DNA of 64,000 bases, from NCBI GenBank assembly GCA_964623495.1, contig CAZUTV010000004.1:16587-80586 (forward strand), read 5' to 3'. The notes below the pieces were generated by a model. That model saw nothing but the letters and a program-made list of their open reading frames with translations, did not search any database and had not been told where the DNA came from. This stretch comes from Candidatus Woesearchaeota archaeon (GTDB lineage Archaea > Nanobdellota > Nanobdellia > Pacearchaeales > GW2011-AR1). Of this stretch, positions 1 to 64,000 are shown one piece after another (positions within the stretch are counted from its first letter, which is position 1; every line of letters begins with the position of its first letter). A program made the translations under genes and the position numbers.

Positions 1-266
1 CTTTTCAGATGATCATCCATTAAAGCTGGAATTTAGAAGCCCAGACATGGAGTTGAGTTTTGTTCTGGCTCCTAGAGTTGAAACCGAAGATTGAAATTTT
101 ATTATACCCTTTACAAAAACATTTATATAGCTAGTAATACTATGTATGATAAGATATATTTAATATATTAAATGAGATTAAGTATATTTGGTGCGAGAAA
201 GTTTATTTAAGAATATAAAATATACTAAATAATATAAAGTATACTTCGTAATACTGGAAAAAGAGG

Positions 267-410
267 ATGAAAGAACGGGTATCTGCAACAATTGACGAAT
301 CTACTTCTAGAATAATAGATGAAATGATGAAAAAAGGAAATTACAGAAATAAATCCCATGTCATAGAAGATGCAATTAAACTGCTGAAGGAGAAAAATGG
401 AAAAAAATAA
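267..410 (+). CDS. Ribbon-helix-helix (CopG/Arc-like) small DNA-binding protein, 47 aa (below ORF-track size cutoff)
   Basis: ATG 267 with GAGG 4 nt upstream and TAA at 408-410. Translation MKERVSATIDESTSRIIDEMMKKGNYRNKSHVIEDAIKLLKEKNGKK shows a strand-helix-helix layout. The 3' end overlaps the next CDS start (397) by 14 nt. Confidence 0.6.
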   Translation: MKERVSATIDESTSRIIDEMMKKGNYRNKSHVIEDAIKLLKEKNGKK

Positions 411-1233
411 TAAAAAAGGAACTCGCGCCAGCACTCGTTCTTGGATTACCTCGTGCAAGCGCTCGCAAGTAACAATCTTCATTATTGTGGGAATTTTAAT
501 TGTGGCTGCTGTTTTACTATTCTTATTTTTAAGAAACAAAACAGGGCCCACTGGTGGAGGGCCTGAAGAACAGCCTCAGCCAGAATCTTACCTAGAAACC
601 TGCATGAAAGAAGATGTCTTTGAGGCAATTGACTTAATTTCAATGCAGGGGGGATACAGAAATCCTAGTTTTTACAAAGAATATCAATTTACCGGAGAGC
701 CAGGATTTACAAATATAGCCTATCTCTGTTATACTCCAAATTATTATTCTAGGTGTATAAATCAAAATCCTGTATTTATGACTCACTTAAAAAATGAGCT
801 GGCTGCAGAAATTAACGGCACAGTTAGAGCTTGCTGGAATAAGTTTGGGCAGAGTTTGGAAACGGCAGGGTATGTTGTTGAGGGATTATACCAAGGATTT
901 AATCTTAGTTTTACCCAAACAAAAGCAATAATAGACATTAGAGGACAGTTAACAATGACAAAGAATAATGAAACGACAATAGAAAAAGATATCAAAGTGA
1001 ATATTCCAACAGCATACTATAAAATAGGAGATCTTGTCAATACAATAGTCGGACAGGAGGCATTACATTGCAGTTTTCAAAGTCTTGGGTACATGGTGCT
1101 TCATCCCGGCATTTGGAGGATTAACGAAACCAAAACAAGCGATAGTATTAAGATATATACAATAGAACATAAGAAAACTAAAGAAAGGTTCAGATTTGCT
1201 ATAAGGGGGTGTGTGATACCTCCTGGATTTTAA
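397..1233 (+). CDS. Prepilin-like (class III signal peptide-like) secreted protein, family A; paralog of 5742..6509
   Basis: 278-aa ORF. N-terminus ...KRSQVTIFIIVGILIVAAVLLFL (basic, small residue, Q, hydrophobic helix). Shares ETCMKED../YLCYT..YY..C and the C-terminal PPGF/PPGY motif with the 255-aa ORF. Confidence 0.6.
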   Translation: MEKNNKKGTRASTRSWITSCKRSQVTIFIIVGILIVAAVLLFLFLRNKTGPTGGGPEEQPQPESYLETCMKEDVFEAIDLISMQGGYRNPSFYKEYQFTGEPGFTNIAYLCYTPNYYSRCINQNPVFMTHLKNELAAEINGTVRACWNKFGQSLETAGYVVEGLYQGFNLSFTQTKAIIDIRGQLTMTKNNETTIEKDIKVNIPTAYYKIGDLVNTIVGQEALHCSFQSLGYMVLHPGIWRINETKTSDSIKIYTIEHKKTKERFRFAIRGCVIPPGF

Positions 1234-1234
1234 A

Positions 1235-4200
1235 ATGAAAAAAAGAGTAAAAAAACAAATAAGCCTGTTTTTATCAGCAATAGCAATTATTCAAATCTTG
1301 CTATTAATTAATGCTAACGTGGCTGAGAGTTATTTAGTAAGCAAGACTGAGGAGGTTATTGAAAAAGCCCAGGTTACAGCCAAGAAGAATGATGAGGCAA
1401 GAAGCCTAATAGACAAGGGAGTTAACTTCTTAATAGGATTTTTAAGCATAAAGCAAATAGGGGTTGTTTCTGCGCAAAATATTCAAGAGTGGTGCTGTCC
1501 TGAAATGAAACCTGTTGGAACACAAAACGGAGCAAGATGTGTTCCGCTTTCTTCTGAAAGAGCAAGCGAGTGTATAGATCCTATCCCAACAAAGTGCGAA
1601 AATACTCCGGTGTGTGATACAGGATGTTGTATTCAGCCAACAGGTCAGTGCAGTCTTAATTCTCCAAAAGGAAATTGTACTGCTGGAGGGGGAGTTTGGA
1701 AGGAAGACGAAACCTGCTCTATTCAAGAGTGCAGTCTCGGATGCTGCACTGCAACACACGAGTTAACAACAAGAAAGCAATGCGAAGATTTATCTAGACA
1801 GGAAAATGTGGCCTTAAACTTTCTGGATTCTGTGACAGATGAGCCAACATGCATTGGTTTGCAGTTTAGCGGAATGCAGGGGGCTTGTGTATTTGAGGAT
1901 CAAAGCTGCCAGAGAATTCCCAACGAAGGGATAAGTGACGCACTTGAGTGTGTTAATCAGGGAGGAAAATTCAGCCAGGGAAAGCTATGCTCTCATCCAC
2001 TGCTTAATACAACTTGCACTAGGACAAATTACACTGGATGCGATCCTGCAGTAGTTCTTCCAGAAATCTACTGGTTTGATTCTTGTGGAAATAGGGAGAA
2101 TATTTACAATGCAAACAAAGCAACTAGCTGGAATAATGGAAACATACTTAGCAAAGACTCTAGCTGTGGTGCAGGGACAGGCTCTATAAACAGCCATACT
2201 TGCGGAAATTGCGATTCATTCTTAAACAGCATTTGCTCCCCTTCAACCGGAAGCAACAAGATTAATGACGGAAATTTTATCTGCAAGGATTTAAGGTGCC
2301 ACTATAAAGACCAGTGGAATCATAATGTAACTAAAGACAACGGAGAGAGCTGGTGTGTTTATGATGGAAGCATTGGAAGCGTTAAAAGTCCGTGGAGCCA
2401 TGGACTGAACTTTTCAAGCGATGTTGTCGGAAGCAGGCACTGGAAGTGGTCGTGTGTTGACGGTGAGATAATAAAAGAAGGTTGCATGGACGGAAGGACC
2501 GAGATATGTGCAGAGTCAAGAGTTGATGTTGGTGGAGGAAATAAATTTAGCGTTGCCCAATGCATTGTTAATGAGGGAAAAATGTGTCTTGACTTAAATC
2601 CTCTGCAGTATGTGGAAGATGACAAGCTAATTGACAACACAACACTTATACAAGCGTGCAACGACAATAAATTCTGCGCAATCAAAAAAGTTGATGTTGA
2701 CAAATACTTTAAATTTGATCTTTGCATGCCAAGATATCCTGTTGCCTCAAACTTAAGCGATGGGGTAGATGATGCTGTATGCAAGATGTGGGAGTTCAAA
2801 TGCACGATTGTGGAAGGGAAAAAATTCTTGGGATCTTGGGATTGCAAGGAAAATTGCGGATGCAAGACTGAGAAATTTGTTCAGCAGCTTAACGACGTAT
2901 GTGCTTCATGGAGTGATTGCGGCTCTAAGGTCAATATTGTTGGAAAAGGGACAGATAATTATGTTGTTGAGGGAAAAAACCAGTTTGGCATGGTGAGCGA
3001 GTGCACTTCAAGCGGAATATGCGGGCAGGAGTGCAGGAGAAGCGCACATTGTTTCAATTATACAGGAAGTTTGGCAAAGGGAAACGATATAGCTGGATTT
3101 GGAAACGATATTATAGGGACTAATCCAGGAGAGCATGTAATAAATAAAACTCAGGGAGTATGGTCGTGCCAAAATGTAACTGAGTGGAGCCAAATACAAA
3201 ATAGATACGTTACGCAGCATCTTAACTGCCAAGGAAATAATCCTCTAGAATTGGCTCCTGCAGAAGTAGAGTATTTAATACAAGAATGCAAGACAGTAGG
3301 CACCTGCAATGGAAATAATTTCCAAATGAAACCTCAGATAAAAAGCAAGTTCTCGTGGCAGAATTATACAAAATATGCAAGGCCTGTAAACGGACAGTAT
3401 GCTGAAGTCCCAAATTATGATGAATATATGGCTACAATTCTTGGCGGAGGAGAAATCCCGGCTGTGGGAACTCCTGCATATGGAGAATTCCAAGAAAAGA
3501 CAGTAGACTACCTTTCAGGAATTCCTGGCGCGATTGGATCAACCATAAGTCTTTTGACTTTAACAACCGGAGCTTCAATGTGGGCTTCAGTCACATGGTC
3601 AGCTAGATACGCGGCCACAAAAGTAGGTGCTGCAGCACCTACAGCCCATTTTACAACCCTGGGAACAATTGCGGTTGCGGCAGCTGCCTTCGCTATTGGA
3701 ACATGGGTTGGGGGAAAAATTGCTCAGTCTTTAGGATATACTGGAACATGGGGGACATTACTAGCTTTGTCTTTCGGAGCTGCCTTTGCAGGACTAGCAA
3801 TACTTTTAGTTCCTGGAATTGCTAACTCCTGGAATCCTGTTGGGTGGGTTTTGCTTATTGTTGCATTTATAGGGAGTGTTTTGACTTTCTTGTTTGGAAC
3901 AAGACATAGAGAAAGAGAGGCAACATTTACATGCATGCCTTGGGAAGCTCCTTATGGGGGAGATGATTGTTCAAAGTGCAATGACAATCCAGACAAGCCT
4001 TGCACAAGATACAGATGCGAGAGTTTAGGTCAAGCGTGTGTTTACGTAGGAGATAACATGGAAAATGCGCCGTGTGATGCAATTGAGGATGACGGCAAAC
4101 CTCCAGTCATAACTCCCTTAAAAATTGATTCCGGATATAAGTTTGTAAATACAACCGCAAATAGCACTAAGGTAAGAAGAACAAATAATGCCTGTCTACC

Positions 4201-5752
4201 TACATTCACAGAGGTGGATGTTACTTTCAAGACAGACGAGTATGCAAGATGCAACTGGACAGCTGAAACTACATGGCCAGGAGTAGATATGCCTAGTCCG
4301 TATCCTATAGAAGGTAATGGTTTCATATTTAACCACACTTTCAGAATTAAAATGCCTTCAATCGATATGCTAAATGCAAACGATGTTTCTGGGGACATAA
4401 GGAAGTGGTTTGGAAACATGAATTTCAACATTGCATGCACTGACTTCTATGGGAGAACAAGTTATCCTAAATATAAGGTTAATTTCTGCATTGAAGAAGA
4501 AGATAAAACTCCAGTAAACCACGCATTTACAATATTTGTTCCAAGAACAGACACAAAACTGAAAATAGGAACAACAAGTGTTCCTATAAAAATGCTGATT
4601 AACAAGCCAGCAGAATGTAAATATGATACTAAACCAGGAACAGACTATAGTTCAATGCCTTATACGATGGATTGCAAAACAGGACTTGGTGATTTGGATT
4701 ATGCTTTAGGAGGAAGCGGGTGGCCGTGCACAACAAACATGACTGGTTTAGTAACAGGAGATAATAGAATTTATGTCAGATGCAAGGCACAACCTTATTT
4801 CCCTGCATCCAGACAGAATGAAAGAAGAACTAATGGACAGGATAAAGAATATAACTTAATTGTCACAGACAGCCAGCTTGTAATAGATGACGTCAGTTTC
4901 ACAGCAGATGATATGACTATTGGTGCAGGAGGCAAATTTGTCCTCGGAGGTGCTAATTGTCTTAGTGTAAATATGCAGGTTAGGACAAGTGAAGGGGCTG
5001 ATAACGGAATTGCGACATGCAAATGGGGAATAACAAAAACAGGAAGCAGATGGGACTTCCCTCCTGACGACGGAGTAACTCACAACCAGGTCCTTAACCC
5101 AAGATGCGTGGGAACACATGTAAATTACATTGACTGCTTTGATGGTGCTGGAAATACCGCCTCTGTTGTTGCGAACTTTACTCTTGAAATTGACACTCAG
5201 CCCCCAAGAATAATCAATAATGAAACAATTGATGGAAACATGAGGCTTGAAACAGATGAACTGGCTAATTGCTATTATAATAATTATGCCTGTAGAACAA
5301 ATCCTGCAAATCAGACACCTATAACCCAAGAGAACTTTGAAAGTTTTGAAACAGAGCACTGGATTTACGATTTAAGTCCAAGAAGAGATTATTATGTTAC
5401 ATGTAAGGATGTTTACAATCATACAAACCCAAGTTGCGCAATAATAATAAAAGCAACAGAAGTAGATGATGGAACTCCTCCGATAGCAACAAGAGTTTAC
5501 AACGATGCAGGAAACTTAAAGCTTATAACAAATGAGGCTGCAAAATGTTCATACAGCACAGCAAACTGCAACTTCAATATCAGCAACGGAATATGGCTGG
5601 ATACAGCAGGCGACCAGGAATGGTCTACAGAGCACTTTACTGAGTGGAATCCTAAACAAACCTACCACATAAAATGCAGAGATGACTGGGGAAACACCAA
5701 CCAACCAGAATGTCTTATAATAGTAAAGCCGGAAGAACTTTATGATGATTAA
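1235..5752 (+). CDS. Giant cysteine-rich surface/membrane protein (1505 aa): N-terminal anchor, Cys-rich domain, Gly/Ala/Thr-rich multi-helix membrane segment, then tandem C-terminal domains
   Basis: Uninterrupted 4.5-kb ORF starting 1 nt after the upstream stop. The N-half is colinear with the 570-aa ORF (WFDSCGNRENIYNANK vs FVDSCGNVANIYDANK). The C-half is colinear with the 753-aa ORF (FTCMPWEAPYGGDDCSKCN vs FECKPWQAPLGGKDCEKCN). Many N-x-S/T sequons. Confidence 0.8.
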   Translation: MKKRVKKQISLFLSAIAIIQILLLINANVAESYLVSKTEEVIEKAQVTAKKNDEARSLIDKGVNFLIGFLSIKQIGVVSAQNIQEWCCPEMKPVGTQNGARCVPLSSERASECIDPIPTKCENTPVCDTGCCIQPTGQCSLNSPKGNCTAGGGVWKEDETCSIQECSLGCCTATHELTTRKQCEDLSRQENVALNFLDSVTDEPTCIGLQFSGMQGACVFEDQSCQRIPNEGISDALECVNQGGKFSQGKLCSHPLLNTTCTRTNYTGCDPAVVLPEIYWFDSCGNRENIYNANKATSWNNGNILSKDSSCGAGTGSINSHTCGNCDSFLNSICSPSTGSNKINDGNFICKDLRCHYKDQWNHNVTKDNGESWCVYDGSIGSVKSPWSHGLNFSSDVVGSRHWKWSCVDGEIIKEGCMDGRTEICAESRVDVGGGNKFSVAQCIVNEGKMCLDLNPLQYVEDDKLIDNTTLIQACNDNKFCAIKKVDVDKYFKFDLCMPRYPVASNLSDGVDDAVCKMWEFKCTIVEGKKFLGSWDCKENCGCKTEKFVQQLNDVCASWSDCGSKVNIVGKGTDNYVVEGKNQFGMVSECTSSGICGQECRRSAHCFNYTGSLAKGNDIAGFGNDIIGTNPGEHVINKTQGVWSCQNVTEWSQIQNRYVTQHLNCQGNNPLELAPAEVEYLIQECKTVGTCNGNNFQMKPQIKSKFSWQNYTKYARPVNGQYAEVPNYDEYMATILGGGEIPAVGTPAYGEFQEKTVDYLSGIPGAIGSTISLLTLTTGASMWASVTWSARYAATKVGAAAPTAHFTTLGTIAVAAAAFAIGTWVGGKIAQSLGYTGTWGTLLALSFGAAFAGLAILLVPGIANSWNPVGWVLLIVAFIGSVLTFLFGTRHREREATFTCMPWEAPYGGDDCSKCNDNPDKPCTRYRCESLGQACVYVGDNMENAPCDAIEDDGKPPVITPLKIDSGYKFVNTTANSTKVRRTNNACLPTFTEVDVTFKTDEYARCNWTAETTWPGVDMPSPYPIEGNGFIFNHTFRIKMPSIDMLNANDVSGDIRKWFGNMNFNIACTDFYGRTSYPKYKVNFCIEEEDKTPVNHAFTIFVPRTDTKLKIGTTSVPIKMLINKPAECKYDTKPGTDYSSMPYTMDCKTGLGDLDYALGGSGWPCTTNMTGLVTGDNRIYVRCKAQPYFPASRQNERRTNGQDKEYNLIVTDSQLVIDDVSFTADDMTIGAGGKFVLGGANCLSVNMQVRTSEGADNGIATCKWGITKTGSRWDFPPDDGVTHNQVLNPRCVGTHVNYIDCFDGAGNTASVVANFTLEIDTQPPRIINNETIDGNMRLETDELANCYYNNYACRTNPANQTPITQENFESFETEHWIYDLSPRRDYYVTCKDVYNHTNPSCAIIIKATEVDDGTPPIATRVYNDAGNLKLITNEAAKCSYSTANCNFNISNGIWLDTAGDQEWSTEHFTEWNPKQTYHIKCRDDWGNTNQPECLIIVKPEELYDD

Positions 5753-6509
5753 GAAAAAGAATTTTCGTGGTCAAGTCACCCTATTTGTAATTATAGGTCT
5801 AGTGATAGTTGCAATTGGAATTTTAATTTATTTGTTATATCCAAAAATAAGAGGGCCTCTTGGATTTGATGAAGAAAATCCTTATCAAACAATCCAAACC
5901 TGCCTAGAAGATAATGTTAGAGAAGTGGTTGAAAAGCTTTCTTTAAGCGGAGGAAGTGTTGAACCAGAACATTACATTGTTTATAACGGAGATAACATAG
6001 AATATCTATGTTATACTAACGAGTATTACAAAACCTGTGTTGTCCAGCAGCCTTTGCTAAAGAGGCATATTGAGCTGGAAATACAAACGCAGATAAATGA
6101 AAGAGTCAGAAAATGCTTTTTGGATTTAGAGAGCAATTTTAAGAAAAAAGGCTATACTGTTAATCTAAGGACTGGGGGTGTTGAGGCAGAGCTTCTCCCA
6201 AAGAGGGTTGTTCTTAATTTTAATCATTCGTTAACTTTAACAAAAGAGGGCTCAGATAATTACGATAAGTTTAGTGTTGTCGTGAACAATAATCTTTATG
6301 AATTAATAAGCATAGCAAATAGTATTATCCAGTGGGAAGCAAGATACGGAGATGCGGAAACTACAACTTATATGACTTACTACAGAGACTTGAAAGTTGA
6401 AAAGAAGCTGCAGCAAGAGGGAACAACGATTTACATTTTAACTGACAGAAACAATGAAAATAAATTCCAGTTTGCATCAAGGAGTGTTGCATGGCCTCCA
6501 GGGTATTAG
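5742..6509 (+). CDS. Prepilin-like secreted protein, family A (paralog of 397..1233)
   Basis: 255 aa. N-terminus KKNFRGQVTLFVIIGLVIVAIGILIYLL. NIEYLCYTNEYYKTCVVQQP matches NIAYLCYTPNYYSRCINQNP, and the C-terminus ends WPPGY. Overlaps the upstream stop by 11 nt. Confidence 0.65.
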   Translation: MMIKKKNFRGQVTLFVIIGLVIVAIGILIYLLYPKIRGPLGFDEENPYQTIQTCLEDNVREVVEKLSLSGGSVEPEHYIVYNGDNIEYLCYTNEYYKTCVVQQPLLKRHIELEIQTQINERVRKCFLDLESNFKKKGYTVNLRTGGVEAELLPKRVVLNFNHSLTLTKEGSDNYDKFSVVVNNNLYELISIANSIIQWEARYGDAETTTYMTYYRDLKVEKKLQQEGTTIYILTDRNNENKFQFASRSVAWPPGY

Positions 6510-8203
6510 ATAAAATGGAAAGTAATTTAGAATTAACTATAAGAAATAACGCAATAACAATCAGAGGGGTTAATAATAAAAATCATCTAATGGTTTTAGC
6601 ATTCACAATCTTCCTGCTAGCCAACGTTCTTCCATCAATTAATTCTGTCGGTGAAATCTCTTATTGCTGTGAGAAAACAAAAAGCGGAGCGTGGTGCCAG
6701 AATGTAGATGATAGATCTAAATGCGCTACTGGCGGAGGATTAAATGCTCCTGCTCCAACATCCTGCCAGGCAACTTCATACTGTAAACTTGGATGTTGTT
6801 ATGACAGCCGGGAAGGAACCTGCATGCCAAACACCCCTAAAAAAGTCTGCAACGATAACCAAGGGGTATGGGATGCTAATGCTGATTGTGAAATCCCCCA
6901 ATGCAATCTTGGATGCTGTGTTGTCGGAGACCAGGCAGCATTTGTAACACTCACGAATTGCAAAAAACTTTCTGCAGATTATGGCTTAGAAACAGATTTT
7001 AGATCAGATATAACTAATGAAGAGGAATGCATTGCAAGCGTTGCTTCTGATGTTTTAGGTGCTTGCGTATTTGAAGAAGACTTTCAAAAAACCTGCCAAA
7101 TGTTAACCCAAAAAGAATGCAGAGACTTAGATTCAACAAACAACGGGGCAACTTTTTATGCCGACACCCTATGCTCTTCTGATAGGCTTGGGACAAACTG
7201 CGGACCGACTGAAAAAACAACCTGTGTAGAAGGAAGAGACGAGGTTTTCTTTGTAGACAGCTGCGGCAATGTTGCAAACATTTACGATGCTAATAAAATA
7301 AATAACAAAGAATATTGGGGCACATTATATGCAAGAAGCGAGAGCTGCGGATTTGAGGTAGACAATGCTGGCTCTGTAAGCTGTGGAAACTGCGATTATT
7401 ATTCTGGAAGCACATGCAAGCCTTATGATAGAGGCGTAGATAACGCAAGACCAAAATATGGGAACAATATTTGCAGGGATTTGGATTGCACTTATAAGGG
7501 AAAGACTTATCAGCATGGAGAGACCTGGTGCGAGTATAATTCTGAAGATCGTGATGCTCCTGGAAGCGAATCTTTTAGATTCGTATGTTACAATAATGAG
7601 GTAACTGTAGAAAAGTGTGGAAATTACAGGCAGGAAATCTGCATTCAATCAGAAACAAATGGATTCAAGTTTGCAAAATGCGCGGCAAACATGTGGCAGG
7701 AATGTGTCTCACAGAACAACTCACAAGATTGCGAGAATGAAGATCAAAGAGATTGCATATGGGTGAAAAGCGGAGAGATAAAGGCAGATATTAATCTTGA
7801 AAAAGAAGGGTTTGATGACTGGAAAGAATTTTACGATAGATTCAAAGACAAAACAATTCCTGACAAATTCCTTCAGTATGTTTGCGTTCCTAAATTCACT
7901 CCTGGGTTTGACTTAACAAGCGATGAAAATGATGCCCAGGGAATATGCTCAATGGCAAGCACCCAATGTGTAGCGAAATTTGAAAAAGGGTTATTTGGAG
8001 GGAAATACAAGTGTATTTCAAATTGTCATTGCTGCGTTAATGACAAAGATCATGAAGGGTGTTTAAGCCAGGTCAGAGGAACACAGAACAACTGGGAAGG
8101 AGACAAGGAAAGCCTATGTGGTTATTTGGGTGATTGTGGAGACAAGAAAAACTTCATAGGCACTTTAGGATATGCAAACAGAAGCCAGTTAATAGTAACT
8201 TAA
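6491..8203 (+). CDS. Cysteine-rich secreted protein (570 aa), stand-alone homolog of the N-half of the 1505-aa protein
   Basis: Signal-anchor HLMVLAFTIFLLANVLPSINS. Motifs shared with 1235..5752: repeated (L/T)GCC, CGNCDYYSGSTC, NNICRDLDCTYK, GETWCEYN. The start could instead be the ATG at 6515. Confidence 0.75.
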   Translation: MASRVLDKMESNLELTIRNNAITIRGVNNKNHLMVLAFTIFLLANVLPSINSVGEISYCCEKTKSGAWCQNVDDRSKCATGGGLNAPAPTSCQATSYCKLGCCYDSREGTCMPNTPKKVCNDNQGVWDANADCEIPQCNLGCCVVGDQAAFVTLTNCKKLSADYGLETDFRSDITNEEECIASVASDVLGACVFEEDFQKTCQMLTQKECRDLDSTNNGATFYADTLCSSDRLGTNCGPTEKTTCVEGRDEVFFVDSCGNVANIYDANKINNKEYWGTLYARSESCGFEVDNAGSVSCGNCDYYSGSTCKPYDRGVDNARPKYGNNICRDLDCTYKGKTYQHGETWCEYNSEDRDAPGSESFRFVCYNNEVTVEKCGNYRQEICIQSETNGFKFAKCAANMWQECVSQNNSQDCENEDQRDCIWVKSGEIKADINLEKEGFDDWKEFYDRFKDKTIPDKFLQYVCVPKFTPGFDLTSDENDAQGICSMASTQCVAKFEKGLFGGKYKCISNCHCCVNDKDHEGCLSQVRGTQNNWEGDKESLCGYLGDCGDKKNFIGTLGYANRSQLIVT

Positions 8204-8243
8204 AAATAGTAACATTTAAATATAATAAAGACAGAAAAAGAAC

Positions 8244-8948
8244 ATGAGAAATTTAAGGGATTTGATAAGTAAAGGAAGAAACACACTAGCTGCTTTAGGG
8301 GTTGTTGGAGCACTGGCTTTTGGATATCAAAATGCTTCTGCGCAATCAGTAAGCGATCCTGCCTTACTTTCAATATTCAAAACCTTTGGATTAAGCAGCG
8401 AGAGCCAAAGTGACAGACAACTGGCAGAGTACTTTTTGGGTTGGGGAATGATGGATAGAGAGATGGAAATAGCAAAAGCCGGAAGAAACCAGATAATCAT
8501 TAACAATCAAATATATACTCTTCCTAATGGATATGTTTTTGATAATTCACAAAATCCAGAGGATTTTCGAATAAGGCCTCCTAAAAGGGAATTCTTTACT
8601 TTTGGCAGAATTAATGATAGAAACAGGGATCGTCTATTAGCTAGCGATGAAATGGAAGACATAAAGGACCTCTTCACAACTGATGAAAGTATAAATATTT
8701 GTTTTAATTATGAAACCGGAGAAGATGTAAAAGGGAAAAAATTCTATTTAAGGGTCTTTGATGAGAATGGAAGACAAACCTATCCAACATCATCTCTGAT
8801 TAATCCCTACCCGGATGCATATTGGTTGGCTTCTGGAGGAGCAAATATCGAAAATCCGGGAAGATATACTTTTGAAGTTTACGATGAAAATGATCAACTA
8901 TTAATGTCAAAAACAATCAGAGTGGTTGCTGCAGAAAAAAAAGAATAA
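8244..8948 (+). CDS. Secreted hypothetical protein (234 aa) inserted in module B
   Basis: Sec-type signal LAALGVVGALAFGYQNASAQS. No counterpart in the fused 1505-aa protein and no family recognised. Confidence 0.6.
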   Translation: MRNLRDLISKGRNTLAALGVVGALAFGYQNASAQSVSDPALLSIFKTFGLSSESQSDRQLAEYFLGWGMMDREMEIAKAGRNQIIINNQIYTLPNGYVFDNSQNPEDFRIRPPKREFFTFGRINDRNRDRLLASDEMEDIKDLFTTDESINICFNYETGEDVKGKKFYLRVFDENGRQTYPTSSLINPYPDAYWLASGGANIENPGRYTFEVYDENDQLLMSKTIRVVAAEKKE

Positions 8949-8954
8949 AGAAAA

Positions 8955-11216
8955 ATGTTAAAAAAAGGGGATAAAAAAAAGGTGAAAGGATTAGCACTAG
9001 CTGAAATCCTAATCCTAATTTTAGGAACAATTGCAATTGGCTATGCTTTGGGAAGTGAGGTTAAGTTTGTAAGCTCACAGGGACCAGGAGAAACTGATGA
9101 TATAAGTGAAACTGGAGAAGGAAGTGTTTCTAAATCAGCTGATTCAAAAAAAGATGAGGGGTGGTCACCGGGATTAACCTATCTTCCTCTTGCAACCGGA
9201 GGTTTGGATTTTTTAAAAGGGGGATTATGGGGGCGTGGATCAAGTTCAAGCAGTTCTTCTTCAAGTTCATCTTCATCGGGTTCAGGTGGCGGAACTCCTC
9301 CACCTCCAGACATAGGTCCTGGATCTTTAAACTGGGGACAGGCAGGGAAGCAAATACTTGGAAATGCGGCTCGGGCCGTTGGAATTTATTTTGGTATTCA
9401 GGCACTTGGAAAAAGTTTGTGGAAAGATGAGTCAGGAGTCAATGCATTAAAGTATGCTGTATCAATAGGATTTTTCACAGGAACAACACTTAAAACTCTT
9501 TTATATGATAAAGCATTTTTTGGAAAGAAAATAGGGGAATTTTTGGCTGGAGATAAAATTCTTGGCATTAGTGGCTTTGGGTGGATTGGAATAGCGACAA
9601 CAGTTGTTATTTTCCTTTCACTTTACAAGAAGTCAGATGAAAAAACAATGGTCTTTGAATGCAAACCGTGGCAGGCTCCTTTGGGAGGAAAAGACTGCGA
9701 GAAATGCAACAAGCAAGGTCTTATTCCCTGCACCGAATACCAATGCAAATCTTTAGGACAGGCATGCAATATGACAAATACAGATACTGGCGAAGCAATG
9801 TGCGTCTGGCAAAACAAAAGAGATTCAACTCCTCCTGTAATACAGCCTTGGAGAGAGGTGTTGGCAGATTACTTCTCATACAGGCCAGACAACACTTTAA
9901 GCCTAAAAGACAAAGGAGTTTACATCAAATATAATGACCCAAAACACCAAACAAGAAACGGATGCATTCCTGCATTTATGCCTTTCACTTTTGGGATAAC
10001 TACAGATGAACCCTCGAGCTGTAAGATTGATGATGTGAGAGGGACAACTTTCAATAACATGAAGTGGGATTTGGGTAGCAGTTCAACATTCAAGTACAAT
10101 CACAGCCAGACAATAAGTCTTCCAAGCCCAGAATCTTTAGAAGCAGAGAATATAACTTTGAAAAACGGCGGAAATTACGAATTATATGTAAGGTGTATTG
10201 ATGTTAATGGAAATTTAAAACCAGATTCTCCATCAGGGACTTTTGTGTTCAAATATTGCGTGGATCCTGGGCCAGACACAATGGCTCCTCAGATACTTGG
10301 AACAAGCATACCAACAGGAATGCCAATTGCATACAACCAATCAACCCTTGATTTAGAGGTCTATATTAATGAGCCTGCAGACTGCAAGTGGTCTAGGGAT
10401 AGGGACATGACTTTTGCCAGCATGGAAAACACAATGACCTGCTCCAGAAGTGTTTTTGAAATGAACGCCCAAATGGTTTACAAGTGCTCGACAACATTAA
10501 ACGCTTTAAGGAATAGGATGGAAAATGTCTTCTACTTCAGATGCAAGGACAAACCTTCTGCAGCTGAAAAAGACAGATATGAAATGGCTAGAGGATATAG
10601 ATACGTGGTTATTGGAACTCAACCATTGATAATTGACAAAGTCGGACCTAACGGAACAATAAAAGGATCCACTGATCCTGCACTAATAACTCTAAATGCG
10701 CAGACTTCTGCAGGATACAAAGAAGGAGATGCAACATGCTACTATAGTGAGTCTTGCTGGGATGCAAATGGAAAAAGAGACGAGTACACTATGTTTTACT
10801 ATCCAAGCGGGGAAAGCTCTTACAATCATACGCAGAGCGGATTAGCAGTAAGCGCCGGTACATACAGGTGCAATATTTTATGCAGAGATCTTGGAGGAAA
10901 CACAGACACCAAATCATTCGAGTACAGGGTTGAAATAGACAAAACTCCTCCAAAAGTTGTAAGGATTTACAAGGAAGATAACTTCTTAAAAGTCATAATC
11001 AACGAGAAAGGGCAGTGCGTTTATGGAACTCAGAACTGCAATTACTTATTTGAAGACGGAATATCAATGAATACCTTGGATGACTTAGGATTCTACACTG
11101 ACTGGGACACAACAAAAACTTTCTACATAAGATGCAAAGATGAGTATGGAATCCAGCCTAACTCAAACCAATGCTCGATAGTTGTAAGGCCTGCTGAAAT
11201 TTTTAATGATGGATGA
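8955..11216 (+). CDS. Membrane/surface protein (753 aa), stand-alone homolog of the C-half of the 1505-aa protein
   Basis: N-terminal TM, Ser13 and Gly/Pro linker, then hydrophobic helices. These are followed by FECKPWQAPLGGKDCEKCNKQGLIPCTEYQCKSLGQAC and repeated domains delimited by (T)PP-x-(I/V). The C-terminus FYIRCKDEYG..CSIVVRPAEIFNDG matches YHIKCRDDWG..CLIIVKPEELYDD. Confidence 0.75.
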   Translation: MLKKGDKKKVKGLALAEILILILGTIAIGYALGSEVKFVSSQGPGETDDISETGEGSVSKSADSKKDEGWSPGLTYLPLATGGLDFLKGGLWGRGSSSSSSSSSSSSSGSGGGTPPPPDIGPGSLNWGQAGKQILGNAARAVGIYFGIQALGKSLWKDESGVNALKYAVSIGFFTGTTLKTLLYDKAFFGKKIGEFLAGDKILGISGFGWIGIATTVVIFLSLYKKSDEKTMVFECKPWQAPLGGKDCEKCNKQGLIPCTEYQCKSLGQACNMTNTDTGEAMCVWQNKRDSTPPVIQPWREVLADYFSYRPDNTLSLKDKGVYIKYNDPKHQTRNGCIPAFMPFTFGITTDEPSSCKIDDVRGTTFNNMKWDLGSSSTFKYNHSQTISLPSPESLEAENITLKNGGNYELYVRCIDVNGNLKPDSPSGTFVFKYCVDPGPDTMAPQILGTSIPTGMPIAYNQSTLDLEVYINEPADCKWSRDRDMTFASMENTMTCSRSVFEMNAQMVYKCSTTLNALRNRMENVFYFRCKDKPSAAEKDRYEMARGYRYVVIGTQPLIIDKVGPNGTIKGSTDPALITLNAQTSAGYKEGDATCYYSESCWDANGKRDEYTMFYYPSGESSYNHTQSGLAVSAGTYRCNILCRDLGGNTDTKSFEYRVEIDKTPPKVVRIYKEDNFLKVIINEKGQCVYGTQNCNYLFEDGISMNTLDDLGFYTDWDTTKTFYIRCKDEYGIQPNSNQCSIVVRPAEIFNDG

Positions 11217-11225
11217 AATGAATAA

Positions 11226-11233
11226 TTTATAAA
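11226..11233 (+). promoter_or_regulatory. TATA-box candidate (TTTATAAA), 21 nt before ATG 11255 (leaderless-type spacing)
   Basis: Exact TTTATAAA. The same box at the same 21-27 nt spacing recurs upstream of other first-in-unit genes in this window. Confidence 0.4.
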
Positions 11234-11254
11234 TTCTAATTCTTTATTTGTTTG

Positions 11255-11779
11255 ATGAAAAGAGGAACTCGCGATCCTGCTCACCCATGGATTATATCAC
11301 AAAATCGCTCGGCAATGGAATTATCTTTTGGGATGATTTTTTCAATCATACTTATTATTAGTTTTCTTGCATTTGCAATTTATGCTATACTTACCTTTAT
11401 CAAGACAAGTGACACGGCCAAGATTGCAAGTTTCAGAAAAGACTTTCAAGAGGACATTGACAAGATGTGGAGGGCAACACAAGGAAGCCAAAAAGTCAGC
11501 TATAGTCTTCCCGGCAAAATCAACGAAGTATGCATTGTAAGAAATTACGGAGTTAATTTGCTTTTCTATCCGTTAAATTCTATCGGAGACATTGGCCCTT
11601 TAAATCTAAGCCATATCAATCTAACAACTGCCGTAAAGGCTGGCCGCCAGGGATATAAAGTAAGAAATATCGACGGGGAGAACAGGTACATGGTTTGCTT
11701 CAACAATACAAGGGATAAAGTCAGCATGGTGATAAAAAAGAATTTTGGGGAAAATCTAGTAAATATAAGTGCAAGTTAA
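11255..11779 (+). CDS. Small prepilin-like protein (174 aa)
   Basis: N-terminus MKRGTRDP...NRSAMELSFGMIFSIILIISFLAFAIYAIL resembles archaeal class III signals (compare KGQIAMELGIL-type pilins). I prefer the ATG at 11255 to the TTG at 11252. Confidence 0.6.
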   Translation: MKRGTRDPAHPWIISQNRSAMELSFGMIFSIILIISFLAFAIYAILTFIKTSDTAKIASFRKDFQEDIDKMWRATQGSQKVSYSLPGKINEVCIVRNYGVNLLFYPLNSIGDIGPLNLSHINLTTAVKAGRQGYKVRNIDGENRYMVCFNNTRDKVSMVIKKNFGENLVNISAS

Positions 11780-11780
11780 G

Positions 11781-12734
11781 ATGATTAAAGGAAAAGGCGG
11801 TTTCATGGAAAATTCATTTACCTGGATTTTTGCACTTGTTGTTGGGGGATTTATTCTTTTTCTTGCAATCTTTTTTGCAATAAGACTTACCGGAACAGAA
11901 GAAACGCAAATAGATGTTGTAACAAGCAAAGACATAGGAATCTTAACAAATCCCTTGGAAATCGGTTTTGAAAGCGGGAAGACAACTTTTTTAAGCTTGC
12001 CGACAGAGACAAGGATTTATGGCAATTGCGATAATTCTGGAGAATTTGGAACGCAAAAAATAAGAATATCCCAAAAAAGCCTTGGGGAATGGTCTGAGAC
12101 TCCATTGAATATTTCATTCAAGAATAAATACTTGTTCTCAGAGAGCCCTGTAGAAGGAAGAAGTTTCTATTTATTTTCAAAGCCTTTCGAATTTCCATTT
12201 AAGGTCGCTGACTTGATTTATTTAATTCCAAAAAACAAGTTTTATTGCTTTGTTCTTTCTTCAAACAATCCCTTACATAAAGACATTTCTATGGAAATAA
12301 GAAATCTTAAACTGGATAATGTTAAGAATGTTACTAATGCCAACAATTGCCCTCCTGGAAGCCAAAAAGTCTGCTTCACAAGCACTTGCAATATAACAGT
12401 AAATCTTCAGCAGGAAAAAGTCATAAAGTCTGGAGAAAATCTTTCTTTTTCTGGAAGCACATTAATGTATGCCGCAATTTTTTCAGATCCAGATGTTTAC
12501 AAATGTCAGCTAAAAAGGTTAATGCAAAGAACAGACAATTTAGCTGATTTGTATGAAAAGAAAATTATTTATGTAGGCCAAAAAGGATGCAATGCTAACT
12601 TCAATTTAGCTCTTTTGTCAAGCAGGGCAGATAGCTATAGCAAAGAAAACACCCAGGAAATAAGATCAATTTATACTCAGGTTGTCAAGCAAATAAATGC
12701 CTCAAATGAGGCTGCTGGCTGCAAAATATGGTAA
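11781..12734 (+). CDS. Prepilin-like protein (317 aa)
   Basis: MIKGKGGFMENSFTWIFALVVGGFILFLAIFF. ATG 11781 lies 1 nt after the upstream TAA (the track start at 11769 is GTG). Confidence 0.6.
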   Translation: MIKGKGGFMENSFTWIFALVVGGFILFLAIFFAIRLTGTEETQIDVVTSKDIGILTNPLEIGFESGKTTFLSLPTETRIYGNCDNSGEFGTQKIRISQKSLGEWSETPLNISFKNKYLFSESPVEGRSFYLFSKPFEFPFKVADLIYLIPKNKFYCFVLSSNNPLHKDISMEIRNLKLDNVKNVTNANNCPPGSQKVCFTSTCNITVNLQQEKVIKSGENLSFSGSTLMYAAIFSDPDVYKCQLKRLMQRTDNLADLYEKKIIYVGQKGCNANFNLALLSSRADSYSKENTQEIRSIYTQVVKQINASNEAAGCKIW

Positions 12735-12735
12735 A

Positions 12736-13260
12736 ATGAAAGACAAATCAAGACATGCGCAAATGAAAATCCAGCAAACAGCATTCATGCTTTTAGCTGT
12801 GACTCTGCTTTTTGTGCTTGTAGGATTGGCTGTTTTGGGTTTTAAGCTTGCAGGAATGAAAGGCACAGCATCTGGTCTTGAAGAAGAAAATGCTAAACTC
12901 TTAGTGTCTAAGTTAGCAAATTCTCCAGAATTTGCATGCGGAGATGCTTTTCCAGGAAGAATTAGTTGTATTGATGCAGATAAAGTAATGATGCTAAAAA
13001 GCCAGGAAAGCAAATATTCTGGATTCTGGGGAGTTGCAGATATTGAAATAAGAAAAATCTACCCTAAAAGATCAGGAACAGTTGTTTGCACTACTTCAAA
13101 CTATCCCAACTGCAACCTTATTGAAATAAAATCGACAAAGATAGCAGGAACTTACTATTCAAATTTCATATCCTTATGCAGAAAAGAACTAATAGGAGGG
13201 ACAACTTATGACAGATGCGATCTTGCAAGATTACTTGTAAGTTATGAGAAAAAGACGTAA
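12736..13260 (+). CDS. Small prepilin-like protein (174 aa)
   Basis: MKDKSRHAQMKIQQTAFMLLAVTLLFVLVGLAVLGF. ATG 12736 lies 1 nt after the upstream TAA. Confidence 0.6.
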   Translation: MKDKSRHAQMKIQQTAFMLLAVTLLFVLVGLAVLGFKLAGMKGTASGLEEENAKLLVSKLANSPEFACGDAFPGRISCIDADKVMMLKSQESKYSGFWGVADIEIRKIYPKRSGTVVCTTSNYPNCNLIEIKSTKIAGTYYSNFISLCRKELIGGTTYDRCDLARLLVSYEKKT

Positions 13261-13801
13261 AATGATTAAAAGAATAAAAAATAAAATAGGGCAAGAACAA
13301 AAATCAAAGATTTTAGTAGCTAAGCCTAAAAAGGCCCAGGAGGAAATGGTTGGATTTGCTTTAATTGTTATAATTGTAGCAGTTATATTGCTTATCTTTC
13401 TTAGCCTATCTCTATCTAAGAGAGGTTCTTCAAATATACAAGGCTACGAAGCAGAGAACTTCTTAAAAACCAGCTTGCAGTACACAACAAACTGCGAGTT
13501 TTATAGGGAAGGATATATCTCTTTAGAAACCCTTATCTTTAAGTGTTATGAAAACAAAACCTGTGTAAATGGGAACAATACTTGTGTAATTTTAGGTACT
13601 ACATTTAGAGAGATCTTGAACGAAAGCTGGAGAACAGGTAGTGATAAACCAGTACAGGGATATTCTTTAAACATAAGTATTAATGGGCAGCCATTTAAGG
13701 GGTTTAAAGAAGGCAATAAAACGCAAAACTCAAGGGGAACTACAATTTTAAGGGACAAGGGAGCATCTAGTGCAGAGATAAGCTTTAATGCTTACTATTA
13801 G
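13244..13801 (+). CDS. Small prepilin-like protein (185 aa)
   Basis: ...KPKKAQEEMVGFALIVIIVAVILLIFLSL. Overlaps the previous gene. Last gene of the co-directional cluster. Confidence 0.6.
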   Translation: MRKRRKMIKRIKNKIGQEQKSKILVAKPKKAQEEMVGFALIVIIVAVILLIFLSLSLSKRGSSNIQGYEAENFLKTSLQYTTNCEFYREGYISLETLIFKCYENKTCVNGNNTCVILGTTFREILNESWRTGSDKPVQGYSLNISINGQPFKGFKEGNKTQNSRGTTILRDKGASSAEISFNAYY

Positions 13802-14151
13802 ACCTTAAAGTTGATTGTTAAAGTATCTACCACAATCTCTGGTCTGTGCTTGATTCTTTTCTTTGTCTTTTCTTCTACAAATTCTATAAACCCAAACCGT
13901 TCAAGAAGCTTTAGATCATCATTTACTGCCTTAAAGGTGCGACCAAGCTTTTTAGCCAGATCGTAGATTGAAGAGGGATTTTGATGTTTTATTGCATGCA
14001 AAATACGGGCTTTTTCATTGCTTAAAAGGCCTCTTAATGCGGAAATTCCTTCAAAATCGTACTCTTTTTTTGCAACTCCGAGCCTTGTAAAGAAGTTAAA
14101 GGCCCCTTCCTCCTCCTGCAAGGTTATTTCTCTCAGTTTGGTCTTCGCCAT
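13798..14151 (-). CDS. Winged helix-turn-helix transcriptional regulator (117 aa)
   Basis: LLSNEKARILHAIKHQNPSSIYDLAKKLGRTFKAVNDDLKLLERFGFIEF is an ArsR/MarR-like wHTH pattern. Confidence 0.65.
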   Translation of the reverse strand: MAKTKLREITLQEEEGAFNFFTRLGVAKKEYDFEGISALRGLLSNEKARILHAIKHQNPSSIYDLAKKLGRTFKAVNDDLKLLERFGFIEFVEEKTKKRIKHRPEIVVDTLTINFKV

Positions 14152-14165
14152 TTTATCGTCGGGAT

Positions 14166-14194
14166 AAATATCTATTATTCTTTAATAGATATTT
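14166..14194. promoter_or_regulatory. Perfect 12-bp inverted repeat (AAATATCTATTA-N5-TAATAGATATTT), operator candidate
   Basis: Read directly from the sequence. Lies 15 nt upstream of the wHTH gene start (14151, minus strand), within the region shared with the divergent S-layer gene. Confidence 0.5.
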
Positions 14195-14213
14195 TAAATA
14201 TATATTTTTGTAT

Positions 14214-14236
14214 TATCTATTATTTAACAATAGATA
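14214..14236. promoter_or_regulatory. Second inverted repeat with the same half-site (TATCTATT-N7-AATAGATA)
   Basis: 8-bp arms share the ATCTATT core with the 14166-14194 palindrome. Confidence 0.4.
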
Positions 14237-14536
14237 TAAATATCTAGCAAATGGACTTAATAAATGTTGCGGTTAAGGCTCCTATTCCTAAGCGCGTATT
14301 TTACTGTATTAATAGAATAGTGACAGCATAAGATTTATAAATAAAAATGGTTGTTTTGGGGCTTTTAAGCTGAAAAGCGAAAAAATCTACGACAAGCTTT
14401 TTAAAGCAATTTCCTTAGCTTAATTACTTCAAAGGTCAGTTAAATCATATTCACTCAAACAGGCGTATGCCTGTGGGTGGGGTTGTCATAGACAACACGT
14501 ATAGTATACAGCTGAAAGGAGGTTAATAAAAAATAC

Positions 14537-17215
14537 ATGAGATTTAATTTTAAGAAAATCTCAGCACTTGCAACTAGTACACTATTAGTCGGAATGACAA
14601 TGGGAGTTGCTGCTGCAGCAAACTATCCTGCACCTTTCATACAAGGAAGCACAGCAGATGTGGCAATTGTATATGGTACAGGAACAGGGGTATCCATCAT
14701 AGATGGTGTCCAAGCAGGAAGCATTCAGGCAGACCTTCAATCCAGATTTATTGGAGACGGAGGAGATGATGATACTGTTACTGGAGAAACATATCCTTTA
14801 TTCACAGACACTTCAAAGGTGTACATGAATGACACTTTAACTATTAGATCTATCTTAACAGATCAAGAACTTGAGAATGTTCTTGCTGATAGCAAATTTG
14901 AAGGAAATGTTAATGCAGATGTAACTACTACCATTTATCTTGGAACAAATCCAAGAGTGGTTTATGGAAAACATCCCTCTACAGGGGATGATGATCCAAC
15001 AGTAGCTTTACAGCTAGGAAACTCTGCAACAAACTATGTCTATAATGCAACAGTTGGCTTTAACAAAGCTGTAAACCTTGCTCATACAGATTCAATTGGA
15101 TCAAAATTGAATCTATTCGGACAAGAATTTACTGTTGCTGCAGGAACCACAAACACTACTCTATACTTATTTAAGTCATCTCAAAAAGTAGACTTATCTA
15201 TTGGAGGGAGTAATCCTGCAGAACAACAAATAACTGTTGAAGGAAAAACATACACTGTTACATTAGTAGGAGCAACAGCTACCTCTGCAACTGTTAAAGT
15301 TACAGACAGCACAGGAGCTTCTGAAACAGATGAAATCAATGAAGATGCGTCAAAAAATCTTCAAGGACTTGAAGTAGCTGTAACACTTGCTGCATCAAGC
15401 GAAGCAACAAGCAGTGAATCGGCAACACTTCTCCTTGGCTCTAACAAGCTAAAACTTACTGATGGAGGAAATGTTGAAGTAGGTACTGATGAAGATAATA
15501 TAGAAAATACAAACTTTGTTATACCTGCTGGAGGTGGTTTTAACGCAACAACAGGATTTACTATTCAGGTATTTGAAGATGATTCTGAAAAAGATGCAAT
15601 TGTTGCAGGAGGAAGCTATATAGATCCTGTTTTTGGATCATTCAAAATTGACTTCCCAGCATTAAATATTGCAGATGACTCAACTTCAAGAGAAAACATT
15701 GTTGTTAAAGGAGTCGGAAACGACAAAGCAGCAGTAACATTAACAGACCATCAAGGATTTGAAAAAACTATTGACTGGTACTATAATGTATCGGCACTTC
15801 CAAGACTAGCAGATAGTGATGGAAGAAATATAGAAGTATTAGAAATGGCTGCTATAAACAAGTCAGGATATGTTGTTGTTGGTAATGAAGATGAAGGTTA
15901 TCTTCTAAAACTAATAACAGTTACAAACCAAACAGGCACTGACGATGATGAAGTAGTCTTCGAAGATGTCTTTAGTGGTGATGAGTACACTGCAACAATA
16001 AGTAGTACAGAAGGAAGCGGTACTATTAACATTGGAGGAAAAACTTACGATGTCACTTACGCAAAAGTGAGCGGACAAGACTCATACGCTGCAACTGTAA
16101 GATTAAACTACCCAGATAGTAGTACTGCAACAACTGACGCTGTAATATACCCAACAATTGAGACTGATAAAGGAGCAAAATTCTTCTTTTACGAGCCTCA
16201 GGCAATTACGCTAACAAACTGGAACGGTGCTTCAGGCATATTAGGTACTTTAAGATTCCCTGACGGAGACGGTTATGAAGATGTAACCATTACCTGGACT
16301 GGAAACAACACTATGGGACAGGTTGCTGGTGGAACAGTAAATGCATGGAATATTACTGCAGATGGAGTAACAGATCAAATCTGGAACTCTAGTGCATCTG
16401 TAGTTAATGTAACAATAGGAGTATTTACATATAGTATTTACGGTTCTGCAACTGCAAATGACTCAACTGTTTACTTACTTAACCCAGACAATAGTGCCCT
16501 AATAACAAACGGGGCTTTTATCCCTGCTGTTGGATTCTTTGAAGAACAAGATGACAGCACAAGCAAGCTCTACAATGGTGGAGTTGTGATAATGAGTGGT
16601 GCTGGAAGCAGTACAACGCCTGTAGGTGTAAGTGATGTTGCATTTACATGGGGAGCTGATGACTATTGGGACGATTTACAATTAGAAACCGATGAAGATC
16701 TATACAAAAGTATGGACTATTATGGAACTATTGTAACAACTGATAGATCAGATAGTGACTCTTATACTGCAACAATTAGCTATCCAGACTCACAAATTTA
16801 TCCTAAGTTATATGTGGGAGAAGTAGCTTCACAAATCACTACCGGAGGTGGAGGTGGAGGTGGAGGTTCACTTGGAAATGTACTAGTAAGAGATAGCGAA
16901 GTTAGCTCTGTAAACACAAAGAACTTGATCGTTGTTGGCGGAAGCTGCATTAATTCAGCTGCTGCTGCATTGGTTGGAGGATCTTACTGTGGAGAGCAAT
17001 GGACCACTGCAACCGGTATTGGCATGAACCAGTACATAATTAGAGGTTACACTGGAACAAGCTTAACTAGCAAGATGGCTTTACTTGTAGCAGGTTACAA
17101 TGTTGAAGACACTGTAAACGCTGCAACCTACTTGAAAACACAAGTAGTTGACACAAGCAAGCATTACAAGGGAACAACTGCAACAAGTGCTGAAGAGGTT
17201 GTAACCACAGCTTAA
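14537..17215 (+). CDS. Probable S-layer (surface-layer) protein, 892 aa
   Basis: Signal peptide ...LLVGMTMGVAAAANYPAPF. Thr/Ser/Asp/Gly-rich, with Cys confined to the C-terminal block. N-terminal ADVAIVYGTG..IDGVQAGSIQADL and C-terminal NLIVVGGSCINSAAAALVGG resemble methanococcal-type S-layer N/C domains. Strong GGAGGT RBS and a long structured leader. Confidence 0.6.
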   Translation: MRFNFKKISALATSTLLVGMTMGVAAAANYPAPFIQGSTADVAIVYGTGTGVSIIDGVQAGSIQADLQSRFIGDGGDDDTVTGETYPLFTDTSKVYMNDTLTIRSILTDQELENVLADSKFEGNVNADVTTTIYLGTNPRVVYGKHPSTGDDDPTVALQLGNSATNYVYNATVGFNKAVNLAHTDSIGSKLNLFGQEFTVAAGTTNTTLYLFKSSQKVDLSIGGSNPAEQQITVEGKTYTVTLVGATATSATVKVTDSTGASETDEINEDASKNLQGLEVAVTLAASSEATSSESATLLLGSNKLKLTDGGNVEVGTDEDNIENTNFVIPAGGGFNATTGFTIQVFEDDSEKDAIVAGGSYIDPVFGSFKIDFPALNIADDSTSRENIVVKGVGNDKAAVTLTDHQGFEKTIDWYYNVSALPRLADSDGRNIEVLEMAAINKSGYVVVGNEDEGYLLKLITVTNQTGTDDDEVVFEDVFSGDEYTATISSTEGSGTINIGGKTYDVTYAKVSGQDSYAATVRLNYPDSSTATTDAVIYPTIETDKGAKFFFYEPQAITLTNWNGASGILGTLRFPDGDGYEDVTITWTGNNTMGQVAGGTVNAWNITADGVTDQIWNSSASVVNVTIGVFTYSIYGSATANDSTVYLLNPDNSALITNGAFIPAVGFFEEQDDSTSKLYNGGVVIMSGAGSSTTPVGVSDVAFTWGADDYWDDLQLETDEDLYKSMDYYGTIVTTDRSDSDSYTATISYPDSQIYPKLYVGEVASQITTGGGGGGGGSLGNVLVRDSEVSSVNTKNLIVVGGSCINSAAAALVGGSYCGEQWTTATGIGMNQYIIRGYTGTSLTSKMALLVAGYNVEDTVNAATYLKTQVVDTSKHYKGTTATSAEEVVTTA
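16844..16867 (+). repeat. (GGAGGT)x4 microsatellite encoding a Gly8 linker
   Basis: Four exact tandem hexamers inside the S-layer ORF (protein TTGGGGGGGGSLG). Confidence 0.9.
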
Positions 17216-17221
17216 AAAAAC

Positions 17222-17261
17222 TTTATTTTTTCTTTTTCTTTTTTATTTTTTTAGATTTTTA
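17222..17261 (+). terminator. Oligo-T tracts (archaeal-type terminator candidate) after the S-layer gene
   Basis: tttattttttctttttcttttttattttttt lies immediately after stop 17213-17215. Confidence 0.45.
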
Positions 17262-17354
17262 TTGGACCATTGTTTGTTGATATGGCAATGATATTATGGA
17301 AAGAGCCATATACCAAAACACTAGGTTTTTATATTAAAGAGAACAGAAATTAAT

Positions 17355-17930
17355 ATGGAAGTAAAGAAGATAGTAACAAAGGCAGATAGTGAAAAGAAAA
17401 GAAGACGAAACCAAATCATTATAGGGGGAATATTGATATTTGTCATGTTTTTCAGTGTTTTGGGATATACTTTCGGGGATAATAGCAACGGGAATGCAAA
17501 AAAAATAGTGTATAATGGCTACGAATTTGTATATGAAAATGGCTTTTGGAAAGCAAGTATTGGGAATTTTGTTTTTTTCTTCACATACAATCCTGAAGAG
17601 GTTTGGAAAAGCGACGCTAATTTAAACCTGCTCAACAAATATTCTGGAAAACCCTTGTACATCTCTTCAGACAGTATAGATGCTGAATCAGAGCTGTACA
17701 GAAACATTGATCAAATAATACTAAGAAGGCAGTATGCCTGCCTTCAGGGAGAGAATTGCACGGATTCCGGACTGCCTGTAAAAACCTGCGAGGACAATTT
17801 TATAATAATCAAGGAGAGTAATGTCAGCTCTATAAGACAGGACAATAACTGCGTTTTTATAGAAAGCCCATTTGAAAATTTAACGGCAACGACAGACGAA
17901 TTTTTATTCAAGATAATAGGCATAGAATAG
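17355..17930 (+). CDS. Hypothetical N-terminally anchored secreted protein (191 aa)
   Basis: KKRRRNQIIIGGILIFVMFFSVLGYTF anchor. No family recognised. Confidence 0.5.
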   Translation: MEVKKIVTKADSEKKRRRNQIIIGGILIFVMFFSVLGYTFGDNSNGNAKKIVYNGYEFVYENGFWKASIGNFVFFFTYNPEEVWKSDANLNLLNKYSGKPLYISSDSIDAESELYRNIDQIILRRQYACLQGENCTDSGLPVKTCEDNFIIIKESNVSSIRQDNNCVFIESPFENLTATTDEFLFKIIGIE

Positions 17931-17966
17931 ATATATCTTTATAAACTTAAATGGAAAAGAAGTAAA

Positions 17967-18581
17967 ATGGAGGAAGGAAAAATAGAAAACAAGGATGTAG
18001 AAAAAAACCACAAAAAAGCCTTAAGAACGGCATTTGTTGTGATAATACTTTGCGCGTTGTTTTTTGTACTAGTTTACTTCTTCTTGAATTCGGCAAGGAA
18101 CTTTGAGTATAAAGGAATTACAGGAAATGTTGTAAGAGAAGGGAACATAATATTTTATCAAATTTCATTGCCTGTTGAATATCAAGGAAAAACAGTTCCT
18201 TATAATTTTTATCTAAGAAATGACCCCAATAAGCTGCAGAACATTCCTTTTAACGGAAGCATTGTGTTCAAGAAAAATGTCGTAATAAACAGCACCGGAA
18301 ACCTTTCTTGCGAGGGGTTTGGAGTCATAGGGGTTGCAAACCTAGTTCAGCTGTATGAAATTCTTGGAGCAAAGGTGATAAGGGATGAAAACGCCAGCTG
18401 TGATGCCCTGGAAAGGTATCTCTTCTTGCAGATAGAAGAAGGGAATGAAACAAGGATTGACCAAACCAATAATGCCTGTTATACGATAAAAATCAGCAAC
18501 TGCAAGATTTTAGAAGCAACAGAAAGGTTGATGTATGAAACAATCTCTGAAGCAAAAAAATCTCTGACAGCTAATTCTTAA
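17967..18581 (+). CDS. Hypothetical N-terminally anchored secreted protein (204 aa)
   Basis: KKALRTAFVVIILCALFFVLVYFF anchor. No family recognised. Confidence 0.5.
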   Translation: MEEGKIENKDVEKNHKKALRTAFVVIILCALFFVLVYFFLNSARNFEYKGITGNVVREGNIIFYQISLPVEYQGKTVPYNFYLRNDPNKLQNIPFNGSIVFKKNVVINSTGNLSCEGFGVIGVANLVQLYEILGAKVIRDENASCDALERYLFLQIEEGNETRIDQTNNACYTIKISNCKILEATERLMYETISEAKKSLTANS

Positions 18582-19098
18582 ATAAGGATTCTTTATAGAA
18601 AAACTTTATATCTGAATAAAAGGGGATTTTTTTTACTTTGAATAATTTTACTTCGGCAAACCAAATCAACACCACAAAAATAATGCTAATGGCGTACCAA
18701 AATATTTTATGAGTAAAGTCAAACCATGAGGAGCCAGAAAGGTAAAGCAAGGATAAAAAGAAGATCCTTAAAACATTAATAATCAGGAAGGCTGCAAAGG
18801 CGAATAACACCATATTGATTCTTTTAGATAACCTGGCTTTTGGCAGAGACAAATTCAGGGCAAATAGAAGAAAATAAGCAGATCCCGCAATGCATGCATC
18901 AATTAGCTCTATCGGGAGTCCATTAATTAATATTGTGCTTCCCTGCAATGAGGCGTTAAAGAAAATGTTTAAGATCCAGTAAACAGGATATATTGTTAAT
19001 GGGGAGAATATAAAATAGAATATAAAAAAATTAGATAGAGATGAAGCAAGAATAAGAATATATCTCAAAAAGATACCAAAAACATCCTTCTTTTTCAT
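18571..19098 (-). CDS. Small exosortase/archaeosortase-family transpeptidase (pacearchaeosortase-like), 175 aa
   Basis: Polytopic membrane protein with the family's Cys/Arg/His signature in order: IELIDACIAGSAY, LIINVLRIFFLS, FDFTHKIFWY. Confidence 0.6.
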   Translation of the reverse strand: MKKKDVFGIFLRYILILASSLSNFFIFYFIFSPLTIYPVYWILNIFFNASLQGSTILINGLPIELIDACIAGSAYFLLFALNLSLPKARLSKRINMVLFAFAAFLIINVLRIFFLSLLYLSGSSWFDFTHKIFWYAISIIFVVLIWFAEVKLFKVKKIPFYSDIKFFYKESLFKN

Positions 19099-19117
19099 AC
19101 AGCTAGAAGTGAAAATG

Positions 19118-19127
19118 TATTTAAATA
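19118..19127. promoter_or_regulatory. Palindromic TATA-like box TATTTAAATA between the divergent archaeosortase-like and PAP2 genes
   Basis: 19 nt from ATG 19098 (minus strand) and 19 nt from the in-frame ATG 19147 (plus strand). Confidence 0.3.
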
Positions 19128-19137
19128 ATTTAACAGT

Positions 19138-19761
19138 ATGATGGTAATGGGGAAAAAAGAGAATCTTGCTTTATTGATTTTATTTTCTTTGGCATTGATC
19201 TTTAGTTTATTGTTTGATCAAGAATTTTCCAGATTTTTTGCCTCTTTAAGAAACAATTTTTTAACAGAAATTCTTCTTGGCGTTACTTTTCTAAGCTCAC
19301 AGGTAATAATCTTTTTCTTTCTTACAAGCCTGTTTTTGTGGCGGGAACATAAAAGAAGATGGATCTTTCCATTGTGGGCTAGCTTAATTGCCAGTCTTTT
19401 CGTCAGTTTTGTTCTAAAAATAAGCATAGAGAGATTAAGGCCTTTTCAATCGGGGGTTGTTAGCCTGCCAAAAATCCTAGAAAGCTTTTCATATTCTACC
19501 TGGGATTTTTCTCTCCCGTCGGGCCATGCTGTGCTGGCTTTTTCTGCAATTCCCATTTTAGCAATGGAATTTCCAAAATTCAAAAAAGTGTGGATAGCTT
19601 TAGCAATTTTAATTGGATTGTCAAGAGTGTATTTTGGCCTGCACTATTTAAGCGACATACTTATAGGGGGGGCAATAGGGCTCTGGATAGGATTTTTAAT
19701 GGTTAAGCTAGAAACTAAAAAGAAATATGGTGAAAGAATAAGAAGGTTATTTAAAAAATAA
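19138..19761 (+). CDS. PAP2-family lipid phosphatase (undecaprenyl/dolichyl-diphosphatase-like)
   Basis: All three PAP2 motifs are present: KISIERLRP, PSGH, SRVYFGLHYLSD. Confidence 0.8.
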   Translation: MMVMGKKENLALLILFSLALIFSLLFDQEFSRFFASLRNNFLTEILLGVTFLSSQVIIFFFLTSLFLWREHKRRWIFPLWASLIASLFVSFVLKISIERLRPFQSGVVSLPKILESFSYSTWDFSLPSGHAVLAFSAIPILAMEFPKFKKVWIALAILIGLSRVYFGLHYLSDILIGGAIGLWIGFLMVKLETKKKYGERIRRLFKK

Positions 19762-21444
19762 CTACTTTCTTGCAACTTTTATTGCTACAATAACTATAAC
19801 AACTACAAGGATAACATTAATTACACCAAGAAGCCATAAGTACCAGTTATCTCCAAAAACTCCTGAAAGATTGAATTGTGATTTTTCTATTGTAACTGAA
19901 ACTGGCTGATTAACAATAAGCTGATTGTCTGAAACAAGCTCTATGTTAAAAGTATTATCCCCTTGGGCATCCTTCTTTACTTCAATGGTGAAGGTTGCAA
20001 CCCCAGATTGGCCTGCGTTTAAAGTCATTGTCTTTGGGTCAACATTTCCAGAGTTTGCCCATGAAGCAAATCCTGCCGGATTCAAAAGGAATTTGGCTGT
20101 TTTATCTCCAGTATTTGTTATTGTTGCCTTAATGACTAGTGACTGGCCTGCTTTTCCTCCTGATTCGAGCTTAGCTGTAACAGTGGCCTTTGCCTTATCC
20201 GCAGTCGTTGAACAGCTTCCCTCTACTTTTATTGATTCAAGGAATTTTGATTGTGTGTCTTCATAATCTGCCTCAAAAACGTCCTCATCTTCATCAAAGA
20301 CTTCAAAGGTTAAAGTGTAAGATTTTTCTTGGGCTGTTTTTGGCATTTTAATCGGAAAGCCAACTCTTTGACTATCGAAAGAATCAATGCTTCCTACTTC
20401 AATTAATTGGCTGATTCCAAGATCTTTATTAGTTATTTTGACAGTAACATCATCCTGGTCTCTGCTTCCTATGTTCCAAGCATCTGCAGAGATTGTTAAA
20501 TCGCTGCCGCAGGAAATTGTCTCCGGAATTTCAAAGTCGCTTAGTATAACAAAATCTTTTTCTATAATTATTTCTACATCCTCTGAATCGCTTGCACAAG
20601 TATCATCATTGTTTGTGTTATCTACCTCTCCTGTTGCCCTTACGTAAATGGCGTAATTTTCTCCATCATCAAGGTCTTGAAGATCTATATCCATATTATC
20701 ATCTAACTCAAATGTGAAAGTTAGAGTATCATCATCGCCATCACTAAGGTCAATCTCATCAACTTCGTCTGGCTCTATAACCCAATCGTCTGCATTTTTA
20801 TCATAAAGCCCCCATTCAACATTAATGTTATCTACATCCACACCTCCTTTATTCTCAATGCTTACCTCTACTTCTACTTTATCAAATGGGAGAATTTGAG
20901 TGTCGTCTCCAAATCCGGTAACAGTTACATCCTCTACTTTAATACTTAGATCTCCTGGGTTTCCACTAACACCACTATCCCATTCACAAAAGCTGAATGG
21001 CTTTGGAGCCTCTGTAACAGTTAATGTTACTTGGATAGGATAAGTCACATCACTTACATATGTTCCAGACAATATTAATTCGCCAGTATATGTTCCGGCT
21101 TCTTTAGTTGAAGGAACCACAAAAGACAGGGTCATCAATCCGCTAGTGTCTCCTTGCTGTAAAGTGGTTACCATTCCGCTTACTGTGCTTGAGGAAGCAA
21201 TCGTATGAGATTCATGAGTTAGAGTAATTGGAGTGTTAAAAGCCATATTAGTTAAAGCCCCATAACCATCTTCTGTAAGTTTGAAAGAAACTGTTGCTGT
21301 GTTTCCGGCTTGCACTGATTGTGAAAGAGAAGTAATTACTGTGCTTGCAGAATCCTTAAAAACAATTGCTGCACTAGCAAATGTTGCTAAAAACATTGAT
21401 AAAAAAATGCATACAGCGAATGAACCTAATATTTTCGATTTCAT
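19762..21444 (-). CDS. Acidic CARDB-like repeat surface protein with a C-terminal TM helix plus basic tail (candidate sortase substrate)
   Basis: Signal peptide ...FLATFASA. Repeats of the type VEVEVSIENKGGVDVDNINVEWGLYD. C-terminus GDNWYLWLLGVINVILVVVIVIVAIKVARK. Confidence 0.65.
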   Translation of the reverse strand: MKSKILGSFAVCIFLSMFLATFASAAIVFKDSASTVITSLSQSVQAGNTATVSFKLTEDGYGALTNMAFNTPITLTHESHTIASSSTVSGMVTTLQQGDTSGLMTLSFVVPSTKEAGTYTGELILSGTYVSDVTYPIQVTLTVTEAPKPFSFCEWDSGVSGNPGDLSIKVEDVTVTGFGDDTQILPFDKVEVEVSIENKGGVDVDNINVEWGLYDKNADDWVIEPDEVDEIDLSDGDDDTLTFTFELDDNMDIDLQDLDDGENYAIYVRATGEVDNTNNDDTCASDSEDVEIIIEKDFVILSDFEIPETISCGSDLTISADAWNIGSRDQDDVTVKITNKDLGISQLIEVGSIDSFDSQRVGFPIKMPKTAQEKSYTLTFEVFDEDEDVFEADYEDTQSKFLESIKVEGSCSTTADKAKATVTAKLESGGKAGQSLVIKATITNTGDKTAKFLLNPAGFASWANSGNVDPKTMTLNAGQSGVATFTIEVKKDAQGDNTFNIELVSDNQLIVNQPVSVTIEKSQFNLSGVFGDNWYLWLLGVINVILVVVIVIVAIKVARK

Positions 21445-21471
21445 TTTGTAATCATTCCAGAGTTACTATGG

Positions 21472-21479
21472 TTTATAAA
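21472..21479 (-). promoter_or_regulatory. TATA-box candidate (TTTATAAA) for the 19762..21444 gene
   Basis: 27 nt upstream of ATG 21444 on the minus strand. Confidence 0.35.
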
Positions 21480-21566
21480 CTTTTCTATTCTAGAAAACAT
21501 AAATCTAAACCTTTCAAAAATATTACAAAACCCATAAAAAATCCGAGGATGAAAAATTAGAAAAAA

Positions 21567-21574
21567 TTTATATA
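21567..21574 (+). promoter_or_regulatory. TATA-box candidate (TTTATATA), 21 nt before ATG 21596
   Basis: A-rich BRE-like stretch immediately upstream. Spacing implies a leaderless mRNA. Confidence 0.4.
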
Positions 21575-21595
21575 TTCCAATGCCCTCGATAAATA

Positions 21596-21988
21596 ATGGT
21601 CATCAAATCTCAGGAAAATTCTTTTGGGGCATGGATGTTTTTAATCGGAGTAATTTTAGCAGTAGCTATAGGAATAAGCACTTCTTCACTTCTTTCAATA
21701 GATAATATACTGAAATACAGCCCGTACATATATGGAATTCTTGTTTTGGTTGGACTGGTTGTTGGGTTTGCAATAAAAATTTCTGGAAAAGACTCCCAGC
21801 TGTTTTTAATAGGGACTACAGTCATAGTTCTAGTGAGTAAATTTGGTATGGAAACTGTCAGCAGTTCACTAATAGGGATAGGGATAGGAAATAGCGTTTC
21901 TTACACCTTTTCAGCCCTACTCTCATTATTTGTCCCAACAACAATAGTTGTTGCTTTAAAGACGGTTTTTTCACTGGCTAAGATATAA
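21596..21988 (+). CDS. Small polytopic membrane protein (130 aa)
   Basis: About four hydrophobic helices. No family recognised. Confidence 0.5.
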   Translation: MVIKSQENSFGAWMFLIGVILAVAIGISTSSLLSIDNILKYSPYIYGILVLVGLVVGFAIKISGKDSQLFLIGTTVIVLVSKFGMETVSSSLIGIGIGNSVSYTFSALLSLFVPTTIVVALKTVFSLAKI

Positions 21989-22129
21989 TTATTAAAAAGT
22001 GGATTGTAAAGTAGAAATAGACAATTATAGCATATTAATAGGCTAATATAGTAAATATACTACTAAGTTAATAATGTGTTTATTATTAATTAGCTAAAAA
22101 TTTAAGAAACAAATATGAATCTCAACAGA

Positions 22130-22903
22130 TTAATCTCCTCTTCTTAATCTTCTAATTTCATCGTGCTCTTGTCTTATTCGTGTTTCAATCTGTTTGATCT
22201 TATCTTCATTCCTTAACCGATTTATTTCCTTCTGCATCTCTTCAACTTTCTTTTCAGCCCTTTCTGCTATCTTCTTGTAGTCAGATTCTTTATAATCTGC
22301 AACTTCGCTAAGCTTTCTGACTTTAACGTCTTTTTTTCTAAAAGATATTTTATCCTTAAAGGTCCTTATTAAAAAAAAGACTATTATAGCCAGCAAAATT
22401 GCCCCTATAATATAATAATAGTATGTCTTCCAAACAAAAGAAGAACCTCCGCCGCCAGTATTGTTCTGGGAGTTGTTTTGTGGATTTGACTGGTTTTGAA
22501 CAGAATTGTTCTGAGATTGATTTTGAATGGGATTGGTGGTATTCGCTGGAGGCGGCTCAACGCCCCTCAGGATAGTTTTATTATTTGGGAACAAGATAAT
22601 ATGTATTGACTCCCCTGCAGAATTGTCATCGAATCTTGAATTCATTATAACCTGGCCATTATTCAAAATAAAAACATTCATATTAAACTTAGCCTCGGTT
22701 GAAGAATAAACAAAAGACTTCTCCCCTGTTCCAGAGGGCATTTTCATTGTTTTTATTAGTTTTAGAGGGCTTGATGTTAAAAAATCAATAGAAATATCGT
22801 GGCCGGCATAAGTTGAAATTTGAATATTGGTATCTATCGCTGAGGAAAATTGGAACATAGAAAGCATTAAGAGAGAAAAACAAAAGATATGCCCTTTTTT
22901 CAT
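22130..22903 (-). CDS. Type I membrane protein: signal peptide, ectodomain, Q/N-rich linker, TM, charged coiled-coil tail
   Basis: MKKGHIFCFSLLMLSMFQFSSA..; NQSQNNSVQNQSNPQNNSQNN; YYIIGAILLAIIVFFLI; tail EKKVEEMQKEINRLRNEDKIKQIETRIRQEHDEIRRLRR. Confidence 0.55.
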   Translation of the reverse strand: MKKGHIFCFSLLMLSMFQFSSAIDTNIQISTYAGHDISIDFLTSSPLKLIKTMKMPSGTGEKSFVYSSTEAKFNMNVFILNNGQVIMNSRFDDNSAGESIHIILFPNNKTILRGVEPPPANTTNPIQNQSQNNSVQNQSNPQNNSQNNTGGGGSSFVWKTYYYYIIGAILLAIIVFFLIRTFKDKISFRKKDVKVRKLSEVADYKESDYKKIAERAEKKVEEMQKEINRLRNEDKIKQIETRIRQEHDEIRRLRRGD

Positions 22904-22957
22904 TATTTAAGATATCTTAATGAATTTATAAATTTTATCAAGCTGGCACACTAAGAA

Positions 22958-23350
22958 TTAATCGAATCTCGATCTTCTCATCTCATCTTTTTGGGCAGGC
23001 TTTGAAAGTTCTTTATGTATCTTTGCAAAAGGAGGTGTAACAACCAACGTGTTCTCTCCAAATCCTGCAATGCCGCCCTCTAAAGCATCTGCCGTCTTCT
23101 TGATTTTAGAAACAGCTCGCTTTAACTCAATTGGGTCTTTTTGCCTCAAGGTTTTTATGTCAACCAAGGCAATAGTGTATCCTTCTCTTATTGCATTGAG
23201 GATTTCATTGACATCCTCATATTGCTTTAGAACGAATAACTTTATTAGAACTTTATTTTCCTGCTCCTGGCGCTCTAGGTCTATTTCAATGTATTCCTCG
23301 TCGTTACCAGGTGAACCTCGAAATGCTTTTCTTATTTTATCGAAAACCAT
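22958..23350 (-). CDS. sepF: Cell division protein SepF (archaeal FtsZ anchor)
   Basis: VLIKLFVLKQYEDVNEILNAIREGYTIALVDIKTLRQKDPIELKRAVSKIKKTADALEGGIAGFGENTLVVTPP matches the SepF/DUF552 core. Confidence 0.75.
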   Translation of the reverse strand: MVFDKIRKAFRGSPGNDEEYIEIDLERQEQENKVLIKLFVLKQYEDVNEILNAIREGYTIALVDIKTLRQKDPIELKRAVSKIKKTADALEGGIAGFGENTLVVTPPFAKIHKELSKPAQKDEMRRSRFD

Positions 23351-23371
23351 AGTAGAGTTATAGAGCCTATG

Positions 23372-23379
23372 TTTATAAA
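23372..23379 (-). promoter_or_regulatory. TATA-box candidate (TTTATAAA), 21 nt upstream of the sepF ATG
   Basis: Exact box with leaderless-type spacing. Confidence 0.4.
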
Positions 23380-23421
23380 GATTTCGCAGTTTTTTTAGAT
23401 AGATTCTTCACTAAAAAATAG

Positions 23422-23751
23422 TCATTTGTGTTTTTTAGATTCTTTAGACCCCATCAACTCATCTCTTATTTTTTCAAGCTTTTCGGTTAAACTTGATTCT
23501 TGCTTTTCAAGGGATTTAAGCCTAAGATCTATTATTTTTTGTTTATTTAACAACTCATCCTTTATTTTTGACTTTTCTCCCCTAATCATCAGTTGGCCCA
23601 CGATTTTGTATACTTCATCATTGGCATTTTCTATCTCAGATAAAGCCGTGTTCGTTTCAGAAAGCTCCATTTGGAAGGCGTGCTTCTGCAAAAGAATCTG
23701 CTGGAGGGTTTGATCTATTAACTGCATCTCTTCTAGTTTTTCTTGAGACAT
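23422..23751 (-). CDS. pfdB: Prefoldin beta subunit
   Basis: 109-aa coiled coil, beta hairpin, coiled coil (…DEVYKIVGQLMIRGEK…). Confidence 0.75.
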   Translation of the reverse strand: MSQEKLEEMQLIDQTLQQILLQKHAFQMELSETNTALSEIENANDEVYKIVGQLMIRGEKSKIKDELLNKQKIIDLRLKSLEKQESSLTEKLEKIRDELMGSKESKKHK

Positions 23752-23752
23752 C

Positions 23753-23893
23753 TTAAACCGCCTTTATTTTCTTGACTTTTGTTCGTGGCTTAAAGAATAT
23801 CTTGCTTCCACAATATGGGCACACAAACCTTTTTTCAAGATTTGTCAAAGCTATCTTTTTTCCACACTTAAAACACTTATAGTTTACGGCCAT
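23753..23893 (-). CDS. rpoP: DNA-directed RNA polymerase subunit P (Rpo12), 46 aa; absent from ORF track
   Basis: MAVNYKCFKCGKKIALTNLEKRFVCPYCGSKIFFKPRTKVKKIKAV. CxxC..CxxC zinc ribbon with the characteristic IFFKPR tail. Sits between L37Ae and prefoldin beta. Confidence 0.8.
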   Translation of the reverse strand: MAVNYKCFKCGKKIALTNLEKRFVCPYCGSKIFFKPRTKVKKIKAV

Positions 23894-23894
23894 T

Positions 23895-24113
23895 TTAGTC
23901 TAAATGATATGTGCTTGAAGCAAATTTTTTTCCGCATTTCTTGCATTTCCAAATTCCCTTGGAAAGCCTCTTTACTCCCTTTTTCTTGCAGAATGGGCAA
24001 GATTGCTTTTTTCTTTGTTTTTCTTCTACTTCAATGAGTCTAGATTTTACAGTCTTCCCATATCTTGCACCAAATCTTCCTGCAGATTTTGTTTTTTTTA
24101 ATTTACTTGGCAT
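23895..24113 (-). CDS. rpl37ae: Ribosomal protein L37Ae (eL43)
   Basis: GRFGARYGKTVKSRL..CPFCKKKGVKRLSKGIWKCKKCGKKFA. Confidence 0.9.
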   Translation of the reverse strand: MPSKLKKTKSAGRFGARYGKTVKSRLIEVEEKQRKKQSCPFCKKKGVKRLSKGIWKCKKCGKKFASSTYHLD

Positions 24114-24186
24114 TTTATATTATAATAGGATAAAGTTGATTTTTAAAGGTTCTGTTTTAATTATGATTTTTATCACATTAAAACAA

Positions 24187-24259
24187 ATGGGGCTGCCCGG
24201 ATTTGAACCGGGGTCGCGAGGTCCCAAACCTCGAAGGCTACCAGGCTACCCCACAGCCC
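24187..24259 (-). tRNA. tRNA-Pro (anticodon UGG)
   Basis: Minus-strand GGGGCTG..CGAGG-TTTGGGA-CCTCG..CCCGG-TTCAAAT-CCGGG-CAGCCCC-A folds as a 73-nt cloverleaf. Confidence 0.9.
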
Positions 24260-24303
24260 CAAATATTATAAGAGAATTTTAGAAATTTATAAAGCTATCC
24301 TAT

Positions 24304-25011
24304 TTATTTCTTCTTCTTTGCTTCTTCTTTTTTCGGGGCTTCTTTAACTGCAGGGGTTGCTGGAGTCGCACCAGCTGATGCTGTTCCTTCTGGAGTTGCA
24401 CCTGCAGCAGGGGCCGCAGCAGCCGCAGCAGCTTCTTTAGCAGCTTGTTCCTGCTTAATTGCTTTATCCTGCTCTTCCTTAATCTTGTCAAAATATTCCT
24501 TTAGTTGCTTTAATTTTTCTGGAGAGGCTTTTATTTTCTCGTCCTTAATTTCTTTGTCAAACTTTCCTGCATCGATTTCTTTTTCTATCTCTGCTGCAGG
24601 TTTGCTCTCTATTAAAATTCCCAGAGTAACACAAGTTCCAGTAATGGTCTTTACTGCAGATTTCATGTCCTTACACAAAAGATTGGGCATTTTTGTTTTA
24701 GCAACAGAAATTATCTGCTCAATAGAAGCATTGCCTACGTACATCTTTTTCTGTGCTCCAGAACCCTTCTCTATTCCTAACTCTCCTTTAATAAGTTCCG
24801 AAGCGGGTGGCGAAAAAACAAAAACATTAATCTCTTTTGTGGAAGGGTTTATATCTAGTTCAACCGGCACCTTCATTCCCCGAAAGTTTTTTGTTGAATC
24901 GTTTACTTTTTGAATTACGAGATTAGGATTTATCCCGGCAGGTCCGAGTTTCTGGCTCAAAGTAGGACCAGGCTTCATTGCTCCTCCGTCGACAAGTAAT
25001 TTTATTTGCAT
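24304..25011 (-). CDS. rpl11: Ribosomal protein L11 (uL11) with an approximately 85-aa Lys/Glu/Ala/Pro-rich C-terminal extension
   Basis: MQIKLLVDGGAMKPGPTLSQKLGPAGIN... core. The tail ...EQAAKEAAAAAAAPAAGATPEGTASAGATPATPAVKEAPKKEEAKKKK is in the same frame. Confidence 0.85.
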   Translation of the reverse strand: MQIKLLVDGGAMKPGPTLSQKLGPAGINPNLVIQKVNDSTKNFRGMKVPVELDINPSTKEINVFVFSPPASELIKGELGIEKGSGAQKKMYVGNASIEQIISVAKTKMPNLLCKDMKSAVKTITGTCVTLGILIESKPAAEIEKEIDAGKFDKEIKDEKIKASPEKLKQLKEYFDKIKEEQDKAIKQEQAAKEAAAAAAAPAAGATPEGTASAGATPATPAVKEAPKKEEAKKKK

Positions 25012-25012
25012 T

Positions 25013-25483
25013 TTACTGTTCTTGTTCTCCTTCTTGCTCTTCTAGTTCATCTCTTCTGACAACTTTAACATTATCTAATTTAATTGTGACAGGCAATGGA
25101 ACAACTGCCCCAAGCAAGCTCACAACCACTTCTTCTTTCTGTTTGTCTATTCTTATAACTTTCGCTTTTTCTTTTTTGAATGGCTCTGCAATAATCTCCA
25201 CAATATCTCCTTCTTTTATTGAAACAGTAGCTACAGAAGGCTCAAGCATATTCTTTATCTCTTCATAAGTGATCGTCTTTCCTACAATGCCTTTTACATA
25301 GGGCAAATTAAAAACCGCTTCCTCTGCAGATTCCCTATCTTCTGCTTCTATAAGCACATACCCTCTAAGGCCATGAGGCCTTAAGACAGAAAAAACATTT
25401 AAGGATTTTTTTTCGGCCCTGTCTGCGATCATATCTATTGCTTTCTCTTCTTTATTTGTGGTTACCTTGATTATAAACATCAT
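25013..25483 (-). CDS. spt5: Transcription elongation factor Spt5 (NusG)
   Basis: NGN domain (GYVLIEAED..) plus KOW (GDIVEIIAEPFKKEKAKVIRID). secE-spt5-L11 synteny. Confidence 0.85.
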   Translation of the reverse strand: MMFIIKVTTNKEEKAIDMIADRAEKKSLNVFSVLRPHGLRGYVLIEAEDRESAEEAVFNLPYVKGIVGKTITYEEIKNMLEPSVATVSIKEGDIVEIIAEPFKKEKAKVIRIDKQKEEVVVSLLGAVVPLPVTIKLDNVKVVRRDELEEQEGEQEQ

Positions 25484-25500
25484 TTTATTATCGTTTTTGG

Positions 25501-25521
25501 AAACCTTTTTCTAAAAGGTTT
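25501..25521 (-). repeat. 9-bp-stem hairpin AAACCTTTT-AGA-AAAAGGTTT (minus-strand reading), 17 nt upstream of the spt5 ATG
   Basis: Read directly from the sequence. Near-identical to the hairpin at 57253-57272. Confidence 0.7.
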
Positions 25522-25607
25522 ATTTAGCTCCGTCTACACCCTAATAATCTAAGGAATAGATAGTATTAGTTAAAAAAGTTTATTTATAAGGTTTTCTGTT
25601 TAAAGAA

Positions 25608-25787
25608 TTACTTGACAAAAGCTGCAATAACTAAAGAGATCAAAAACCCAAAAACCCCTATGATTGCTATTCCTATTGCAGAGATTTTTGCCACCTGCTC
25701 AAATTCTTTCCTTGTCGGCTTTCTCATTACCTGCCATACCCTTTTGCACTTCACAAAAAAGGATTTTGTTTTTTCTGCAATAGTCAT
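25608..25787 (-). CDS. secE: Preprotein translocase subunit SecE (Sec61 gamma), 59 aa; absent from ORF track
   Basis: MTIAEKTKSFFVKCKRVWQVMRKPTRKEFEQVAKISAIGIAIIGVFGFLISLVIAAFVK. Conserved position between ftsZ and spt5. Confidence 0.8.
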   Translation of the reverse strand: MTIAEKTKSFFVKCKRVWQVMRKPTRKEFEQVAKISAIGIAIIGVFGFLISLVIAAFVK

Positions 25788-25817
25788 TTTATAGAGAGAT
25801 TTTGTGGGTTTTTAAAA

Positions 25818-26912
25818 TTATTCAATAAACTCAATCCCAAGCTCTTCTTCAATTTCTTGGTGTTTTATACTTTCCAGAGTCTCCCCATGCCCGAGAATCT
25901 GACTGCTTTTAACGCCGGTAACTATCAACAAAACCCTTATGGATTTTTCCATGTCCGGAGCAATTTGGGCCCCCCAAATTAATTTTGCATCTGGAGAGAT
26001 TTTGTTTCCTATGGTTTCAATTATTACCTTACATTCGTCAAGACTCATATCGGGACCCCCGATAATATTAACTAAAGCTCCTGATGCATTAGAAATATCA
26101 ACGTCTAATAAAGGATTGTCAATGGCTTTTTCGACAGAATCGATGGCTCGATCAGAGCTATCAGACTCTCCCATGCCAATTAATGAAACTCCTCCGTCAA
26201 CCATAACTGCCTTTATATCTGCAAAATCTAAGTTAACTAAGCCCGTTGTTGTCACTAGTTCAGTTATGCCTTTTACTGCATTAGTTAATATTTCGTCTGC
26301 AATCTTAAACGCGGTGTGCAATGGGAGTTCTGGAGCTAACTCTAAAAGCTTATCATTAGGGATAACTATTAGTGTGTCAACAACTTCATCCATCCGTTCT
26401 AAACCCCCAACAGCATTCTCTATTCTTTTCTTGCCTTCTATAGTAAAAGGAAGTGTCACAACCCCTATTGTCAAAGCCCCGTTCTTTTTGGCAATATTCG
26501 CGATAACAGGGGCTGCTCCTGTGCCTGTTCCTCCCCCCAACCCGCAGGTTATGAAAATCATGTCGCTTCCAGAAAGCTTTTTCTTGATTTCTGCTTCAGA
26601 TTCTTTTGCAGCTTCTTCTCCTATTTTAGGGTTGCTTCCTGCCCCCAATCCTTGAGTCAACTCCCTCCCTATAAGGATCTTCTGATCCGAGTTAGTATAA
26701 AGCAAGTCCTGAGCATCCGTATTAACTGCAATTAACTCACCACCACGGATACCTATTTCTTTCATCCTATTAATAGAATTATTTCCGCCCCCACCAACCC
26801 CAACAACCTTTATTTTTGCAGATTGTTTTTTTAAGAGCTCAACTAGTTCCTTATCTATCTCCCTTATTTCTGGAGAAAGGCCTGAGATGCCCAAATCGCC
26901 CTCGTCTTTCAT
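25818..26912 (-). CDS. ftsZ: Cell division GTPase FtsZ
   Basis: GVGGGGNNSINRM and GLGGGTGTGAAPVIA tubulin signature motifs. Confidence 0.95.
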   Translation of the reverse strand: MKDEGDLGISGLSPEIREIDKELVELLKKQSAKIKVVGVGGGGNNSINRMKEIGIRGGELIAVNTDAQDLLYTNSDQKILIGRELTQGLGAGSNPKIGEEAAKESEAEIKKKLSGSDMIFITCGLGGGTGTGAAPVIANIAKKNGALTIGVVTLPFTIEGKKRIENAVGGLERMDEVVDTLIVIPNDKLLELAPELPLHTAFKIADEILTNAVKGITELVTTTGLVNLDFADIKAVMVDGGVSLIGMGESDSSDRAIDSVEKAIDNPLLDVDISNASGALVNIIGGPDMSLDECKVIIETIGNKISPDAKLIWGAQIAPDMEKSIRVLLIVTGVKSSQILGHGETLESIKHQEIEEELGIEFIE

Positions 26913-26933
26913 AAATCCACAATGAAAAGATTA

Positions 26934-26941
26934 TTTATAAG
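26934..26941 (-). promoter_or_regulatory. TATA-box candidate (plus strand reads TTTATAAG; the TATAAA core reads on both strands), 21 nt upstream of the ftsZ ATG
   Basis: Same spacing as the other boxes in this window. Confidence 0.35.
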
Positions 26942-26994
26942 GATTATTGTAGTAGTTTTATCCAAGTCTGCCCAAGCGTGGTCAGCCTAAAGAA

Positions 26995-27645
26995 TTATTG
27001 TAATTGTTTTTCCCTATTTTCTTCAAGTTCTTCTACTTTTAAATCAAGGTTAAAAACTTCCTTAAACTTATCCTTAAATAACTCAACAAATTTGGCAAAA
27101 GAAGGATCAACAGAAATAATCAGAGAATTATTTTTTACTTCAAATTTAAACTCTTTCCTGAAAAGAAAATCTATAAACGCCTTTATTTTTTCATTCAAGT
27201 CAGTAATTTTTTTTCTTACCTTAATTTTATAAATAACTATTTTTCCAGCGAGCGGACCATTAAAATCAATCATGACTCTGCCCCCAGAAACAGTCAATAC
27301 TTTGCCCATCATATTGTCAAAATTGAAAACAGCCCCGGGAATTGGATTAAGATTTTTTTCTCTGAAGATTTTTAGAGGGATGGTATGGATTAAATTGGAG
27401 TTTCTAACTCCGAAGGCTTTTTCTGGAGCGAGCTCTATATGGTAATTTCCTAATTCTTTACCGATTAGAAAATCGTCAATCGACTTAAGAAACATTCCCT
27501 GGCCCAAACAAAGGACAAAGGGTTTAGGATCAATTTTTAGATCTGTTTTAGACAGGTCTTCTTTTATATTTGAATCAAAAATCTCTCCATCTTTAATACT
27601 GCCCGTAAATTCTATCTCAATAAAGTCTCCTTTTTGAAAAGGCAT
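26995..27645 (-). CDS. FKBP-type peptidyl-prolyl cis-trans isomerase (archaeal long type with IF insert)
   Basis: KGDFIEIEFTGSIKDGEIFDSN...GRVMIDFNGPLAGK. Confidence 0.8.
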   Translation of the reverse strand: MPFQKGDFIEIEFTGSIKDGEIFDSNIKEDLSKTDLKIDPKPFVLCLGQGMFLKSIDDFLIGKELGNYHIELAPEKAFGVRNSNLIHTIPLKIFREKNLNPIPGAVFNFDNMMGKVLTVSGGRVMIDFNGPLAGKIVIYKIKVRKKITDLNEKIKAFIDFLFRKEFKFEVKNNSLIISVDPSFAKFVELFKDKFKEVFNLDLKVEELEENREKQLQ

Positions 27646-27727
27646 TAAGATAAAAAATAGGCTGTGTTTAAAAGATTATTGCTAATCAAAGGAATATGTG
27701 GATTGGGAACAAAAACCACTCAAAATC

Positions 27728-27735
27728 TTTATAAA
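27728..27735 (+). promoter_or_regulatory. TATA-box candidate (TTTATAAA), 21 nt before the aIF5A ATG
   Basis: Exact box and spacing. Confidence 0.4.
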
Positions 27736-27756
27736 CGTATTCTCTCTTCTTAGATC

Positions 27757-28143
27757 ATGGTTTTAAAATCAATTGTTGCGACAGAAGCTAAAGTTGGAAC
27801 AAACATACTGATTGATGGAATTCCGTGCACGATTAAAAGTATTGACATTAGCAAGACAGGAAAACACGGTCATTCCAAAGCAAGAATAGAGGCTGTGGGA
27901 ATCGTAAACGGAGTAAAGAAAGTCTTTGTCGTCCCGGGCCACGATAAACTAGAAGTTTCGATGGTAGATAAAAGAAAAGGGCAGGTGCTTTCTATAGGGA
28001 ACAAAATTAGCGTCATGGATCTTGAGAGTTTTGAGACTTTAGATATAGACTGTCCTGAAGAGATAAAATCAGAGTTGGATGAAAGTTCAAATGTAGAGTA
28101 CTGGGATATTGAAGGACAAAAAATAATCAAGAGGAAATTTTAA
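27757..28143 (+). CDS. eif5a: Translation initiation factor 5A (aIF5A)
   Basis: Hypusination loop SKTGKHGHSKARIEAVGI. Confidence 0.9.
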   Translation: MVLKSIVATEAKVGTNILIDGIPCTIKSIDISKTGKHGHSKARIEAVGIVNGVKKVFVVPGHDKLEVSMVDKRKGQVLSIGNKISVMDLESFETLDIDCPEEIKSELDESSNVEYWDIEGQKIIKRKF

Positions 28144-28205
28144 AAATGGCTAAAATACTTGAATTAATTAAAACAAAATACTTAAGCAGTATTTTATAAA
28201 ACGAA

Positions 28206-28367
28206 ATGGCTAAAATACTTGAAGCACAAAATAGACTTTTTAAGAATGTTTTTGTATGCAAAAGTTGCCAGACAAAAGTGAGGGCAGATCCACAAAAGAT
28301 CCTTAAAGGAAAAGTTAAATGCAGGAAATGCAAGAGAAGAGCCTTTAGACCATTGAAAAAGAAGTGA
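28206..28367 (+). CDS. rpl40e: Ribosomal protein L40e (eL40), 53 aa; absent from ORF track
   Basis: MAKILEAQNRLFKNVFVCKSCQTKVRADPQKILKGKVKCRKCKRRAFRPLKKK. C4 zinc ribbon typical of L40e. Confidence 0.75.
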   Translation: MAKILEAQNRLFKNVFVCKSCQTKVRADPQKILKGKVKCRKCKRRAFRPLKKK

Positions 28368-28369
28368 CC

Positions 28370-29779
28370 ATGAGTTTTATTGTAGTTGATCTAATTTTAT
28401 TAGTAATATTTGTTTTGCTAGTTTGGACTTTTTTAAGAAGAAACAAAAAGAACGTTAAAAAAGAAGGTTTATTCTTTTTATACAAGGCAAACTGGGGAAT
28501 AAAACTAATTAATTACGTTGGGAATAAATACAAGAGAACAATTAAGGCCTTAAGCTATGTTTCTGTTGTTTTAGGATATCTATTAACTGCAGGAATACTC
28601 TATCTCTTTTATACTATTGTCAAGATTTATTTACTGCATCCAGAGGTAGTAAGCCAGATTAAAGTTCCTCCAATAATGCCTCTTGTCCCATATATAGACA
28701 AGTTTGTTACATTTTTGCCTCCATTTTATTTTACATATTGGATAGTTATTATAGCCCTAATTGCAATTCCACATGAATTCAGCCACGGAATATTTGCAGC
28801 ATACAACAAGGTTAAGATAAAAAAGACCGGATTTGGATTTTTCCCCTTCTTTCTTCCAGTATTCCTTGCGGCTTTTGTGGAATTAGATGAAAAGGTAATG
28901 GTTAAAAGAAAAAATTTCAGCCAAAGAGCAATACTGGCTGCAGGAACATTTGCGAATGTAATCACCGCGATAATTGCCTTTGCGCTTTTAGCTATTTTCT
29001 TTTCACTGTCTTTTTCGCCATCCGGAATTGCATTCGATACATACACCAATACTCCTGTATTGGTTTCAAGCATAACCATGATAAACAATATTAGCGTAAC
29101 AAACCCCAATTTTGAAGATGTAATGAAATACTCCAAGAATGCCACATTCAACTTTATAGAGGCCAACGGAAAAAGCTATGTGGGAATTAAAGGATATAAT
29201 GAAGACAAGACTCTGATCGCATTATATGATAACGCTCCTGCAATAAACTCTGGATTAAATGGGCCAATAATGGAGATCGATGGAATTAAAATAAATAGCA
29301 TAGAAAAACTAAGTGAAGAACTTGGGAAGAAGACTCCTGGACAAACAGTTATTGTTAAGGCGAAATCAAAAGAGGGAATAAAAGATTTTGAGATAAAACT
29401 TGGTGAAAACCCAGAAAAGCCCGGGAAAGCCTGGCTTGGCGTTGGATTTATACAGCAAGATAATAGCAGATTGATAACAAAGATCGTTAATGCCGTCTCT
29501 TCATTCAAAAAACCAAACATCTATTATGAACCAAGATTTGAAATTGCCTTGTTCGTGTACAATCTCTTATGGTGGCTTGTCTTAATAAGTATCGGTGTTG
29601 CACTAATGAATATGCTTCCAATGGGCGTGTTTGACGGCGGAAGATTCTTTTACTTAACTGTTTTAGCAATAACGGGAAAAGAATCCTGGGCCAGAAAAAG
29701 CTTCAAATTTATGACAATGCTCTTTTTATTCATACTTTTCGCTTTAATGGCAATTTGGATTTGGGGTTTAATAAAATAA
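28370..29779 (+). CDS. Site-2 protease family (M50) membrane metalloprotease with PDZ domain
   Basis: HEFSHGIFA (HExxH) and NMLPMGVFDGGRF (NxxPxxxxDG). I prefer the ATG at 28370 to the GTG at 28364. Confidence 0.85.
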   Translation: MSFIVVDLILLVIFVLLVWTFLRRNKKNVKKEGLFFLYKANWGIKLINYVGNKYKRTIKALSYVSVVLGYLLTAGILYLFYTIVKIYLLHPEVVSQIKVPPIMPLVPYIDKFVTFLPPFYFTYWIVIIALIAIPHEFSHGIFAAYNKVKIKKTGFGFFPFFLPVFLAAFVELDEKVMVKRKNFSQRAILAAGTFANVITAIIAFALLAIFFSLSFSPSGIAFDTYTNTPVLVSSITMINNISVTNPNFEDVMKYSKNATFNFIEANGKSYVGIKGYNEDKTLIALYDNAPAINSGLNGPIMEIDGIKINSIEKLSEELGKKTPGQTVIVKAKSKEGIKDFEIKLGENPEKPGKAWLGVGFIQQDNSRLITKIVNAVSSFKKPNIYYEPRFEIALFVYNLLWWLVLISIGVALMNMLPMGVFDGGRFFYLTVLAITGKESWARKSFKFMTMLFLFILFALMAIWIWGLIK

Positions 29780-30136
29780 CTACAAATCAATAACTCCATC
29801 CTTAGTCAAAGCAGCAAACCTAATTCCTACCGGGAGATTTATTAGGGCAGAAATTAAAGCCATATGCTCCTTTCCATCTCCGCTTGCAATGCTTAAAGCT
29901 ACTTCTGTTCCGCTGATTTTTCCTTTAAGTTTCTTCATAAATTCTTCACGAAGATCTGCAATTTTCTTCCCTAAATCTATTTCAATGAATTCAAACGGCT
30001 TTTCATGAGTAAACTGTCTTGCAAAATTATCTCCTAAAACAATGACTTTATCCCATTCCCCATACTTAATCAATCCAGAAACCTGACCCCATGTTCCTTT
30101 TCCTGAGGATAAAAGTGCAATCAACTCCATAACCAA
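29780..30136 (-). CDS. Hypothetical protein (118 aa)
   Basis: Clean ORF with no family recognised. Confidence 0.45.
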   Translation of the reverse strand: MVMELIALLSSGKGTWGQVSGLIKYGEWDKVIVLGDNFARQFTHEKPFEFIEIDLGKKIADLREEFMKKLKGKISGTEVALSIASGDGKEHMALISALINLPVGIRFAALTKDGVIDL

Positions 30137-30178
30137 AAGATAATTAGAAAGTTTTTAAGGATTGTTGTAATAGCAAGC

Positions 30179-30186
30179 TTTATAAA
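30179..30186 (+). promoter_or_regulatory. TATA-box candidate (TTTATAAA) for the L1-L10-L12 unit
   Basis: Lies about 150 nt before the L1 ATG, implying a long leader, unlike the leaderless genes. Confidence 0.35.
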
Positions 30187-30204
30187 TTGGTTTTATCTCA
30201 AAGT

Positions 30205-30337
30205 TTTAGCCGATTGAACCATATCGTTGCAAGATACGATCTATGCTTGTGGCGCATTATATGGGAGGCAAGCGATTTCACGACAGGGGGTACTAGAATG
30301 GTTGGAGCGAGGTCGTGAGCAGAAGGAGTTAAAAAAC
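30205..30337 (+). promoter_or_regulatory. GC-enriched structured 5' leader of the L1 operon (candidate L1 autoregulatory site)
   Basis: Locally G+C-rich. Contains stems ATCGT/ACGAT and CACGAC(30279-84)/GTCGTG(30312-17) enclosing GGGGG/GGAG-rich loops. AGGAG RBS before ATG 30338. Confidence 0.35.
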
Positions 30338-30967
30338 ATGGAACTCGAAATAGAATTAAAGAAAGCTTTGGAAGAATTAAGAAAGACTGAGAAAAGAAAA
30401 TTCGATCAAACAGTTGACTTAATTATAAATCTGCAGAAATTTAATACTAAAAAAGAGTCTGTTAATATCTTTGTCCCGGTCCCTTACAGGATAAAGGAGA
30501 AAAAAATTGCCGGATTCTTGGAAGTAAAAAATCCAAAAATTGAGACAATAACCGAATCTGAATTCAAGAAATATTCTGATAAAAAAACTTTGAAAATTCT
30601 TGTAAAGAAATATGATTTTTTTATAGGGCAGGCGAGTTTAATGCCTAAGGTTGCAGCTACCTTTGGAAGAGTTCTGGGTCCTGCAGGAAAAATGCCCTCC
30701 CCTCAACTAGGGATAATTGCCGATGCAAATGAGAAAACAATAAATCAATTAAAAGAGAGGATAGACAAAAGCCTTAGACTTAGAACAAAAGATGCTAGTT
30801 TGAAGGTGGCCATAGGAAAAGAATCAATGAAGGACGAGAATATTGTTGAGAATGTCATGGCCGTTTACAATGCTGCAATAAAGGCCTTGACTAAAGGAAA
30901 AGATAATGTGAAAAATTTAGAGATTAAATTTACAATGACTAAACCTGTAAAAATAAAAGTAAAGTAA
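30338..30967 (+). CDS. rpl1: Ribosomal protein L1 (uL1)
   Basis: MELEIELKKALEELRKTEKRKFDQTVDLIINL... aligns from the first residue with archaeal L1. The track start at 30227 is a TTG within the leader. Confidence 0.9.
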   Translation: MELEIELKKALEELRKTEKRKFDQTVDLIINLQKFNTKKESVNIFVPVPYRIKEKKIAGFLEVKNPKIETITESEFKKYSDKKTLKILVKKYDFFIGQASLMPKVAATFGRVLGPAGKMPSPQLGIIADANEKTINQLKERIDKSLRLRTKDASLKVAIGKESMKDENIVENVMAVYNAAIKALTKGKDNVKNLEIKFTMTKPVKIKVK

Positions 30968-30968
30968 A

Positions 30969-31781
30969 ATGACAGAAAAAAAACAAACAAAGAAACCAAT
31001 AAAAAGTGTTCCAAAAAGGAAAATTAAGGAAGTAGAAGAATTAACCAACCTCATTAAAAATAGGAAAACGATACTTCTCGCATCAATAAAGAATATTCCT
31101 GCTTCATTACTTCAAGAACTCAGCAAGAAACTAAGGAAAACTGCAGAGATAAAAATTCCAAAGAAAAGCTTGATGTTTAGGGCGCTGGATAATTCTGGAA
31201 ATGAAGCAGTAAAAAAACTAAAAGAACAGATTAATGACAGTGTTGCTGTTTTGTTTTCGGATTTGGATTCTTTTGCACTGGCTGCAGAGCTTGTTAAAAA
31301 CAAAAGGCCTGCAAAAGCAAAGGCAGGACAAGAAGCCCCAGATGATATCGAAATCCCAGAAGGACCTACTGATTTAGTTCCCGGGCCAGCAATTACAGAA
31401 CTTGGAGCTTTGGGAATACAAATACAAATTGAAAAAGGAAAAATTCACATTAAACAATCCAAGGTAATAGTTAAGAGAGGAGAGAAGATATCTGCAAACG
31501 CCTCTGAAGTTATGAACAAGCTGGACATTAAGCCGTTCAGTATAGGATTTATCCCTTTAGCAGCCTTTGATACACAAGAAAACAAAATGTACTTGGAAAT
31601 CAGAATAGATCAAGAAGCTACACTTAAGGATCTAAAGGACAGTTTTACAAAGGCCTTGGCTTTTGCTGTAGAAATAGAATATATGAGCAAGGATACAATA
31701 AGCTTCTTAATCCAAAAGGCAGCCAGACATGAAAAAGCATTAGAAAAATTAAATGATCAAACTAAATCCGAGGGAGGTTAA
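30969..31781 (+). CDS. rpl10: Ribosomal protein L10 (uL10/P0)
   Basis: Synteny L1-L10-L12. ...TILLASIKNIPASLLQELSKKLR.... Confidence 0.85.
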   Translation: MTEKKQTKKPIKSVPKRKIKEVEELTNLIKNRKTILLASIKNIPASLLQELSKKLRKTAEIKIPKKSLMFRALDNSGNEAVKKLKEQINDSVAVLFSDLDSFALAAELVKNKRPAKAKAGQEAPDDIEIPEGPTDLVPGPAITELGALGIQIQIEKGKIHIKQSKVIVKRGEKISANASEVMNKLDIKPFSIGFIPLAAFDTQENKMYLEIRIDQEATLKDLKDSFTKALAFAVEIEYMSKDTISFLIQKAARHEKALEKLNDQTKSEGG

Positions 31782-32069
31782 ATGGAATACATTTACTCAG
31801 CTTTGTTGCTACACAAGTTAGGAAAAGAAATCAACGAACATAACGTTAAGAGCGTAGTAACAGCTACCGGTGCACATGCCGACGAGAGCAAGATAAAAAG
31901 TCTTGTTGTCAGCCTTAACGGAGTCGACATCGACAAAGAACTTGCAAACGCAAGTTTGGTTACAGCAGCACCTGCAAGTGGTGGAGCTTCTGAGGCGAAA
32001 AAAGAAGAGAAGCCAAAGGAAGAAAAATCAGCACCTGCAGCAGAAGGTCTTAGCGCGCTCTTTGGATAA
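31782..32069 (+). CDS. rpl12: Ribosomal stalk protein L12 (aP1)
   Basis: MEYIYSALLLHKLGKEINE... with C-terminal EEKSAPAAEGLSALFG. Confidence 0.9.
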   Translation: MEYIYSALLLHKLGKEINEHNVKSVVTATGAHADESKIKSLVVSLNGVDIDKELANASLVTAAPASGGASEAKKEEKPKEEKSAPAAEGLSALFG

Positions 32070-32239
32070 ATCTTTTATTTTATTTATATCTAAAGAGCTT
32101 TTTCTAGTAGAAACTTTAAATTACAAGATAATGAATATTTATTAATTGGGAGTTGTTCAGAATTATGGGCCCCTGTAGCTCTATGAGATTTCCAAACTCA
32201 AATGGAGAGTCTCGTTGCAGCAGGAGGAAAACAAAGTGG

Positions 32240-32312
32240 GCCTCTGTAGCTCAGCCAGCAGAGCGATTGATTCGTAATCAATAGGTCATGGGTGCAAATC
32301 CCATCAGAGGCT
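32240..32312 (+). tRNA. tRNA-Thr (anticodon CGU) with an unusual T-loop (G at position 55)
   Basis: GCCTCTG-TA-GCTC-AGCCAGCA-GAGC-G-ATTGA-TTCGTAA-TCAAT-AGGTC-ATGGG-TGCAAAT-CCCAT-CAGAGGC-T. Perfect 7-bp acceptor stem. Confidence 0.75.
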
Positions 32313-32342
32313 TTGCAAAACCATACCATACTAAGAGTAATA

Positions 32343-32465
32343 CGCCCCCGCCAGGAATCGAACCTGGAGGCCCGTAAGGGCCCGGTTCTCTAGTTTGGCA
32401 AACCTGACAACTTGTTCAAGTCTGTTGAACTCAAGACCGGTGCAATACCATTATGCGACGGAGGC
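32343..32465 (-). tRNA. tRNA-Ser (anticodon UGA) with a 42-nt intron at the canonical 37/38 position
   Basis: Minus strand: GCCTCCG..CCGGT-CTTGAG[intron]A-ACCGG, long variable arm GCCCTTACGGGCCT, CCAGG-TTCGATT-CCTGG, CGGGGGC-G. The mature length is 81 nt. Confidence 0.85.
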
Positions 32466-32522
32466 TCAAATAGATAATCCTAAGAATAGTTTTAAAGTTT
32501 TGCTATTGTTATCTAAGAAGAA

Positions 32523-32795
32523 TTAACTGCCAAAAATCCTTTTCCACCAAGGCTTCTTGACTTCCGGAGTTTCATCCAAGACCTCATACTTGATCTCTGG
32601 CTTTTCTCTCAAAACAGGGGCTTCTGCCGCAAGCTCTTGATTTGCTTGAACTAATGCTTCATCAACCATTGCCCTAGAATAACCCTGACTAACCAAAGCC
32701 CACTTCAAAGAATCAATAGTGTAACCTTTTTTAACATTTTTCTTTAAGTAATCAACAAGCTTCTTTTTGTATTCAGAACCTCTAACCGCTCTCAT
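32523..32795 (-). CDS. Hypothetical small protein (90 aa)
   Basis: Clean ORF with no family recognised. Confidence 0.45.
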   Translation of the reverse strand: MRAVRGSEYKKKLVDYLKKNVKKGYTIDSLKWALVSQGYSRAMVDEALVQANQELAAEAPVLREKPEIKYEVLDETPEVKKPWWKRIFGS

Positions 32796-32882
32796 TGTAA
32801 AAACCTATGCTAAAATTAGAAATTGGGAGTTTAAAAATTTATTTCTATTAGAGTATATAATTGTTACTTTATAGTTTTGAAA

Positions 32883-34364
32883 TTATTTTATTTTGACGGG
32901 TTTGTTTTTATTATAAAATTCAAGGGCTCTTTTGAGTCTTATTAAAGAATCAGAATAAATTGTCAGAAAATTTTGGCCTTTTTCCAGTTTAGCACCCACA
33001 TGGCAGTAGATAAAAACTCCGGCCATTTTATCCTCGGGAGAGCCTGCTATTCTAGCCAAAGTGCTTATGTCTTGATTAACAATTTCTCTAATAGTTCCTG
33101 ATTTATCTGCAATCACTTCTTTTTTATATTTTGCGGGTTTTATTCTTCTTAGTGATCCGTGCTGTGCCCTTATTATCTCCTTAAACTTCTCAAAGGCTCT
33201 TCCAGAATAAAGAATTTCCTTGGCCATTTCTATCCCCTCGCCCTTTCGTGATTTGCCGGCCATTTCAAGAAGTGCCCCAGACAACATAAGAGACTTATAT
33301 TCCAAATCTCTTGGGCCTTGTTGCATAGGATCAAGAACCTTGATTATATCCATTATCTCCAGCATAGGGCCTATCCCATTGCCTATAGGTTGTGTGCCGT
33401 CAGTGATTATGCACCGTAATTTAATTTTAAAATATTGTGCAAGCTTCTCAAAGCCTTTCTTTAATTCAAACGCTTTCTTTCTTGTAAACTTTGCACCTCT
33501 GCCACAAGGAATATCAATAACAACGTGTGTGCTTCCTGCAGCCAATTTTTTAGACATAATTGAAGATAAAAGCTGGGCCCCGGGATCTATTTTTAGAATT
33601 TTTTCAACCTGAATTATTTTTGAGTCTGCAGGAACCATTCCCAATCCACCACCATGAACCATGCATGCATTTGTTTTACGAACTATTTTCCTTATTTCTT
33701 TGGGAGTAAAATCCACTCTTGCAACAGCCTCAATAACGTCTGCGGTTCCGGCTGCACTGGTTATTGCTCTTGAAGAATTTTTTGGCATAATTAATCCTGC
33801 AGCAGCACATATTGAGACAATTATTGGGGTCGTTCTATTTCCGGGAATTCCACCTATACAATGTTTATCTGCAATTATCTTGTAAGGGAGGTCTACTTGG
33901 AAACCTGTGTTAAGTATGGCTTTAGTCAGGTTCACTGTTTCTTGAAAGTTCATTCCCTGTTCATATATTGCTGAAACGAACAACGCAATTTCGGACTCCT
34001 CCAATGAATTACTGACTATGTCCTTAACTATCTCGTTAATCTCTAGTCCAGAAAGCCTCCTTCCATCCAGTTTTTTCCTTATAAAAACAACGCTTTTTGG
34101 ATCTTTAGCCAAACCAACAAAAACTCTTTGCCCATTCTTTAAAGATATTCTCTCTTTGGTTTCGGAAGAAACCGCAATTTCATTTTCTTTTACCAGCCCA
34201 TCAATAGTGTTGACAAAGGTAAATACTTCTTTTGGTTTTTTTAAGAGGGTTTTTATAAAAATCCTATCTCTTGACTGAATACCAAGTTTATCTGCTGTCT
34301 TTTTATTAAGCATTGCGCCAAGCATTCCAGTATTCCACTTAAGAAACTTTATTTTTAACCTCAT
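32883..34364 (-). CDS. AMP phosphorylase (archaeal thymidine-phosphorylase family)
   Basis: About 490 aa with the extra N-terminal domain MRLKIKFLKWNTGMLGAMLNKKTADKLG and HCIGGIPGNRTTPIIV..SSRAITSAAGTADVIE. Confidence 0.8.
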   Translation of the reverse strand: MRLKIKFLKWNTGMLGAMLNKKTADKLGIQSRDRIFIKTLLKKPKEVFTFVNTIDGLVKENEIAVSSETKERISLKNGQRVFVGLAKDPKSVVFIRKKLDGRRLSGLEINEIVKDIVSNSLEESEIALFVSAIYEQGMNFQETVNLTKAILNTGFQVDLPYKIIADKHCIGGIPGNRTTPIIVSICAAAGLIMPKNSSRAITSAAGTADVIEAVARVDFTPKEIRKIVRKTNACMVHGGGLGMVPADSKIIQVEKILKIDPGAQLLSSIMSKKLAAGSTHVVIDIPCGRGAKFTRKKAFELKKGFEKLAQYFKIKLRCIITDGTQPIGNGIGPMLEIMDIIKVLDPMQQGPRDLEYKSLMLSGALLEMAGKSRKGEGIEMAKEILYSGRAFEKFKEIIRAQHGSLRRIKPAKYKKEVIADKSGTIREIVNQDISTLARIAGSPEDKMAGVFIYCHVGAKLEKGQNFLTIYSDSLIRLKRALEFYNKNKPVKIK

Positions 34365-34397
34365 TTTAATATTATGGTAGGAAAAAGAAAATTGTTT

Positions 34398-35444
34398 TTA
34401 TACATTTCGTTGAGGAGCGTCCTTAGAAGCTTCTTTAGTGTCCCTGTAAACATCTAAGATAATCAATAAATAGGCCAGAATTAGTGGCCCAATTATGATT
34501 CCTAAAACGCCGAAGGGGAAAATCCCGCCGATCATACCAATTAAAACGACTGTTGAGTGAAGCTTTGTTCTTTTTGCAACAAAAAACGGCCTAAAAATAT
34601 TATCAATAAACGTAGAGATAATTCCAAAGATCAAGATTCCCAAGGTTGCAGTTAAGTCTCCTTGAATAGAAAAATAGATTAAAACAGGGAACCAGATAAT
34701 CACTGTCCCGATAATTGGAAGTATCCCTGCAACGATAGCCAAAAGAGTTAAAATCCAGGCACTTGGAACTCCAAAAATAAAGAAGCCTATACCAATAACA
34801 ACACCCTGAATAAAGCCCATAACAATCATTCCGTAAAGAACTGCCCTCGTTATTTCCTTAGAAGAAAAGAATATCTTATCTTGAATAGATTTTGAGAAAG
34901 GAATTAGACTTCTCAAGTATCTTGCAAGATCCTCTTCGTCCCTCAAAACAAAATAAAAAGTAAAAAGAACAACCAAAAACTGAAGTAGCAGGTTGGGGGC
35001 ATCTAGAATTATCTGCGTTAGGGAATTCGTAAAGGAATTGGCTGTTCGAGTTACAAAAGTATGCAAGATGTTTCCAACATCCTGGGAAAACTCCTGTGAA
35101 GAAAAAAGCGAGGGAAATACAGATTTTAAAACGGCAACAAAATCTGTTTGTTGAGCCGATTGATAAATCTTAAATGACTGCTCTATGAGCATTGGAGTAA
35201 ATAACCATAACGGAACAACAATTAACAGAATTAAAATTATACAGAGGAGAACCGCAGAGAAGTTTGGGGATTTGGTTAGTCTTAAAATAAACCTATAAAC
35301 CGGTGCAAAAATAAAAGCTAGAATAAACCCAAAAATTACTGAAAGAATTATTGGCTTCAAAACAAGAAAAGCCCCAACTAAAAGAAGTATAAAGGCAAGG
35401 GCAGGAATAATTTTCTTTACATTATCGTCTTCCATTTTCAGCAT
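34398..35444 (-). CDS. AI-2E family transporter (UPF0118/PerM-like permease)
   Basis: Polytopic protein with family-typical length and C-terminal ...VVLIGMIGGIFPFGVLGIIIGPLILA. ATG 35444 chosen (the track start is TTG). Confidence 0.55.
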   Translation of the reverse strand: MLKMEDDNVKKIIPALAFILLLVGAFLVLKPIILSVIFGFILAFIFAPVYRFILRLTKSPNFSAVLLCIILILLIVVPLWLFTPMLIEQSFKIYQSAQQTDFVAVLKSVFPSLFSSQEFSQDVGNILHTFVTRTANSFTNSLTQIILDAPNLLLQFLVVLFTFYFVLRDEEDLARYLRSLIPFSKSIQDKIFFSSKEITRAVLYGMIVMGFIQGVVIGIGFFIFGVPSAWILTLLAIVAGILPIIGTVIIWFPVLIYFSIQGDLTATLGILIFGIISTFIDNIFRPFFVAKRTKLHSTVVLIGMIGGIFPFGVLGIIIGPLILAYLLIILDVYRDTKEASKDAPQRNV

Positions 35445-35470
35445 TTGTCGGTAATAGCAGGGCAATTAAA

Positions 35471-35478
35471 TTTATAAA
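35471..35478 (-). promoter_or_regulatory. TATA-box candidate (TTTATAAA), 26 nt upstream of ATG 35444
   Basis: Exact box in the divergent intergenic region. Confidence 0.35.
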
Positions 35479-35499
35479 GGTTTGTAAGAATTCAAAAAG

Positions 35500-35507
35500 T
35501 TTATAAG
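35500..35507 (+). promoter_or_regulatory. TATA-box candidate (TTTATAAG), 21 nt before ATG 35529
   Basis: Spacing matches the other leaderless-type starts. Confidence 0.35.
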
Positions 35508-35528
35508 TAAAATTTGCTGATAGTTAAT

Positions 35529-36236
35529 ATGAATTTTATAAAAAAGATTTTTGATGGAAAAGGTGATCCCTTAGTTCATTTGCAGTTCCAGAAATTCAGT
35601 AGGGGTGAGTTTACAGATCGGGCAGTTATAAAAGTGAAAAATTCTGCGGGAAAATATACTATTTCAACAACTTCTGAATTTGCGAATGATTTTGTAAGGG
35701 ACATGGCAGAGAAGCTTGGTTCTGGGAAAACACAGGTTAGCGGTGCAATTGTGTCAACTTCTGATCTTACAGGGATGCTGGATTTCAAAGGGAAAAAGCA
35801 GTTTCAGGGAGTTAAACAATATTTAATTGATGAAGAAATATCTGGAAAAGAGATAATTTCTTTATTAGACAAGTTTCCAAAGGCATTTTTTGGGTTAAGC
35901 TTTAGTGTTAATGAAGATGTTTTAAAGATAAAAGCTAAGGCTCCAAAATCTGGAAAGCCTGGAAGCAAGGGTGAAGAAGCCCCTAACCCGGATTTTTGCA
36001 AACTAGTTACTAAAGACAAGGCAATCGCTCAGAGTTTTGTGTTTGAAAAAACAGACTTCAAGGAAGCAACTGCAACACACACTTTTGTTATAAATGAGAT
36101 AGTTATCCCTGAAAACTTAAAGAAGAGTGAGGATTTTGCAAAGATAAGGGAAGAAAGCAAAAGAAAAGGAAAAATAATAAGAGAGGCCGAAATTGATGGT
36201 CAGAAAATAAGAACAGAGAAGCCTTTTGAGGCGTAA
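35529..36236 (+). CDS. Hypothetical protein (235 aa) immediately upstream of the ribosomal operon
   Basis: MNFIKKIFDGKGDP.... No family recognised. The track start at 35514 is TTG. Confidence 0.5.
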   Translation: MNFIKKIFDGKGDPLVHLQFQKFSRGEFTDRAVIKVKNSAGKYTISTTSEFANDFVRDMAEKLGSGKTQVSGAIVSTSDLTGMLDFKGKKQFQGVKQYLIDEEISGKEIISLLDKFPKAFFGLSFSVNEDVLKIKAKAPKSGKPGSKGEEAPNPDFCKLVTKDKAIAQSFVFEKTDFKEATATHTFVINEIVIPENLKKSEDFAKIREESKRKGKIIREAEIDGQKIRTEKPFEA

Positions 36237-36328
36237 AACAAGACCGAAGGGCTTAAAAACCTACTTTTTCTCAATAAACTATCCAGGGTAAGAGAAAATG
36301 AATTCCGCTATACTAATAAGAAGAATAT

Positions 36329-37267
36329 ATGGGAGCAGCGAAATCACCAAGGAAAGGAAGCCTGCAATATTGGCCAAGAAAGAGAATATCTAAATTCTTA
36401 CCTAGAGTAAACTGGAAAGCCTTGAGTGATTCTAAGAATCTTAAGGGATTTATAGCTTATAAGGCTGGAATGGCCTCTGTTCATGTTAAAGATTTAACCC
36501 CTAATTCTATGACAAAAGACAAGAAAATAGCTATTCCTGTAACAATTATAGAATGTCCGCCAATGAAAATATTTTCAATTAGATCGTATAAAGACGGAAA
36601 AGTTATTGGAGAATCTTTAAATGATAATCTCGATAAAGAATTAAAGGGAATAGTTAAACTGCCCAAGAAAACCCAAAAAAAGATAGAAGATGCCAAGGAT
36701 TGTGACGATATTCGACTTCTCGTCTATTCGCAAGTGAAAAAAACAGGGATAAAAAAAACTCCCGACTTGACAGAAGTTGCACTTTCTGGAACATTAGACC
36801 AGAAACGTGATTTTGTAAAAGAAAATTTGAAGAAAGAGATAAGCATTGCAGATGCCTTTGATAAAGGAAGCTTGGTGGACTTTCATGGGTTAACAAAAGG
36901 AAAGGGATTTCAAGGCCCTGTAAAAAGGTTTGGTATAAAATTAAGACAACATAAATCTGAAAAGGGTGTGAGGAAGGTGGGTAGTGTTGGTCCGTGGCAT
37001 CCAAGAAGAATTACTTTTAGAGTTCCGCGGGCGGGACAGCTCGGATTATTTACTAGGATTTCTTATAACAACAAGATAATCAATATCGGCAAAGCAGAAG
37101 ATAATCTAAAGAATATAAAGAACTTTGGTAAAGTGAACACAGACTACATTCTTGTTAGGGGTTCTGTACAAGGGCCAGCAAAAAGGCAGCTTTTAATTAC
37201 AACAACTCTAAGACCCACCAAAGAACAAAATAAAAAAAACTATGAATTTATCGAGGTGATAAAATGA
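36329..37267 (+). CDS. rpl3: Ribosomal protein L3 (uL3)
   Basis: SPRKGSLQYWPRKR, FQGPVKRFG, VGPWHPRR. Confidence 0.95.
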   Translation: MGAAKSPRKGSLQYWPRKRISKFLPRVNWKALSDSKNLKGFIAYKAGMASVHVKDLTPNSMTKDKKIAIPVTIIECPPMKIFSIRSYKDGKVIGESLNDNLDKELKGIVKLPKKTQKKIEDAKDCDDIRLLVYSQVKKTGIKKTPDLTEVALSGTLDQKRDFVKENLKKEISIADAFDKGSLVDFHGLTKGKGFQGPVKRFGIKLRQHKSEKGVRKVGSVGPWHPRRITFRVPRAGQLGLFTRISYNNKIINIGKAEDNLKNIKNFGKVNTDYILVRGSVQGPAKRQLLITTTLRPTKEQNKKNYEFIEVIK

Positions 37268-38061
37268 AAACCTCTGTTTTAGAAATAAGCGGCGCAGAAA
37301 AATCAAAGATAGACCTTCCAGAGGTATTTTCTAAAGAAATTCGAGAAGACATTGTCTTCAAGGTTCTTGAGACTAAAAAAATAAAGCAACCATATTCGCC
37401 ATCGCCGGTTGGAGGAAAACAACATTCGGCAAGCGGAAAAATGAGGCATAGAAGGCATGTTTGGCAAACCCATTATGGAAGAGGAATGTCAAGGATACCG
37501 AGAAAGGTCATGTCTAGAAGAGGAAGCCAATTCCATTGGGTCGGGGCAGAAATCTCGTCTGCAAGAGGGGGAAGAAGGGCACACCCTCCAAAAGTGCTTG
37601 GAATAATAAACACAAAAAGAATAAACAAAAAAGAGTTGCAGATTGCCCTAGAATCTGCAATTAGTGCAACAGCCTCAGCAAGATGGATCAATAAAAGGTA
37701 TAAAAGATTAACCGAAGAGGATGTAAAAAAGGCCCCTTTTATAGTTGATGGAAAGATTACAAGTTTAAAGACAAAAGAAGCTCTAGCAGTCTTGAAGAAA
37801 ATTCTGGGCAACAAAGTTTTTGAATTAGCCATAAAGGTAAAGACAATTAGGTCTGGAAAAGGGAAATCAAGGGGCAGAAGATATAAATCAAATGCGGGAT
37901 TAATTTTCGTTATCGGAAACAAAGAGAAAATGAAACTAAAGGTAATAGATCATGTTAAAGTAAAAGAACTTGGTGTAAAAGATTTGGCTAATGGAGGATT
38001 GGGAAGACTCGCTATTTACACTGAAGAGGCCATAAAAGACCTAGCAGGAAGAACAAAATGA
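37264..38061 (+). CDS. rpl4: Ribosomal protein L4 (uL4)
   Basis: SGKMRHRRHVWQTHYGRGMSRIPR..GGRRAHPPK. ATGA overlap with L3. Confidence 0.95.
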   Translation: MKTSVLEISGAEKSKIDLPEVFSKEIREDIVFKVLETKKIKQPYSPSPVGGKQHSASGKMRHRRHVWQTHYGRGMSRIPRKVMSRRGSQFHWVGAEISSARGGRRAHPPKVLGIINTKRINKKELQIALESAISATASARWINKRYKRLTEEDVKKAPFIVDGKITSLKTKEALAVLKKILGNKVFELAIKVKTIRSGKGKSRGRRYKSNAGLIFVIGNKEKMKLKVIDHVKVKELGVKDLANGGLGRLAIYTEEAIKDLAGRTK

Positions 38062-38294
38062 AACCACTAGTAACTGAAAAAGCAGTCATGATGATTGAAA
38101 GAGAGAATATCCTAACTTTTGTTATGAGAAAGAACACAACAAAACCAGAAATCAAAAAAGAGATAGAAGATTTGTTTGAGATTAAAGTCGACAAGATAAG
38201 GACTTTAATAAGGAATAATAAAAAATATGCCTATGTTAAACTAAATAAAAAATTCCTTGCAATAGATGTTGCAACTAAACTTGGATTGATCTAA
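38058..38294 (+). CDS. rpl23: Ribosomal protein L23 (uL23)
   Basis: 78 aa between L4 and L2. ...NKKYAYVKL. Confidence 0.9.
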   Translation: MKPLVTEKAVMMIERENILTFVMRKNTTKPEIKKEIEDLFEIKVDKIRTLIRNNKKYAYVKLNKKFLAIDVATKLGLI

Positions 38295-38295
38295 A

Positions 38296-38991
38296 ATGGG
38301 TAAGAGGATAATTTCGCAGGCAAGGGGACATGGAAGCAATACTTACAGAGTCAGAAGGAATGCCTATAAGTATAGGCTAAAATATCCTAAGCAATTGTCT
38401 GGGGAGGGAACCGTCATAAAGATATTAAATTCTCCTGGTCATACAACCCCTATAGCCAAGGTTATGCATAATGAGGGCGTTTTTTATATCCCTGCATTTA
38501 AGGGAATGGTAGAAAGCCAAAAAATTCATTTTAATAATGAAATAAATCTCGGGAATATCGTCTCTTTGAAGCACGTTCCAGTAAAAACAGAGATTTATAG
38601 CATAGAATCAAGACCAGGCGATGGAGGAGTATTTATTAGAACCGCGGGAAGTTTTGGAACTGTGAATAGAATAATAGGAAATAAAGTTTATATCCTAATG
38701 CCTTCAAAAAAGGAAAAGGCATTTCATCCAGAATGTCGGGCCATAATTGGAATAATTGCCGGTTCTGGAAGACTAGACAAACCAATATTAAAGGCAGGAA
38801 AAAAACATTATATGGCCAAAGCAAGAAATAAATTATGGCCGAGAACATCTGCCTTAAAGATGAATGCTATAGACCATCCATTTGGATCTGGAAGAGGAAA
38901 GAACCCAAAGAGCAAGATAGCAAAGAGAAACGTCCCTCCAGGAGCCAAGGTTGGACACTTAAGGCCAAGACAAACAGGTAAACGTAAATAA
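38296..38991 (+). CDS. rpl2: Ribosomal protein L2 (uL2)
   Basis: [14 protein letters not shown]..., [14 protein letters not shown]. Confidence 0.95.
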
Positions 38992-39380
38992 TGGAAAAAA
39001 AAGAATTTACTTATCGGGGAAAGACAATTCAAGAACTGAAAGAATTAGATGTTAGGGAATTTGCAAGATATTTACCATCAAGAGAAAGGAGAAGTCTCTT
39101 AAGAAACTTCCAAAAAGTTGAGGAATTTGTTAGCGAGGCTAAAGAAAAAACATCTAAAGGAAAAAAGATAAGAACTCATTTTCGAGATTTGGTGATTGTT
39201 CCTAAATTAATCGGGATGAAAATACAAGTACACGCAGGAAATTTGTTTGGGCTGGTCGAAGTGACTGAAGAAATGCTTGGGCATAGGCTAGGAGAATTCG
39301 CATTAACAAGAAGAAAAGTTGCGCACGGAAGTGCAGGCGTTGGGGCAACAAAAGGAAGTAAACACAAAGCTAAGAAGTAA
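38991..39380 (+). CDS. rps19: Ribosomal protein S19 (uS19)
   Basis: [38 protein letters not shown]. Confidence 0.95.
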
Positions 39381-39382
39381 AA

Positions 39383-39994
39383 ATGGAAGAAGAAAAACTA
39401 AAAACAAAAAATAAGAAATCTAAGGAGAAAATAGAAGATAAGAAAACAAATCTAGAAAAAGAGCACCTTCCAAATAAAGAGATGCCTTCAAAAGAAACTG
39501 AAAAAGATACTAAAAATGATGAAAAGGAAAACAAAGTAGAGGTCAAAAAAAAGAAAACAGAAAAAGTCAAAAGATTCGAGGCAACAGTTAATGCATATGA
39601 TATTCCAATATCTACCCGGCACTCAGTAGAGATATGTCGATTTATAAAAGGAAAAGAGATTAATCTTGCAATTAAAGAGCTTGAACTGGTTTTAAAATTG
39701 AAGAAAGCGATTCCCATGCGCGGAGAAATACCCCATAAAGGGGGGGAGAGGATGTCTTCTGGAAGATACCCTATAAAATCCGTTAAAAATTTCTTGGTTT
39801 TACTAAGAAGTTTATTAGGAAATTCAAATCAAAACGAGATTGATGAACCGATCATCACTCTAGCTATTGCAAACAGCGCCTCTAGACCATACGGAAAATT
39901 TGGAAGAGTGAGAAAAAAAAGAACCCATATTTTTATAAAAGCTATCGAGAAAAAGAAAATAAAAGAATTAAATAAAAAACCAAAAACTCATTGA
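39383..39994 (+). CDS. rpl22: Ribosomal protein L22 (uL22) with an approximately 60-aa Lys/Glu-rich N-terminal extension
   Basis: The core starts near ATVNAYDIPISTRHSVEICRFIKGK. It is preceded by MEEEKLKTKNKKSKEKIEDKKTNLEKEH...KKKKTEKVK. Confidence 0.9.
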   Translation: MEEEKLKTKNKKSKEKIEDKKTNLEKEHLPNKEMPSKETEKDTKNDEKENKVEVKKKKTEKVKRFEATVNAYDIPISTRHSVEICRFIKGKEINLAIKELELVLKLKKAIPMRGEIPHKGGERMSSGRYPIKSVKNFLVLLRSLLGNSNQNEIDEPIITLAIANSASRPYGKFGRVRKKRTHIFIKAIEKKKIKELNKKPKTH

Positions 39995-39995
39995 A

Positions 39996-40682
39996 ATGGA
40001 AGAAAGAAAAATCGTCGGGTTTAAGAAAGATGAATTCGCAGTAAAAGAGTATATTAAGAAATCTATAGGAAAAGGCAAGATAAGCAAAGTTAGAATAGAG
40101 TATACTCCTATAGGAGAAAAGATAATTATTTCGACCAGTAGACCCGGTTTGGTGATAGGGAGAGGTGGGGAGAGAATAGAAGAATTAACCCGGTTCTTGA
40201 AAACTAGATTTAAACTAGAAAATCCTAACATAGAAATTGACGAAATTAGAAATCCAGACCTTGATGCCCAGCTTGTAGCAGACGAAATTGCCATTGGGTT
40301 AGAAAAGTTTGGCCCATTAAAATTTAAGGTTATTGCCTATAAAACACTGCAAAAAATAATGAATGTGGGGGCCCTGGGTACAGAAATAAGACTCAGCGGA
40401 AAACTTCCTAGTTCTAGAGCTAAAACTTGGAGGTTTGCTCAGGGGTATTTAAAAAAAACAGGAGATAGCGCAAAGGTTGTTGATAGAGCCCAGGCAAGAG
40501 CAGAAACAAAACCCGGAACAGTCGGGATAAAGGTGGGAATACTTACACCAGATGCAAAATTAAAAGACACTATTGTTGTCAATGACGAACTTATTACTCA
40601 ACTAAATAAAAATATGGAAAAAAGTTTTTTGAAAACCGGCGAAGAAAAAACAAAAAAGCCGAGGAAAAAAAAGGATAAATAA
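39996..40682 (+). CDS. rps3: Ribosomal protein S3 (uS3)
   Basis: KH motif LVIGRGGERIEELT. Confidence 0.95.
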   Translation: MEERKIVGFKKDEFAVKEYIKKSIGKGKISKVRIEYTPIGEKIIISTSRPGLVIGRGGERIEELTRFLKTRFKLENPNIEIDEIRNPDLDAQLVADEIAIGLEKFGPLKFKVIAYKTLQKIMNVGALGTEIRLSGKLPSSRAKTWRFAQGYLKKTGDSAKVVDRAQARAETKPGTVGIKVGILTPDAKLKDTIVVNDELITQLNKNMEKSFLKTGEEKTKKPRKKKDK

Positions 40683-40684
40683 AG

Positions 40685-40888
40685 ATGGCTACCCTGAAAT
40701 ATTCCGAGATAAAAAAAATTAGCCCAGAAGAAAGGAAAAAGAAGCTAAAAGAACTAAGGATGGAACTAATAAAAGCCAATGTTCACTCTTCTAAAGGAGG
40801 AAGTTCAAAAATCAAAATGACAAAAAAGATGATCGCCAAATTATTAACACTCGACAAATCTGGGAAGGAGGAGTTGAGAAAGAAATAG
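40685..40888 (+). CDS. rpl29: Ribosomal protein L29 (uL29)
   Basis: 67 aa. ...ERKKKLKELRMELIKAN. Synteny. Confidence 0.9.
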   Translation: MATLKYSEIKKISPEERKKKLKELRMELIKANVHSSKGGSSKIKMTKKMIAKLLTLDKSGKEELRKK

Positions 40889-40894
40889 AAAGAC

Positions 40895-41191
40895 ATGGAA
40901 ATATGTCCAAAATGTGGCTTGCCAATGCAAGCATGCGTGTGTGAACAGATTGTAAAAAGTTCGCAGAAGATAAAGGTAACGACCGAAAAGAAAAGATATG
41001 GAAAGATCGTTACTATTGTAAGTGGATTCGATAGCGGAGTTGACGGAAAAAAAATCGCCAAAAGCCTAAAAAATGAGCTGGCATGCGGCGGAACATATAA
41101 AAACGACGTTATTGAACTACAGGGAGACCATAGCAAAAAGATCAAAGATCTCCTTGTAAAGCTTGGATTTGATGAAGAGTCAATAAACTAA
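40895..41191 (+). CDS. Translation initiation factor SUI1 (aIF1)
   Basis: KIKVTTEKKRYGKIVTIVSGF...ELACGGTYKNDVIELQGDH. Confidence 0.85.
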   Translation: MEICPKCGLPMQACVCEQIVKSSQKIKVTTEKKRYGKIVTIVSGFDSGVDGKKIAKSLKNELACGGTYKNDVIELQGDHSKKIKDLLVKLGFDEESIN

Positions 41192-41207
41192 ACATACGCC
41201 AAAAAAA

Positions 41208-41573
41208 ATGGAACACAAGAAAAAGAAAGACATAGAGAAAGAAGTACCAAAAATAGCTGGAGCCATATGTAAAGATAAAAGCTGCCCCATACATGGAAAC
41301 TTAAAAACAAGGGGCAGATTCTTCGAAGGAACAGTGATAAAGAAATTTTCAAAAAGAGTCGTTATAGAATTTGAAAGGATGATCTATGTAAAAAAATACG
41401 AGAGATATTCCAAAGGAAAAACGAAGATTCATGCCAGATTATCTGACTGCATGATAGAAGGAACAAATGTAGGGGATTGCATAAAGGTAAGAGAATGCAG
41501 ACCATTAAGCAAGATAATCCATTTTGTGGTAGTGGAAAAAATAAAAGGGAAAGAAAACGGAGAGAAAAAATGA
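41208..41573 (+). CDS. rps17: Ribosomal protein S17 (uS17)
   Basis: CPIHGNLKTRGRFFEGTVIK...VGDCIKVRECRPLSK. Confidence 0.9.
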   Translation: MEHKKKKDIEKEVPKIAGAICKDKSCPIHGNLKTRGRFFEGTVIKKFSKRVVIEFERMIYVKKYERYSKGKTKIHARLSDCMIEGTNVGDCIKVRECRPLSKIIHFVVVEKIKGKENGEKK

Positions 41574-41625
41574 AAGCAAATTACAAATTTTTAATCATTC
41601 AAAATAAAAACAGGAAAAATTTCAA

Positions 41626-42027
41626 ATGAAAGCAATAACAGCAAAAGGAACAGAAGGATTAAATTTAGGGGCGAAAGTGGTCTCTTCCGACAATAGCGGA
41701 GCCAAAATTGTAAAGATTGTTGGAGTAAAGAGAAGTAAAGCAAAAAAAAGAAAACAGGTGGGAGCCAAAATAGCCGACTGGGTTAAAGTTAGTGTAAGAA
41801 AAGGCATACCAGATATGGGGGGAAAAGTATTTGATGCAGTAGTCATAAGACAAAGAAAACCCTATAGGAGATTGAATGGTGAAAGAATATGTTTTGAGGA
41901 TAATGCAGTCGCCATATTAAAGGACGAAAAAGGAAACCCAAAAGGAACTCAAATTAAAGGACCAATTGCAAGGGAGGTAATGGAGAGATGGCCAACAGTG
42001 GCTAAAACAGCCTCCATCGTTTATTAG
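41626..42027 (+). CDS. rpl14: Ribosomal protein L14 (uL14)
   Basis: ...VVSSDNSGAKIVKIVGV...VIRQRKPYRR.NG. Confidence 0.95.
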   Translation: MKAITAKGTEGLNLGAKVVSSDNSGAKIVKIVGVKRSKAKKRKQVGAKIADWVKVSVRKGIPDMGGKVFDAVVIRQRKPYRRLNGERICFEDNAVAILKDEKGNPKGTQIKGPIAREVMERWPTVAKTASIVY

Positions 42028-42028
42028 A

Positions 42029-42418
42029 ATGAAAAAACAATTTAGCACAAGCTGGAAAACAAGCAAGAAACCAAGAAAACAAAGAAAATACCTAATTAAA
42101 GCCCCATTACACATAAAAAGAAATTTTTTAAGCGTCAATCTTGCAAAAAATTTGAGAAAATCACACGGAATCAGGAACATTATTGTAAAAAAGGGAGACA
42201 TTGTTGGTATCCAACGAGGAAAATTTAAGAAAAAACAAGGAAAGGTTTTAGGTGTAGACCTAAAGCGAGGAAGGGTGAATATTGAGGGGATTACAATGAA
42301 AAAATTAGATGGCTCAAAGAAGGAAGTACCAATAAGGGCCTCGAACTTACAGATAATGGAACTTAACTTAGAAGACAAGAAAAGGATCAATAAAGTAAAG
42401 AAACAGGAGAATAAATAA
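42029..42418 (+). CDS. rpl24: Ribosomal protein L24 (uL24)
   Basis: KOW motif IVKKGDIVGIQRGKFKKKQGKV. Confidence 0.9.
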   Translation: MKKQFSTSWKTSKKPRKQRKYLIKAPLHIKRNFLSVNLAKNLRKSHGIRNIIVKKGDIVGIQRGKFKKKQGKVLGVDLKRGRVNIEGITMKKLDGSKKEVPIRASNLQIMELNLEDKKRINKVKKQENK

Positions 42419-42419
42419 G

Positions 42420-43067
42420 ATGCATCTAAAGAGACAGGACACACCAAAGAAATGGCCAATACCAAGAAAAGGAAGCAAGTACGTCATAAAACCAAGTTCA
42501 AACACCAAGGAAGGAGTTCCAATACTTATCTTTCTAAGGGATATGCTAAAACTGGCCAACAACCGGAAAGAGGTGAAAAAAGCCATTAATAAACGAGAGA
42601 TTTTGTTAAATGGAAAAGAGATAAAAAACGAAAATCTAAGTGTGCTTCTTTTAGATAGAGTAAGTGTTGTTCCAAGCAAAAAGAACTATGAATTAACCTT
42701 ATCTGAAAATGGAAAACTCCAAATCAAGGAAGTAAAATCTGGAGAAGAGGACAAAAAGATCTCTAAGATAGAAAATAAAAAGATTTTAAGAGGAAAAAAG
42801 ACTCAATTAAACTTAAAAGATGGAAGAAATTTTATTTCTGAAATTGATTGTAAAGTTAATGATTCTGTAATAATAAATTTTAAGAACAAAAAAATAGAGA
42901 AATGTTTGCCACTAAAAGAAAAATCTAAAGCAATGGTCTTTGCTGGAAAGCACTCTGGAAAAGTGGGAAGCATAAGCAGAATAAACCACAAAGAAAAAAC
43001 CGTTGAGCTTGAAACAAAACACGGAAAATTCAACATATTAATTAAACAAATGATGGTAATAGAATGA
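42420..43067 (+). CDS. rps4e: Ribosomal protein S4e (eS4)
   Basis: MHLKRQDTPKKWPIPRKGSKYV. Confidence 0.9.
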   Translation: MHLKRQDTPKKWPIPRKGSKYVIKPSSNTKEGVPILIFLRDMLKLANNRKEVKKAINKREILLNGKEIKNENLSVLLLDRVSVVPSKKNYELTLSENGKLQIKEVKSGEEDKKISKIENKKILRGKKTQLNLKDGRNFISEIDCKVNDSVIINFKNKKIEKCLPLKEKSKAMVFAGKHSGKVGSISRINHKEKTVELETKHGKFNILIKQMMVIE

Positions 43068-43564
43068 AAGAGAATATAATGAGGGAGATCAAAATAGAGA
43101 AAGTTGTCCTAAGTATCGGCGGAACCGCAGAAATGCTTGAGAAAGGATTGAAGTTGCTAAAAGTTTTGACTGGAAGAAACCCCGCGAAAATGAAATCAAA
43201 CAAGAGAATACCTACTTTTGGAGTTAGGCCAAAGTTAGAAGTTGGTGTGGTCGTAACTATTAGAAAATCTGCCGGAGAAGTTCTAAAAAGAATGTTAACT
43301 GCAATAAATAATACTCTGAAGAAAAAGCAAGTTAGTGAAAACAACTTTTCTTTTGGAATAAAGGAGTATATAGAGATACCAGGAATAGAATATCAAAGAG
43401 ATATTGGAATCGTGGGATTGGACGTTACCGTGGTCTTTAAAAGATCCGGAAGAAGAGTAAGATTAAGGAAAATAAAGACAGGTAAAATTCCAAAAAAACA
43501 GATAATCTCCAGAGAAGAGATAATTAAATTTATGGAAGAGAACTTCCAAACTAAATTCAACTAA
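43064..43564 (+). CDS. rpl5: Ribosomal protein L5 (uL5)
   Basis: IKIEKVVLSIGG...FGIKEYIEIPGIEY. Synteny. Confidence 0.9.
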   Translation: MKENIMREIKIEKVVLSIGGTAEMLEKGLKLLKVLTGRNPAKMKSNKRIPTFGVRPKLEVGVVVTIRKSAGEVLKRMLTAINNTLKKKQVSENNFSFGIKEYIEIPGIEYQRDIGIVGLDVTVVFKRSGRRVRLRKIKTGKIPKKQIISREEIIKFMEENFQTKFN

Positions 43565-43565
43565 A

Positions 43566-43796
43566 ATGACGGCAAGCGATTGGAAGAAAATATTAAAACA
43601 GCTGGAAAGAAAAAAAGCAGTTAAGGAAAAATTCTTAAAACACTGCAAACCAAAAGAAAGGAAGAAAGGGATTGCTGCAAAGAAATGCGAGAGATGCGGA
43701 AGATTCGGAGCACACATAAGCTCTTACGGACTAAATTTATGCCGACACTGCTTTAGGGAAATTGCGGAAGAGATCGGATTTAAAAAATATTCATAA
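43566..43796 (+). CDS. rps14: Ribosomal protein S14 (uS14, zinc type) with a short basic N-terminal extension
   Basis: KKCERCGRFGAHISSYGLNLCRHCFREIAEEIGFKKYS. Confidence 0.9.
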   Translation: MTASDWKKILKQLERKKAVKEKFLKHCKPKERKKGIAAKKCERCGRFGAHISSYGLNLCRHCFREIAEEIGFKKYS

Positions 43797-43825
43797 AATG
43801 ACAAAAATTAAGGAGATAAGATAAA

Positions 43826-44206
43826 ATGGCCCACGACATAGTAGCTGATGCTTTAAGCATGATTAAGAATGCACAAAGATCCAGAAAGGACACGATCAAA
43901 ATAGGAAGAATTTCAAACCTATTAATTGAAATTTTCAAGATAATGAAACAAAAAGGGTCTTTAAAAAGATATAAAATCGATGGAAAAGATAAGTCGGTGG
44001 TTGTGACCTTGGGAGATTTGTTTGAATGTGGAGTGATAAAACCCAGGTTTACTGTGAAAAAAGGGGCTATAGAGAGGTATAGAAGAAGGTATCTTCCTGC
44101 AAGAGGCATAGGAACAATAATCATCTCAACTAACAAGGGATTAATGACACATGAAGAAGCCAGCAAAGAAAATATTGGAGGATGTTTAATAGCATATTTT
44201 TATTAG
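43826..44206 (+). CDS. rps8: Ribosomal protein S8 (uS8)
   Basis: DIVADALSMIKNAQRSRK. Confidence 0.9.
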   Translation: MAHDIVADALSMIKNAQRSRKDTIKIGRISNLLIEIFKIMKQKGSLKRYKIDGKDKSVVVTLGDLFECGVIKPRFTVKKGAIERYRRRYLPARGIGTIIISTNKGLMTHEEASKENIGGCLIAYFY

Positions 44207-44215
44207 ACAAGAATC

Positions 44216-44758
44216 ATGAAAAAAGACATCTATCAAAACATAAGGATTCCAAAAGAAGTTGAACTTTTAGTAGAAAAAAATGCGGTTATTGTAAAGGGGA
44301 AAGAAGGAGAAAATAAAAGATCGTTTAAATTCAATGGATTAGAAGTCAAAAAGGAAGAAGACTTGCTAAGGATAGGGAAGAAGAAAGCTTCAAAAAATGA
44401 AAAACGAGAGATTAATACAATAACTTCCCACATAAAAAACATGATTTTGGGTGCGCAGGAAAAATTTCAGTACAAATTAAAGATTTGTTTTAGTCACTTT
44501 CCTTTTACAGTAGAGATAAGGGACAAGGAAGCGTATATCAAAAATTTCCTTGGCGAAAAAGTGCCCAGAAAATTAAAAATTCTGCCTGGAGTAGAGGTAA
44601 AAATCGAGAAAGAAATAATCACCATAAGTTCCATAGATAAAGAACTAGCCGGCCAGGCTGCTGCAGATTTTGAAAGAGCCACGCTCGTTAAAAAAAGAGA
44701 TAGGAGAATATTTCAGGACGGAATTTACATCACAAGCAAAGTAGGGAGAGACATCTAG
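44216..44758 (+). CDS. rpl6: Ribosomal protein L6 (uL6)
   Basis: Synteny plus IPKEVELLVEKNAVIVKGKEGE. Confidence 0.9.
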   Translation: MKKDIYQNIRIPKEVELLVEKNAVIVKGKEGENKRSFKFNGLEVKKEEDLLRIGKKKASKNEKREINTITSHIKNMILGAQEKFQYKLKICFSHFPFTVEIRDKEAYIKNFLGEKVPRKLKILPGVEVKIEKEIITISSIDKELAGQAAADFERATLVKKRDRRIFQDGIYITSKVGRDI

Positions 44759-44759
44759 A

Positions 44760-45134
44760 ATGAACAAAAAATTTTTGAAGCGTGGGTGGAACCGAGACTT
44801 TAAACTTGGAAAGAGAAAGAGAAAGAAAAGGGTTTGGAAAAAACCAAAAGGAAGACATAATAAAATGCGGGAAAAAAGGAGAGGATATGCGCCTATAGTT
44901 AGGATAGGCTATAAAAATACTTCAAAGAATAAAACAGTAATTGTGAGAAACATCAATGACCTTTTAAAAATCAAGAACAACGAATTGGCCATTTTAGGAA
45001 AGATTGGAAAAAGAAAAAAGATAGAAATCATAAAAAAGGCCATTGAAAAGAAAATTAAAATTAAGAACCTAAACCTGGAAAAATTTTTGAACTCAAAATT
45101 AAACAACAAAGAAAAGAAGAAAAATGAATCTTAA
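44760..45134 (+). CDS. rpl32e: Ribosomal protein L32e (eL32)
   Basis: WKKPKGRHNKMREKRRGYAPIVRIGY. Confidence 0.9.
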   Translation: MNKKFLKRGWNRDFKLGKRKRKKRVWKKPKGRHNKMREKRRGYAPIVRIGYKNTSKNKTVIVRNINDLLKIKNNELAILGKIGKRKKIEIIKKAIEKKIKIKNLNLEKFLNSKLNNKEKKKNES

Positions 45135-45525
45135 AAAGAAAAAAATTCTGGCAGCAAAGGCATTAAAAGTCGGTAAAGAAAGGATAATCTTCCTAAAACC
45201 AAGGCTAGAGGAGATTAAAGAAGCAATAACCAAACAAGACATTAGAGATCTTAAAAAGGACGGTGCAATAGTAATAAAGGAAAATAAAGGGAGGAGGAAA
45301 TTTCAAAGATCTCCAAAAAGAAGGGTCGGAAAAATTAGAAAGAGGGTAAACAAAAGAAAGAGAGAATACATTATATTAACAAGAAACTTAAGAAGAGTTA
45401 TTTTGGAACTTAAAAATCAGAAGAGAATTTCTAAAGAGGCTTGGTTAGATCTAAGAAAAAAAATAAAAAATAAATTTTTTAAGAACAAAACACAATTAAA
45501 AGATTACATCAGAAACCTTAAATAA
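45124..45525 (+). CDS. rpl19e: Ribosomal protein L19e (eL19)
   Basis: MNLKKKKILAAKALKVGKERI.... Confidence 0.9.
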   Translation: MNLKKKKILAAKALKVGKERIIFLKPRLEEIKEAITKQDIRDLKKDGAIVIKENKGRRKFQRSPKRRVGKIRKRVNKRKREYIILTRNLRRVILELKNQKRISKEAWLDLRKKIKNKFFKNKTQLKDYIRNLK

Positions 45526-45526
45526 T

Positions 45527-46018
45527 ATGGAACAAGAAACATTGCTTAAAGATCTGGAAATAAAATTTAATAATTTGAAAAAAGATCAAAAGATTAAGGC
45601 CAGTTTAGAGGAACTCGATGAAATATTTTTCATTAAGGACTATATATGTAAAGAGGGATTTGTTAGTGATAGACTAGGTAGGCAAATCTGCCATAGAATA
45701 GTGGAAACCTATATGGGCTGGAATGAATTTTTACATGGTTTAATTATGCCAGATCCACACAACCTCTTGAATATTGGAGAAAGCAAAATTTTTGACCAAG
45801 AGTATAAGAAGAAGATATTTGAATTAATGAAAAAAATAATGGAAAATAGCAGCAGTAGCAACCTAATATTACTAAAAAGAAGCAGGAAAGATGAAGGAAA
45901 ATTTATAGACAAAGCTTTAAATGAATGGAAAGAGATATTTCTTCCAGAGATAATAAATATTATGGAAAAAATAAACAACGAGTGGAAAATGAAAGAACAC
46001 ACTAAGGATTTAAGATGA
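45527..46018 (+). CDS. Hypothetical 163-aa protein inserted between L19e and L18
   Basis: ATG lies 1 nt after the L19e stop, and its own stop overlaps the L18 ATG (ATGA). No ribosomal-protein family recognised (..CHRIVETYMGWNEFLHGLIMPDPHN..). Confidence 0.6.
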   Translation: MEQETLLKDLEIKFNNLKKDQKIKASLEELDEIFFIKDYICKEGFVSDRLGRQICHRIVETYMGWNEFLHGLIMPDPHNLLNIGESKIFDQEYKKKIFELMKKIMENSSSSNLILLKRSRKDEGKFIDKALNEWKEIFLPEIINIMEKINNEWKMKEHTKDLR

Positions 46019-46509
46019 AAACATTAAAAAAAAGGAAAAGGGAGAGGAAAACAGACTATGGAAAGAGAATTAAGCTATTAAAAAGTGAAAAACCTAGATT
46101 GATCTTTAGAAAAACAAATAGGCACATAATCGCACAATATTCTTTAAGTAAAGAAGCAGAAGATAGAGTTCTATTAACGATAAATTCAAAAGAGCTGATT
46201 AAATACGGTTGGCCAAAAGATAGAGAAAATAGCTTAAAGTCATTACCGGCATCTTACTTAATAGGATTGCTAATTGGAAAAAAAATACAACATAAAAAAC
46301 TAGATAAACCAATATTAGATATTGGAATGAATAGGGCCATACACAAAACAAAAATTTATGCGTTTGTTAAAGGGTTGGCGGATTCTGGAATATCTCTAGC
46401 AGATAAAAAAGAAATCTTTCCGGAAGAGGATAGAATACAAGGAAAGCACCTAAAAGAAAAAATTCCTTTTTTAGAGATTAAATCTAAGATAGAGAAGGAC
46501 ATAAAATGA
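46015..46509 (+). CDS. rpl18: Ribosomal protein L18 (uL18)
   Basis: RKRERKTDYGKRIKLLKSEKPRLIFRKTNRHIIAQ. Confidence 0.9.
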   Translation: MKTLKKRKRERKTDYGKRIKLLKSEKPRLIFRKTNRHIIAQYSLSKEAEDRVLLTINSKELIKYGWPKDRENSLKSLPASYLIGLLIGKKIQHKKLDKPILDIGMNRAIHKTKIYAFVKGLADSGISLADKKEIFPEEDRIQGKHLKEKIPFLEIKSKIEKDIK

Positions 46510-47393
46510 CGAAGGAAAAAAAGCAAGATCTTAAGGATATAAAAAGAACAATTGATTCTTATGAAACAATTTCGGAAGAAGAAGCCATTGAAAAAGCAAA
46601 AGATTCTTTAAAAGTTGCTGAAGAAATGCTGGAAAAAGACAATTCGTTAAAAGAAATTGCATCAAAAGAAGAATTAATTGAAAATGGGCCGGAAGAAACA
46701 CCAACAAAATCGGAAGAAAGTGTTAGAATGGGTGAAACCTGGATGCCCAAGACAAAACTTGGGAAAGATGTCAAGGAAGGTAAAATCAAAAATTTAGACG
46801 ATGTTTTGGAGAGCAAGAGAAAAATTCTTGAACCCGAGATAGTGGATTGGCTGATTAGCGTTAAATCTGACCTAATCTCTATAGGACAATCTAAGGGAAA
46901 ATTTGGGGGCGGAAAAAGAAGAGCATGGAGGCAAACCCAGAGGAAAACAGCAGAAGGAAACATTCCAACCTTCTCAACCATGGCAGTAATTGGTGATGAA
47001 AACGGACATGTAGGAATAGGGACAGGAGAGGCAAAAGAAACACTTCCTGCAAGAGACAAAGCAATTAGAAAAGCAAAATTAAACGCGATTAAAGTTGTAA
47101 GGGCATGTTCTGCTTTTGATTGTGCTTGTAATGAAAAACACACTATTCCCTTTAAAGTTGTCGGAAAAGCTGGAAGCGTTAGAGTCACGCTTATTCCTGC
47201 GCCGCAAGGAACGGGATTGGTTGTAGCTAATGAACTTAAAAAAGTGTTAAAATTAGCAGGAATTAAGGATATTTATAGCAGAACTTCTGGAAGCAGGAGA
47301 ACAACATTCAACATGACTAAAGCATGTATTAATGCTCTAAAAAAAACACATAAACAATTAGGAGAGAAAAATGTTAGCGATAATCAGGATTAA
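46506..47393 (+). CDS. rps5: Ribosomal protein S5 (uS5) with an approximately 80-aa acidic/Lys-rich N-terminal extension
   Basis: Core GKFGGGKRRAWRQTQRKT..MAVIGDENGHVGIGTGEAKE. It is preceded by MTKEKKQDLKDIKRTIDSYETISEEEAIEKAKD.... Confidence 0.9.
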   Translation: MTKEKKQDLKDIKRTIDSYETISEEEAIEKAKDSLKVAEEMLEKDNSLKEIASKEELIENGPEETPTKSEESVRMGETWMPKTKLGKDVKEGKIKNLDDVLESKRKILEPEIVDWLISVKSDLISIGQSKGKFGGGKRRAWRQTQRKTAEGNIPTFSTMAVIGDENGHVGIGTGEAKETLPARDKAIRKAKLNAIKVVRACSAFDCACNEKHTIPFKVVGKAGSVRVTLIPAPQGTGLVVANELKKVLKLAGIKDIYSRTSGSRRTTFNMTKACINALKKTHKQLGEKNVSDNQD

Positions 47394-47793
47394 AGGGGAT
47401 GTTGGATTAAAAAAACCAATTAGAGAAACCTTAGAAAGATTAAGGCTTAGGAGAAAGTATGTTTGCGTTATCTTCGAGAAAAAAGAAGAGAATATCGGCA
47501 TGATAAAAAAAGTTAAAGACTATGTTGCATTTGGAGAGATAAATAAAGAAACTTTAATTAAGCTAATAGAAAAAAGAGGGCAGTTAATCGATAAAACGAA
47601 AAAGATTGATCATAAAAAGATTATGGAGGAGTTTGAAAAAGGGAAAAAACTAGAGGATTTAAATCTCAAATCCTTCTTTAGGTTGCACCCGCCCCGAGGG
47701 GGAATAGAAAGCAAAAAGCATTTCGGGGTCGGTAAAGGAGTTTTGGGAGACAATAAAGAACATATAAACCACTTAATTACAAGGATGTTATAA
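47371..47793 (+). CDS. rpl30: Ribosomal protein L30 (uL30)
   Basis: MLAIIRIKGDVGLKKPIRETLERLRLRR. Confidence 0.9.
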   Translation: MLAIIRIKGDVGLKKPIRETLERLRLRRKYVCVIFEKKEENIGMIKKVKDYVAFGEINKETLIKLIEKRGQLIDKTKKIDHKKIMEEFEKGKKLEDLNLKSFFRLHPPRGGIESKKHFGVGKGVLGDNKEHINHLITRML

Positions 47794-47794
47794 A

Positions 47795-48232
47795 ATGAAG
47801 ACACATAAAAGGAAAAAATCAAAGAGAATGAAGGGAAAGGGAGCCGGAAGCCACGGCAGAGGATCTAGAAAAAAGGGTAAGGGAAAGGGCCATCACGGCG
47901 GAAAGGGAATGGCTGGCACCGGAAAGAGAGCAGACCAAAAGAAAACATTAGTCATAAAATTATATGGAAATAAATATTTTGGAAAACAAGGAATAACTAG
48001 CAGAAAAACACAGAGAGATAAAAGAAAAAGGATAAATCTTAAAGACATAAGCGCAAATTTACAAAAATACGGCAAAAAAGTTGGAGACAGATGGGAAATA
48101 AAATTAGAGGATTATAAGATTTTGGGAGAGGGAGATGTGAATGAAAAGCTGACTATTAAAGCAAAAGATGCATCTCAATCGGCAATTGAAAAAGTTAAAA
48201 AGATTGGTGGCGAGATAATAATCAAAGAGTAA
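47795..48232 (+). CDS. rpl15: Ribosomal protein L15 (uL15)
   Basis: GKGAGSHGRGSRKKGKGKGHHGGKGMAGTGKR. Confidence 0.9.
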   Translation: MKTHKRKKSKRMKGKGAGSHGRGSRKKGKGKGHHGGKGMAGTGKRADQKKTLVIKLYGNKYFGKQGITSRKTQRDKRKRINLKDISANLQKYGKKVGDRWEIKLEDYKILGEGDVNEKLTIKAKDASQSAIEKVKKIGGEIIIKE

Positions 48233-48233
48233 A

Positions 48234-49676
48234 ATGGATCTTAAAGGAATACTGAATATAATCCCTGAAGTAAGAAAACCAGAAGAGAAGAAACTGGGTT
48301 TTAATACAAAACTTAAATGGACTTTAATTATTCTTGGCGCTTTTTTTGTCCTTGCAAACATACCTCTTTTCGGGCTTACGCAGAATGCATTGGATAGGTT
48401 TGAATATCTGGCAATAATCCTTGGAACAGATTTTGGAAGCATCATCTCTTTGGGGATAGGTCCAATTGTTATGGCATCCATAATCCTTCAACTACTTACT
48501 GGATCGGGAATATTGAAAATAGACCAAACAACCATAGAGGGAAAAAAACTATTCCAGGGAATACAAACTTTATTGGTGTTCTTTTTTATAATTTTTGAAT
48601 CTTTGATTTATGTTATGATGAATGGCTTGCAAGCAGCCCCTGGCTTAAGAGGGATAGTCATTACTCAACTTATCCTTGGGGGAATAGCAATCTATTATAT
48701 GGATCAGGTAACGCATAAATGGGGCTTTGGATCTGGAGTAAGCCTATTTATTGCTGCAGGAATTTCTTGGAGACTCATTGCAAGCGCTTTCCAGTTTGTT
48801 GGCGTGCAGGGGAAAAACTGTCTTCTTGATTTTAAGAACACTCCTTGTTCAGGAAAAGTTTTGGTCGTAATCCAATCTATAATCAACAAATACCCTACAG
48901 AACTTTTATCTGCTTTAGCAGCAATTCTTGCCACAGTAGTTATTTTTTTGATGGTGGTCTGGGCCCAGTCATTAAAAGTTGAAATTCCCCTTTCATTTGG
49001 AAAGATTAGAGGGTATAGCGTTAAATGGCCTTTGGCTTTCTTTTATGTTTCAAATATCTCTGTAATTCTTACCGCAGCCCTAGTTGCGAATATACAATTA
49101 TTTGGCGGTTTGGTTGAAAACGCGGCTGCTCCTTGCCTTACTGCTGCAGAAGGGGTGTGTGGTGGTGGAGCAAAGTTTGCTTCCTATTTCACTTTTTTGG
49201 GAAGATTCATCGATGGACAGCCAATTTCTGGACTGGCTTTCTGGATGGGACACACAAATATTTTGGATTTATTGATTAGAGGGGGATTTTTACCCAGATA
49301 CCTTGTTCAGGGACTTACGCACATACTCTTCTTCGTTTTCTTTTCTACAGTATTCTCTATATTCTGGGTTAAAACCTCTGGAATGGATGCCAAAAGCCAA
49401 GCCCACAAAATAACTGCATCTGGGTTGCAGGTTTCTGGATTTAGACAAGATGAAAGGATAATTGAAAGTATCCTTGAAAGATATATTCTACCCTTAACAG
49501 TAATGGGTGGTGCGGCAATAGGTTTCCTTGCAGCAATAACAGACCTACTTGGGGCATTAGTCGGCGGAACAGCAATACTTTTGGTTATAACAATAACTTA
49601 TCAATTCTATCAAAATATCGCACAGCAACACGCAACAGATATGAATCCAGCATTCAGGAAGTTAATGGGAAGTTAA
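48234..49676 (+). CDS. secY: Preprotein translocase subunit SecY
   Basis: 480-aa 10-TM protein after L15. ...GIGPIVMASIILQLL.... Confidence 0.95.
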   Translation: MDLKGILNIIPEVRKPEEKKLGFNTKLKWTLIILGAFFVLANIPLFGLTQNALDRFEYLAIILGTDFGSIISLGIGPIVMASIILQLLTGSGILKIDQTTIEGKKLFQGIQTLLVFFFIIFESLIYVMMNGLQAAPGLRGIVITQLILGGIAIYYMDQVTHKWGFGSGVSLFIAAGISWRLIASAFQFVGVQGKNCLLDFKNTPCSGKVLVVIQSIINKYPTELLSALAAILATVVIFLMVVWAQSLKVEIPLSFGKIRGYSVKWPLAFFYVSNISVILTAALVANIQLFGGLVENAAAPCLTAAEGVCGGGAKFASYFTFLGRFIDGQPISGLAFWMGHTNILDLLIRGGFLPRYLVQGLTHILFFVFFSTVFSIFWVKTSGMDAKSQAHKITASGLQVSGFRQDERIIESILERYILPLTVMGGAAIGFLAAITDLLGALVGGTAILLVITITYQFYQNIAQQHATDMNPAFRKLMGS

Positions 49677-49712
49677 AGGTTTAAAAACAACATGAACCAT
49701 AAAATATAAAAG

Positions 49713-50252
49713 ATGGACGATAAGAAAGGAAGTTTCAAACCGGTAGTAATCGCATTGTTGATTAGTTTCTTAATTGCTATTTTCTGGAATAGCATGGGTT
49801 TTATTAGAAACAGCGTTCATGCAATCCTTGACCCAAGTGCAGGGGCTTTGTTAAACTGGAATCTTCATTGGGGAATGATTGTAATCATCTTAATCTTATC
49901 TATAATAACCACCCTAGCACAAAAATACACTACAGATCAAGAAGGGCTTAAAAAGATTAGAGAAGAGCAAAAAGCTCTTCAGGAGGAGATGAAAAAGCAT
50001 AAAGACAATCCTCAAAAAGTTATGGAACTTCAGAAAAAGAGCTTTGAATATGTTCCACAAACTTTTAAATTAAGCATGGGAGGAATGGTTTATACTGCCA
50101 TCCCCTTGATTCTTTTCTTTAGATGGTTCATGGATTATTTTGCTGCAGTAGGAAGCCCAAAATTCTTTGGGTTTATGGGATGGGTTGTCTTTTACCTTAT
50201 AGGGTCTATTATATTTTCAAGTATTCTTAGGAAGACTTTTAAGGTTGTTTAA
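49713..50252 (+). CDS. DUF106-family membrane protein (archaeal YidC/Oxa1/EMC3-like insertase)
   Basis: TM, then coiled coil (KKIREEQKALQEEMKKHKDNPQKVMELQKK), then two TMs. Conserved location downstream of secY. Confidence 0.7.
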   Translation: MDDKKGSFKPVVIALLISFLIAIFWNSMGFIRNSVHAILDPSAGALLNWNLHWGMIVIILILSIITTLAQKYTTDQEGLKKIREEQKALQEEMKKHKDNPQKVMELQKKSFEYVPQTFKLSMGGMVYTAIPLILFFRWFMDYFAAVGSPKFFGFMGWVVFYLIGSIIFSSILRKTFKVV

Positions 50253-50264
50253 TTTCTCAAAACA

Positions 50265-50663
50265 ATGTCAATAAGTGAAGAAAAGCAGCAAGAATTCATG
50301 TATAAACTTAGCATGTTCGAACAGCAAATGCAATTAATACAACAACAAATAGAGGCTATAGAACAGGCAGTTAATGAAACAAGATTACTCAATTCTGGCT
50401 TGGAAGAGTTGAAGGCGTCGAAAGACAGGGAAATTCTTGCAACCATCGGCAAAGGAATTTATGTAAAGGGAAAACTTCTGGATGATAAACTTTTAGTGGA
50501 TGTTGGGGGAAAAAGATTTGTGAAAAAAACAGTTAATGAAACACAAGAAACTATCACAGAACAAATAAAAAAATTAGAGGATGTTAAGAAAGAGCTCGAG
50601 AATAATCTAAAAAAAATTAATGAAGAGTTAGGAAAAATATTTAGCGAGTATCAGGAGGAATAG
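50265..50663 (+). CDS. pfdA: Prefoldin alpha subunit
   Basis: 132-aa coiled coil, two beta hairpins (ILATIGKGIYVKGKL..VDVGG), coiled coil. Confidence 0.75.
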   Translation: MSISEEKQQEFMYKLSMFEQQMQLIQQQIEAIEQAVNETRLLNSGLEELKASKDREILATIGKGIYVKGKLLDDKLLVDVGGKRFVKKTVNETQETITEQIKKLEDVKKELENNLKKINEELGKIFSEYQEE

Positions 50664-50667
50664 AAAT

Positions 50668-51408
50668 TCATTTTTCTTCTCTTATTGCTACAAAAAACAT
50701 ATATCGCATTTTCTTAGAAAAATAATTTTTTAATAACTTCAAATTTGCTCTCTTTAATTCTAATTTTGTTTCTTTTAATGAAGGCATATGAACATAACAA
50801 TGATTTAAATAAATCCAAGAATTATATTCCAATTTATGTTTTGAAAAAATGTTTCTAAAAAACTTTAAAATATTTAGGAGAGAAAGACTTAAAGCCCTTT
50901 TTAGATTAGCATATTTATAGTATGTTGTAAATATCAATATTCCTTGTTTTTTTAATATTCTCCTAATCTCTCTAAAAACTTGGGCTCTATCTTTTATATG
51001 TCCAATTACAGATTTAAACATAACTACATAATCAAATCTATTTTCTTTGAATAGATCAAGGTTAGTAATATCTCTAACATAAAATTTGAGGGGGATTTTG
51101 TTTCTTTCAGAATAATGTCTGGCAAAATTTATTAGTTTTGGAGTTATATCTACTCCAACAACATTATAACCTAATTTTTTTAATGCAAATGCCTCTCTCC
51201 CCCCCCCACATCCAAGCACAAGAATTTTTGCTTTTCTATTTTTGAAATAATTCATTACAAGTTTAGTTTCATCAAGAGTAAGTCCTTCTGAAATGTTCAC
51301 TGCTTCCTTATATCTGCCTTTTTTTGAATAATCCCCCACAATACCTTCATTTATCTCTTCAAGATTCTTGCCTTTTAATTGTCTTTTTATTTCTTTAATT
51401 GGGTTCAT
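50668..51408 (-). CDS. Class I SAM-dependent methyltransferase
   Basis: Motif I ILVLGCGGGREAFALKKLGYNVVGVDI. Confidence 0.8.
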   Translation of the reverse strand: MNPIKEIKRQLKGKNLEEINEGIVGDYSKKGRYKEAVNISEGLTLDETKLVMNYFKNRKAKILVLGCGGGREAFALKKLGYNVVGVDITPKLINFARHYSERNKIPLKFYVRDITNLDLFKENRFDYVVMFKSVIGHIKDRAQVFREIRRILKKQGILIFTTYYKYANLKRALSLSLLNILKFFRNIFSKHKLEYNSWIYLNHCYVHMPSLKETKLELKRANLKLLKNYFSKKMRYMFFVAIREEK

Positions 51409-52252
51409 TTTTAGTCATTTTTACATTTTTAATAAAATCATCGTATCTCAAAACTCCAAGCTCACTAACTATTTTTGTTATATATTTTTTTGGCACAAAC
51501 TCAAATGCCGGATTTTTTATCTTGATATTTTTTGGGGCCTTGTCCCAAACTTCATTAAGTGGTCTTTGTTCTATCGGAACTCTTTTATTTGTGAATTTCC
51601 ATGAATCAGCAATGATATAAATGGGAATCTTATGAAAAGACGCTAACTCAGATATTGCTTTTGAGCCAACTTTATTTATTATTCCTTCTTTAATCAAAGC
51701 GTCTGCTCCAAGAAAAATCTTCGTTGCATAAATCTTGTCTTTTTTGTTTTCTCTTTCAATTGCATTAGCCAGTGCTGAATCAACAAACTGAGTAACTCTT
51801 ATTCCTGCTTTTGCAAGTTCCCGCGAGGTTTTCCTCCCTTGAAACAAGGGTCTGGTTTCAGTATTATAAACCTGGAATTTTTTCCCTTTCTTTTTTGAAA
51901 AAATAAGAGCGTTTATTACATTTGTTGAATGGCAATGAGTAAAGATAACTTCATTTTGTCTTATAATTTTTAAAATAGCCCCATTTATTTTGCTTTGAGC
52001 TTCGTCAAAGTGTTTTATTATGTTCTCATAAGGTTCTTTATCAATTTTCTTAAGAGCATTGGAAAGCATTGGCTCTGTGGGTCTTAGTGAAAGAAGTGTC
52101 TTTTTTGATTTTTTGGTTGGAATTAAAGAGTAAGCATAAAGAGCTTTTTTTGCCACATTTCTAGCTCCTTGAATTTTAACTGATTTTATGTCGTTGCATA
52201 TTTTTAAAAAAACTCTCTTTTTATCCATAATAGGTTCTAAAGTTACGAACAT
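51395..52252 (-). CDS. eIF-2B alpha/beta/delta-family protein, likely ribose-1,5-bisphosphate isomerase
   Basis: TETRPLFQGRKTSRELAKAGI...LGADALIKEGIINKVGS. Confidence 0.7.
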   Translation of the reverse strand: MFVTLEPIMDKKRVFLKICNDIKSVKIQGARNVAKKALYAYSLIPTKKSKKTLLSLRPTEPMLSNALKKIDKEPYENIIKHFDEAQSKINGAILKIIRQNEVIFTHCHSTNVINALIFSKKKGKKFQVYNTETRPLFQGRKTSRELAKAGIRVTQFVDSALANAIERENKKDKIYATKIFLGADALIKEGIINKVGSKAISELASFHKIPIYIIADSWKFTNKRVPIEQRPLNEVWDKAPKNIKIKNPAFEFVPKKYITKIVSELGVLRYDDFIKNVKMTKNEPN

Positions 52253-52280
52253 TTAAAAATTCTATTCCTTTAATAAGGAT

Positions 52281-53141
52281 ATGCTAGAATCTTTAGTTAA
52301 TCCAAAAAGGATTGAAATAGGGGCTTGGAAAATGCTTTTTATTGGTCTTTTATACGGATCCCTCTCTCTTTTGCTTGTTAAATGGTTTTTTGCAAGCGAC
52401 ATAGTTTTGTCTAAGTTTTCTGGGATGATTGTTGTGGCATTTTGTGTAATGTTTTCTCTTCCATTTATGTATTTTCTTATAAAACAAGAAGAAGAGGAAG
52501 ATGAACAAGTTGAGGGGTTTTTCAGCGTTTTAAAAATGCATAAAGATGCAATCTTTGCGTTTATTTGGCTTTTTCTTGGGTTCATACTTGCTTTTTCTTT
52601 ATGGTACATGATCCTTAGCGATTCAAATTTATTCAATGCGCAGGTTGAAACTTATTGCATGATAAACAGTCCAGGAAATATAGAAGCGTGTGTTGCTAAA
52701 TACGACATAACTCAGAAGGCGATATCTACCGGGGCTGCAACAAAAGAGATGAGGTTTTTATCCATCATTGAAAATAATGTTTATGTCATGATCTTTACGC
52801 TTATATTCTCCCTAATTTTTGGGGCAGGGGCAATATTTGTGCTAGCCTGGAACGCAAGCGTCATATCTGCGGCAATAGGCATATTTACGAACTATGACAT
52901 CAAGGATATACCTTTTGGTGTATTAAGGTATATGATCCACGGTTTCCCTGAAATCGCGGCTTATTTTATAACAGCTCTTGCGGGGGGAATTTTTGGCATT
53001 GGAATAATAAAAAATGGGGTTAAAGGGCCAAAATTCCTAAGAATTGTAGAGAACGTAGTAATACTTCTCTTCATATCAATAATGATCCTAATCATTGCAG
53101 GAATTATTGAGGTCTACATTACGCCAACACTATTCAGATAG
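52281..53141 (+). CDS. SpoIIM/DUF95-family membrane protein
   Basis: C-terminal block VLAWNASV..MIHGFPEIAAYFITALAGGIFG is typical of this family. Confidence 0.55.
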   Translation: MLESLVNPKRIEIGAWKMLFIGLLYGSLSLLLVKWFFASDIVLSKFSGMIVVAFCVMFSLPFMYFLIKQEEEEDEQVEGFFSVLKMHKDAIFAFIWLFLGFILAFSLWYMILSDSNLFNAQVETYCMINSPGNIEACVAKYDITQKAISTGAATKEMRFLSIIENNVYVMIFTLIFSLIFGAGAIFVLAWNASVISAAIGIFTNYDIKDIPFGVLRYMIHGFPEIAAYFITALAGGIFGIGIIKNGVKGPKFLRIVENVVILLFISIMILIIAGIIEVYITPTLFR

Positions 53142-53204
53142 TTAATGTAAGAAAACTAAGAAATCTTTAAATAGAGTTCATATTTTGATAAATTGGAGGG
53201 AAAA

Positions 53205-53345
53205 ATGACCTGGTATATGTGCAAGATATGTAGGTATAGGTTCGAGACAGAGATGGAAAAATCAAGAAAGAAATGCCCGTATTGCGGGGAGGGAGAGATA
53301 ATGGGAGAACCTAACGCCGATGAATTACTAGTAGATGAAGAATAG
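53205..53345 (+). CDS. Small zinc-ribbon protein, 46 aa; absent from ORF track
   Basis: GGAGGG RBS. MTWYMCKICRYRFETEMEKSRKKCPYCGEGEIMGEPNADELLVDEE (CxxC..CxxC). Confidence 0.55.
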   Translation: MTWYMCKICRYRFETEMEKSRKKCPYCGEGEIMGEPNADELLVDEE

Positions 53346-53398
53346 AGATAAATTTGCAAACTAACAGTAATCCTCTTAAATAGTGTAAGGATCAAGAT

Positions 53399-56197
53399 AT
53401 GGAAGAAGAAAAACAGATAGAACAATCAGAAAAAAAGACAGACGAAAAAAATCTTGTAGTTGATGAACTAGAAGAAAGAAAAAAGAAATTCCTTACCTTA
53501 GTAAAAAAGAAAAAAGAATGGGTATTTTATTTGGTTCTTGCATTTATTACATATATTGCAGTTTATATTAGGACATTAAACATTCCTAAACTAAAAGATG
53601 TCACTACCGGAACTTGGACCCTGGGTCCTGATTTAGACCCTTTTCTTTTTCTTAGATGGGCAAAATACATAGTCGTTAATGGGGGGCTAATGGCAGTAGA
53701 CACACTTAGATATTCCCCTATAGGGTTTAACACTAGTGCTGAACTAAAGCTTTTATCTTATTTAATGGCCGGATTCCACAAGTTTTTATTATTCTTTAAT
53801 AAAGAAACAACTGTAACTTATTCTGCAATTTTATTCCCGGTCTTCATGTTTGCATTAACTGCAATTGCTTTCTTTCTATTTACAAGGAAGATTTTCTATA
53901 AAGAAACCTCAACAACAAGAAACATCATAGGTCTTTTGGCAACGCTTCTGTTTGTTCTAGTTCCTTCACTATTGCCTAGAACAATAGCGGGAATTCCAGA
54001 AAAAGAATCAGCAGCTTTCTTTTTTATGTTCATTAGCCTATATTTCTTCTTGGAAGCCTTTACTTCTGAAAAGAAGAAAAAAGGCTTGATATTTGGCGTT
54101 TTATCTGGAATTTCTACTGGACTGATGGCACTAGTTTGGGGAGCCTATATATTTATCTTTTTTGCTATTTCTATCATAATTTTAGTTGGGTTTGTTTTTG
54201 GGAAAGTCAGAGAAAGAGAATTAAACATTTATTTTCTATGGTTAATCTCCTCATTTATAGTAATGATCCCCAATTTTAAACCCGGAATTATTGGGGGACT
54301 TTTTTCTTCTAGCAGATATACTTTCTCTAATTTAATTGGTTCAACGTCAACTGGGTTAGCTATTGGAATTTTTGGGATAATTTTGTCAGGTATCTTAATT
54401 GCAAGGATTAAAAACGAAAAACTAAAAGATATTAAGAAAAAAACAAAACTTCCTGATGAAATCTTTTATTTGATTCTTTCTCTGCTATTAATAATAATCT
54501 TATCATTTATTGTCTTTGGCCCTGAGTTCTTCACACATAAAATTCAAGATGTTAAAGATTCTTTAATTTCGCCCCAAACTTCTAGATTGGGAATGACTGT
54601 AGCAGAAAACAAACAGCCATACTTTATCGATGATTGGAAAGGAAGTTTTGGGCCAATTTATCTAAACTTGCCTTTATTCTTTTGGATGTTTTTCATAGGT
54701 TCTGTTGCATTATTTTATAACCTAATAAAAAAATTTGAAAAGAAGGAGAAGATTGTATTGACACTAAGCTACTTGGTGTTCTTAATATGTCTTGTTTTTA
54801 GTAGATATTCTCCAAATAGTATTTTGAATGGAACTAGTGGATTTAGTATCTTGATTTATTTCGGTGGGGCAATATTATTTATTGGAACTTTCTTCTTCTA
54901 TTACTATCAAAACCATAAACGGGGAGAACACCATTTATTTGCAGATTTAAATTTTGCATATTTACTATACTTTTTGATCTTAACTCTAGCAATTATCGGA
55001 GCAAGGGGGGCTATAAGGTTAATCATGATGCTTGCCGCAGTTAGCCCTATTGCAATTGCATTTTTGGTTGTAAAAACAACGCAGAAAGTTAAGGAAGAGA
55101 AAGATGAGACAAAAAGGTTTCTTTTTGGAATATTGGCGTTGATTCTCATAATCTCAACAATACTCACAATCTCTGCATATTATAGAGAAGAAAAATACAG
55201 TGCTGAAAATTATGCTCCTGGTCCATATCAATGGCAGTGGCAAAAAGCCATGAACTGGGTTAGACAAAACACCTCAGAAAATGCTGTTTTTGCACATTGG
55301 TGGGATTATGGATATTGGCTTCAATCACTTGGTGAAAGAACGACTGTTTTGGATGGAAGCAACTCTATTGTTTACTGGAATTATATGATGGGTAGGCATG
55401 TTTTAACCGGAACTGATGAAAAGACAACAATTGATTTCCTTTATGCCCACAACACAACCCATTTGTTAATAGATTCAACAGAAATTGGAAAATATACTGC
55501 TTTTTCAAGCATAGGGTCTGATGAAAACTATGATAGATTTTCCTGGATTACAACATTTTTGATGGATGAAAGACAAACACAAGAAACCAGCAATGAAACA
55601 GTATATGTTTATCTGGGCTGGGCTGCAACAGATGAAGACATCAACTGGAAGGGCCCAGATGGAGAGATTTTTCTTCCAAAAAAGAAAGCAGGAATCGGAG
55701 CAGTTTTCATAAGGAAGGATAAAGAAAAATTCTTACAGTCAGAGGGTGTTTTCATATACAACGGGAACCAATATAAGATTCCACTAAGATATGCGTACAT
55801 TGATGGAAAACTGAATGATTTTGGCTCGGGACTTGATGCAGGAATTTTTGTTTTCCCAAGGATAGATGCAGATTCATCTGGGGGAATTAGACCTAACGAA
55901 TTTGGAGCTTTGATGTACCTTAGTCAAAGAACAGTGCACAGTAACCTTGCCAATCTTTATTTGTTTGACAAACCATCTACCTACTTTAATCTTACCCACA
56001 CAGAAAGCAGTTATATTGTTGATGTCTTAAAGGGGCAAGGATTATACCTTGGAGAATTTTTGTACTACAATGGGGTTCAAGGTCCTATAAAAATCTGGGA
56101 AATAAAATATCCAAACAACATTCAATTGAACTCAAGTTATCTAGAAAAGAACTTTCCAAATGAAGATTTGTTCTTGGCAAAGCCAGGGGAATATTAA
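53399..56197 (+). CDS. aglB: Archaeal oligosaccharyltransferase AglB (STT3 family)
   Basis: About 13-TM N-terminal half and the catalytic WWDYGYW motif (FAHWWDYGYWLQS). Confidence 0.9.
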   Translation: MEEEKQIEQSEKKTDEKNLVVDELEERKKKFLTLVKKKKEWVFYLVLAFITYIAVYIRTLNIPKLKDVTTGTWTLGPDLDPFLFLRWAKYIVVNGGLMAVDTLRYSPIGFNTSAELKLLSYLMAGFHKFLLFFNKETTVTYSAILFPVFMFALTAIAFFLFTRKIFYKETSTTRNIIGLLATLLFVLVPSLLPRTIAGIPEKESAAFFFMFISLYFFLEAFTSEKKKKGLIFGVLSGISTGLMALVWGAYIFIFFAISIIILVGFVFGKVRERELNIYFLWLISSFIVMIPNFKPGIIGGLFSSSRYTFSNLIGSTSTGLAIGIFGIILSGILIARIKNEKLKDIKKKTKLPDEIFYLILSLLLIIILSFIVFGPEFFTHKIQDVKDSLISPQTSRLGMTVAENKQPYFIDDWKGSFGPIYLNLPLFFWMFFIGSVALFYNLIKKFEKKEKIVLTLSYLVFLICLVFSRYSPNSILNGTSGFSILIYFGGAILFIGTFFFYYYQNHKRGEHHLFADLNFAYLLYFLILTLAIIGARGAIRLIMMLAAVSPIAIAFLVVKTTQKVKEEKDETKRFLFGILALILIISTILTISAYYREEKYSAENYAPGPYQWQWQKAMNWVRQNTSENAVFAHWWDYGYWLQSLGERTTVLDGSNSIVYWNYMMGRHVLTGTDEKTTIDFLYAHNTTHLLIDSTEIGKYTAFSSIGSDENYDRFSWITTFLMDERQTQETSNETVYVYLGWAATDEDINWKGPDGEIFLPKKKAGIGAVFIRKDKEKFLQSEGVFIYNGNQYKIPLRYAYIDGKLNDFGSGLDAGIFVFPRIDADSSGGIRPNEFGALMYLSQRTVHSNLANLYLFDKPSTYFNLTHTESSYIVDVLKGQGLYLGEFLYYNGVQGPIKIWEIKYPNNIQLNSSYLEKNFPNEDLFLAKPGEY

Positions 56198-57196
56198 ATG
56201 GAACCGATATTGATAATCTCCTTACTTACTAGTTTTCTCATTACTTTATTTTTTACTCCTTTTTGGATTAAAAAAGCAAAATTTGCCGGGCTTTTTGGAA
56301 AAGACATGAATAAAATAACAGGCAAAGAAGTTGCTGAAGGTGGTGGTGTAGGAGTATTGTTTGGATTTATCTTTGGAGTGTTAGTATATATTGCAATCAA
56401 AACTTTTTATTTTAAAACAACAGAAAATTTGATAACCACTTTCGCTTTAATAATCTCTATATTCCTGATTAGTTTTATTGGGTTGATCGATGATGTTCTT
56501 GGCTGGAAAATCGGTTTAACAAAAAAGACGAGAATCTTTCTTTTGATTTTTGGAGCAATTCCATTAATATTAATAAATGCTGGAGAATCAAACATGATGA
56601 ATATTGAACTGGGTTTAGCATATCCTTTAATAATTATTCCATTGGGTGTCGTGGGAGCTTCTGCAACGTTTAACTTTTTAGCAGGATATAATGGTCTGGA
56701 GGCAAGACAGGGAATAATAATCCTTTTAGCACTTGCACTAGTCACATGGTATACTGGAAGTGGTTGGCTTAGCATTATTTCTCTTTGCATGGTTTCCTCT
56801 TTGCTTGCTTTCTATGTATTCAATAAACTGCCTGCGGTTTTATTCCCGGGAAATGTTTTAACATATACTCTCGGGGCCTTGATTGCAGGTATAGCCATCT
56901 TGGGGAATATAGAAAAAATTGCAGCTTTCTTTTTTATCCCGTATATTTTAGAAACTTGTTTAAAAGTGAGGGGGAAACTAAAGAAAGAAAGCTTCTCTAA
57001 AGTAAATAAGGATGGAAGTTTAGAATTGCCTTATGAAAAAATATATGGATTAGAACATTTAGCAATCTTAATCTTAAAGAAATTCAAAAAAAGCAAAAAA
57101 GTCTATGAGAAAGAGGTTGTATTATTAATTAATATCTTCCAGATTTTAATCATTTTAATAGGACTATTTTTATTTAGGGGAACAATTTTTAATTAA
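56198..57196 (+). CDS. Glycosyltransferase family 4 (MraY/WecA/AglH-like) polyprenyl-phosphate sugar-1-phosphate transferase
   Basis: IGLIDDVLGW and NFLAGYNGLEARQG motifs. ATG directly abuts the aglB stop. Confidence 0.8.
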   Translation: MEPILIISLLTSFLITLFFTPFWIKKAKFAGLFGKDMNKITGKEVAEGGGVGVLFGFIFGVLVYIAIKTFYFKTTENLITTFALIISIFLISFIGLIDDVLGWKIGLTKKTRIFLLIFGAIPLILINAGESNMMNIELGLAYPLIIIPLGVVGASATFNFLAGYNGLEARQGIIILLALALVTWYTGSGWLSIISLCMVSSLLAFYVFNKLPAVLFPGNVLTYTLGALIAGIAILGNIEKIAAFFFIPYILETCLKVRGKLKKESFSKVNKDGSLELPYEKIYGLEHLAILILKKFKKSKKVYEKEVVLLINIFQILIILIGLFLFRGTIFN

Positions 57197-57211
57197 AATG
57201 ATAGCAATACG

Positions 57212-57278
57212 AACCTTTTGGAAAGGTTCCCAAACCAGATTATGCCATAAATAAACCTTTTAGAAAAAGGTTCCCAAA
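57212..57278 (+). repeat. Two tandem hairpin units: AACCTTT-TGG-AAAGGTT-CCCAAA and AACCTTTT-AGA-AAAAGGTT-CCCAAA
   Basis: Read directly from the sequence (57212-57234 and 57254-57278). Related to the hairpin at 25501-25521. Confidence 0.8.
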
Positions 57279-57309
57279 GATATGGAAAAATCTAAAAATA
57301 AACAATAAA

Positions 57310-58113
57310 ATGATAGCAATAACGGTTGATTGTGAACAGTGGAACGCTCCCTTATTGAGAGGGAGGAAAGACCCCGCAAATGACAATACAGAGTATAGTT
57401 ATGAAGGGAATAAAAAGATATTAGAAATTTTGGCAAAACATAAGATTTCTGCCACATTTTTTACAACTAGTTTTTTCGCAGAAAGACACCCAAAACAAAT
57501 CAAGGAAATATCAAAAAAACACGAGATTGCAAGTCACGGACACAGCCACACTTACCGAATTTCAAAAGAACTAGATATAGAGAAAGACATAAAGAAATCT
57601 AAGAAGGTCATAGAGAAAATTATTGGAAAGAAAATTATTGGTTTTAGAGCTCCCCAAGTTCAGTTTTCTAGTAAATTGATACACGTTCTTGAAAAACTGG
57701 ATTTTAGATATGATTCATCAATCCATTCTGCATGGCTTCCTGGGTTCTATAATCATAGAGATAAGCCCCTAAAACCACATTTGGTGGGCAAGATTGTTGA
57801 GATTCCGGCTTCTGCTAGCCACACATTAAGATTACCTTTTAATTGGATTTTTATGCGGAATCTTCCTTTAAGCTATAGTGTAAAGATTGTAAACAAACTC
57901 TTAAAGAAAAGAATAATTCCTGTAACCTATTTACATTCTTGGGAGTTTCATAATTTCAAGAGTAAAGCAGTTCCATTTTATATAACTAGAAATATCGGGG
58001 ATAAATTCTGTATGAAATTTGAAAAATTCCTAAATGCATTCAAAAATGAAAGATTTGTAACTATGACAGAGATTTATGAAGATTTCGGGCGCGGGCAAGA
58101 GGCAAAATCCTAG
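57310..58113 (+). CDS. Polysaccharide deacetylase (CE4 family)
   Basis: ITVDCE..., ATFFTT, IASHGHSHTY, GFRAPQ motifs. Confidence 0.8.
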   Translation: MIAITVDCEQWNAPLLRGRKDPANDNTEYSYEGNKKILEILAKHKISATFFTTSFFAERHPKQIKEISKKHEIASHGHSHTYRISKELDIEKDIKKSKKVIEKIIGKKIIGFRAPQVQFSSKLIHVLEKLDFRYDSSIHSAWLPGFYNHRDKPLKPHLVGKIVEIPASASHTLRLPFNWIFMRNLPLSYSVKIVNKLLKKRIIPVTYLHSWEFHNFKSKAVPFYITRNIGDKFCMKFEKFLNAFKNERFVTMTEIYEDFGRGQEAKS

Positions 58114-58920
58114 TTCTTCTAGCTGCTTTAACATAAATCCACTCGGCAATATGCTTTAAAGCGCCGGTGCAAGAACTATTTCTTTCATCATGAAAACCAA
58201 AAACAGCGGCATCAATTAACCCTTGCCTTAAAGAATCAACAACCCTTCTTCCATTAGCTAAGTTTAATCTTGGAATTTCCATATAATTTGAACCTATCTC
58301 CCACAAGGAATGCCCATCAGAGGAAACTAATTTTCCAAGCGTGTCTTCTAGTTCAGAATACTCCTGTCTCGCCTCATCAAAAAATGCTGCGCCCTCCTAT
58401 TTGCATTTCTAAACCCGGGAAGCCACAAACTTGCTTCTCCATTATGTACCTCAAAAAAATCAAAACCAAACAAATATTCTGGATTTTCTCTTAAGAATGG
58501 ACCCAGTCCATCCTTGTGGAAGGGATGATCTACTCCGATTAAAGCACCAAGATCTCTAGTTTCTTTTATAGCATCTTTTAGGGGTCTCCTTGAAACTGGA
58601 TTTCGGCCTTCTTCAAGTCCTAAAACCAAAACATCAGCATAACGACCATCAGGAAGCTTAACCTCAAATTCTGCTCCTTTAATAATGGTCACTGATTGCT
58701 CCGGAAAATGTACTGCGTTATCTAAATTAATTCTGTTATATCCTACAGAATTAACAAGATCCTCATATCTTATAGCAGGAGGATAATTAATTACTCCTAA
58801 AATTCCACCCTTTCATAACTTTTCCCTAGCTTTATCTATAACCGCGTTTAAACCAATTCCTCGTGGGAGAAATCCCCCGGTTTTTAAATGATTATGTAAA
58901 TCTGCCCTAACTAAATCCAT
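58061..58920 (-). pseudogene. PHP-domain metal-dependent phosphoesterase, disrupted by an in-frame TGA and a homopolymer frameshift
   Basis: MDLVRADLHNHLKTGG... carries an in-frame TGA at 58813-58815. The frame changes at the A6 run 58379-58384 (HNGEAS..NANRRAQH|FFDEARQEYSELEDTLGKLVSSDGHS). The 3' end overlaps the CE4 gene by 53 nt. Confidence 0.7.
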
Positions 58921-58962
58921 AAAAAGGCTAGAAGAATATTTCCTTTTAAAGATTTGTATAAA

Positions 58963-60027
58963 TTATGAACCCATCCCTTTTCTAATTTGTGGGCCAATGT
59001 ATTTAGCTAAAAAATTTGGCATTAAATATCTCCAAATGAAAGAGAACAAGGAGTACTTCTTGTTTCTTATATCTATAACTTCTTTTTTGTCATTAAAATA
59101 GTAATAAAGTTTTGAGGCTCTGACGATTTTTGGATTCCATTTCTTTTTGTAGTCATAATTTGAAGAGGTTTCTCTGGAAGTTCCTAAATCAAAGTGAGTT
59201 ATTCTCCCAAAATTGTCTTTTATAAAAGTCCATAAAATTAAGCTGTTGGCATTTAATGAATTATGTTTATCGTCGTTTGCTCCAAGATACCACGTTGCAT
59301 AATTTTCTTTTACTAAAAAAATAGACGACGAAACAACCTTTAAATCGTATTCTGCAATGTAAATTTTTAAGTTTCCGGAATTAAGCAAATCTCTTAAAAA
59401 CCGCTTAGATAATGGCGGAGAACCGAGCCTTTTCATTGTTCTTGAATAAATCTCGTAGAATTTGGCTAACCCACAAGAGGTATTATCTTCAAAAACCTTG
59501 ACTTGTTTTTTTTCTGAACTCTTAATAATATTTCTTAATTTTTTGTCTATTCTCTTCTTGAAATCATCTATTGTTCCAACAGATAAATCTAAAAAAAAGT
59601 TAAAATCTTTTAATGGCTCTTTACAACCATTTGACAAAAAAAAACCCATATTCTCTTCTTTTGGCCCCCGAATTTGTAGGTATTTCACGTTATTTTCATT
59701 TGCCAGATCTTTTATCTTTTTAAAGATTATTTTTAAGCACTCATTTACCTCGCTTTCCTTCTGAACAACAACATCGCCCCCATGGCCGGTAAAGGGGACA
59801 GCAATAAAGTGATTCCCAAAAAGCCTACTTTTCACCAAGAACAATGGAAAATAGGCAATAATGGTATTTTTATCTTTCACAACCAAGTTGAAACACTTGA
59901 AACCATAGTAATCAGATATCAGAGTTCCCCATTTTGATAACTTGAAAAACCTATAAGAATCAGTTGGACTATTCTCTAAGACAAAATTATCCAATAGTTC
60001 TTGGTTATTTGAAAGGTCTACTTCCAT
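58963..60027 (-). CDS. FemAB-like / GNAT-fold (Acetyltransf_6-type) acyl or aminoacyl transferase
   Basis: Two-lobed, about 350 aa. FFKLSKWGTLI..., YFPLFLVKSRLFG..AVPF..HGG, YLGANDDKHNSLNANSLILW, YDYKKKWNP follow the family layout. Confidence 0.45.
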   Translation of the reverse strand: MEVDLSNNQELLDNFVLENSPTDSYRFFKLSKWGTLISDYYGFKCFNLVVKDKNTIIAYFPLFLVKSRLFGNHFIAVPFTGHGGDVVVQKESEVNECLKIIFKKIKDLANENNVKYLQIRGPKEENMGFFLSNGCKEPLKDFNFFLDLSVGTIDDFKKRIDKKLRNIIKSSEKKQVKVFEDNTSCGLAKFYEIYSRTMKRLGSPPLSKRFLRDLLNSGNLKIYIAEYDLKVVSSSIFLVKENYATWYLGANDDKHNSLNANSLILWTFIKDNFGRITHFDLGTSRETSSNYDYKKKWNPKIVRASKLYYYFNDKKEVIDIRNKKYSLFSFIWRYLMPNFLAKYIGPQIRKGMGS

Positions 60028-60141
60028 TTTTTATGAATAAGGATTTTACCTCAAAAAAATTTTAGTCCTATGATCTACATAAAACTAGGGTTTATAATTG
60101 TTTTTGGATAACTTTAAAAGTAATTTAGACTTTTAAATTAA

Positions 60142-61083
60142 ATGGGTTTTAAATTAAAATATTTCAGTTTTATTGGAATAGCGATTTTGATTTGGTTGCT
60201 GCTTAAGATAGATTTCACTCAATTATTCACACTATTAGGGGATGTCAATCTTTGGTTACTAATACTAGCAGCCTTATTTTTTATGTTAAGTCTTATGGTT
60301 AATTTTCTTAGATGGCATTATATTGTAAATAATTTGGGTATCCACATACCTGTAAAAGAAGCCATAAAAATTTCGTTTAAATCTTTGTTTGCAGAAAATA
60401 CGCCGGGTAGAGTTGGAGAGCCATTATTAAAGGCAAGTTACCTAAAAGAAAGTGCGAAAAGTCATCTTTCAATTTCTCTGTTCTCAACAGTGTTTCATAA
60501 ATTTATTGATCTGTGGTCAGCGGTTATCCAAGCAATAGTGGTTGTCACCATATTATTTTTGCTTTTCAAGATCAAATTACTAGTGTTAATTCCCAGCATA
60601 CTCTTCTTTTCTTTAATAATAGCAACCATTTTTGTTCTTATTTACAACAGAAAGTTGAGTGCCAATATAATAAGACCAATTTATGATCTTTTTGTACCAA
60701 AAAAACACAAAGAAAAAGTAAGAAAGAACACCTTAGAATTTTATGAGAATTTTAAGAAAATAAATAAGGAAGTTTTATGGGTTAGTTTCTTTTATGATTT
60801 AGTAGAAGTAATAATAGCCGGCATAAGCCTTTACTTTATTGTGCTTTCTCTTAACCAAGATGTTCTTTTCATTCATCCGATATTATTAATTCCTCTCTTA
60901 ACGATAGGTGTCGGATTACCTATCAGTGTTGCTGGTTTGGGAATTAGAGAAACCATCTTGGTTTTCTACTTTGGGTTTTTAGAAATATCTCCTGAAGTTG
61001 CAATTGCAACAGGAATGATCTTTTTGATAATAAAACTCTTAAGCGCAATTCCTGGCTTAATTATTGGAATTCTTGAAAGATAG
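60142..61083 (+). CDS. Flippase-like (LPG-synthase-TM/UPF0104) membrane protein
   Basis: 8-TM protein of about 310 aa. ...LSLMVNFLRWHYIV.. and ..PISVAGLGIRE.. are typical of the family. Confidence 0.55.
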   Translation: MGFKLKYFSFIGIAILIWLLLKIDFTQLFTLLGDVNLWLLILAALFFMLSLMVNFLRWHYIVNNLGIHIPVKEAIKISFKSLFAENTPGRVGEPLLKASYLKESAKSHLSISLFSTVFHKFIDLWSAVIQAIVVVTILFLLFKIKLLVLIPSILFFSLIIATIFVLIYNRKLSANIIRPIYDLFVPKKHKEKVRKNTLEFYENFKKINKEVLWVSFFYDLVEVIIAGISLYFIVLSLNQDVLFIHPILLIPLLTIGVGLPISVAGLGIRETILVFYFGFLEISPEVAIATGMIFLIIKLLSAIPGLIIGILER

Positions 61084-62640
61084 ATCAGTATAATTAAACT
61101 GATAGATTATCAAAACCGGTTGTTGGTTTAAGGAATAAACCTGCACAGGAAAAACTAAATTTTGATTCTTTTGTGGCCAAACATAAACCCATTCTGGATG
61201 GCCTTCAAAGATTGAGACAGTCATGTACTTTGGTTTTAGTTCAGAGATATTTTTTAAAAAATCACCCTCTTCACGATAAGGGAAGGTCAATCTATCAGAA
61301 TAATATAAGTTTTGGGGCACGGATTGTGAAAAAACAATATCATTTTCATTAGAATGTTCTTTTATCCATATTCCTGCATTTTTAACTTGTTCGTAACTAG
61401 ATATCTTCTGTTTAATCAAACTATCCGCTCGCTCCAACTGTCCAAGTGGAACACCTCCAACGTTAAAAGAAGGCGCAGCAATAATAAATAAAAAGAAAAC
61501 AACAGTAAATATGCTGAGATTCTTACTATGTTTCTTTATTCTTTCATAGATTATCTTTAATCCATAACCGGAGATAAAAAATATCGCCGGATAAGAGGTC
61601 ATAATATATCTTTCATCATAAATTTTATATCTAAATGCAAAAAACAAAAATGGGAGAACCACCCACATAAACAGAAATAATCGATTAAATAACTCATTCT
61701 TTTTCTCTTGGTTTTCTGTTTTTTTAAACAAAAGATCAAACCCAAAAACTAGTTTAAGGAAATAACTCATTCCGATTATGAATAAAATCAATAATCCCCA
61801 CCTTAACGCATCAAGACCGATATAATTAAACCACGTCGTTGTTCCATAAGGCACGCCTTCGCCTTGTGCTTCTTCAAGAGTTGGAGCAGAGTTCATAATT
61901 CTTGAAGTAAAGAAAGCAAATGGATCGTTAAATTCTGCAATGAAAAATAAAATAAAAGGGAGCATGATTAAAATTCCTAATATTAAAAAAATCCAGATGT
62001 TTTTGTTTGTAAATATCCTGAATTTTTCTTTGAGAAGAATAAAAATTAGAAGTATCGGCCCAAATAAGGCAGTTATTTCTCTAGCAAAAACCGCTAAAAT
62101 GAACAGAGGGCCGGAAAACCAAAGATATTTTGGTTTTGGATTTTCACTCAGATATCCTTTGTAAAAAAAGACCATTGCTATTAAAAAAACAAATAAGCCA
62201 AAATTATCTGGCATTAAACGAGAGGTGACATAAAGATTTACCCAAAAAACAGACATAACAAAAGCAGCAAATAATCCCACAAACTTATCAAAAAATTTAT
62301 TGCCAAGCCAATAAGTCATGGCTACGCAAGCAACCATAAATAAAACATGAAGAAATTTAAAGAAAACTTCACTAAACCCCAATTTCAATAGTGGAACCCA
62401 CATAAAAACCTCTAGGATTGACCTTCCAGCACTACCATATAAAGAATCTGAAAAACCAAAGGCAAGATGTTTTGCATTAACGCCGTAAACGGCTTCATCC
62501 CACCAAAGAGTTTGATTTTTTGTTAAGAAGAAATAATAAAGGTTTATCGATAAAGTTAAAACTAGAATGATCACAAGAAGATAATTCTCTTTTAAGAATT
62601 GATTTAATTTCTTTTCTCTTTTTTCAATTTCCTCTTCCAT
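61057..62640 (-). CDS. GT39/GT83-like (ArnT/PMT-type) polyprenyl-phosphate-sugar dependent glycosyltransferase
   Basis: Polytopic protein with first-loop motif LWWDEAVYG. Confidence 0.55.
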   Translation of the reverse strand: MEEEIEKREKKLNQFLKENYLLVIILVLTLSINLYYFFLTKNQTLWWDEAVYGVNAKHLAFGFSDSLYGSAGRSILEVFMWVPLLKLGFSEVFFKFLHVLFMVACVAMTYWLGNKFFDKFVGLFAAFVMSVFWVNLYVTSRLMPDNFGLFVFLIAMVFFYKGYLSENPKPKYLWFSGPLFILAVFAREITALFGPILLIFILLKEKFRIFTNKNIWIFLILGILIMLPFILFFIAEFNDPFAFFTSRIMNSAPTLEEAQGEGVPYGTTTWFNYIGLDALRWGLLILFIIGMSYFLKLVFGFDLLFKKTENQEKKNELFNRLFLFMWVVLPFLFFAFRYKIYDERYIMTSYPAIFFISGYGLKIIYERIKKHSKNLSIFTVVFFLFIIAAPSFNVGGVPLGQLERADSLIKQKISSYEQVKNAGIWIKEHSNENDIVFSQSVPQNLYYSDRLTFPYREEGDFLKNISELKPKYMTVSIFEGHPEWVYVWPQKNQNLVFPVQVYSLNQQPVLIIYQFNYTDLSFKNSNN

Positions 62641-62722
62641 TGTTTTAAAAATCTACCTTAATTTATAAGGGTTTGTATGTTTAATAAGCAACCTATATAA
62701 ATAGTTTAAAAGTGATAAGTTT

Positions 62723-63700
62723 ATGAAGATTTTAATAGATATGTCTAACTCTCCACATGTTCTCTTTTTTAGACCAATTATTAAAGAGTTGGGGAAAAAA
62801 GGCCATGAAGTCATAATAACTGCAAGAGATCATGCTCAAACAAAACGGCTTTTGGATCTTTTTGGCATGAAGTATAATTTGGTTGGAAAACATGCCGGAA
62901 AGAGTATTTTCAAAAAACTCATTAATGCTCTATCCAGGGTTTTTGCATTATCCCGGTTTGTTTCCAAGGAAAATCCAGATATATGCTTAAGTCATCAATC
63001 TCCATACATTATATATGCGGCTTTCTTAAACGGAAAAAGAAGCATTTATCTATTTGACAATGATCAGGCCAAGCTTCAAAATTATCTAACTTTTCCTTTA
63101 GCAACAAAGATTATGCATCCAGAATCCTTATCTTATAAAAAAAACAAATTTGTGATGTATCCTGGACTTAAAGAATCTGTTTATTTGAGTTCGTGGCCAG
63201 ATGATGAAAACGGTCTTGAGAAGATTAAAAAAATTAAGAGAAAGAAAATTTTAATTAGAACAGAAATAAGCGGTACAGCATACCATACAGGCAATTCTTT
63301 AGTTGATGTTGTAAAAAACCTTGCTTCCAAATACCAGATTATTCTTTCTCCTAGGAATGAAGAACAGAAAAAAGAGTATGGTAAAATAAAGGGGGGAATT
63401 ATTTTAGACAAACCCGTAGACGGGCCAACCCTAATAAAAAATGTTGATATAGTAATGAGTGGCGGGGGAACTATGAATAGAGAAGCAGCTGTTTTAGGAA
63501 AACCAGTTATCTCGTTATATTCTGGGAAACTTCTTGCTTCAGACACCTATCTTTTAGAAAATGGTTTAACAGTTCATGAGTTGAATCCATCGCTTGAGCT
63601 CGTAGAACAGGTAATGAAAAAAAAGAATAGAAAAATTGATTTTGTCACTCTTGGAAAACAAGCTATTAATAAAATAATCTTTGAAATAGAAGAAAAATGA
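62723..63700 (+). CDS. DUF354-family protein (GT-B/epimerase-like fold)
   Basis: MKILIDMSNSPHVLFFRPIIKELGKKGHEVIITARD... and C-terminal SGGGTMNREAAVLGKPVIS. Confidence 0.6.
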   Translation: MKILIDMSNSPHVLFFRPIIKELGKKGHEVIITARDHAQTKRLLDLFGMKYNLVGKHAGKSIFKKLINALSRVFALSRFVSKENPDICLSHQSPYIIYAAFLNGKRSIYLFDNDQAKLQNYLTFPLATKIMHPESLSYKKNKFVMYPGLKESVYLSSWPDDENGLEKIKKIKRKKILIRTEISGTAYHTGNSLVDVVKNLASKYQIILSPRNEEQKKEYGKIKGGIILDKPVDGPTLIKNVDIVMSGGGTMNREAAVLGKPVISLYSGKLLASDTYLLENGLTVHELNPSLELVEQVMKKKNRKIDFVTLGKQAINKIIFEIEEK

Positions 63701-64000
63701 GGATAATATTAAGCTCTGATGCTGAGCTCTGGAGCTGGAATAAAAATTTTAAACAGGATGTATGGGAAGGAGTTTTAAAACTTGTAGAAGTCGCTGAAAA
63801 AGAAAAGATACCCTTAACTTTATTTGTTTCATTAAGCGATAAAGGGTATGGAAATTTTGATTATCTGGAAAAGATTACTTCTTTGGTAAAAAGAATAAAG
63901 TCAAAGTACATTAGCTTTGGAATTCATAGCCATTGTAAGAATTTACCTTTAAATTTTCCAACACCTTCAGATTACTTAAGAGACTATCAAAAAGACCAGA
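63697..64000 (+). CDS. Polysaccharide-deacetylase-like protein, 5' partial (runs off the window)
   Basis: ATGA overlap with the DUF354 stop. MRIILSSDAELWSWN..IPLTLFVSLS..FGIHSH parallels the CE4 layout of 57310..58113. Confidence 0.4.
   Translation, partial: MRIILSSDAELWSWNKNFKQDVWEGVLKLVEVAEKEKIPLTLFVSLSDKGYGNFDYLEKITSLVKRIKSKYISFGIHSHCKNLPLNFPTPSDYLRDYQKDQ

What the first reader, a model, noticed from the sequence alone, without database searches (positions are those of the whole stretch)
267..13801. 13.5-kb co-directional surface locus: prepilin-like proteins interleaved with giant cysteine-rich membrane proteins of no recognisable family
Eleven same-strand genes are packed with overlaps or gaps of 40 nt or less, and every gene after the RHH regulator encodes an exported or membrane protein. 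Six have N-termini built like archaeal class III (prepilin) signals: basic residues, a small residue, Q/M/E, then a hydrophobic helix. Examples are FRGQVTLFVIIGLVIV, KRSQVTIFIIVGILIV, RSAMELSFGMIFSIILI, GGFMENSFTWIFALVVGG, HAQMKIQQTAFMLLAV and KKAQEEMVGFALIVIIV. Between them lie a 1505-aa protein and its split equivalents (570 + 753 aa). These are dense in Cys and N-x-S/T sequons. I cannot place them in any family. No assembly ATPase, platform protein or prepilin peptidase is present in the window. The locus sits next to the S-layer gene and an archaeosortase-like gene. My hypothesis is a pilus-like or adhesive surface apparatus, possibly for host or cell contact in a DPANN-type archaeon, whose large subunits are undescribed.
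Basis: partly seen in the sequence, partly recalled or inferred. Interest (0 to 1): 0.85.

Follow-up and report, generated by a model that had tools for sequence, protein, structure and literature searches.

The report
Conserved pilin-like surface operon in Pacearchaeota
A 13.5-kb operon kept in the same gene order in hundreds of tiny symbiotic (DPANN) archaea encodes six or seven type-IV-pilin-like proteins and huge disulfide-rich membrane proteins of unknown family, which makes it a good but unproven candidate for their cell-surface attachment apparatus.

Summary
Eleven same-strand, tightly packed genes (267-13801) start with an RHH regulator. The rest all encode exported or membrane proteins.

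- **Class III signals:** Ortholog alignments show six small families sharing a canonical archaeal class III (prepilin) N-terminus, K-[KR]-[G/A/S] | Q followed by a hydrophobic helix. The 753-aa protein carries a related one.
- **Giant proteins:** The 1505-aa protein equals the 570-aa plus 753-aa proteins. The 278-aa and 255-aa proteins are paralogues. The locus is therefore an old tandem duplication of a "pilin-like + giant" module.
- **Giant architecture:** Cys-rich ectodomain with no detectable relatives, a Gly/Ala-rich membrane helix bundle, a Cys knot, then 4-5 Ig-like domains.
- **Family searches:** No Pfam, NCBIfam, PDB or Foldseek assignment beyond generic Ig arrays.
- **Conservation:** Gene order, including the downstream HTH regulator and S-layer-like gene, is kept across Pacearchaeota and Woesearchaeota. 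238 species genomes encode a relative of the giant.
- **Missing parts:** No assembly ATPase, platform protein or prepilin peptidase lies in the window or within 10 kb in any relative.
- **Correction:** N-glycosylation sequons are not enriched.

Best reading (about 0.5): a surface or adhesion assembly related to type IV filaments, whose motor and peptidase are encoded elsewhere. This is analogous to bacterial minor-pilin/PilY1 operons. An S-layer anchoring scaffold is the main rival. I found no published description. I rate it a new variant of a known kind.

The parts
267..410 (+). G1: 47-aa ribbon-helix-helix (CopG-type) regulator, first gene of the operon. It overlaps the G2 start by 14 nt.
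   Evidence: Pfam RHH_1, E=4e-7, 30.2 bits against a 20.5-bit cut-off. An RHH gene sits at the same position in relatives.
397..1233 (+). G2: 278-aa pilin-like protein with class III-type N-terminus (KRS|QVTIFIIVG), one TM helix and a globular ectodomain. It is the partner of giant G3 and a paralogue of G4.
   Evidence: 28% identity to G4, E=3e-37. In the family alignment Q(+1) and F(+5) are invariant in 57 sequences, -1 is G/A/S and -2 is K/R. No Pfam or NCBIfam family.
1235..5752 (+). G3: 1505-aa giant membrane protein. In order: N-terminal hydrophobic helix, Cys-rich ectodomain (about aa 85-580), lineage-specific insert (about 588-705), Gly/Ala-rich TM bundle (about 760-890), Cys knot, then Ig-like domains. 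One Ig-like domain is extra (about 1327-1418).
   Evidence: 80 Cys. 427+ homologues, all 'hypothetical' with no Pfam domain. About 50 invariant Cys in the family alignment. Private insertions mapped. The model of orthologue P0039 has pLDDT 79.7. Foldseek returns only tandem Ig/Fn3/cadherin arrays for the C half.
5742..6509 (+). G4: 255-aa pilin-like protein (FRG|QVTLFVIIG). It is the most conserved protein of the locus and the partner of G5/G7.
   Evidence: This is the only small protein here that matches the strict FlaFind pattern. 1488 homologues, 60-82% identical among the best 120. 539 cluster representatives at E<=1e-30, all about 250-270 aa. AF2 model with pLDDT 87.6: TM helix 9-32, disordered linker 33-46, compact alpha/beta domain. 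No structural neighbour in PDB or BFVD.
6491..8203 (+). G5: 570-aa secreted Cys-rich protein, the free-standing equivalent of the G3 N-terminal ectodomain. It has an ordinary Sec-type signal; the true start is possibly downstream of 6491.
   Evidence: 29% identity to G3 residues 65-570. 47 Cys, 8.2%. Orthologue N-termini are classical signal peptides ending ...VSA|EVSYCCEKT. Only 5% show a [KR][GA] motif.
8244..8948 (+). G6: 234-aa secreted accessory protein in a variable slot between G5 and G7.
   Evidence: Homologues appear only in L070, L072 and L076. Other lineages carry unrelated or divergent small proteins with lipoprotein-like signals at this position.
8955..11216 (+). G7: 753-aa membrane protein, the equivalent of the G3 N-terminal helix plus its C half. 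In order: class III-like N-terminus (KVKG|LALAEILILILG), Ser/Gly/Pro-rich linker, Gly-rich TM bundle, Cys knot, Ig-like domains.
   Evidence: 25% identity to G3 residues 828-1410. Matches the FlaFind pattern. 66% of orthologues have [KR][GA] before the helix, and a polar Q/E is conserved inside it. About 25 Cys are invariant in the family alignment, mostly paired within domains. Weak Y_Y_Y and Big_3_3 hits.
11252..11779 (+). G8: 175-aa small pilin-like protein. Here the signal reads NRS|AMELSFGMIFS; the orthologue consensus is KRG|QMKLSFGMIFS.
   Evidence: Alignment of 22 orthologues. Position frequencies. A long helix-prone stretch without Pro or Gly follows the TM segment (sequence; inference).
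11769..12734 (+). G9: 321-aa protein (317 aa as called by the public gene call), the largest of the four small pilin-like proteins. Here KGG|FMENSFTWIF; consensus KKG|YL[EQ]ISFAWLFA.
   Evidence: 943 homologues, all hypothetical, same lineage. Alignment; position frequencies.
12697..13260 (+). G10: 187-aa small pilin-like protein. Here RHA|QMKIQQTAFML; consensus KKA|QLKIQQMAFML.
   Evidence: Q(+1), K(+3) and I(+4) are invariant; Q(+5) and Q(+6) occur in 22 of 23 sequences.
13244..13801 (+). G11: 185-aa small pilin-like protein (KKA|QEEMVGFALIVIIV).
   Evidence: Q(+1), E(+3), G(+6) and F(+7) are invariant in 20 sequences. hhalign similarity to G8, G10 and G2/G4 is confined to the N-terminal signal and helix.
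13798..14151 (-). 117-aa HTH regulator (HVO_A0114 / MarR-like), convergent with the operon. It is always found between G11 and the S-layer-like gene.
   Evidence: Pfam HVO_A0114, E=5e-18. Same position in relatives.
14537..17215 (+). 892-aa secreted S-layer-like protein with a Sec signal and no C-terminal anchor. It is the conserved downstream neighbour of the operon.
   Evidence: No family hit here. Orthologues carry weak Pfam S_layer_C hits. Conserved adjacency. Fastest-evolving gene of the neighbourhood.

Best explanation
This is a core, vertically inherited cell-envelope operon of Pacearchaeota and Woesearchaeota. I read it as encoding a surface assembly related to type IV filaments.

Proposed mechanism:
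1. Six small proteins (G2, G4, G8-G11), and probably G7, enter the membrane with class III signals. A prepilin-type (FlaK/EppA-like) peptidase encoded elsewhere removes the signals, leaving an N-terminal Gln and a hydrophobic helix.
2. The four small, mutually distinct proteins G8-G11 act like minor pilins. They would form a short pseudopilus or a tip/priming complex.
3. G2 and G4 are membrane-tethered globular partners of the Cys-rich ectodomains.
4. The large proteins provide a membrane-embedded base (Gly-zipper helix bundle). They also provide disulfide-stabilised, Ig-domain-bearing ectodomains that reach into or through the S-layer to bind a surface or host.
5. One module (G4-G5-G7) is the conserved structural copy. 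The other (G2-G3) is the faster-evolving, sometimes multiplied copy, presumably facing the partner.

Shown: the signals, the paralogy, the domain architecture, the conservation and the synteny.

Inferred: cleavage, assembly, the division of labour between modules, and adhesion as the function.
For: - Class III motif with basic -2, small -1, Gln +1 and a hydrophobic helix is conserved in six families. Family-specific polar residues at +2 to +6 are also conserved, as expected for helices that pack against each other.
- Similarity between the small families is confined to this N-terminal segment, as in pilins.
- Four small pilin-like genes occur in a fixed order next to large non-pilin partners.
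- All cysteines are conserved and mostly paired within domains. The Sec signal on G5 places the large domains outside the cell.
- The C half is a chain of Ig-like domains, like adhesins and S-layer proteins.
- The G2-G3 module is less conserved (41% and 36% median identity) than G4-G5-G7 (57%, 45%, 43%). It is present in extra copies in L021, L022, L024, L041 and L069.
- Pilin genes lying apart from their machinery are common in archaea, and large Ig-fold adhesin-like proteins are frequent in archaeal TFF loci (PMC4858521; bioRxiv 10.64898/2026.04.22.720090).
- flaI, flaJ and flaK are reported in most Woesearchaeota MAGs (PMC11606122; PMC8407392).
- Pacearchaeota are strongly host-attached. 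In the same groundwater, ultrasmall cells of unassigned identity carry pili-like appendages (PMC7906910).
Against: - No ATPase, platform protein or A24 peptidase is in the window, in the 10 kb beyond each end of the window, or within 10 kb of the locus in about 80 relatives. I could not check that they exist in the same genomes.
- The G4 model has its TM helix separated from the globular domain by a disordered Pro/Gly linker. This is unlike filament-forming pilins.
- No small protein matches any curated pilin family.
- The giants are polytopic membrane proteins and cannot ride on a pilus.
- No candidate major pilin was identified.
- Class III signals also occur on non-pilus proteins, for example Sulfolobus sugar-binding proteins.
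- G8-G11 are absent next to G7 in 7 of 27 informative loci.
- The number of membrane helices between the two ectodomains (3 or 4) is unresolved.
Confidence: 0.5

Rival explanations
1. S-layer anchoring or envelope scaffold. The operon builds the membrane-bound stalks and spacers on which the anchor-less S-layer-like protein encoded just downstream is mounted. This would be functionally like SlaB for SlaA in Sulfolobales. The pilin-like N-termini serve as stable single-helix membrane anchors, cleaved or not, and no filament is made.
For: - The order G11, HTH, 892-aa S-layer-like gene is conserved in nearly every locus that extends that far.
- The 892-aa protein has a Sec signal but no C-terminal TM segment or PACE-CTERM signal.
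- The giants combine a membrane bundle with long Ig-domain arms. One Foldseek hit is the Deinococcus HPI S-layer.
- The whole neighbourhood is envelope-related: pacearchaeosortase, a PACE-CTERM S-layer protein and PAP2.
- The lack of ATPase and platform is no problem for this model.
- The tethered-globule model of G4 fits an anchor better than a filament subunit.
Against: - Six or seven different pilin-like proteins plus two paralogous giant modules is far more complex than known S-layer anchors.
- The strict conservation of the -2/-1/+1 cleavage-site residues and of polar residues at the start of the helix is not needed for a plain anchor.
- The genome already has a sortase-based anchoring system for its other predicted S-layer protein.
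- Adjacency alone does not show interaction.
Confidence: 0.25
2. The N-termini are ordinary signal anchors, and the locus is a co-regulated set of independent surface proteins such as receptors, binding proteins or enzymes. It has no relation to type IV filament biology. The [KR][GA]Q motif reflects lineage-specific membrane-insertion preferences.
For: - No pilin family match and no linked machinery.
- The G4 globular domain has no structural relatives, so it could be anything.
- Another conserved neighbour (17355-17930) has a similar but non-canonical KRKNQ + helix N-terminus. This hints at a lineage habit.
Against: - The motif is absent from the Sec-signal protein G5 and rare in G3, although both are exported by the same cell.
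- It is concentrated in this locus within the window.
- It matches the experimentally defined archaeal prepilin cleavage rule, including the Gln at +1 typical of EppA substrates in Methanococcus (my knowledge of Szabo et al. 2007; not re-tested here).
- Strict co-linearity over hundreds of species argues for a physical complex.
Confidence: 0.12

Closest known systems
Bacterial minor-pilin / large-adhesin operons (P. aeruginosa fimU-pilVWXY1E; T2SS GspH-I-J-K)
   Same: - Several different small pilin-like genes (four here, G8-G11, one clearly larger) sit in a fixed order.
- They are encoded together with a large non-pilin surface protein.
- They lie apart from the ATPase, platform and peptidase genes.
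   Different: - No sequence or fold homology was detected.
- The large partners here are polytopic membrane proteins with a Cys-rich domain and Ig arrays. They are not beta-propeller/vWA proteins.
- There are two paralogous large modules, each with its own 260-aa pilin-like partner.
- The host is an archaeon.
Methanococcus maripaludis Epd pili / EppA substrates (archaeal TFF 'system 1', also reported in some DPANN)
   Same: - Class III signals with basic -2, Gly/Ala -1 and Gln at +1.
- Multi-gene cluster with several minor pilins and adhesin-like proteins (my knowledge for the Gln +1 rule).
   Different: - The Epd cluster includes its own peptidase, ATPase and two platform genes. None is here.
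- No match to the Pfam DUF361/Class_IIIsignal family.
- The Epd cluster has no giant Cys-rich membrane proteins.
Ig-fold 'adhesin-like' accessory proteins of archaeal TFF loci (e.g. arCOG05616, arCOG07037; Makarova 2016; Sivabalasarma & Albers 2026)
   Same: - Large secreted proteins rich in Ig-like folds and conserved cysteines.
- Encoded beside pilin genes, sometimes with S-layer-like proteins.
   Different: - Those loci are centred on an ATPase and a platform protein.
- The proteins here carry a central multi-helix membrane domain and a roughly 500-aa Cys-rich domain with no detectable relatives.
- Homology to those arCOGs could not be tested with the tools at hand.
Sulfolobus bindosome (class III-signal sugar-binding proteins assembled by BasABC/BasEF)
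   Same: Class III signals sit on globular, non-filament proteins that stay at the cell surface. This resembles the tethered-globule model of G4.
   Different: - The bindosome needs a dedicated ATPase and platform (BasE/F) encoded alongside.
- Its cargo proteins are recognisable solute-binding proteins. G2 and G4 have no recognisable fold relatives.
SlaA/SlaB S-layer pair of Sulfolobales
   Same: Membrane-anchored proteins are encoded next to an anchor-less S-layer-type protein.
   Different: - SlaB is a single coiled-coil stalk with a C-terminal TM helix.
- It involves no pilin-like proteins, no Cys-rich domain and no duplicated modules.

Membership tests
Archaeal type IV pilin-like proteins (class III signal peptide substrates) | N-terminal class III signal: short basic n-region, K/R at -2, G/A (rarely S) at -1, followed at once by a hydrophobic helix of 20 or more residues | tested here: met
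   Position frequencies in 20-57 orthologues per family: -2 is K/R, -1 is G/A/S, +1 is Q (invariant in G2/G4, G10 and G11; 19 of 22 in G8; Y/A/F in G9). Only G4 and G7 match the strict FlaFind regular expression in this window.
Archaeal type IV pilin-like proteins (class III signal peptide substrates) | Cleavage by an A24-family prepilin peptidase (FlaK/PibD/EppA) encoded in the same genome | not testable with these tools
   None is in the 64-kb window or in the 10 kb beyond each of its ends. The literature reports flaK in most Woesearchaeota MAGs.
Archaeal type IV pilin-like proteins (class III signal peptide substrates) | Pilin fold: one long N-terminal alpha-helix whose C-terminal half packs on a beta-sheet head | tested here: inconclusive
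   Only G4 was modelled. Helix 9-32 is followed by a low-confidence Pro/Gly linker (33-46) and a separate alpha/beta domain, which is not the classical continuous helix.
Archaeal type IV pilin-like proteins (class III signal peptide substrates) | Match to a curated pilin family (Pfam Class_IIIsignal/DUF361, archaeal Pilin_N, NCBIfam pilin models) | tested here: not met
   No such hit for the window proteins. No such hit for 125 orthologues scanned one by one at E<=1.
Complete type IV filament (TFF) system | Hexameric secretion ATPase (FlaI/PilB/VirB11 type) encoded in the locus | tested here: not met
   No T2SSE hit and no secretion-type Walker A in the window. None in the gene lists of relatives. 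A Walker A pattern scan over ORFs longer than 250 aa in all loci found only one ABC-type hit.
Complete type IV filament (TFF) system | Polytopic platform protein (FlaJ/TadC/PilC) encoded in the locus | tested here: not met
   All window ORFs with 4 or more predicted TM helices were scanned and assigned to other families, except the 480-aa ORF at 48234-49676. That one was not scanned and is inferred to be SecY from its position. The assigned families are sortase, PAP2, M50, AI-2E, SpoIIM, STT3, GT4, LPG synthase and PMT.
Complete type IV filament (TFF) system | A filament-forming major subunit | tested here: inconclusive
   No small protein stands out as a major pilin. G8, G10 and G11 (mature size about 130-160 aa) have pilin-like sizes, but nothing shows polymerisation.
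Minor-pilin / PilY1-type tip complex (functional analogy only) | Large partner homologous to PilY1/PilC (beta-propeller, often with vWA) | tested here: not met
   Foldseek hits for the giant are only tandem Ig/Fn3/cadherin arrays. No Pfam hits.
MltG/YceG endolytic transglycosylase (suggested by a weak hit to G4) | YceG catalytic domain recognisable by profile or fold | tested here: not met
   Pfam YceG E=0.007, 16 bits against a 32-bit cut-off. Only 2 of the 125 small-protein orthologues scanned, 36 of them G2/G4 members, hit it. The confident G4 model has no PDB neighbour, with TM-scores below 0.25.
SlaB-type S-layer anchor | Coiled-coil stalk with a single C-terminal TM helix, encoded beside the S-layer gene | tested here: not met
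   Adjacency to an S-layer-like gene is met. The architecture differs: a central 3-4-helix bundle between two ectodomains.

The most novel reading that the evidence does not exclude
The operon may be a self-contained envelope machine that needs no dedicated type IV ATPase. In this reading the Gly-zipper helix bundles of the giant proteins oligomerise into a membrane conduit. The four minor-pilin-like proteins and the Cys-rich ectodomains form a short spike through the S-layer that contacts or breaches the host envelope. That would be the long-sought device by which Pacearchaeota and Woesearchaeota attach to hosts and take up their lipids, nucleotides or DNA. It would be a new kind of cell-cell contact or uptake apparatus that borrows only the pilin N-terminus from type IV filaments.
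Probability: 0.12. Interest if true: 0.9.

Novelty: new variant of a known kind. Interest (0 to 1): 0.6.

Why it matters
Pacearchaeota and Woesearchaeota are among the most abundant and least understood DPANN archaea. None is cultured, and how they hold on to and feed from hosts is unknown. This operon is one of the few large, lineage-wide, strictly syntenic gene sets made up entirely of surface proteins. It sits in a core chromosomal position, between PCNA/primase and the S-layer gene.

Recognising six or seven of its products as class III-signal, pilin-like proteins has three consequences:
- It ties about 10 'hypothetical' families to a known assembly logic. They probably belong to the Pacearchaeota/Woesearchaeota-specific unknown families noted in bulk by Castelle et al. 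2021 (PMC8204110).
- It gives concrete, testable targets for metaproteomics (the mature N-terminus), cryo-ET and heterologous cleavage assays.
- It flags a roughly 500-residue disulfide-rich domain and a 210-residue alpha/beta domain with no detectable structural relatives.

Tried and rejected
- **Pfam and NCBIfam on all ten proteins**. Only sub-threshold noise appeared.
- **YceG/MltG hint for G4.** I followed it and rejected it.
- **PDB sequence-profile searches** with the G2/G4 and giant families. Nothing was found.
- **Foldseek of the G4 model** against PDB and BFVD. No neighbour was found.
- **Foldseek of the giant model.** Only generic Ig arrays appeared, and nothing for the Cys-rich domain.
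- **hhalign between the small families.** Similarity was limited to the N-terminal helix.
- **Per-member Pfam scan of 125 small-protein orthologues.** No pilin family matched. A few weak DUF7248/DUF7287 hits were not pursued.
- **The 130-aa ORF at 21596-21988** looked like a possible major pilin (KS|QENSFGAWMF). It is a small four-helix membrane protein, so I rejected it.
- **Apparent separation of G9 from the giants in some NCBI genomes**, inferred from locus tags. For the two genomes looked up it turned out to be contig breaks inside the locus.
- **Walker A pattern scan of the ORFs longer than 250 aa in all fetched loci** for a linked secretion ATPase. None was found.
- **Exhaustive profile search with the G2/G4 family.** It returned 539 cluster representatives at E<=1e-30, all with the same roughly 255-aa architecture, so it gave no bridge to a known family.
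- **Literature searches** for a description of this operon. None was found.
- **Mobile element or virus origin.** I rejected it because of the conserved core-chromosome context.

Full report
**1. What is in the sequence**

Window positions 267-13801 hold eleven + strand ORFs. Junctions range from a 38-nt overlap to a 40-nt gap.
- G1, 267-410, 47 aa
- G2, 397-1233, 278 aa
- G3, 1235-5752, 1505 aa
- G4, 5742-6509, 255 aa
- G5, 6491-8203, 570 aa
- G6, 8244-8948, 234 aa
- G7, 8955-11216, 753 aa
- G8, 11252-11779, 175 aa
- G9, 11769-12734, 321 aa
- G10, 12697-13260, 187 aa
- G11, 13244-13801, 185 aa

G1 is a CopG-type ribbon-helix-helix protein (Pfam RHH_1, E=4e-7). Every other product begins with a hydrophobic segment.

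All-against-all BLASTP shows an internal duplication.
- G2 resembles G4 (28% identity, E=3e-37).
- The N half of G3 resembles G5 (29%, E=2e-50).
- The C half of G3 resembles G7 (25%, E=2e-42).

Cysteine makes up 5.3%, 8.2% and 3.1% of G3, G5 and G7. It is 0.51% in 19 housekeeping proteins of the same window. N-x-S/T sequons are not enriched (21 observed against 15.8 expected in G3; 2 against 5.9 in G5). That detail of the finding does not hold.

**2. No known family**

None of the ten proteins reaches a Pfam or NCBIfam threshold. The best G4 hit, YceG/MltG, scores 16 bits against a 32-bit cut-off. It recurs in only 2 of the 125 small-protein orthologues scanned, 36 of them from the G2/G4 family. 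Profile searches of the G2/G4 and giant families against all PDB sequences return nothing meaningful.

**3. The organism and the neighbourhood**

Homologues of G3, G4 and G9 number 427, 1488 and 943 respectively. All are 'hypothetical' and without Pfam domains. Where named, they come from Candidatus Pacearchaeota, Woesearchaeota or Nanoarchaeota MAGs.

The window also holds a pacearchaeosortase (18571-19098, NF033505, 214 bits). It holds a PACE-CTERM 'putative S-layer protein' as well (19762-21444, NF033506, 394 bits). Elsewhere it carries FtsZ, SepF, ribosomal proteins, AglB/STT3 and glycosyltransferases.

The window has no secretion ATPase, platform protein or A24 peptidase. Every scanned ORF with four or more predicted TM helices belongs to another family. 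The exception is 48234-49676, which was not scanned and is inferred to be SecY. The 10 kb beyond each end of the window has none either.

**4. Conservation**

A scan of one genome per species found relatives of the giant protein in 238 genomes, and 78 loci were fetched. I mapped the window proteins onto all ORFs of these loci.

The recurring order is RHH, G2, G3, G4, G5, G7, G8, G9, G10, G11, then an HTH gene on the opposite strand, then an S-layer-like gene.
- G3-G4-G5 are consecutive in 61 of 62 loci.
- G8-G11 follow G7 in 20 of 27 loci with enough downstream sequence.
- Seven loci, from a distinct sub-lineage, stop at G7.
- Two apparent separations of G9 from the giants in NCBI genomes were contig breaks inside the locus.
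- G6 occupies a variable slot. Other lineages have divergent small proteins with lipoprotein-like signals there.
- Some genomes carry one or two extra G2-G3 modules (L021, L022, L024, L041, L069).
- Against the window, G4-G5-G7 are better conserved (median 57%, 45%, 43% identity) than G2-G3 (41%, 36%).

The upstream neighbours in relatives are PCNA and primase. This is core chromosome, not a mobile element.

**5. The small proteins carry class III (prepilin-type) signals**

I aligned orthologues on the start of the hydrophobic helix. Position counts were then taken around the predicted cleavage site.

| Family | n | Residues before and after the predicted cleavage site |
|---|---|---|
| G2/G4 | 57 | K, R/K, G/A/S, then Q (57/57), V/I, T/S, I/L, F (57/57) |
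| G8 | 22 | K, R/K, G/A/S, then Q M K L S F G M |
| G9 | 24 | K, K/R, G/A, then Y/A/F L E/Q I S F A W |
| G10 | 23 | K, K/R, A/G, then Q (23/23) L K I Q Q M A F |
| G11 | 20 | K, K/R, A/G, then Q (20/20) E E M V G F |

This is the archaeal prepilin cleavage rule: basic at -2, small at -1. From my knowledge of the literature, Gln at +1 is characteristic of EppA substrates in Methanococcus. I did not re-test that here.

In this window G2 and G8 have Ser at -1. G9 and G10 lack the basic residue at -2.

A crude motif test gives 73-91% for the six families, 66% for G7, 18% for G3 and 5% for G5. The motif is therefore not a general property of exported proteins in these cells.

G5 orthologues have plain Sec signals (...VSA|EVSYCCEKT). 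G7 orthologues begin [KR]G-x-LAL[ST][QE]I, with a conserved polar residue inside the helix.

Profile-profile comparison shows the small families resemble each other only in this N-terminal segment. That is what is seen for pilins. None matches a curated pilin family.

**6. Structures**

G4 was modelled with 50 homologues and gave a confident model (pLDDT 87.6). It has a TM helix at 9-32, a disordered Pro/Gly linker at 33-46, and a compact alpha/beta domain at 47-255. This domain has no structural neighbour in PDB or BFVD, with TM-scores below 0.25. G4 thus looks like a membrane-tethered globular protein, not a classical filament subunit.

A full-length orthologue of the giant (P0039, 1178 aa, 57-sequence alignment) gave pLDDT 79.7. 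Its parts, in order:
- an N-terminal hydrophobic helix;
- a roughly 500-residue Cys-rich alpha/beta ectodomain;
- a low-confidence stretch;
- three long helices (598-682), preceded by a fourth moderately hydrophobic, nearly uncharged Gly/Ala-rich segment;
- a small Cys knot;
- four to five beta-sandwich domains.

Foldseek finds only tandem Ig/Fn3/cadherin arrays for the C half (PTP-delta, titin, desmoglein, Deinococcus HPI S-layer, the GhpA grappling hook). It finds nothing for the Cys-rich domain.

About 50 cysteines are invariant across the family, mostly paired within the Ig-like domains of the C half. G5 has a Sec signal, so the Cys-rich domain is extracellular. By inference the C half is also extracellular, which requires an even number of membrane helices. 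That point is unresolved.

The window's G3 has private insertions at about 588-705. It also has an extra Ig-like domain at about 1327-1418.

**7. Interpretation**

Shown:
- a lineage-wide, strictly syntenic operon;
- six or seven products with prepilin-type N-termini;
- two paralogous sets of large disulfide-rich, Ig-bearing membrane proteins;
- a position next to an S-layer-like gene.

Inferred:
- A prepilin peptidase encoded elsewhere cleaves the small proteins.
- G8-G11 act like minor pilins, forming a short pseudopilus or a tip/priming complex.
- G2 and G4 partner the Cys-rich ectodomains.
- The giants form the membrane base and the outward-facing arms.

Published context is compatible with this reading.
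- Pilin genes often lie apart from their machinery in archaea, and Ig-fold adhesin-like proteins are common in archaeal TFF loci.
- flaI, flaJ and flaK are reported in most Woesearchaeota MAGs.
- Pacearchaeota are unusually strongly host-attached. In the same groundwater, ultrasmall cells of unassigned identity bear pili-like appendages.

The main evidence against:
- the complete absence of linked machinery in about 80 loci;
- the non-classical G4 model;
- the polytopic nature of the giants;
- the lack of an identifiable major pilin.

I put this model at about 0.5. An S-layer anchoring or scaffold role is the main rival (0.25). It is supported by the invariant adjacency to an anchor-less S-layer-like protein. 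A set of unrelated surface proteins with plain signal anchors is less likely (0.12), given the specificity and conservation of the cleavage-site residues.

**8. Comparison with known systems and novelty**

The locus works most like bacterial minor-pilin/large-adhesin operons, or like the accessory parts of archaeal type IV filament loci. It fails the membership tests for a complete TFF system, because it has no ATPase and no platform protein. It also fails the tests for curated pilin families, PilY1, MltG and SlaB.

I found no description of this operon in the searchable literature. Castelle et al. 2021 mention 51 Pacearchaeota/Woesearchaeota-specific families of unknown function, many membrane-bound or extracellular. 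These proteins probably fall among them.

I class the locus as a new variant of a known kind. The small proteins use the type IV pilin entry route. The giant partners, the duplicated module architecture and two confident domains without structural relatives are new.

**9. Limits**

- I could not check for a prepilin peptidase, ATPase or platform protein in the same genome.
- G8-G11 were not modelled, and no multimer predictions were possible.
- The membrane topology of the giants is unsettled.
- All functional statements are inferences from sequence, models and synteny.

Noticed in passing
window 18571-21444 (- strand genes) with 19138-19761 (+): A pacearchaeosortase (NF033505, 214 bits) and a 560-aa PACE-CTERM 'putative S-layer protein' (NF033506, 394 bits; CARDB-like domains) flank a PAP2 phosphatase. 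This is a second, sortase-based surface-protein system directly beside the operon and the 892-aa S-layer-like gene. Together they make a roughly 21-kb cell-envelope supercluster.
   Followed up: partly
window 17355-17930 and 17967-18581: Two small single-pass membrane proteins (191 and 204 aa) follow the S-layer-like gene. They are conserved in relatives (L012, L016, L037, L050, L051). The first has a near-class-III N-terminus (KRKNQ + helix, Asn at -1). No family was found for either.
   Followed up: partly
window 8244-8948 (G6); L048 17181-18053, L055 9054-9761, L066 16189-16812, L074 16503-17132: The slot between the secreted Cys-rich gene and the membrane half holds a variable small exported protein. 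In other lineages it carries a lipobox-like signal (...LSGC, ...LAAGC, ...LTGC). Some copies share an 'AKAGR' motif with G6.
   Followed up: partly
L021, L022, L024, L041, L069 (also L011, L062): Some relatives carry two or three tandem copies of the 'small pilin-like + full-length giant' module upstream of the split module. This suggests copy-number variation of the variable module.
   Followed up: no
window 32343-32465 (-): Rfam finds a 123-nt tRNA (41 bits) that ARAGORN does not call. It is probably an intron-containing archaeal tRNA, and it lies next to tRNA-Thr at 32239-32313.
   Followed up: no
window 53399-63700 and L082 beyond the window end: There is a large glycosylation and cell-envelope cluster. 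It holds AglB/STT3 (932 aa), GT4, a polysaccharide deacetylase, two or three FemAB-like/GNAT genes, an LPG-synthase-like TM protein, PMT_2, DUF354, a UDP-GlcNAc 2-epimerase and DegT. FemAB-like genes are unusual in an archaeon.
   Followed up: no
L081 230-5625 (upstream of the window start, - strand): Two large proteins (747 and 1039 aa) with no Pfam hit lie just upstream of primase/PCNA. Relatives have 430-, 604- and 511-aa unknown proteins at the same place.
   Followed up: no
window 6491-6590: The apparently conserved 'MASRI/MAAGIW' start of the G5 ORF lies in the region that overlaps the highly conserved C-terminus of G4 (...AWPPGY). It may therefore be an alternative-frame artefact. The real G5 start may be the Met just before the signal peptide.
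   Followed up: no
window 22958-23350 and 25818-26912 (-): SepF and FtsZ are encoded a few kb apart, on the far side of the envelope cluster from the operon.
   Followed up: no

Follow-up and report, generated by a model that had tools for sequence, protein, structure and literature searches.

Several described systems resemble, each in part, the locus analysed here. In Rosetta stone pairs one protein covers colinearly two others that are encoded separately, and their logic is that the separate parts interact. Two-subunit surface glycoproteins, such as retroviral SU-TM and integrin- or receptor-type ectodomains, place a soluble Cys-rich outer subunit on a membrane-anchored stalk, often through a disulfide. 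Tandem Ig-like adhesins and surface proteins are strings of beta-sandwich domains, and archaeal type IV pilin-like proteins, among which are those of the non-filament Sulfolobus bindosome, carry a class III signal. We compare with them a gene cluster found in a window of 64,000 nucleotides (the whole stretch analysed) from a member of Pacearchaeota (DPANN), a tiny symbiotic archaeon with two ancient copies of a surface-protein set.

A tightly packed run of ten genes occupies positions 397-13801 of the window, and all ten encode secreted or membrane products (Table 1). Within the run, two ancient paralogous modules, one fused (A1-A2) and one split (B1-B2-B4), share one composition: A1 or B1 is the small anchored alpha/beta protein, and it is accompanied by a ~500-aa Cys-rich ectodomain, a membrane segment rich in Gly, a membrane-adjacent 7-Cys knot and a tandem Ig-like stalk; four small membrane-anchored proteins (C175, C321, C187, C185) follow B4. 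The coordinates given in the earlier note for six ORFs (A1, A2 and B1-B4) are all correct. Pfam, NCBIfam, PHROGs, PDB sequences and PDB/BFVD folds offered nothing specific for the module proteins. As to the flanks, Pfam RHH_1 matches a called gene at the position of the 47-aa upstream gene in L001, L002 and a JGI contig, and tblastn places such a gene upstream of A1 in some relatives (L002, L014, L036, L058). D892, possibly an envelope or S-layer protein, is context outside both modules. The same window also encodes a putative S-layer protein of the PACE-CTERM type and contains a set of N-glycosylation genes.

Table 1. Features of the cluster in window coordinates (a slash inside a motif is a position mark, not an alternative).
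Feature	Position	Strand	Size	Character
RHH gene	267..410	+	47 aa	ribbon-helix-helix (CopG-like); overlaps A1 start
A1	397..1233	+	278 aa	small partner of fused module; N-terminal anchor (KRS/QVTIF) and alpha/beta ectodomain
A2	1235..5752	+	1505 aa, 80 Cys	fused-module protein
A2 aa 1-34	1235..1336	+		B4-type N-terminal signal anchor (QI-x-LL...A-x-SY)
A2 aa 65-570	1427..2944	+		Cys-rich ectodomain, B2 homologue
A2 aa 571-759	2945..3511	+		no counterpart in B2, B3 or B4
A2 aa 760-888	3512..3898	+		Gly/Ala-rich membrane region: glycine-zipper-like hairpin and last TM helix
A2 aa 898-950	3926..4084	+		membrane-proximal 7-Cys knot (C.PW.AP.GG.DC.KCN...PC..Y.C.SLGQAC)
A2 aa 951-1505	4085..5749	+		tandem Ig-like beta-sandwich domains, homologous to B4 stalk
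A2 aa 1328-1419	5216..5491	+		extra Ig-like domain, the last domain duplicated
B1	5742..6509	+	255 aa	small partner of split module; anchor RG/QVTLF, two alpha/beta lobes
B2	6491..8203	+	570 aa, 47 Cys	Cys-rich ectodomain protein
B3	8244..8948	+	234 aa, one Cys	secreted; lineage-specific accessory insert between B2 and B4
B4	8955..11216	+	753 aa, 23 Cys	membrane-anchored stalk protein
B4 aa 1-34	8955..9056	+		N-terminal signal anchor (KVKG/LALAEILILILG...)
B4 aa 35-126	9057..9332	+		disordered Ser/Gly-rich linker, pLDDT <50; highly variable among orthologues
B4 aa 127-224	9333..9626	+		membrane region: helices 127-155, 159-185, 207-223
B4 aa 236-290	9660..9824	+		membrane-proximal 7-Cys knot; candidate site of the unpaired Cys
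B4 aa 291-753	9825..11213	+		tandem Ig-like beta-sandwich domains; 1-2 conserved Cys pairs each
C175	11252..11779	+		small, N-terminally anchored; conserved in cluster
C321	11769..12734	+		small, N-terminally anchored; conserved in cluster
C187	12697..13260	+		small, N-terminally anchored (..AQ/MKIQQ..); conserved in cluster
C185	13244..13801	+		small, N-terminally anchored (KKAQ/EEMVGF); closes the packed run
D892	14537..17215	+	892 aa	secreted, signal peptide ..AAA/ANYPAPF; conserved downstream neighbour

The claim that one fused and one split module are paralogous is borne out by BLASTP and by colinear profile-profile alignment. A1 and B1 do align end to end (28% identity, 258 aa, BLASTP E 2e-38), through NIAYLCYT and NIEYLCYT as well as IPPGF and WPPGY. 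B2 matches the N-half of A2 as proposed, A2 aa 65-570 being colinear with B2 aa 41-557 (29% identity, E 3e-51) across CGNCDSFLNSIC/CGNCDYYSGSTC and NFICKDLRCHYK/NNICRDLDCTYK, and A2 aa 828-1410 matches B4 aa 166-749 (25% identity, E 3e-43), so that pairwise alignment is colinear along both halves. A second match, of A2 1378-1505 to B4 602-752 (E 7e-19), reveals an extra C-terminal domain in A2; neither B4 nor the A2 family consensus has the extra Ig-like domain. Compared as family profiles, A2 and B4 stay colinear all the way from their last membrane helix to the C-terminus, with a probability of 100% and E 2e-121, which takes the similarity far beyond Cys spacing. The equation of B4 with the C-half of A2 stands for the C-half itself, but for the membrane segment it is secure at the last helix only (A2 870-888, B4 206-224); the Gly-rich helices preceding it align weakly (probability 84%). 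That the resemblance is an artefact, either of low-complexity Cys spacing or of a single gene frameshifted or mis-assembled, is refuted and scarcely conceivable: nothing was found in favour of it, the alignments run colinearly over >500 aa with many non-Cys identities, and 53 independent assemblies keep separate signal-bearing genes.

The earlier picture of A2 as an N-half followed by a C-half is right as to both matches but not as to the join. A2 begins with an anchor of B4 type (hhalign probability 95.7%, a score that 5 of 100 column shuffles also reach), and 26 of 57 A2 and 18 of 71 B4 sequences have the motif QI-x(9-16)-SY, which all other families of the cluster lack. Since this anchor precedes the B2-like part, the latter appears, from the sequences, to be nested inside a B4-like frame, at the position of B4's variable linker. 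Residues 65-80 of A2 (FLIGFLSIKQIGVVSA) are a signal-peptide-like relic at the start of the B2-like ectodomain, and aa 571-759 comprise a ~120-aa Cys-containing insertion, missing from most A2 orthologues (~1250 aa), then a conserved SW..Y..Y..PV.GQ motif. A2 covers the separate adjacent genes B2 and B4 colinearly, as in Rosetta stone pairs, and the logic of such pairs is applicable to B2 and B4. Unlike in the usual case, both states are ancient paralogues in one operon and not orthologues across genomes, the join is nested after an anchor and not end to end, and the parts are extracytoplasmic, so that each separate gene requires its own export signal.

B3 has indeed no counterpart in module A (best E against A2 0.2), but its assignment to the split, at a fission point, has to be given up: at a threshold of E 1e-5 it is absent between B2 and B4 from every related locus, and B2 and B4 abut or overlap in 31 of the 53 loci having both. 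Only very distant secreted ORFs lie at this junction in four loci; the junction takes insertions in many genomes, and B3 is an accessory insert, no component of the split. The split itself is genuine, B2 and B4 being separate genes in all 53 of these loci. Nor is the pair a local event, as at least 337 Pacearchaeota/Nanoarchaeota species genomes have a B1 relative, and there are >300 B4-type proteins (660-970 aa) and >400 A2-type proteins (~1150-1450 aa), which often share contigs with the B4-type ones. One branch parts fused from split forms in 40 of 40 bootstraps, which suggests a single event.

Gene order in relatives is PCNA-[A1-A2]n-B1-B2-B4-C175-C321-C187-C185, where n is 0 in 19, 1 in 26 and 2 in 4 of 49 loci, and module B occupies a fixed core-genome site adjoining PCNA in every related locus. 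One locus, L036, has B1-B2 without B4, yet A2 in the same genome, which means that B2 is able to persist without an adjoining B4. Module A evolves faster than module B (across one set of 13 genomes, identities are 45.6% and 38.3% for A against 56.7%, 52.5% and 45.5% for B). Module B forms a constant, slow-evolving core and module A a faster extra copy, occurring 0 to 2 times.

The AF2 model of B4 (pLDDT 80.7, mostly >90 in the Ig-like region) lays out an anchor, a disordered linker, membrane helices, the Cys knot and Ig-like domains, and with it Foldseek returns tandem-Ig adhesion and surface proteins only. The C-halves of B4 and A2 are likewise beta-sandwich strings, and the compared set includes bacterial Big_3/Big_13, Y_Y_Y and DUF4625 domains, the GhpA grappling hook, the HPI S-layer, and cadherin and ICAM ectodomains. 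The Foldseek matches, with E down to 5e-13, are generic (target-normalised TM-scores <=0.33), Pfam Ig-like matches of B4 and A2 are sub-threshold with zero at the cut-off, and tandem-Ig proteins are without a counterpart of the 7-Cys knot, the Gly-rich membrane segment or the partner proteins. Four B4 orthologues carry a LysM domain in the linker (aa 44-102), which indicates that the linker is extracellular. How often the chain crosses the membrane ahead of the C-half is ambiguous, and four helices in B4 would leave the Ig-like stalk cytoplasmic; charge bias is neutral and N-glycosylation sequon density favours neither side, and we infer an outward export topology. B1, the most conserved protein in the cluster, has four invariant Cys, and its model (pLDDT 85.8, pTM 0.75) matches no PDB fold at E <= 0.001; judged from this model, the fold appears to be without a known relative.

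The B4-type anchor on A2, an anchorless B2 with a cleavable signal peptide and odd Cys counts are the novel points of this study. B2 orthologues carry an ordinary signal peptide and no anchor, so B2 needs a tether. The Cys count is odd in 61 of 63 B2 sequences (43 conserved Cys columns) and 36 of 37 B4 sequences (21 conserved Cys); in A2 it is odd in the N-part of 40 of 44, in the C-part of 37 of 44 and in both halves of 34 of 44, while it is even (4) in B1/A1. Odd counts in B2, B4 and both halves of A2 predict one inter-half disulfide, and B2 and B4 are probably joined by it; odd parity is equally compatible with B2-B2 and B4-B4 homodimers or with free or metal-binding Cys. In two-subunit glycoproteins we see the scheme predicted here, with B2 as a secreted, Cys-rich, anchorless head and B4 as an anchored stalk, each with one predicted unpaired Cys. 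Unlike SU-TM and its like, B2 and B4 are unrelated to them in sequence and fold, their chains come from two genes and not from precursor cleavage, and their disulfide is predicted from Cys parity alone. The claim that the two halves act together gains independent support from the anchorless B2, the odd Cys counts and the conserved B2/B4 adjacency.

Seven proteins of the cluster (A1, B1, B4, C175, C321, C187 and C185) resemble archaeal pilin-like proteins in combining a short basic N-terminus with a [KR][GA]/Q-like site and a hydrophobic helix. It could be suggested that they are prepilin-like and, after cleavage by a class III signal peptidase, are assembled into a short fibre or pseudopilus, with the four small proteins as a minor-pilin tip set and B2/B4 and A2 as tip adhesins. 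The N-termini of orthologues do resemble archaeal class III signals: K[KR][GA]/QVTIF in A1/B1, KKAQ/MKIQQ in C187, KKAQ/EEMVGF in C185, KKG/YLEISF in C321, [KR][GA].M.LSFGMIF in C175 and KG/.A.S[EQ]I in B4. Q11 of B1 is invariant across orthologues, and small anchored proteins beside large adhesin-like ones recall the set of minor pilins and PilY1 in T4P and T2SS. Against such a filament, neither the ~50 larger ORFs scanned in the window nor the genes called in four annotated related loci include an assembly ATPase, a platform protein or a prepilin peptidase. The membrane helix of B1 is set off from its globular part by a disordered stretch, the model has no pilin-like fold or pilin match in PDB, and B4 has further membrane helices that are not pilin-like. 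According to one paper, DPANN genomes lack type IV pili systems (bioRxiv 10.1101/2020.05.14.094862), and a 2026 preprint reports TFF systems from only part of the DPANN. We consider the filament unlikely.

A housekeeping role, in anchoring or organising the S-layer or envelope or in growth and division, with module A as a variable spare copy, would agree with the fixed PCNA-adjoining site of module B, the 57-69% identity of B1, D892 downstream and the putative S-layer and N-glycosylation genes of the window. It is free of direct contradiction, but the fast, copy-variable module A, the variable B4 linker and the insertion-prone junction better suit an outward diversifying role, and we hold housekeeping to be a possible but minor option. 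That A1 and B1 are MltG/YceG-like lytic transglycosylases cutting a glycan wall, for which the large proteins would be targeting subunits, is largely refuted and very improbable. B1 matches Pfam YceG (E 0.007, 16.3 bits) and TIGR00247 MltG (E 0.016) weakly, one JGI orthologue is annotated YceG, and the invariant E199 lies within NSIIQWEARYGD, a stretch which we take to recall the MltG catalytic region. The score is half of the Pfam cut-off, of 40 family members only 4 reach E < 0.1, a search of PDB sequences with the family profile brings up no MltG, and no YceG structure is among the matches listed for the confident B1 model.

We propose, as the most likely reading (with a probability of about 0.6), that the proteins form a surface complex linked by a disulfide, which may serve host attachment. 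The ectodomain of module A lies within the stalk protein, between the N-terminal anchor and the membrane segment, in the single chain of A2; in module B it is the separate secreted B2, with the floppy linker of B4 at the equivalent position. B2 would be exported by its own signal peptide and captured by B4, most likely through a disulfide that links their two unpaired Cys, one in each protein, which would recreate the one-chain arrangement of A2, and B1 or A1 may be added as a non-covalent partner. The fused/split pair is an ancient, Pacearchaeota-wide arrangement that extends beyond this window, and Pacearchaeota are described as strongly host-attached, with minimal metabolism (bioRxiv 10.1101/2020.05.14.094862). 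For these archaea the assembly would extend from the cell surface and bind something outside, most plausibly the host cell.

The DNA belongs to a DPANN archaeon of the Pacearchaeota/Nanoarchaeota group, and its putative S-layer protein of the PACE-CTERM type assigns the lineage to Pacearchaeota. Also encoded in the window are FtsZ, ribosomal proteins, an archaeal SecY and an oligosaccharyl transferase of archaeal type, and all homologues of the cluster proteins belong to Pacearchaeota/Nanoarchaeota metagenome-assembled genomes. Across 397-13801 the genes overlap or lie at most 40 nt apart, and every product of this run (ten proteins) carries a predicted N-terminal membrane helix or signal peptide. 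None of the ten reached a family threshold in Pfam, NCBIfam or PHROGs, PDB sequences searched with A2, B1 and the family profiles of B1, A2 and B4 gave nothing, and the literature searched contained no description of this cluster; it matches no described family or system. Homologues of the CopG-like gene at its head lie between PCNA and A1 in four related loci (L002, L014, L036, L058) and one JGI contig, and it may be a regulator of the cluster. D892 is a secreted neighbour with an orthologue behind the cluster in most of the related loci; it may belong to the envelope or the S-layer.

Coordinates of the features discussed (nucleotides of the window unless amino acids, aa, or a related locus fetched from another genome, L-number, are named)
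Feature	Position	Strand	Remarks
Ribbon-helix-helix (CopG-like) gene	267-410	+	47 aa; overlaps A1 start
A1	397-1233	+	278 aa; ORF confirmed
A2	1235-5752	+	1505 aa; ORF confirmed
A2 region with insertion	2945-3511 (A2 aa 571-759)	+	~120 aa with 10 Cys; absent from most A2 orthologues
B1	5742-6509	+	255 aa; ORF confirmed
B2	6491-8203	+	570 aa; ORF confirmed
B3	8244-8948	+	234 aa; ORF confirmed
B4	8955-11216	+	753 aa; ORF confirmed
B4 model, N-terminal helix	aa 10-34		
B4 model, disordered Ser/Gly linker	aa 35-126		
B4 model, helices	aa 127-155, 159-185, 207-223		
B4 model, small Cys-rich knot	aa 236-290		
B4 model, beta-sandwich domains	after knot to C-terminus		
117-aa gene	13798-14151	-	Directly after cluster, opposite strand; counterparts in related loci carry Pfam PF25212 (HVO_A0114); winged-helix-like look, judged by eye only
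D892	14537-17215	+	892 aa, secreted; signal peptide ..AAA, then ANYPAPF; only 2 Cys; no family match
PACE-CTERM putative S-layer protein	19762-21441	-	NCBIfam NF033506, E 1e-117; C-terminal membrane anchor
Glycosylation gene set	53399-63700		The five genes below
Archaeal STT3/AglB-like oligosaccharyl transferase	53399-56194		
GT4	56198-57193		
FemAB-like GNAT	58963-60024	-	
PMT_2-type transferase	61057-62637	-	
DUF354	62723-63697		
Tandem pair of fused modules upstream of B1	L079 2-9948; L020 2305-9891; L003 3736-13840		
B1-B2 followed directly by C175	L036 10706-12708		No B4; upstream A1-A2 retained
Duplicated B4 5' end (anchor, about 50 aa)	L014 12359-14880		Flanks inserted block with nucleotidyltransferase-like ORF
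Toxin-antitoxin-like or nucleotidyltransferase/HEPN-like small cassettes	L003 15297-15659; L037 12842-13473; L012 8972-9226; L066 5693-5995; L079 13779-16903		Recurrent in cluster gaps (B1-B2, B2-B4)

The earlier note had proposed two paralogous modules, one fused (A1, A2) and one split (B1, B2, B3, B4), and had asked for their pairwise alignment; the pairing of A1 with B1 and of A2 with B2 and B4 holds, as does its colinearity. By BLASTP, A1 matches B1 end to end (E 2e-38, 28% identity), A2 aa 65-570 is colinear with B2 aa 41-557 (E 3e-51, 29% identity), and A2 aa 828-1410 matches B4 aa 166-749 (E 3e-43, 25% identity), the B4-like match reaching A2 aa 1505 and a second A2/B4 match indicating that the last domain is duplicated in A2. 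Comparison of the family profiles (57-member A2 and 71-member B4 alignments, hhalign) gave a probability of 100% at E 2e-121, with colinearity running from the last membrane helix through to the C-terminal end, and the relation is therefore true homology, so that the alternative of shared Cys spacing only fails. A2 is thus a composite colinear with two separate proteins over non-overlapping regions, as in Rosetta-stone pairs. Two distinct genes encode B2 and B4 in 53 loci of independent assemblies, B2 having a signal peptide of its own; the split state is conserved, and is neither a frameshift nor an assembly error. The profile comparison also revealed an additional Ig-like domain at aa ~1328-1419 of the window's A2; together with the ~120-aa insertion it places this protein ~250 aa above the family-typical length.

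The join in A2 is, however, nested and not a plain end-to-end one, since a B4-type anchor precedes the B2-like part. B2 orthologues have an ordinary cleavable signal peptide (e.g. ...LIGIASS, then VGEVSYCC) and no further hydrophobic segment; mature B2 is therefore soluble and requires a tether. The A2 anchor appears to resemble that of B4 and not the B2 signal peptide: hhalign pairs the two anchors at a probability of 95.7%, a modest support, as 5 of 100 column shuffles equal the score, and the motif QI-x(9-16)-SY occurs within the first 70 aa in 26 of 57 A2 and 18 of 71 B4 proteins, in none of the other cluster families including B2, and in one of 844 other ORFs. The stretch of A2 that pairs with the signal peptide of B2 (aa 65-80, ...SIKQIGVVSA) lies inside the protein. 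A2 thus reads as a B4-type anchor, a B2-type ectodomain with a signal-peptide-like relic, and a B4-type membrane segment with stalk, its B2-like part apparently occupying the place of the variable linker of B4.

Cysteine counts give a further indication of how the halves may be joined. The count is odd for mature B2 in 61 of 63 orthologues (43, 45 or 41, with 43 conserved Cys columns) and for B4, from the knot to the end, in 36 of 37 (21 or 23). Of the 21 Cys conserved in B4, the knot contributes seven and the Ig-like domains seven pairs; the knot Cys of the window's B4 are C236, C248, C251, C259, C264, C271 and C283. In A2 an odd count is seen in 40/44 for the N-part, in 37/44 for the C-part and in 34/44 for both at once; B1 and A1 have four Cys. 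Totals in B2, B4 and the A2 halves shift in steps of two with parity kept, which therefore leaves one unpaired Cys per half. The simplest reading would be a single disulfide between the halves, linking two chains in B2-B4 and lying within one chain in A2, although homodimers or free Cys could give odd parity instead. The suggestion of the earlier note that the Cys-rich ectodomain and the membrane half act as one complex gains new support from the anchor-less B2, the odd parity and the conserved B2/B4 adjacency, while its simple picture of an N-half and a C-half fails.

B3 does not belong to this arrangement, though it had been placed at the fission point. It has no BLASTP match to A2, and no other locus holds a counterpart between B2 and B4 (phmmer, E 1e-5); B3-like ORFs occur elsewhere in or near the cluster as remote relatives at variable places, and B3 as a component of the split is rejected. 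In 31 of 53 loci the two genes B2 and B4 overlap or are separated by at most 50 nt; in 19 the distance exceeds 400 nt, the gap being filled by small secreted or lipoprotein-like ORFs and by nucleotidyltransferase/HEPN-like and RelE-like cassettes, or, in L010, by unrelated genes over 5.4 kb. Among the secreted ORFs of these gaps, some show a distant relation to each other and a very weak one to B3. The missing counterpart and the mixed cargo mark B3 as an accessory insert, at a junction prone to insertions. It has a single Cys, hence an odd count too. Small cassettes recur in the B1-B2 gap as well, and the duplicated B4 5' end in L014 looks like a target duplication from an insertion into the B2-B4 junction.

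The AlphaFold2 model of B4 with its family alignment has a mean pLDDT of 80.7, with most of aa ~440-740 above 90. Foldseek returned 516 PDB matches at E <= 0.001, and most of the top ones listed have tandem Ig domains or a similar beta-sandwich build of several domains (such as titin, ICAM-5, DSCAM, desmoglein, the GhpA grappling hook and the HPI S-layer protein, with TM-scores <=0.33), so that model and search both give a tandem beta-sandwich fold. The C-half of B4 and A2 is like tandem-Ig surface proteins at the fold level only: Ig-like Pfam matches (Big_3_3, Big_13, Y_Y_Y, DUF4625) were all below cut-off, e.g. Y_Y_Y at 22.6 against 26.6. Weak glycine-zipper matches (PF05433/PF13441, E 0.005-0.009) fall in the Gly/Ala-rich membrane region of 3 of 35 A2-family members. 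In four B4 orthologues a LysM domain (aa 44-102) sits inside the linker, which indicates that the linker is extracellular and tolerant of domain insertions; the window's B4 has no LysM above the Pfam cut-off. N-glycosylation sequon density, taken as an in/out test of the C-half, was not clearly enriched anywhere, and positive-inside charge counts round the membrane helices were neutral after the last helix in both families. From the paired Cys and the Ig-like domains we infer that the stalk is probably outside the cell, depending on the number of membrane passes that precede the C-half.

The model of B1 (pLDDT 85.8, pTM 0.75) has an anchor helix and two alpha/beta lobes, and Foldseek found no fold relative in the PDB (E <= 0.001) or in BFVD, where the best TM-score, 0.2, is without meaning. 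Weak HMM matches and a motif resemblance had raised the idea that A1/B1 is an MltG/YceG endolytic transglycosylase. Scores of B1 are 16.3 bits for YceG PF02618 (cut-off 32.4) and 14.3 for TIGR00247 (cut-off 103.4), YceG matches at E < 0.1 occur in 4 of 40 B1 family members, and no YceG entry is among the top PDB fold matches of this confident model; the idea is rejected by fold and profile searches.

B1 is the best-conserved member of the cluster (orthologues at 60-69% identity), and a scan with one genome per species found its relatives in at least 337 genomes. A profile search of 1.84 billion protein representatives yielded 4817 clusters of the B1/A1 superfamily at 50% identity, roughly 3400 of them remote (E between 1e-10 and 1e-3), the members listed being all stand-alone at about 250-330 aa, and no outgroup context. 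More than 300 B4-type proteins (660-970 aa) and more than 400 fused A2-type proteins (about 1150-1450 aa) were found, frequently on the same contigs; fused and split forms are both old and common. ORFs called in 80 fetched loci were assigned by phmmer (E 1e-5). Most loci of sufficient extent show the order B1-B2-B4-C175-C321-C187-C185, the last four being small N-terminally anchored proteins, usually followed by the D892 orthologue; L036 lacks B4, and L003, L013, L019 and L058 have no cluster genes after B2. Over the 49 loci with enough upstream sequence, the fused module directly precedes B1 in one copy in 26, in two copies in four, and not at all in 19. PCNA stands immediately before A1 where module A is present and immediately before B1 where it is absent, which gives the general order PCNA-[A1-A2]n-B1-B2-B4-... 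and makes module A the part that varies. Compared over one set of 13 genomes, identities are lower in module A (A1 45.6%, A2 38.3%) than in module B (B1 56.7%, B2 52.5%, B4 45.5%). L036, where A1-A2 is retained, is a natural test case for B2 functioning on an A2 stalk.

As for the direction of the event, a single branch separates all fused from all split forms in neighbour-joining trees of both halves (40/40 bootstraps for the C-half), hence one event suffices. Midpoint rooting of both trees places the root among fused forms, and this, with fused copies near the split clade in L079, L023 and L020 (support 9/40), suggests a fused ancestor. That module B is universal and evolves more slowly, that genomes lacking module A lie mostly at the base of a species-proxy tree (B1+B2), and that A2 contains the relic suggest, on the contrary, a split one, the signal-peptide-like character of that relic hinting at fusion. 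The lines conflict and we lean slightly towards fusion; because of the nested layout either direction takes more than a stop codon lost or gained. The two fused copies of L079 score nearer to B2/B4 than to A2. The pair behaves as Rosetta-stone pairs do, but differs in having the fused and the split form side by side as old paralogues, in its nested join and in the export of its proteins.

The best-supported model is that of a surface complex with a Cys-rich head on an Ig-like stalk. B2 would be exported independently and then caught, probably through a covalent link, on the knot that lies next to the membrane in the stalk protein B4; B1 would be a conserved non-covalent partner of this assembly, and A1-A2 its one-chain paralogue. 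The class III-like N-termini seen on orthologue inspection in A1, B1, B4, C175, C321, C187 and C185 (basic N-terminal residues, predicted cleavage at [KR][GA], and a helix of hydrophobic character) could also suggest a type IV filament-like structure. However, no assembly ATPase, platform protein or prepilin peptidase was found among the window ORFs scanned (about 50 larger ones) or, in four related loci, among the genes called up to 10 kb away, and the B1 model does not appear pilin-like: a disordered segment (34-43) parts its helix (9-32) from the globular portion, and no pilin is among its Foldseek PDB matches.

A serious rival to a contact role is that the cluster is a housekeeping envelope module, for which the fixed core-genome position of module B with its conserved neighbours speaks. 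Recognition of something outside the cell is in keeping with the linkers that carry LysM, with the fast evolution and variable copy number of module A, and with a junction that readily takes insertions. Pacearchaeota were reported to be unusually firmly attached to their hosts, and type IV pili systems were stated to be missing in DPANN genomes (bioRxiv 10.1101/2020.05.14.094862), which together make host attachment a plausible function of the cluster, though only by inference. We propose, at a probability of about one in four, that B1, a disulfide-linked B2-B4 and the four small anchored proteins may form a Pacearchaeota-specific host-attachment apparatus without a type IV filament machine, with host specificity set by the fast-evolving, copy-variable A1-A2 and by the variable B4 linker, LysM-bearing in some orthologues.

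What we describe is a cluster of surface proteins, widely conserved and uncharacterised, for which an assembly model is proposed: it holds a fixed genome place in hundreds of species, consists of surface proteins only and belongs to no described family. Pacearchaeota are abundant, uncultured, ultra-small archaea of minimal metabolism, thought to live attached to other cells, and we know of no attachment machinery in them. Should the function be one of ordinary envelope structure, the cluster would still be a clean example of nested fusion/fission in exported proteins. Taken together, the fusion in A2, the lack of an anchor in B2 and the odd Cys counts lead to a concrete, testable model of a soluble Cys-rich head, a disulfide and a membrane stalk, and the cluster proteins are candidates for host-contact studies, metaproteomics and cryo-ET.
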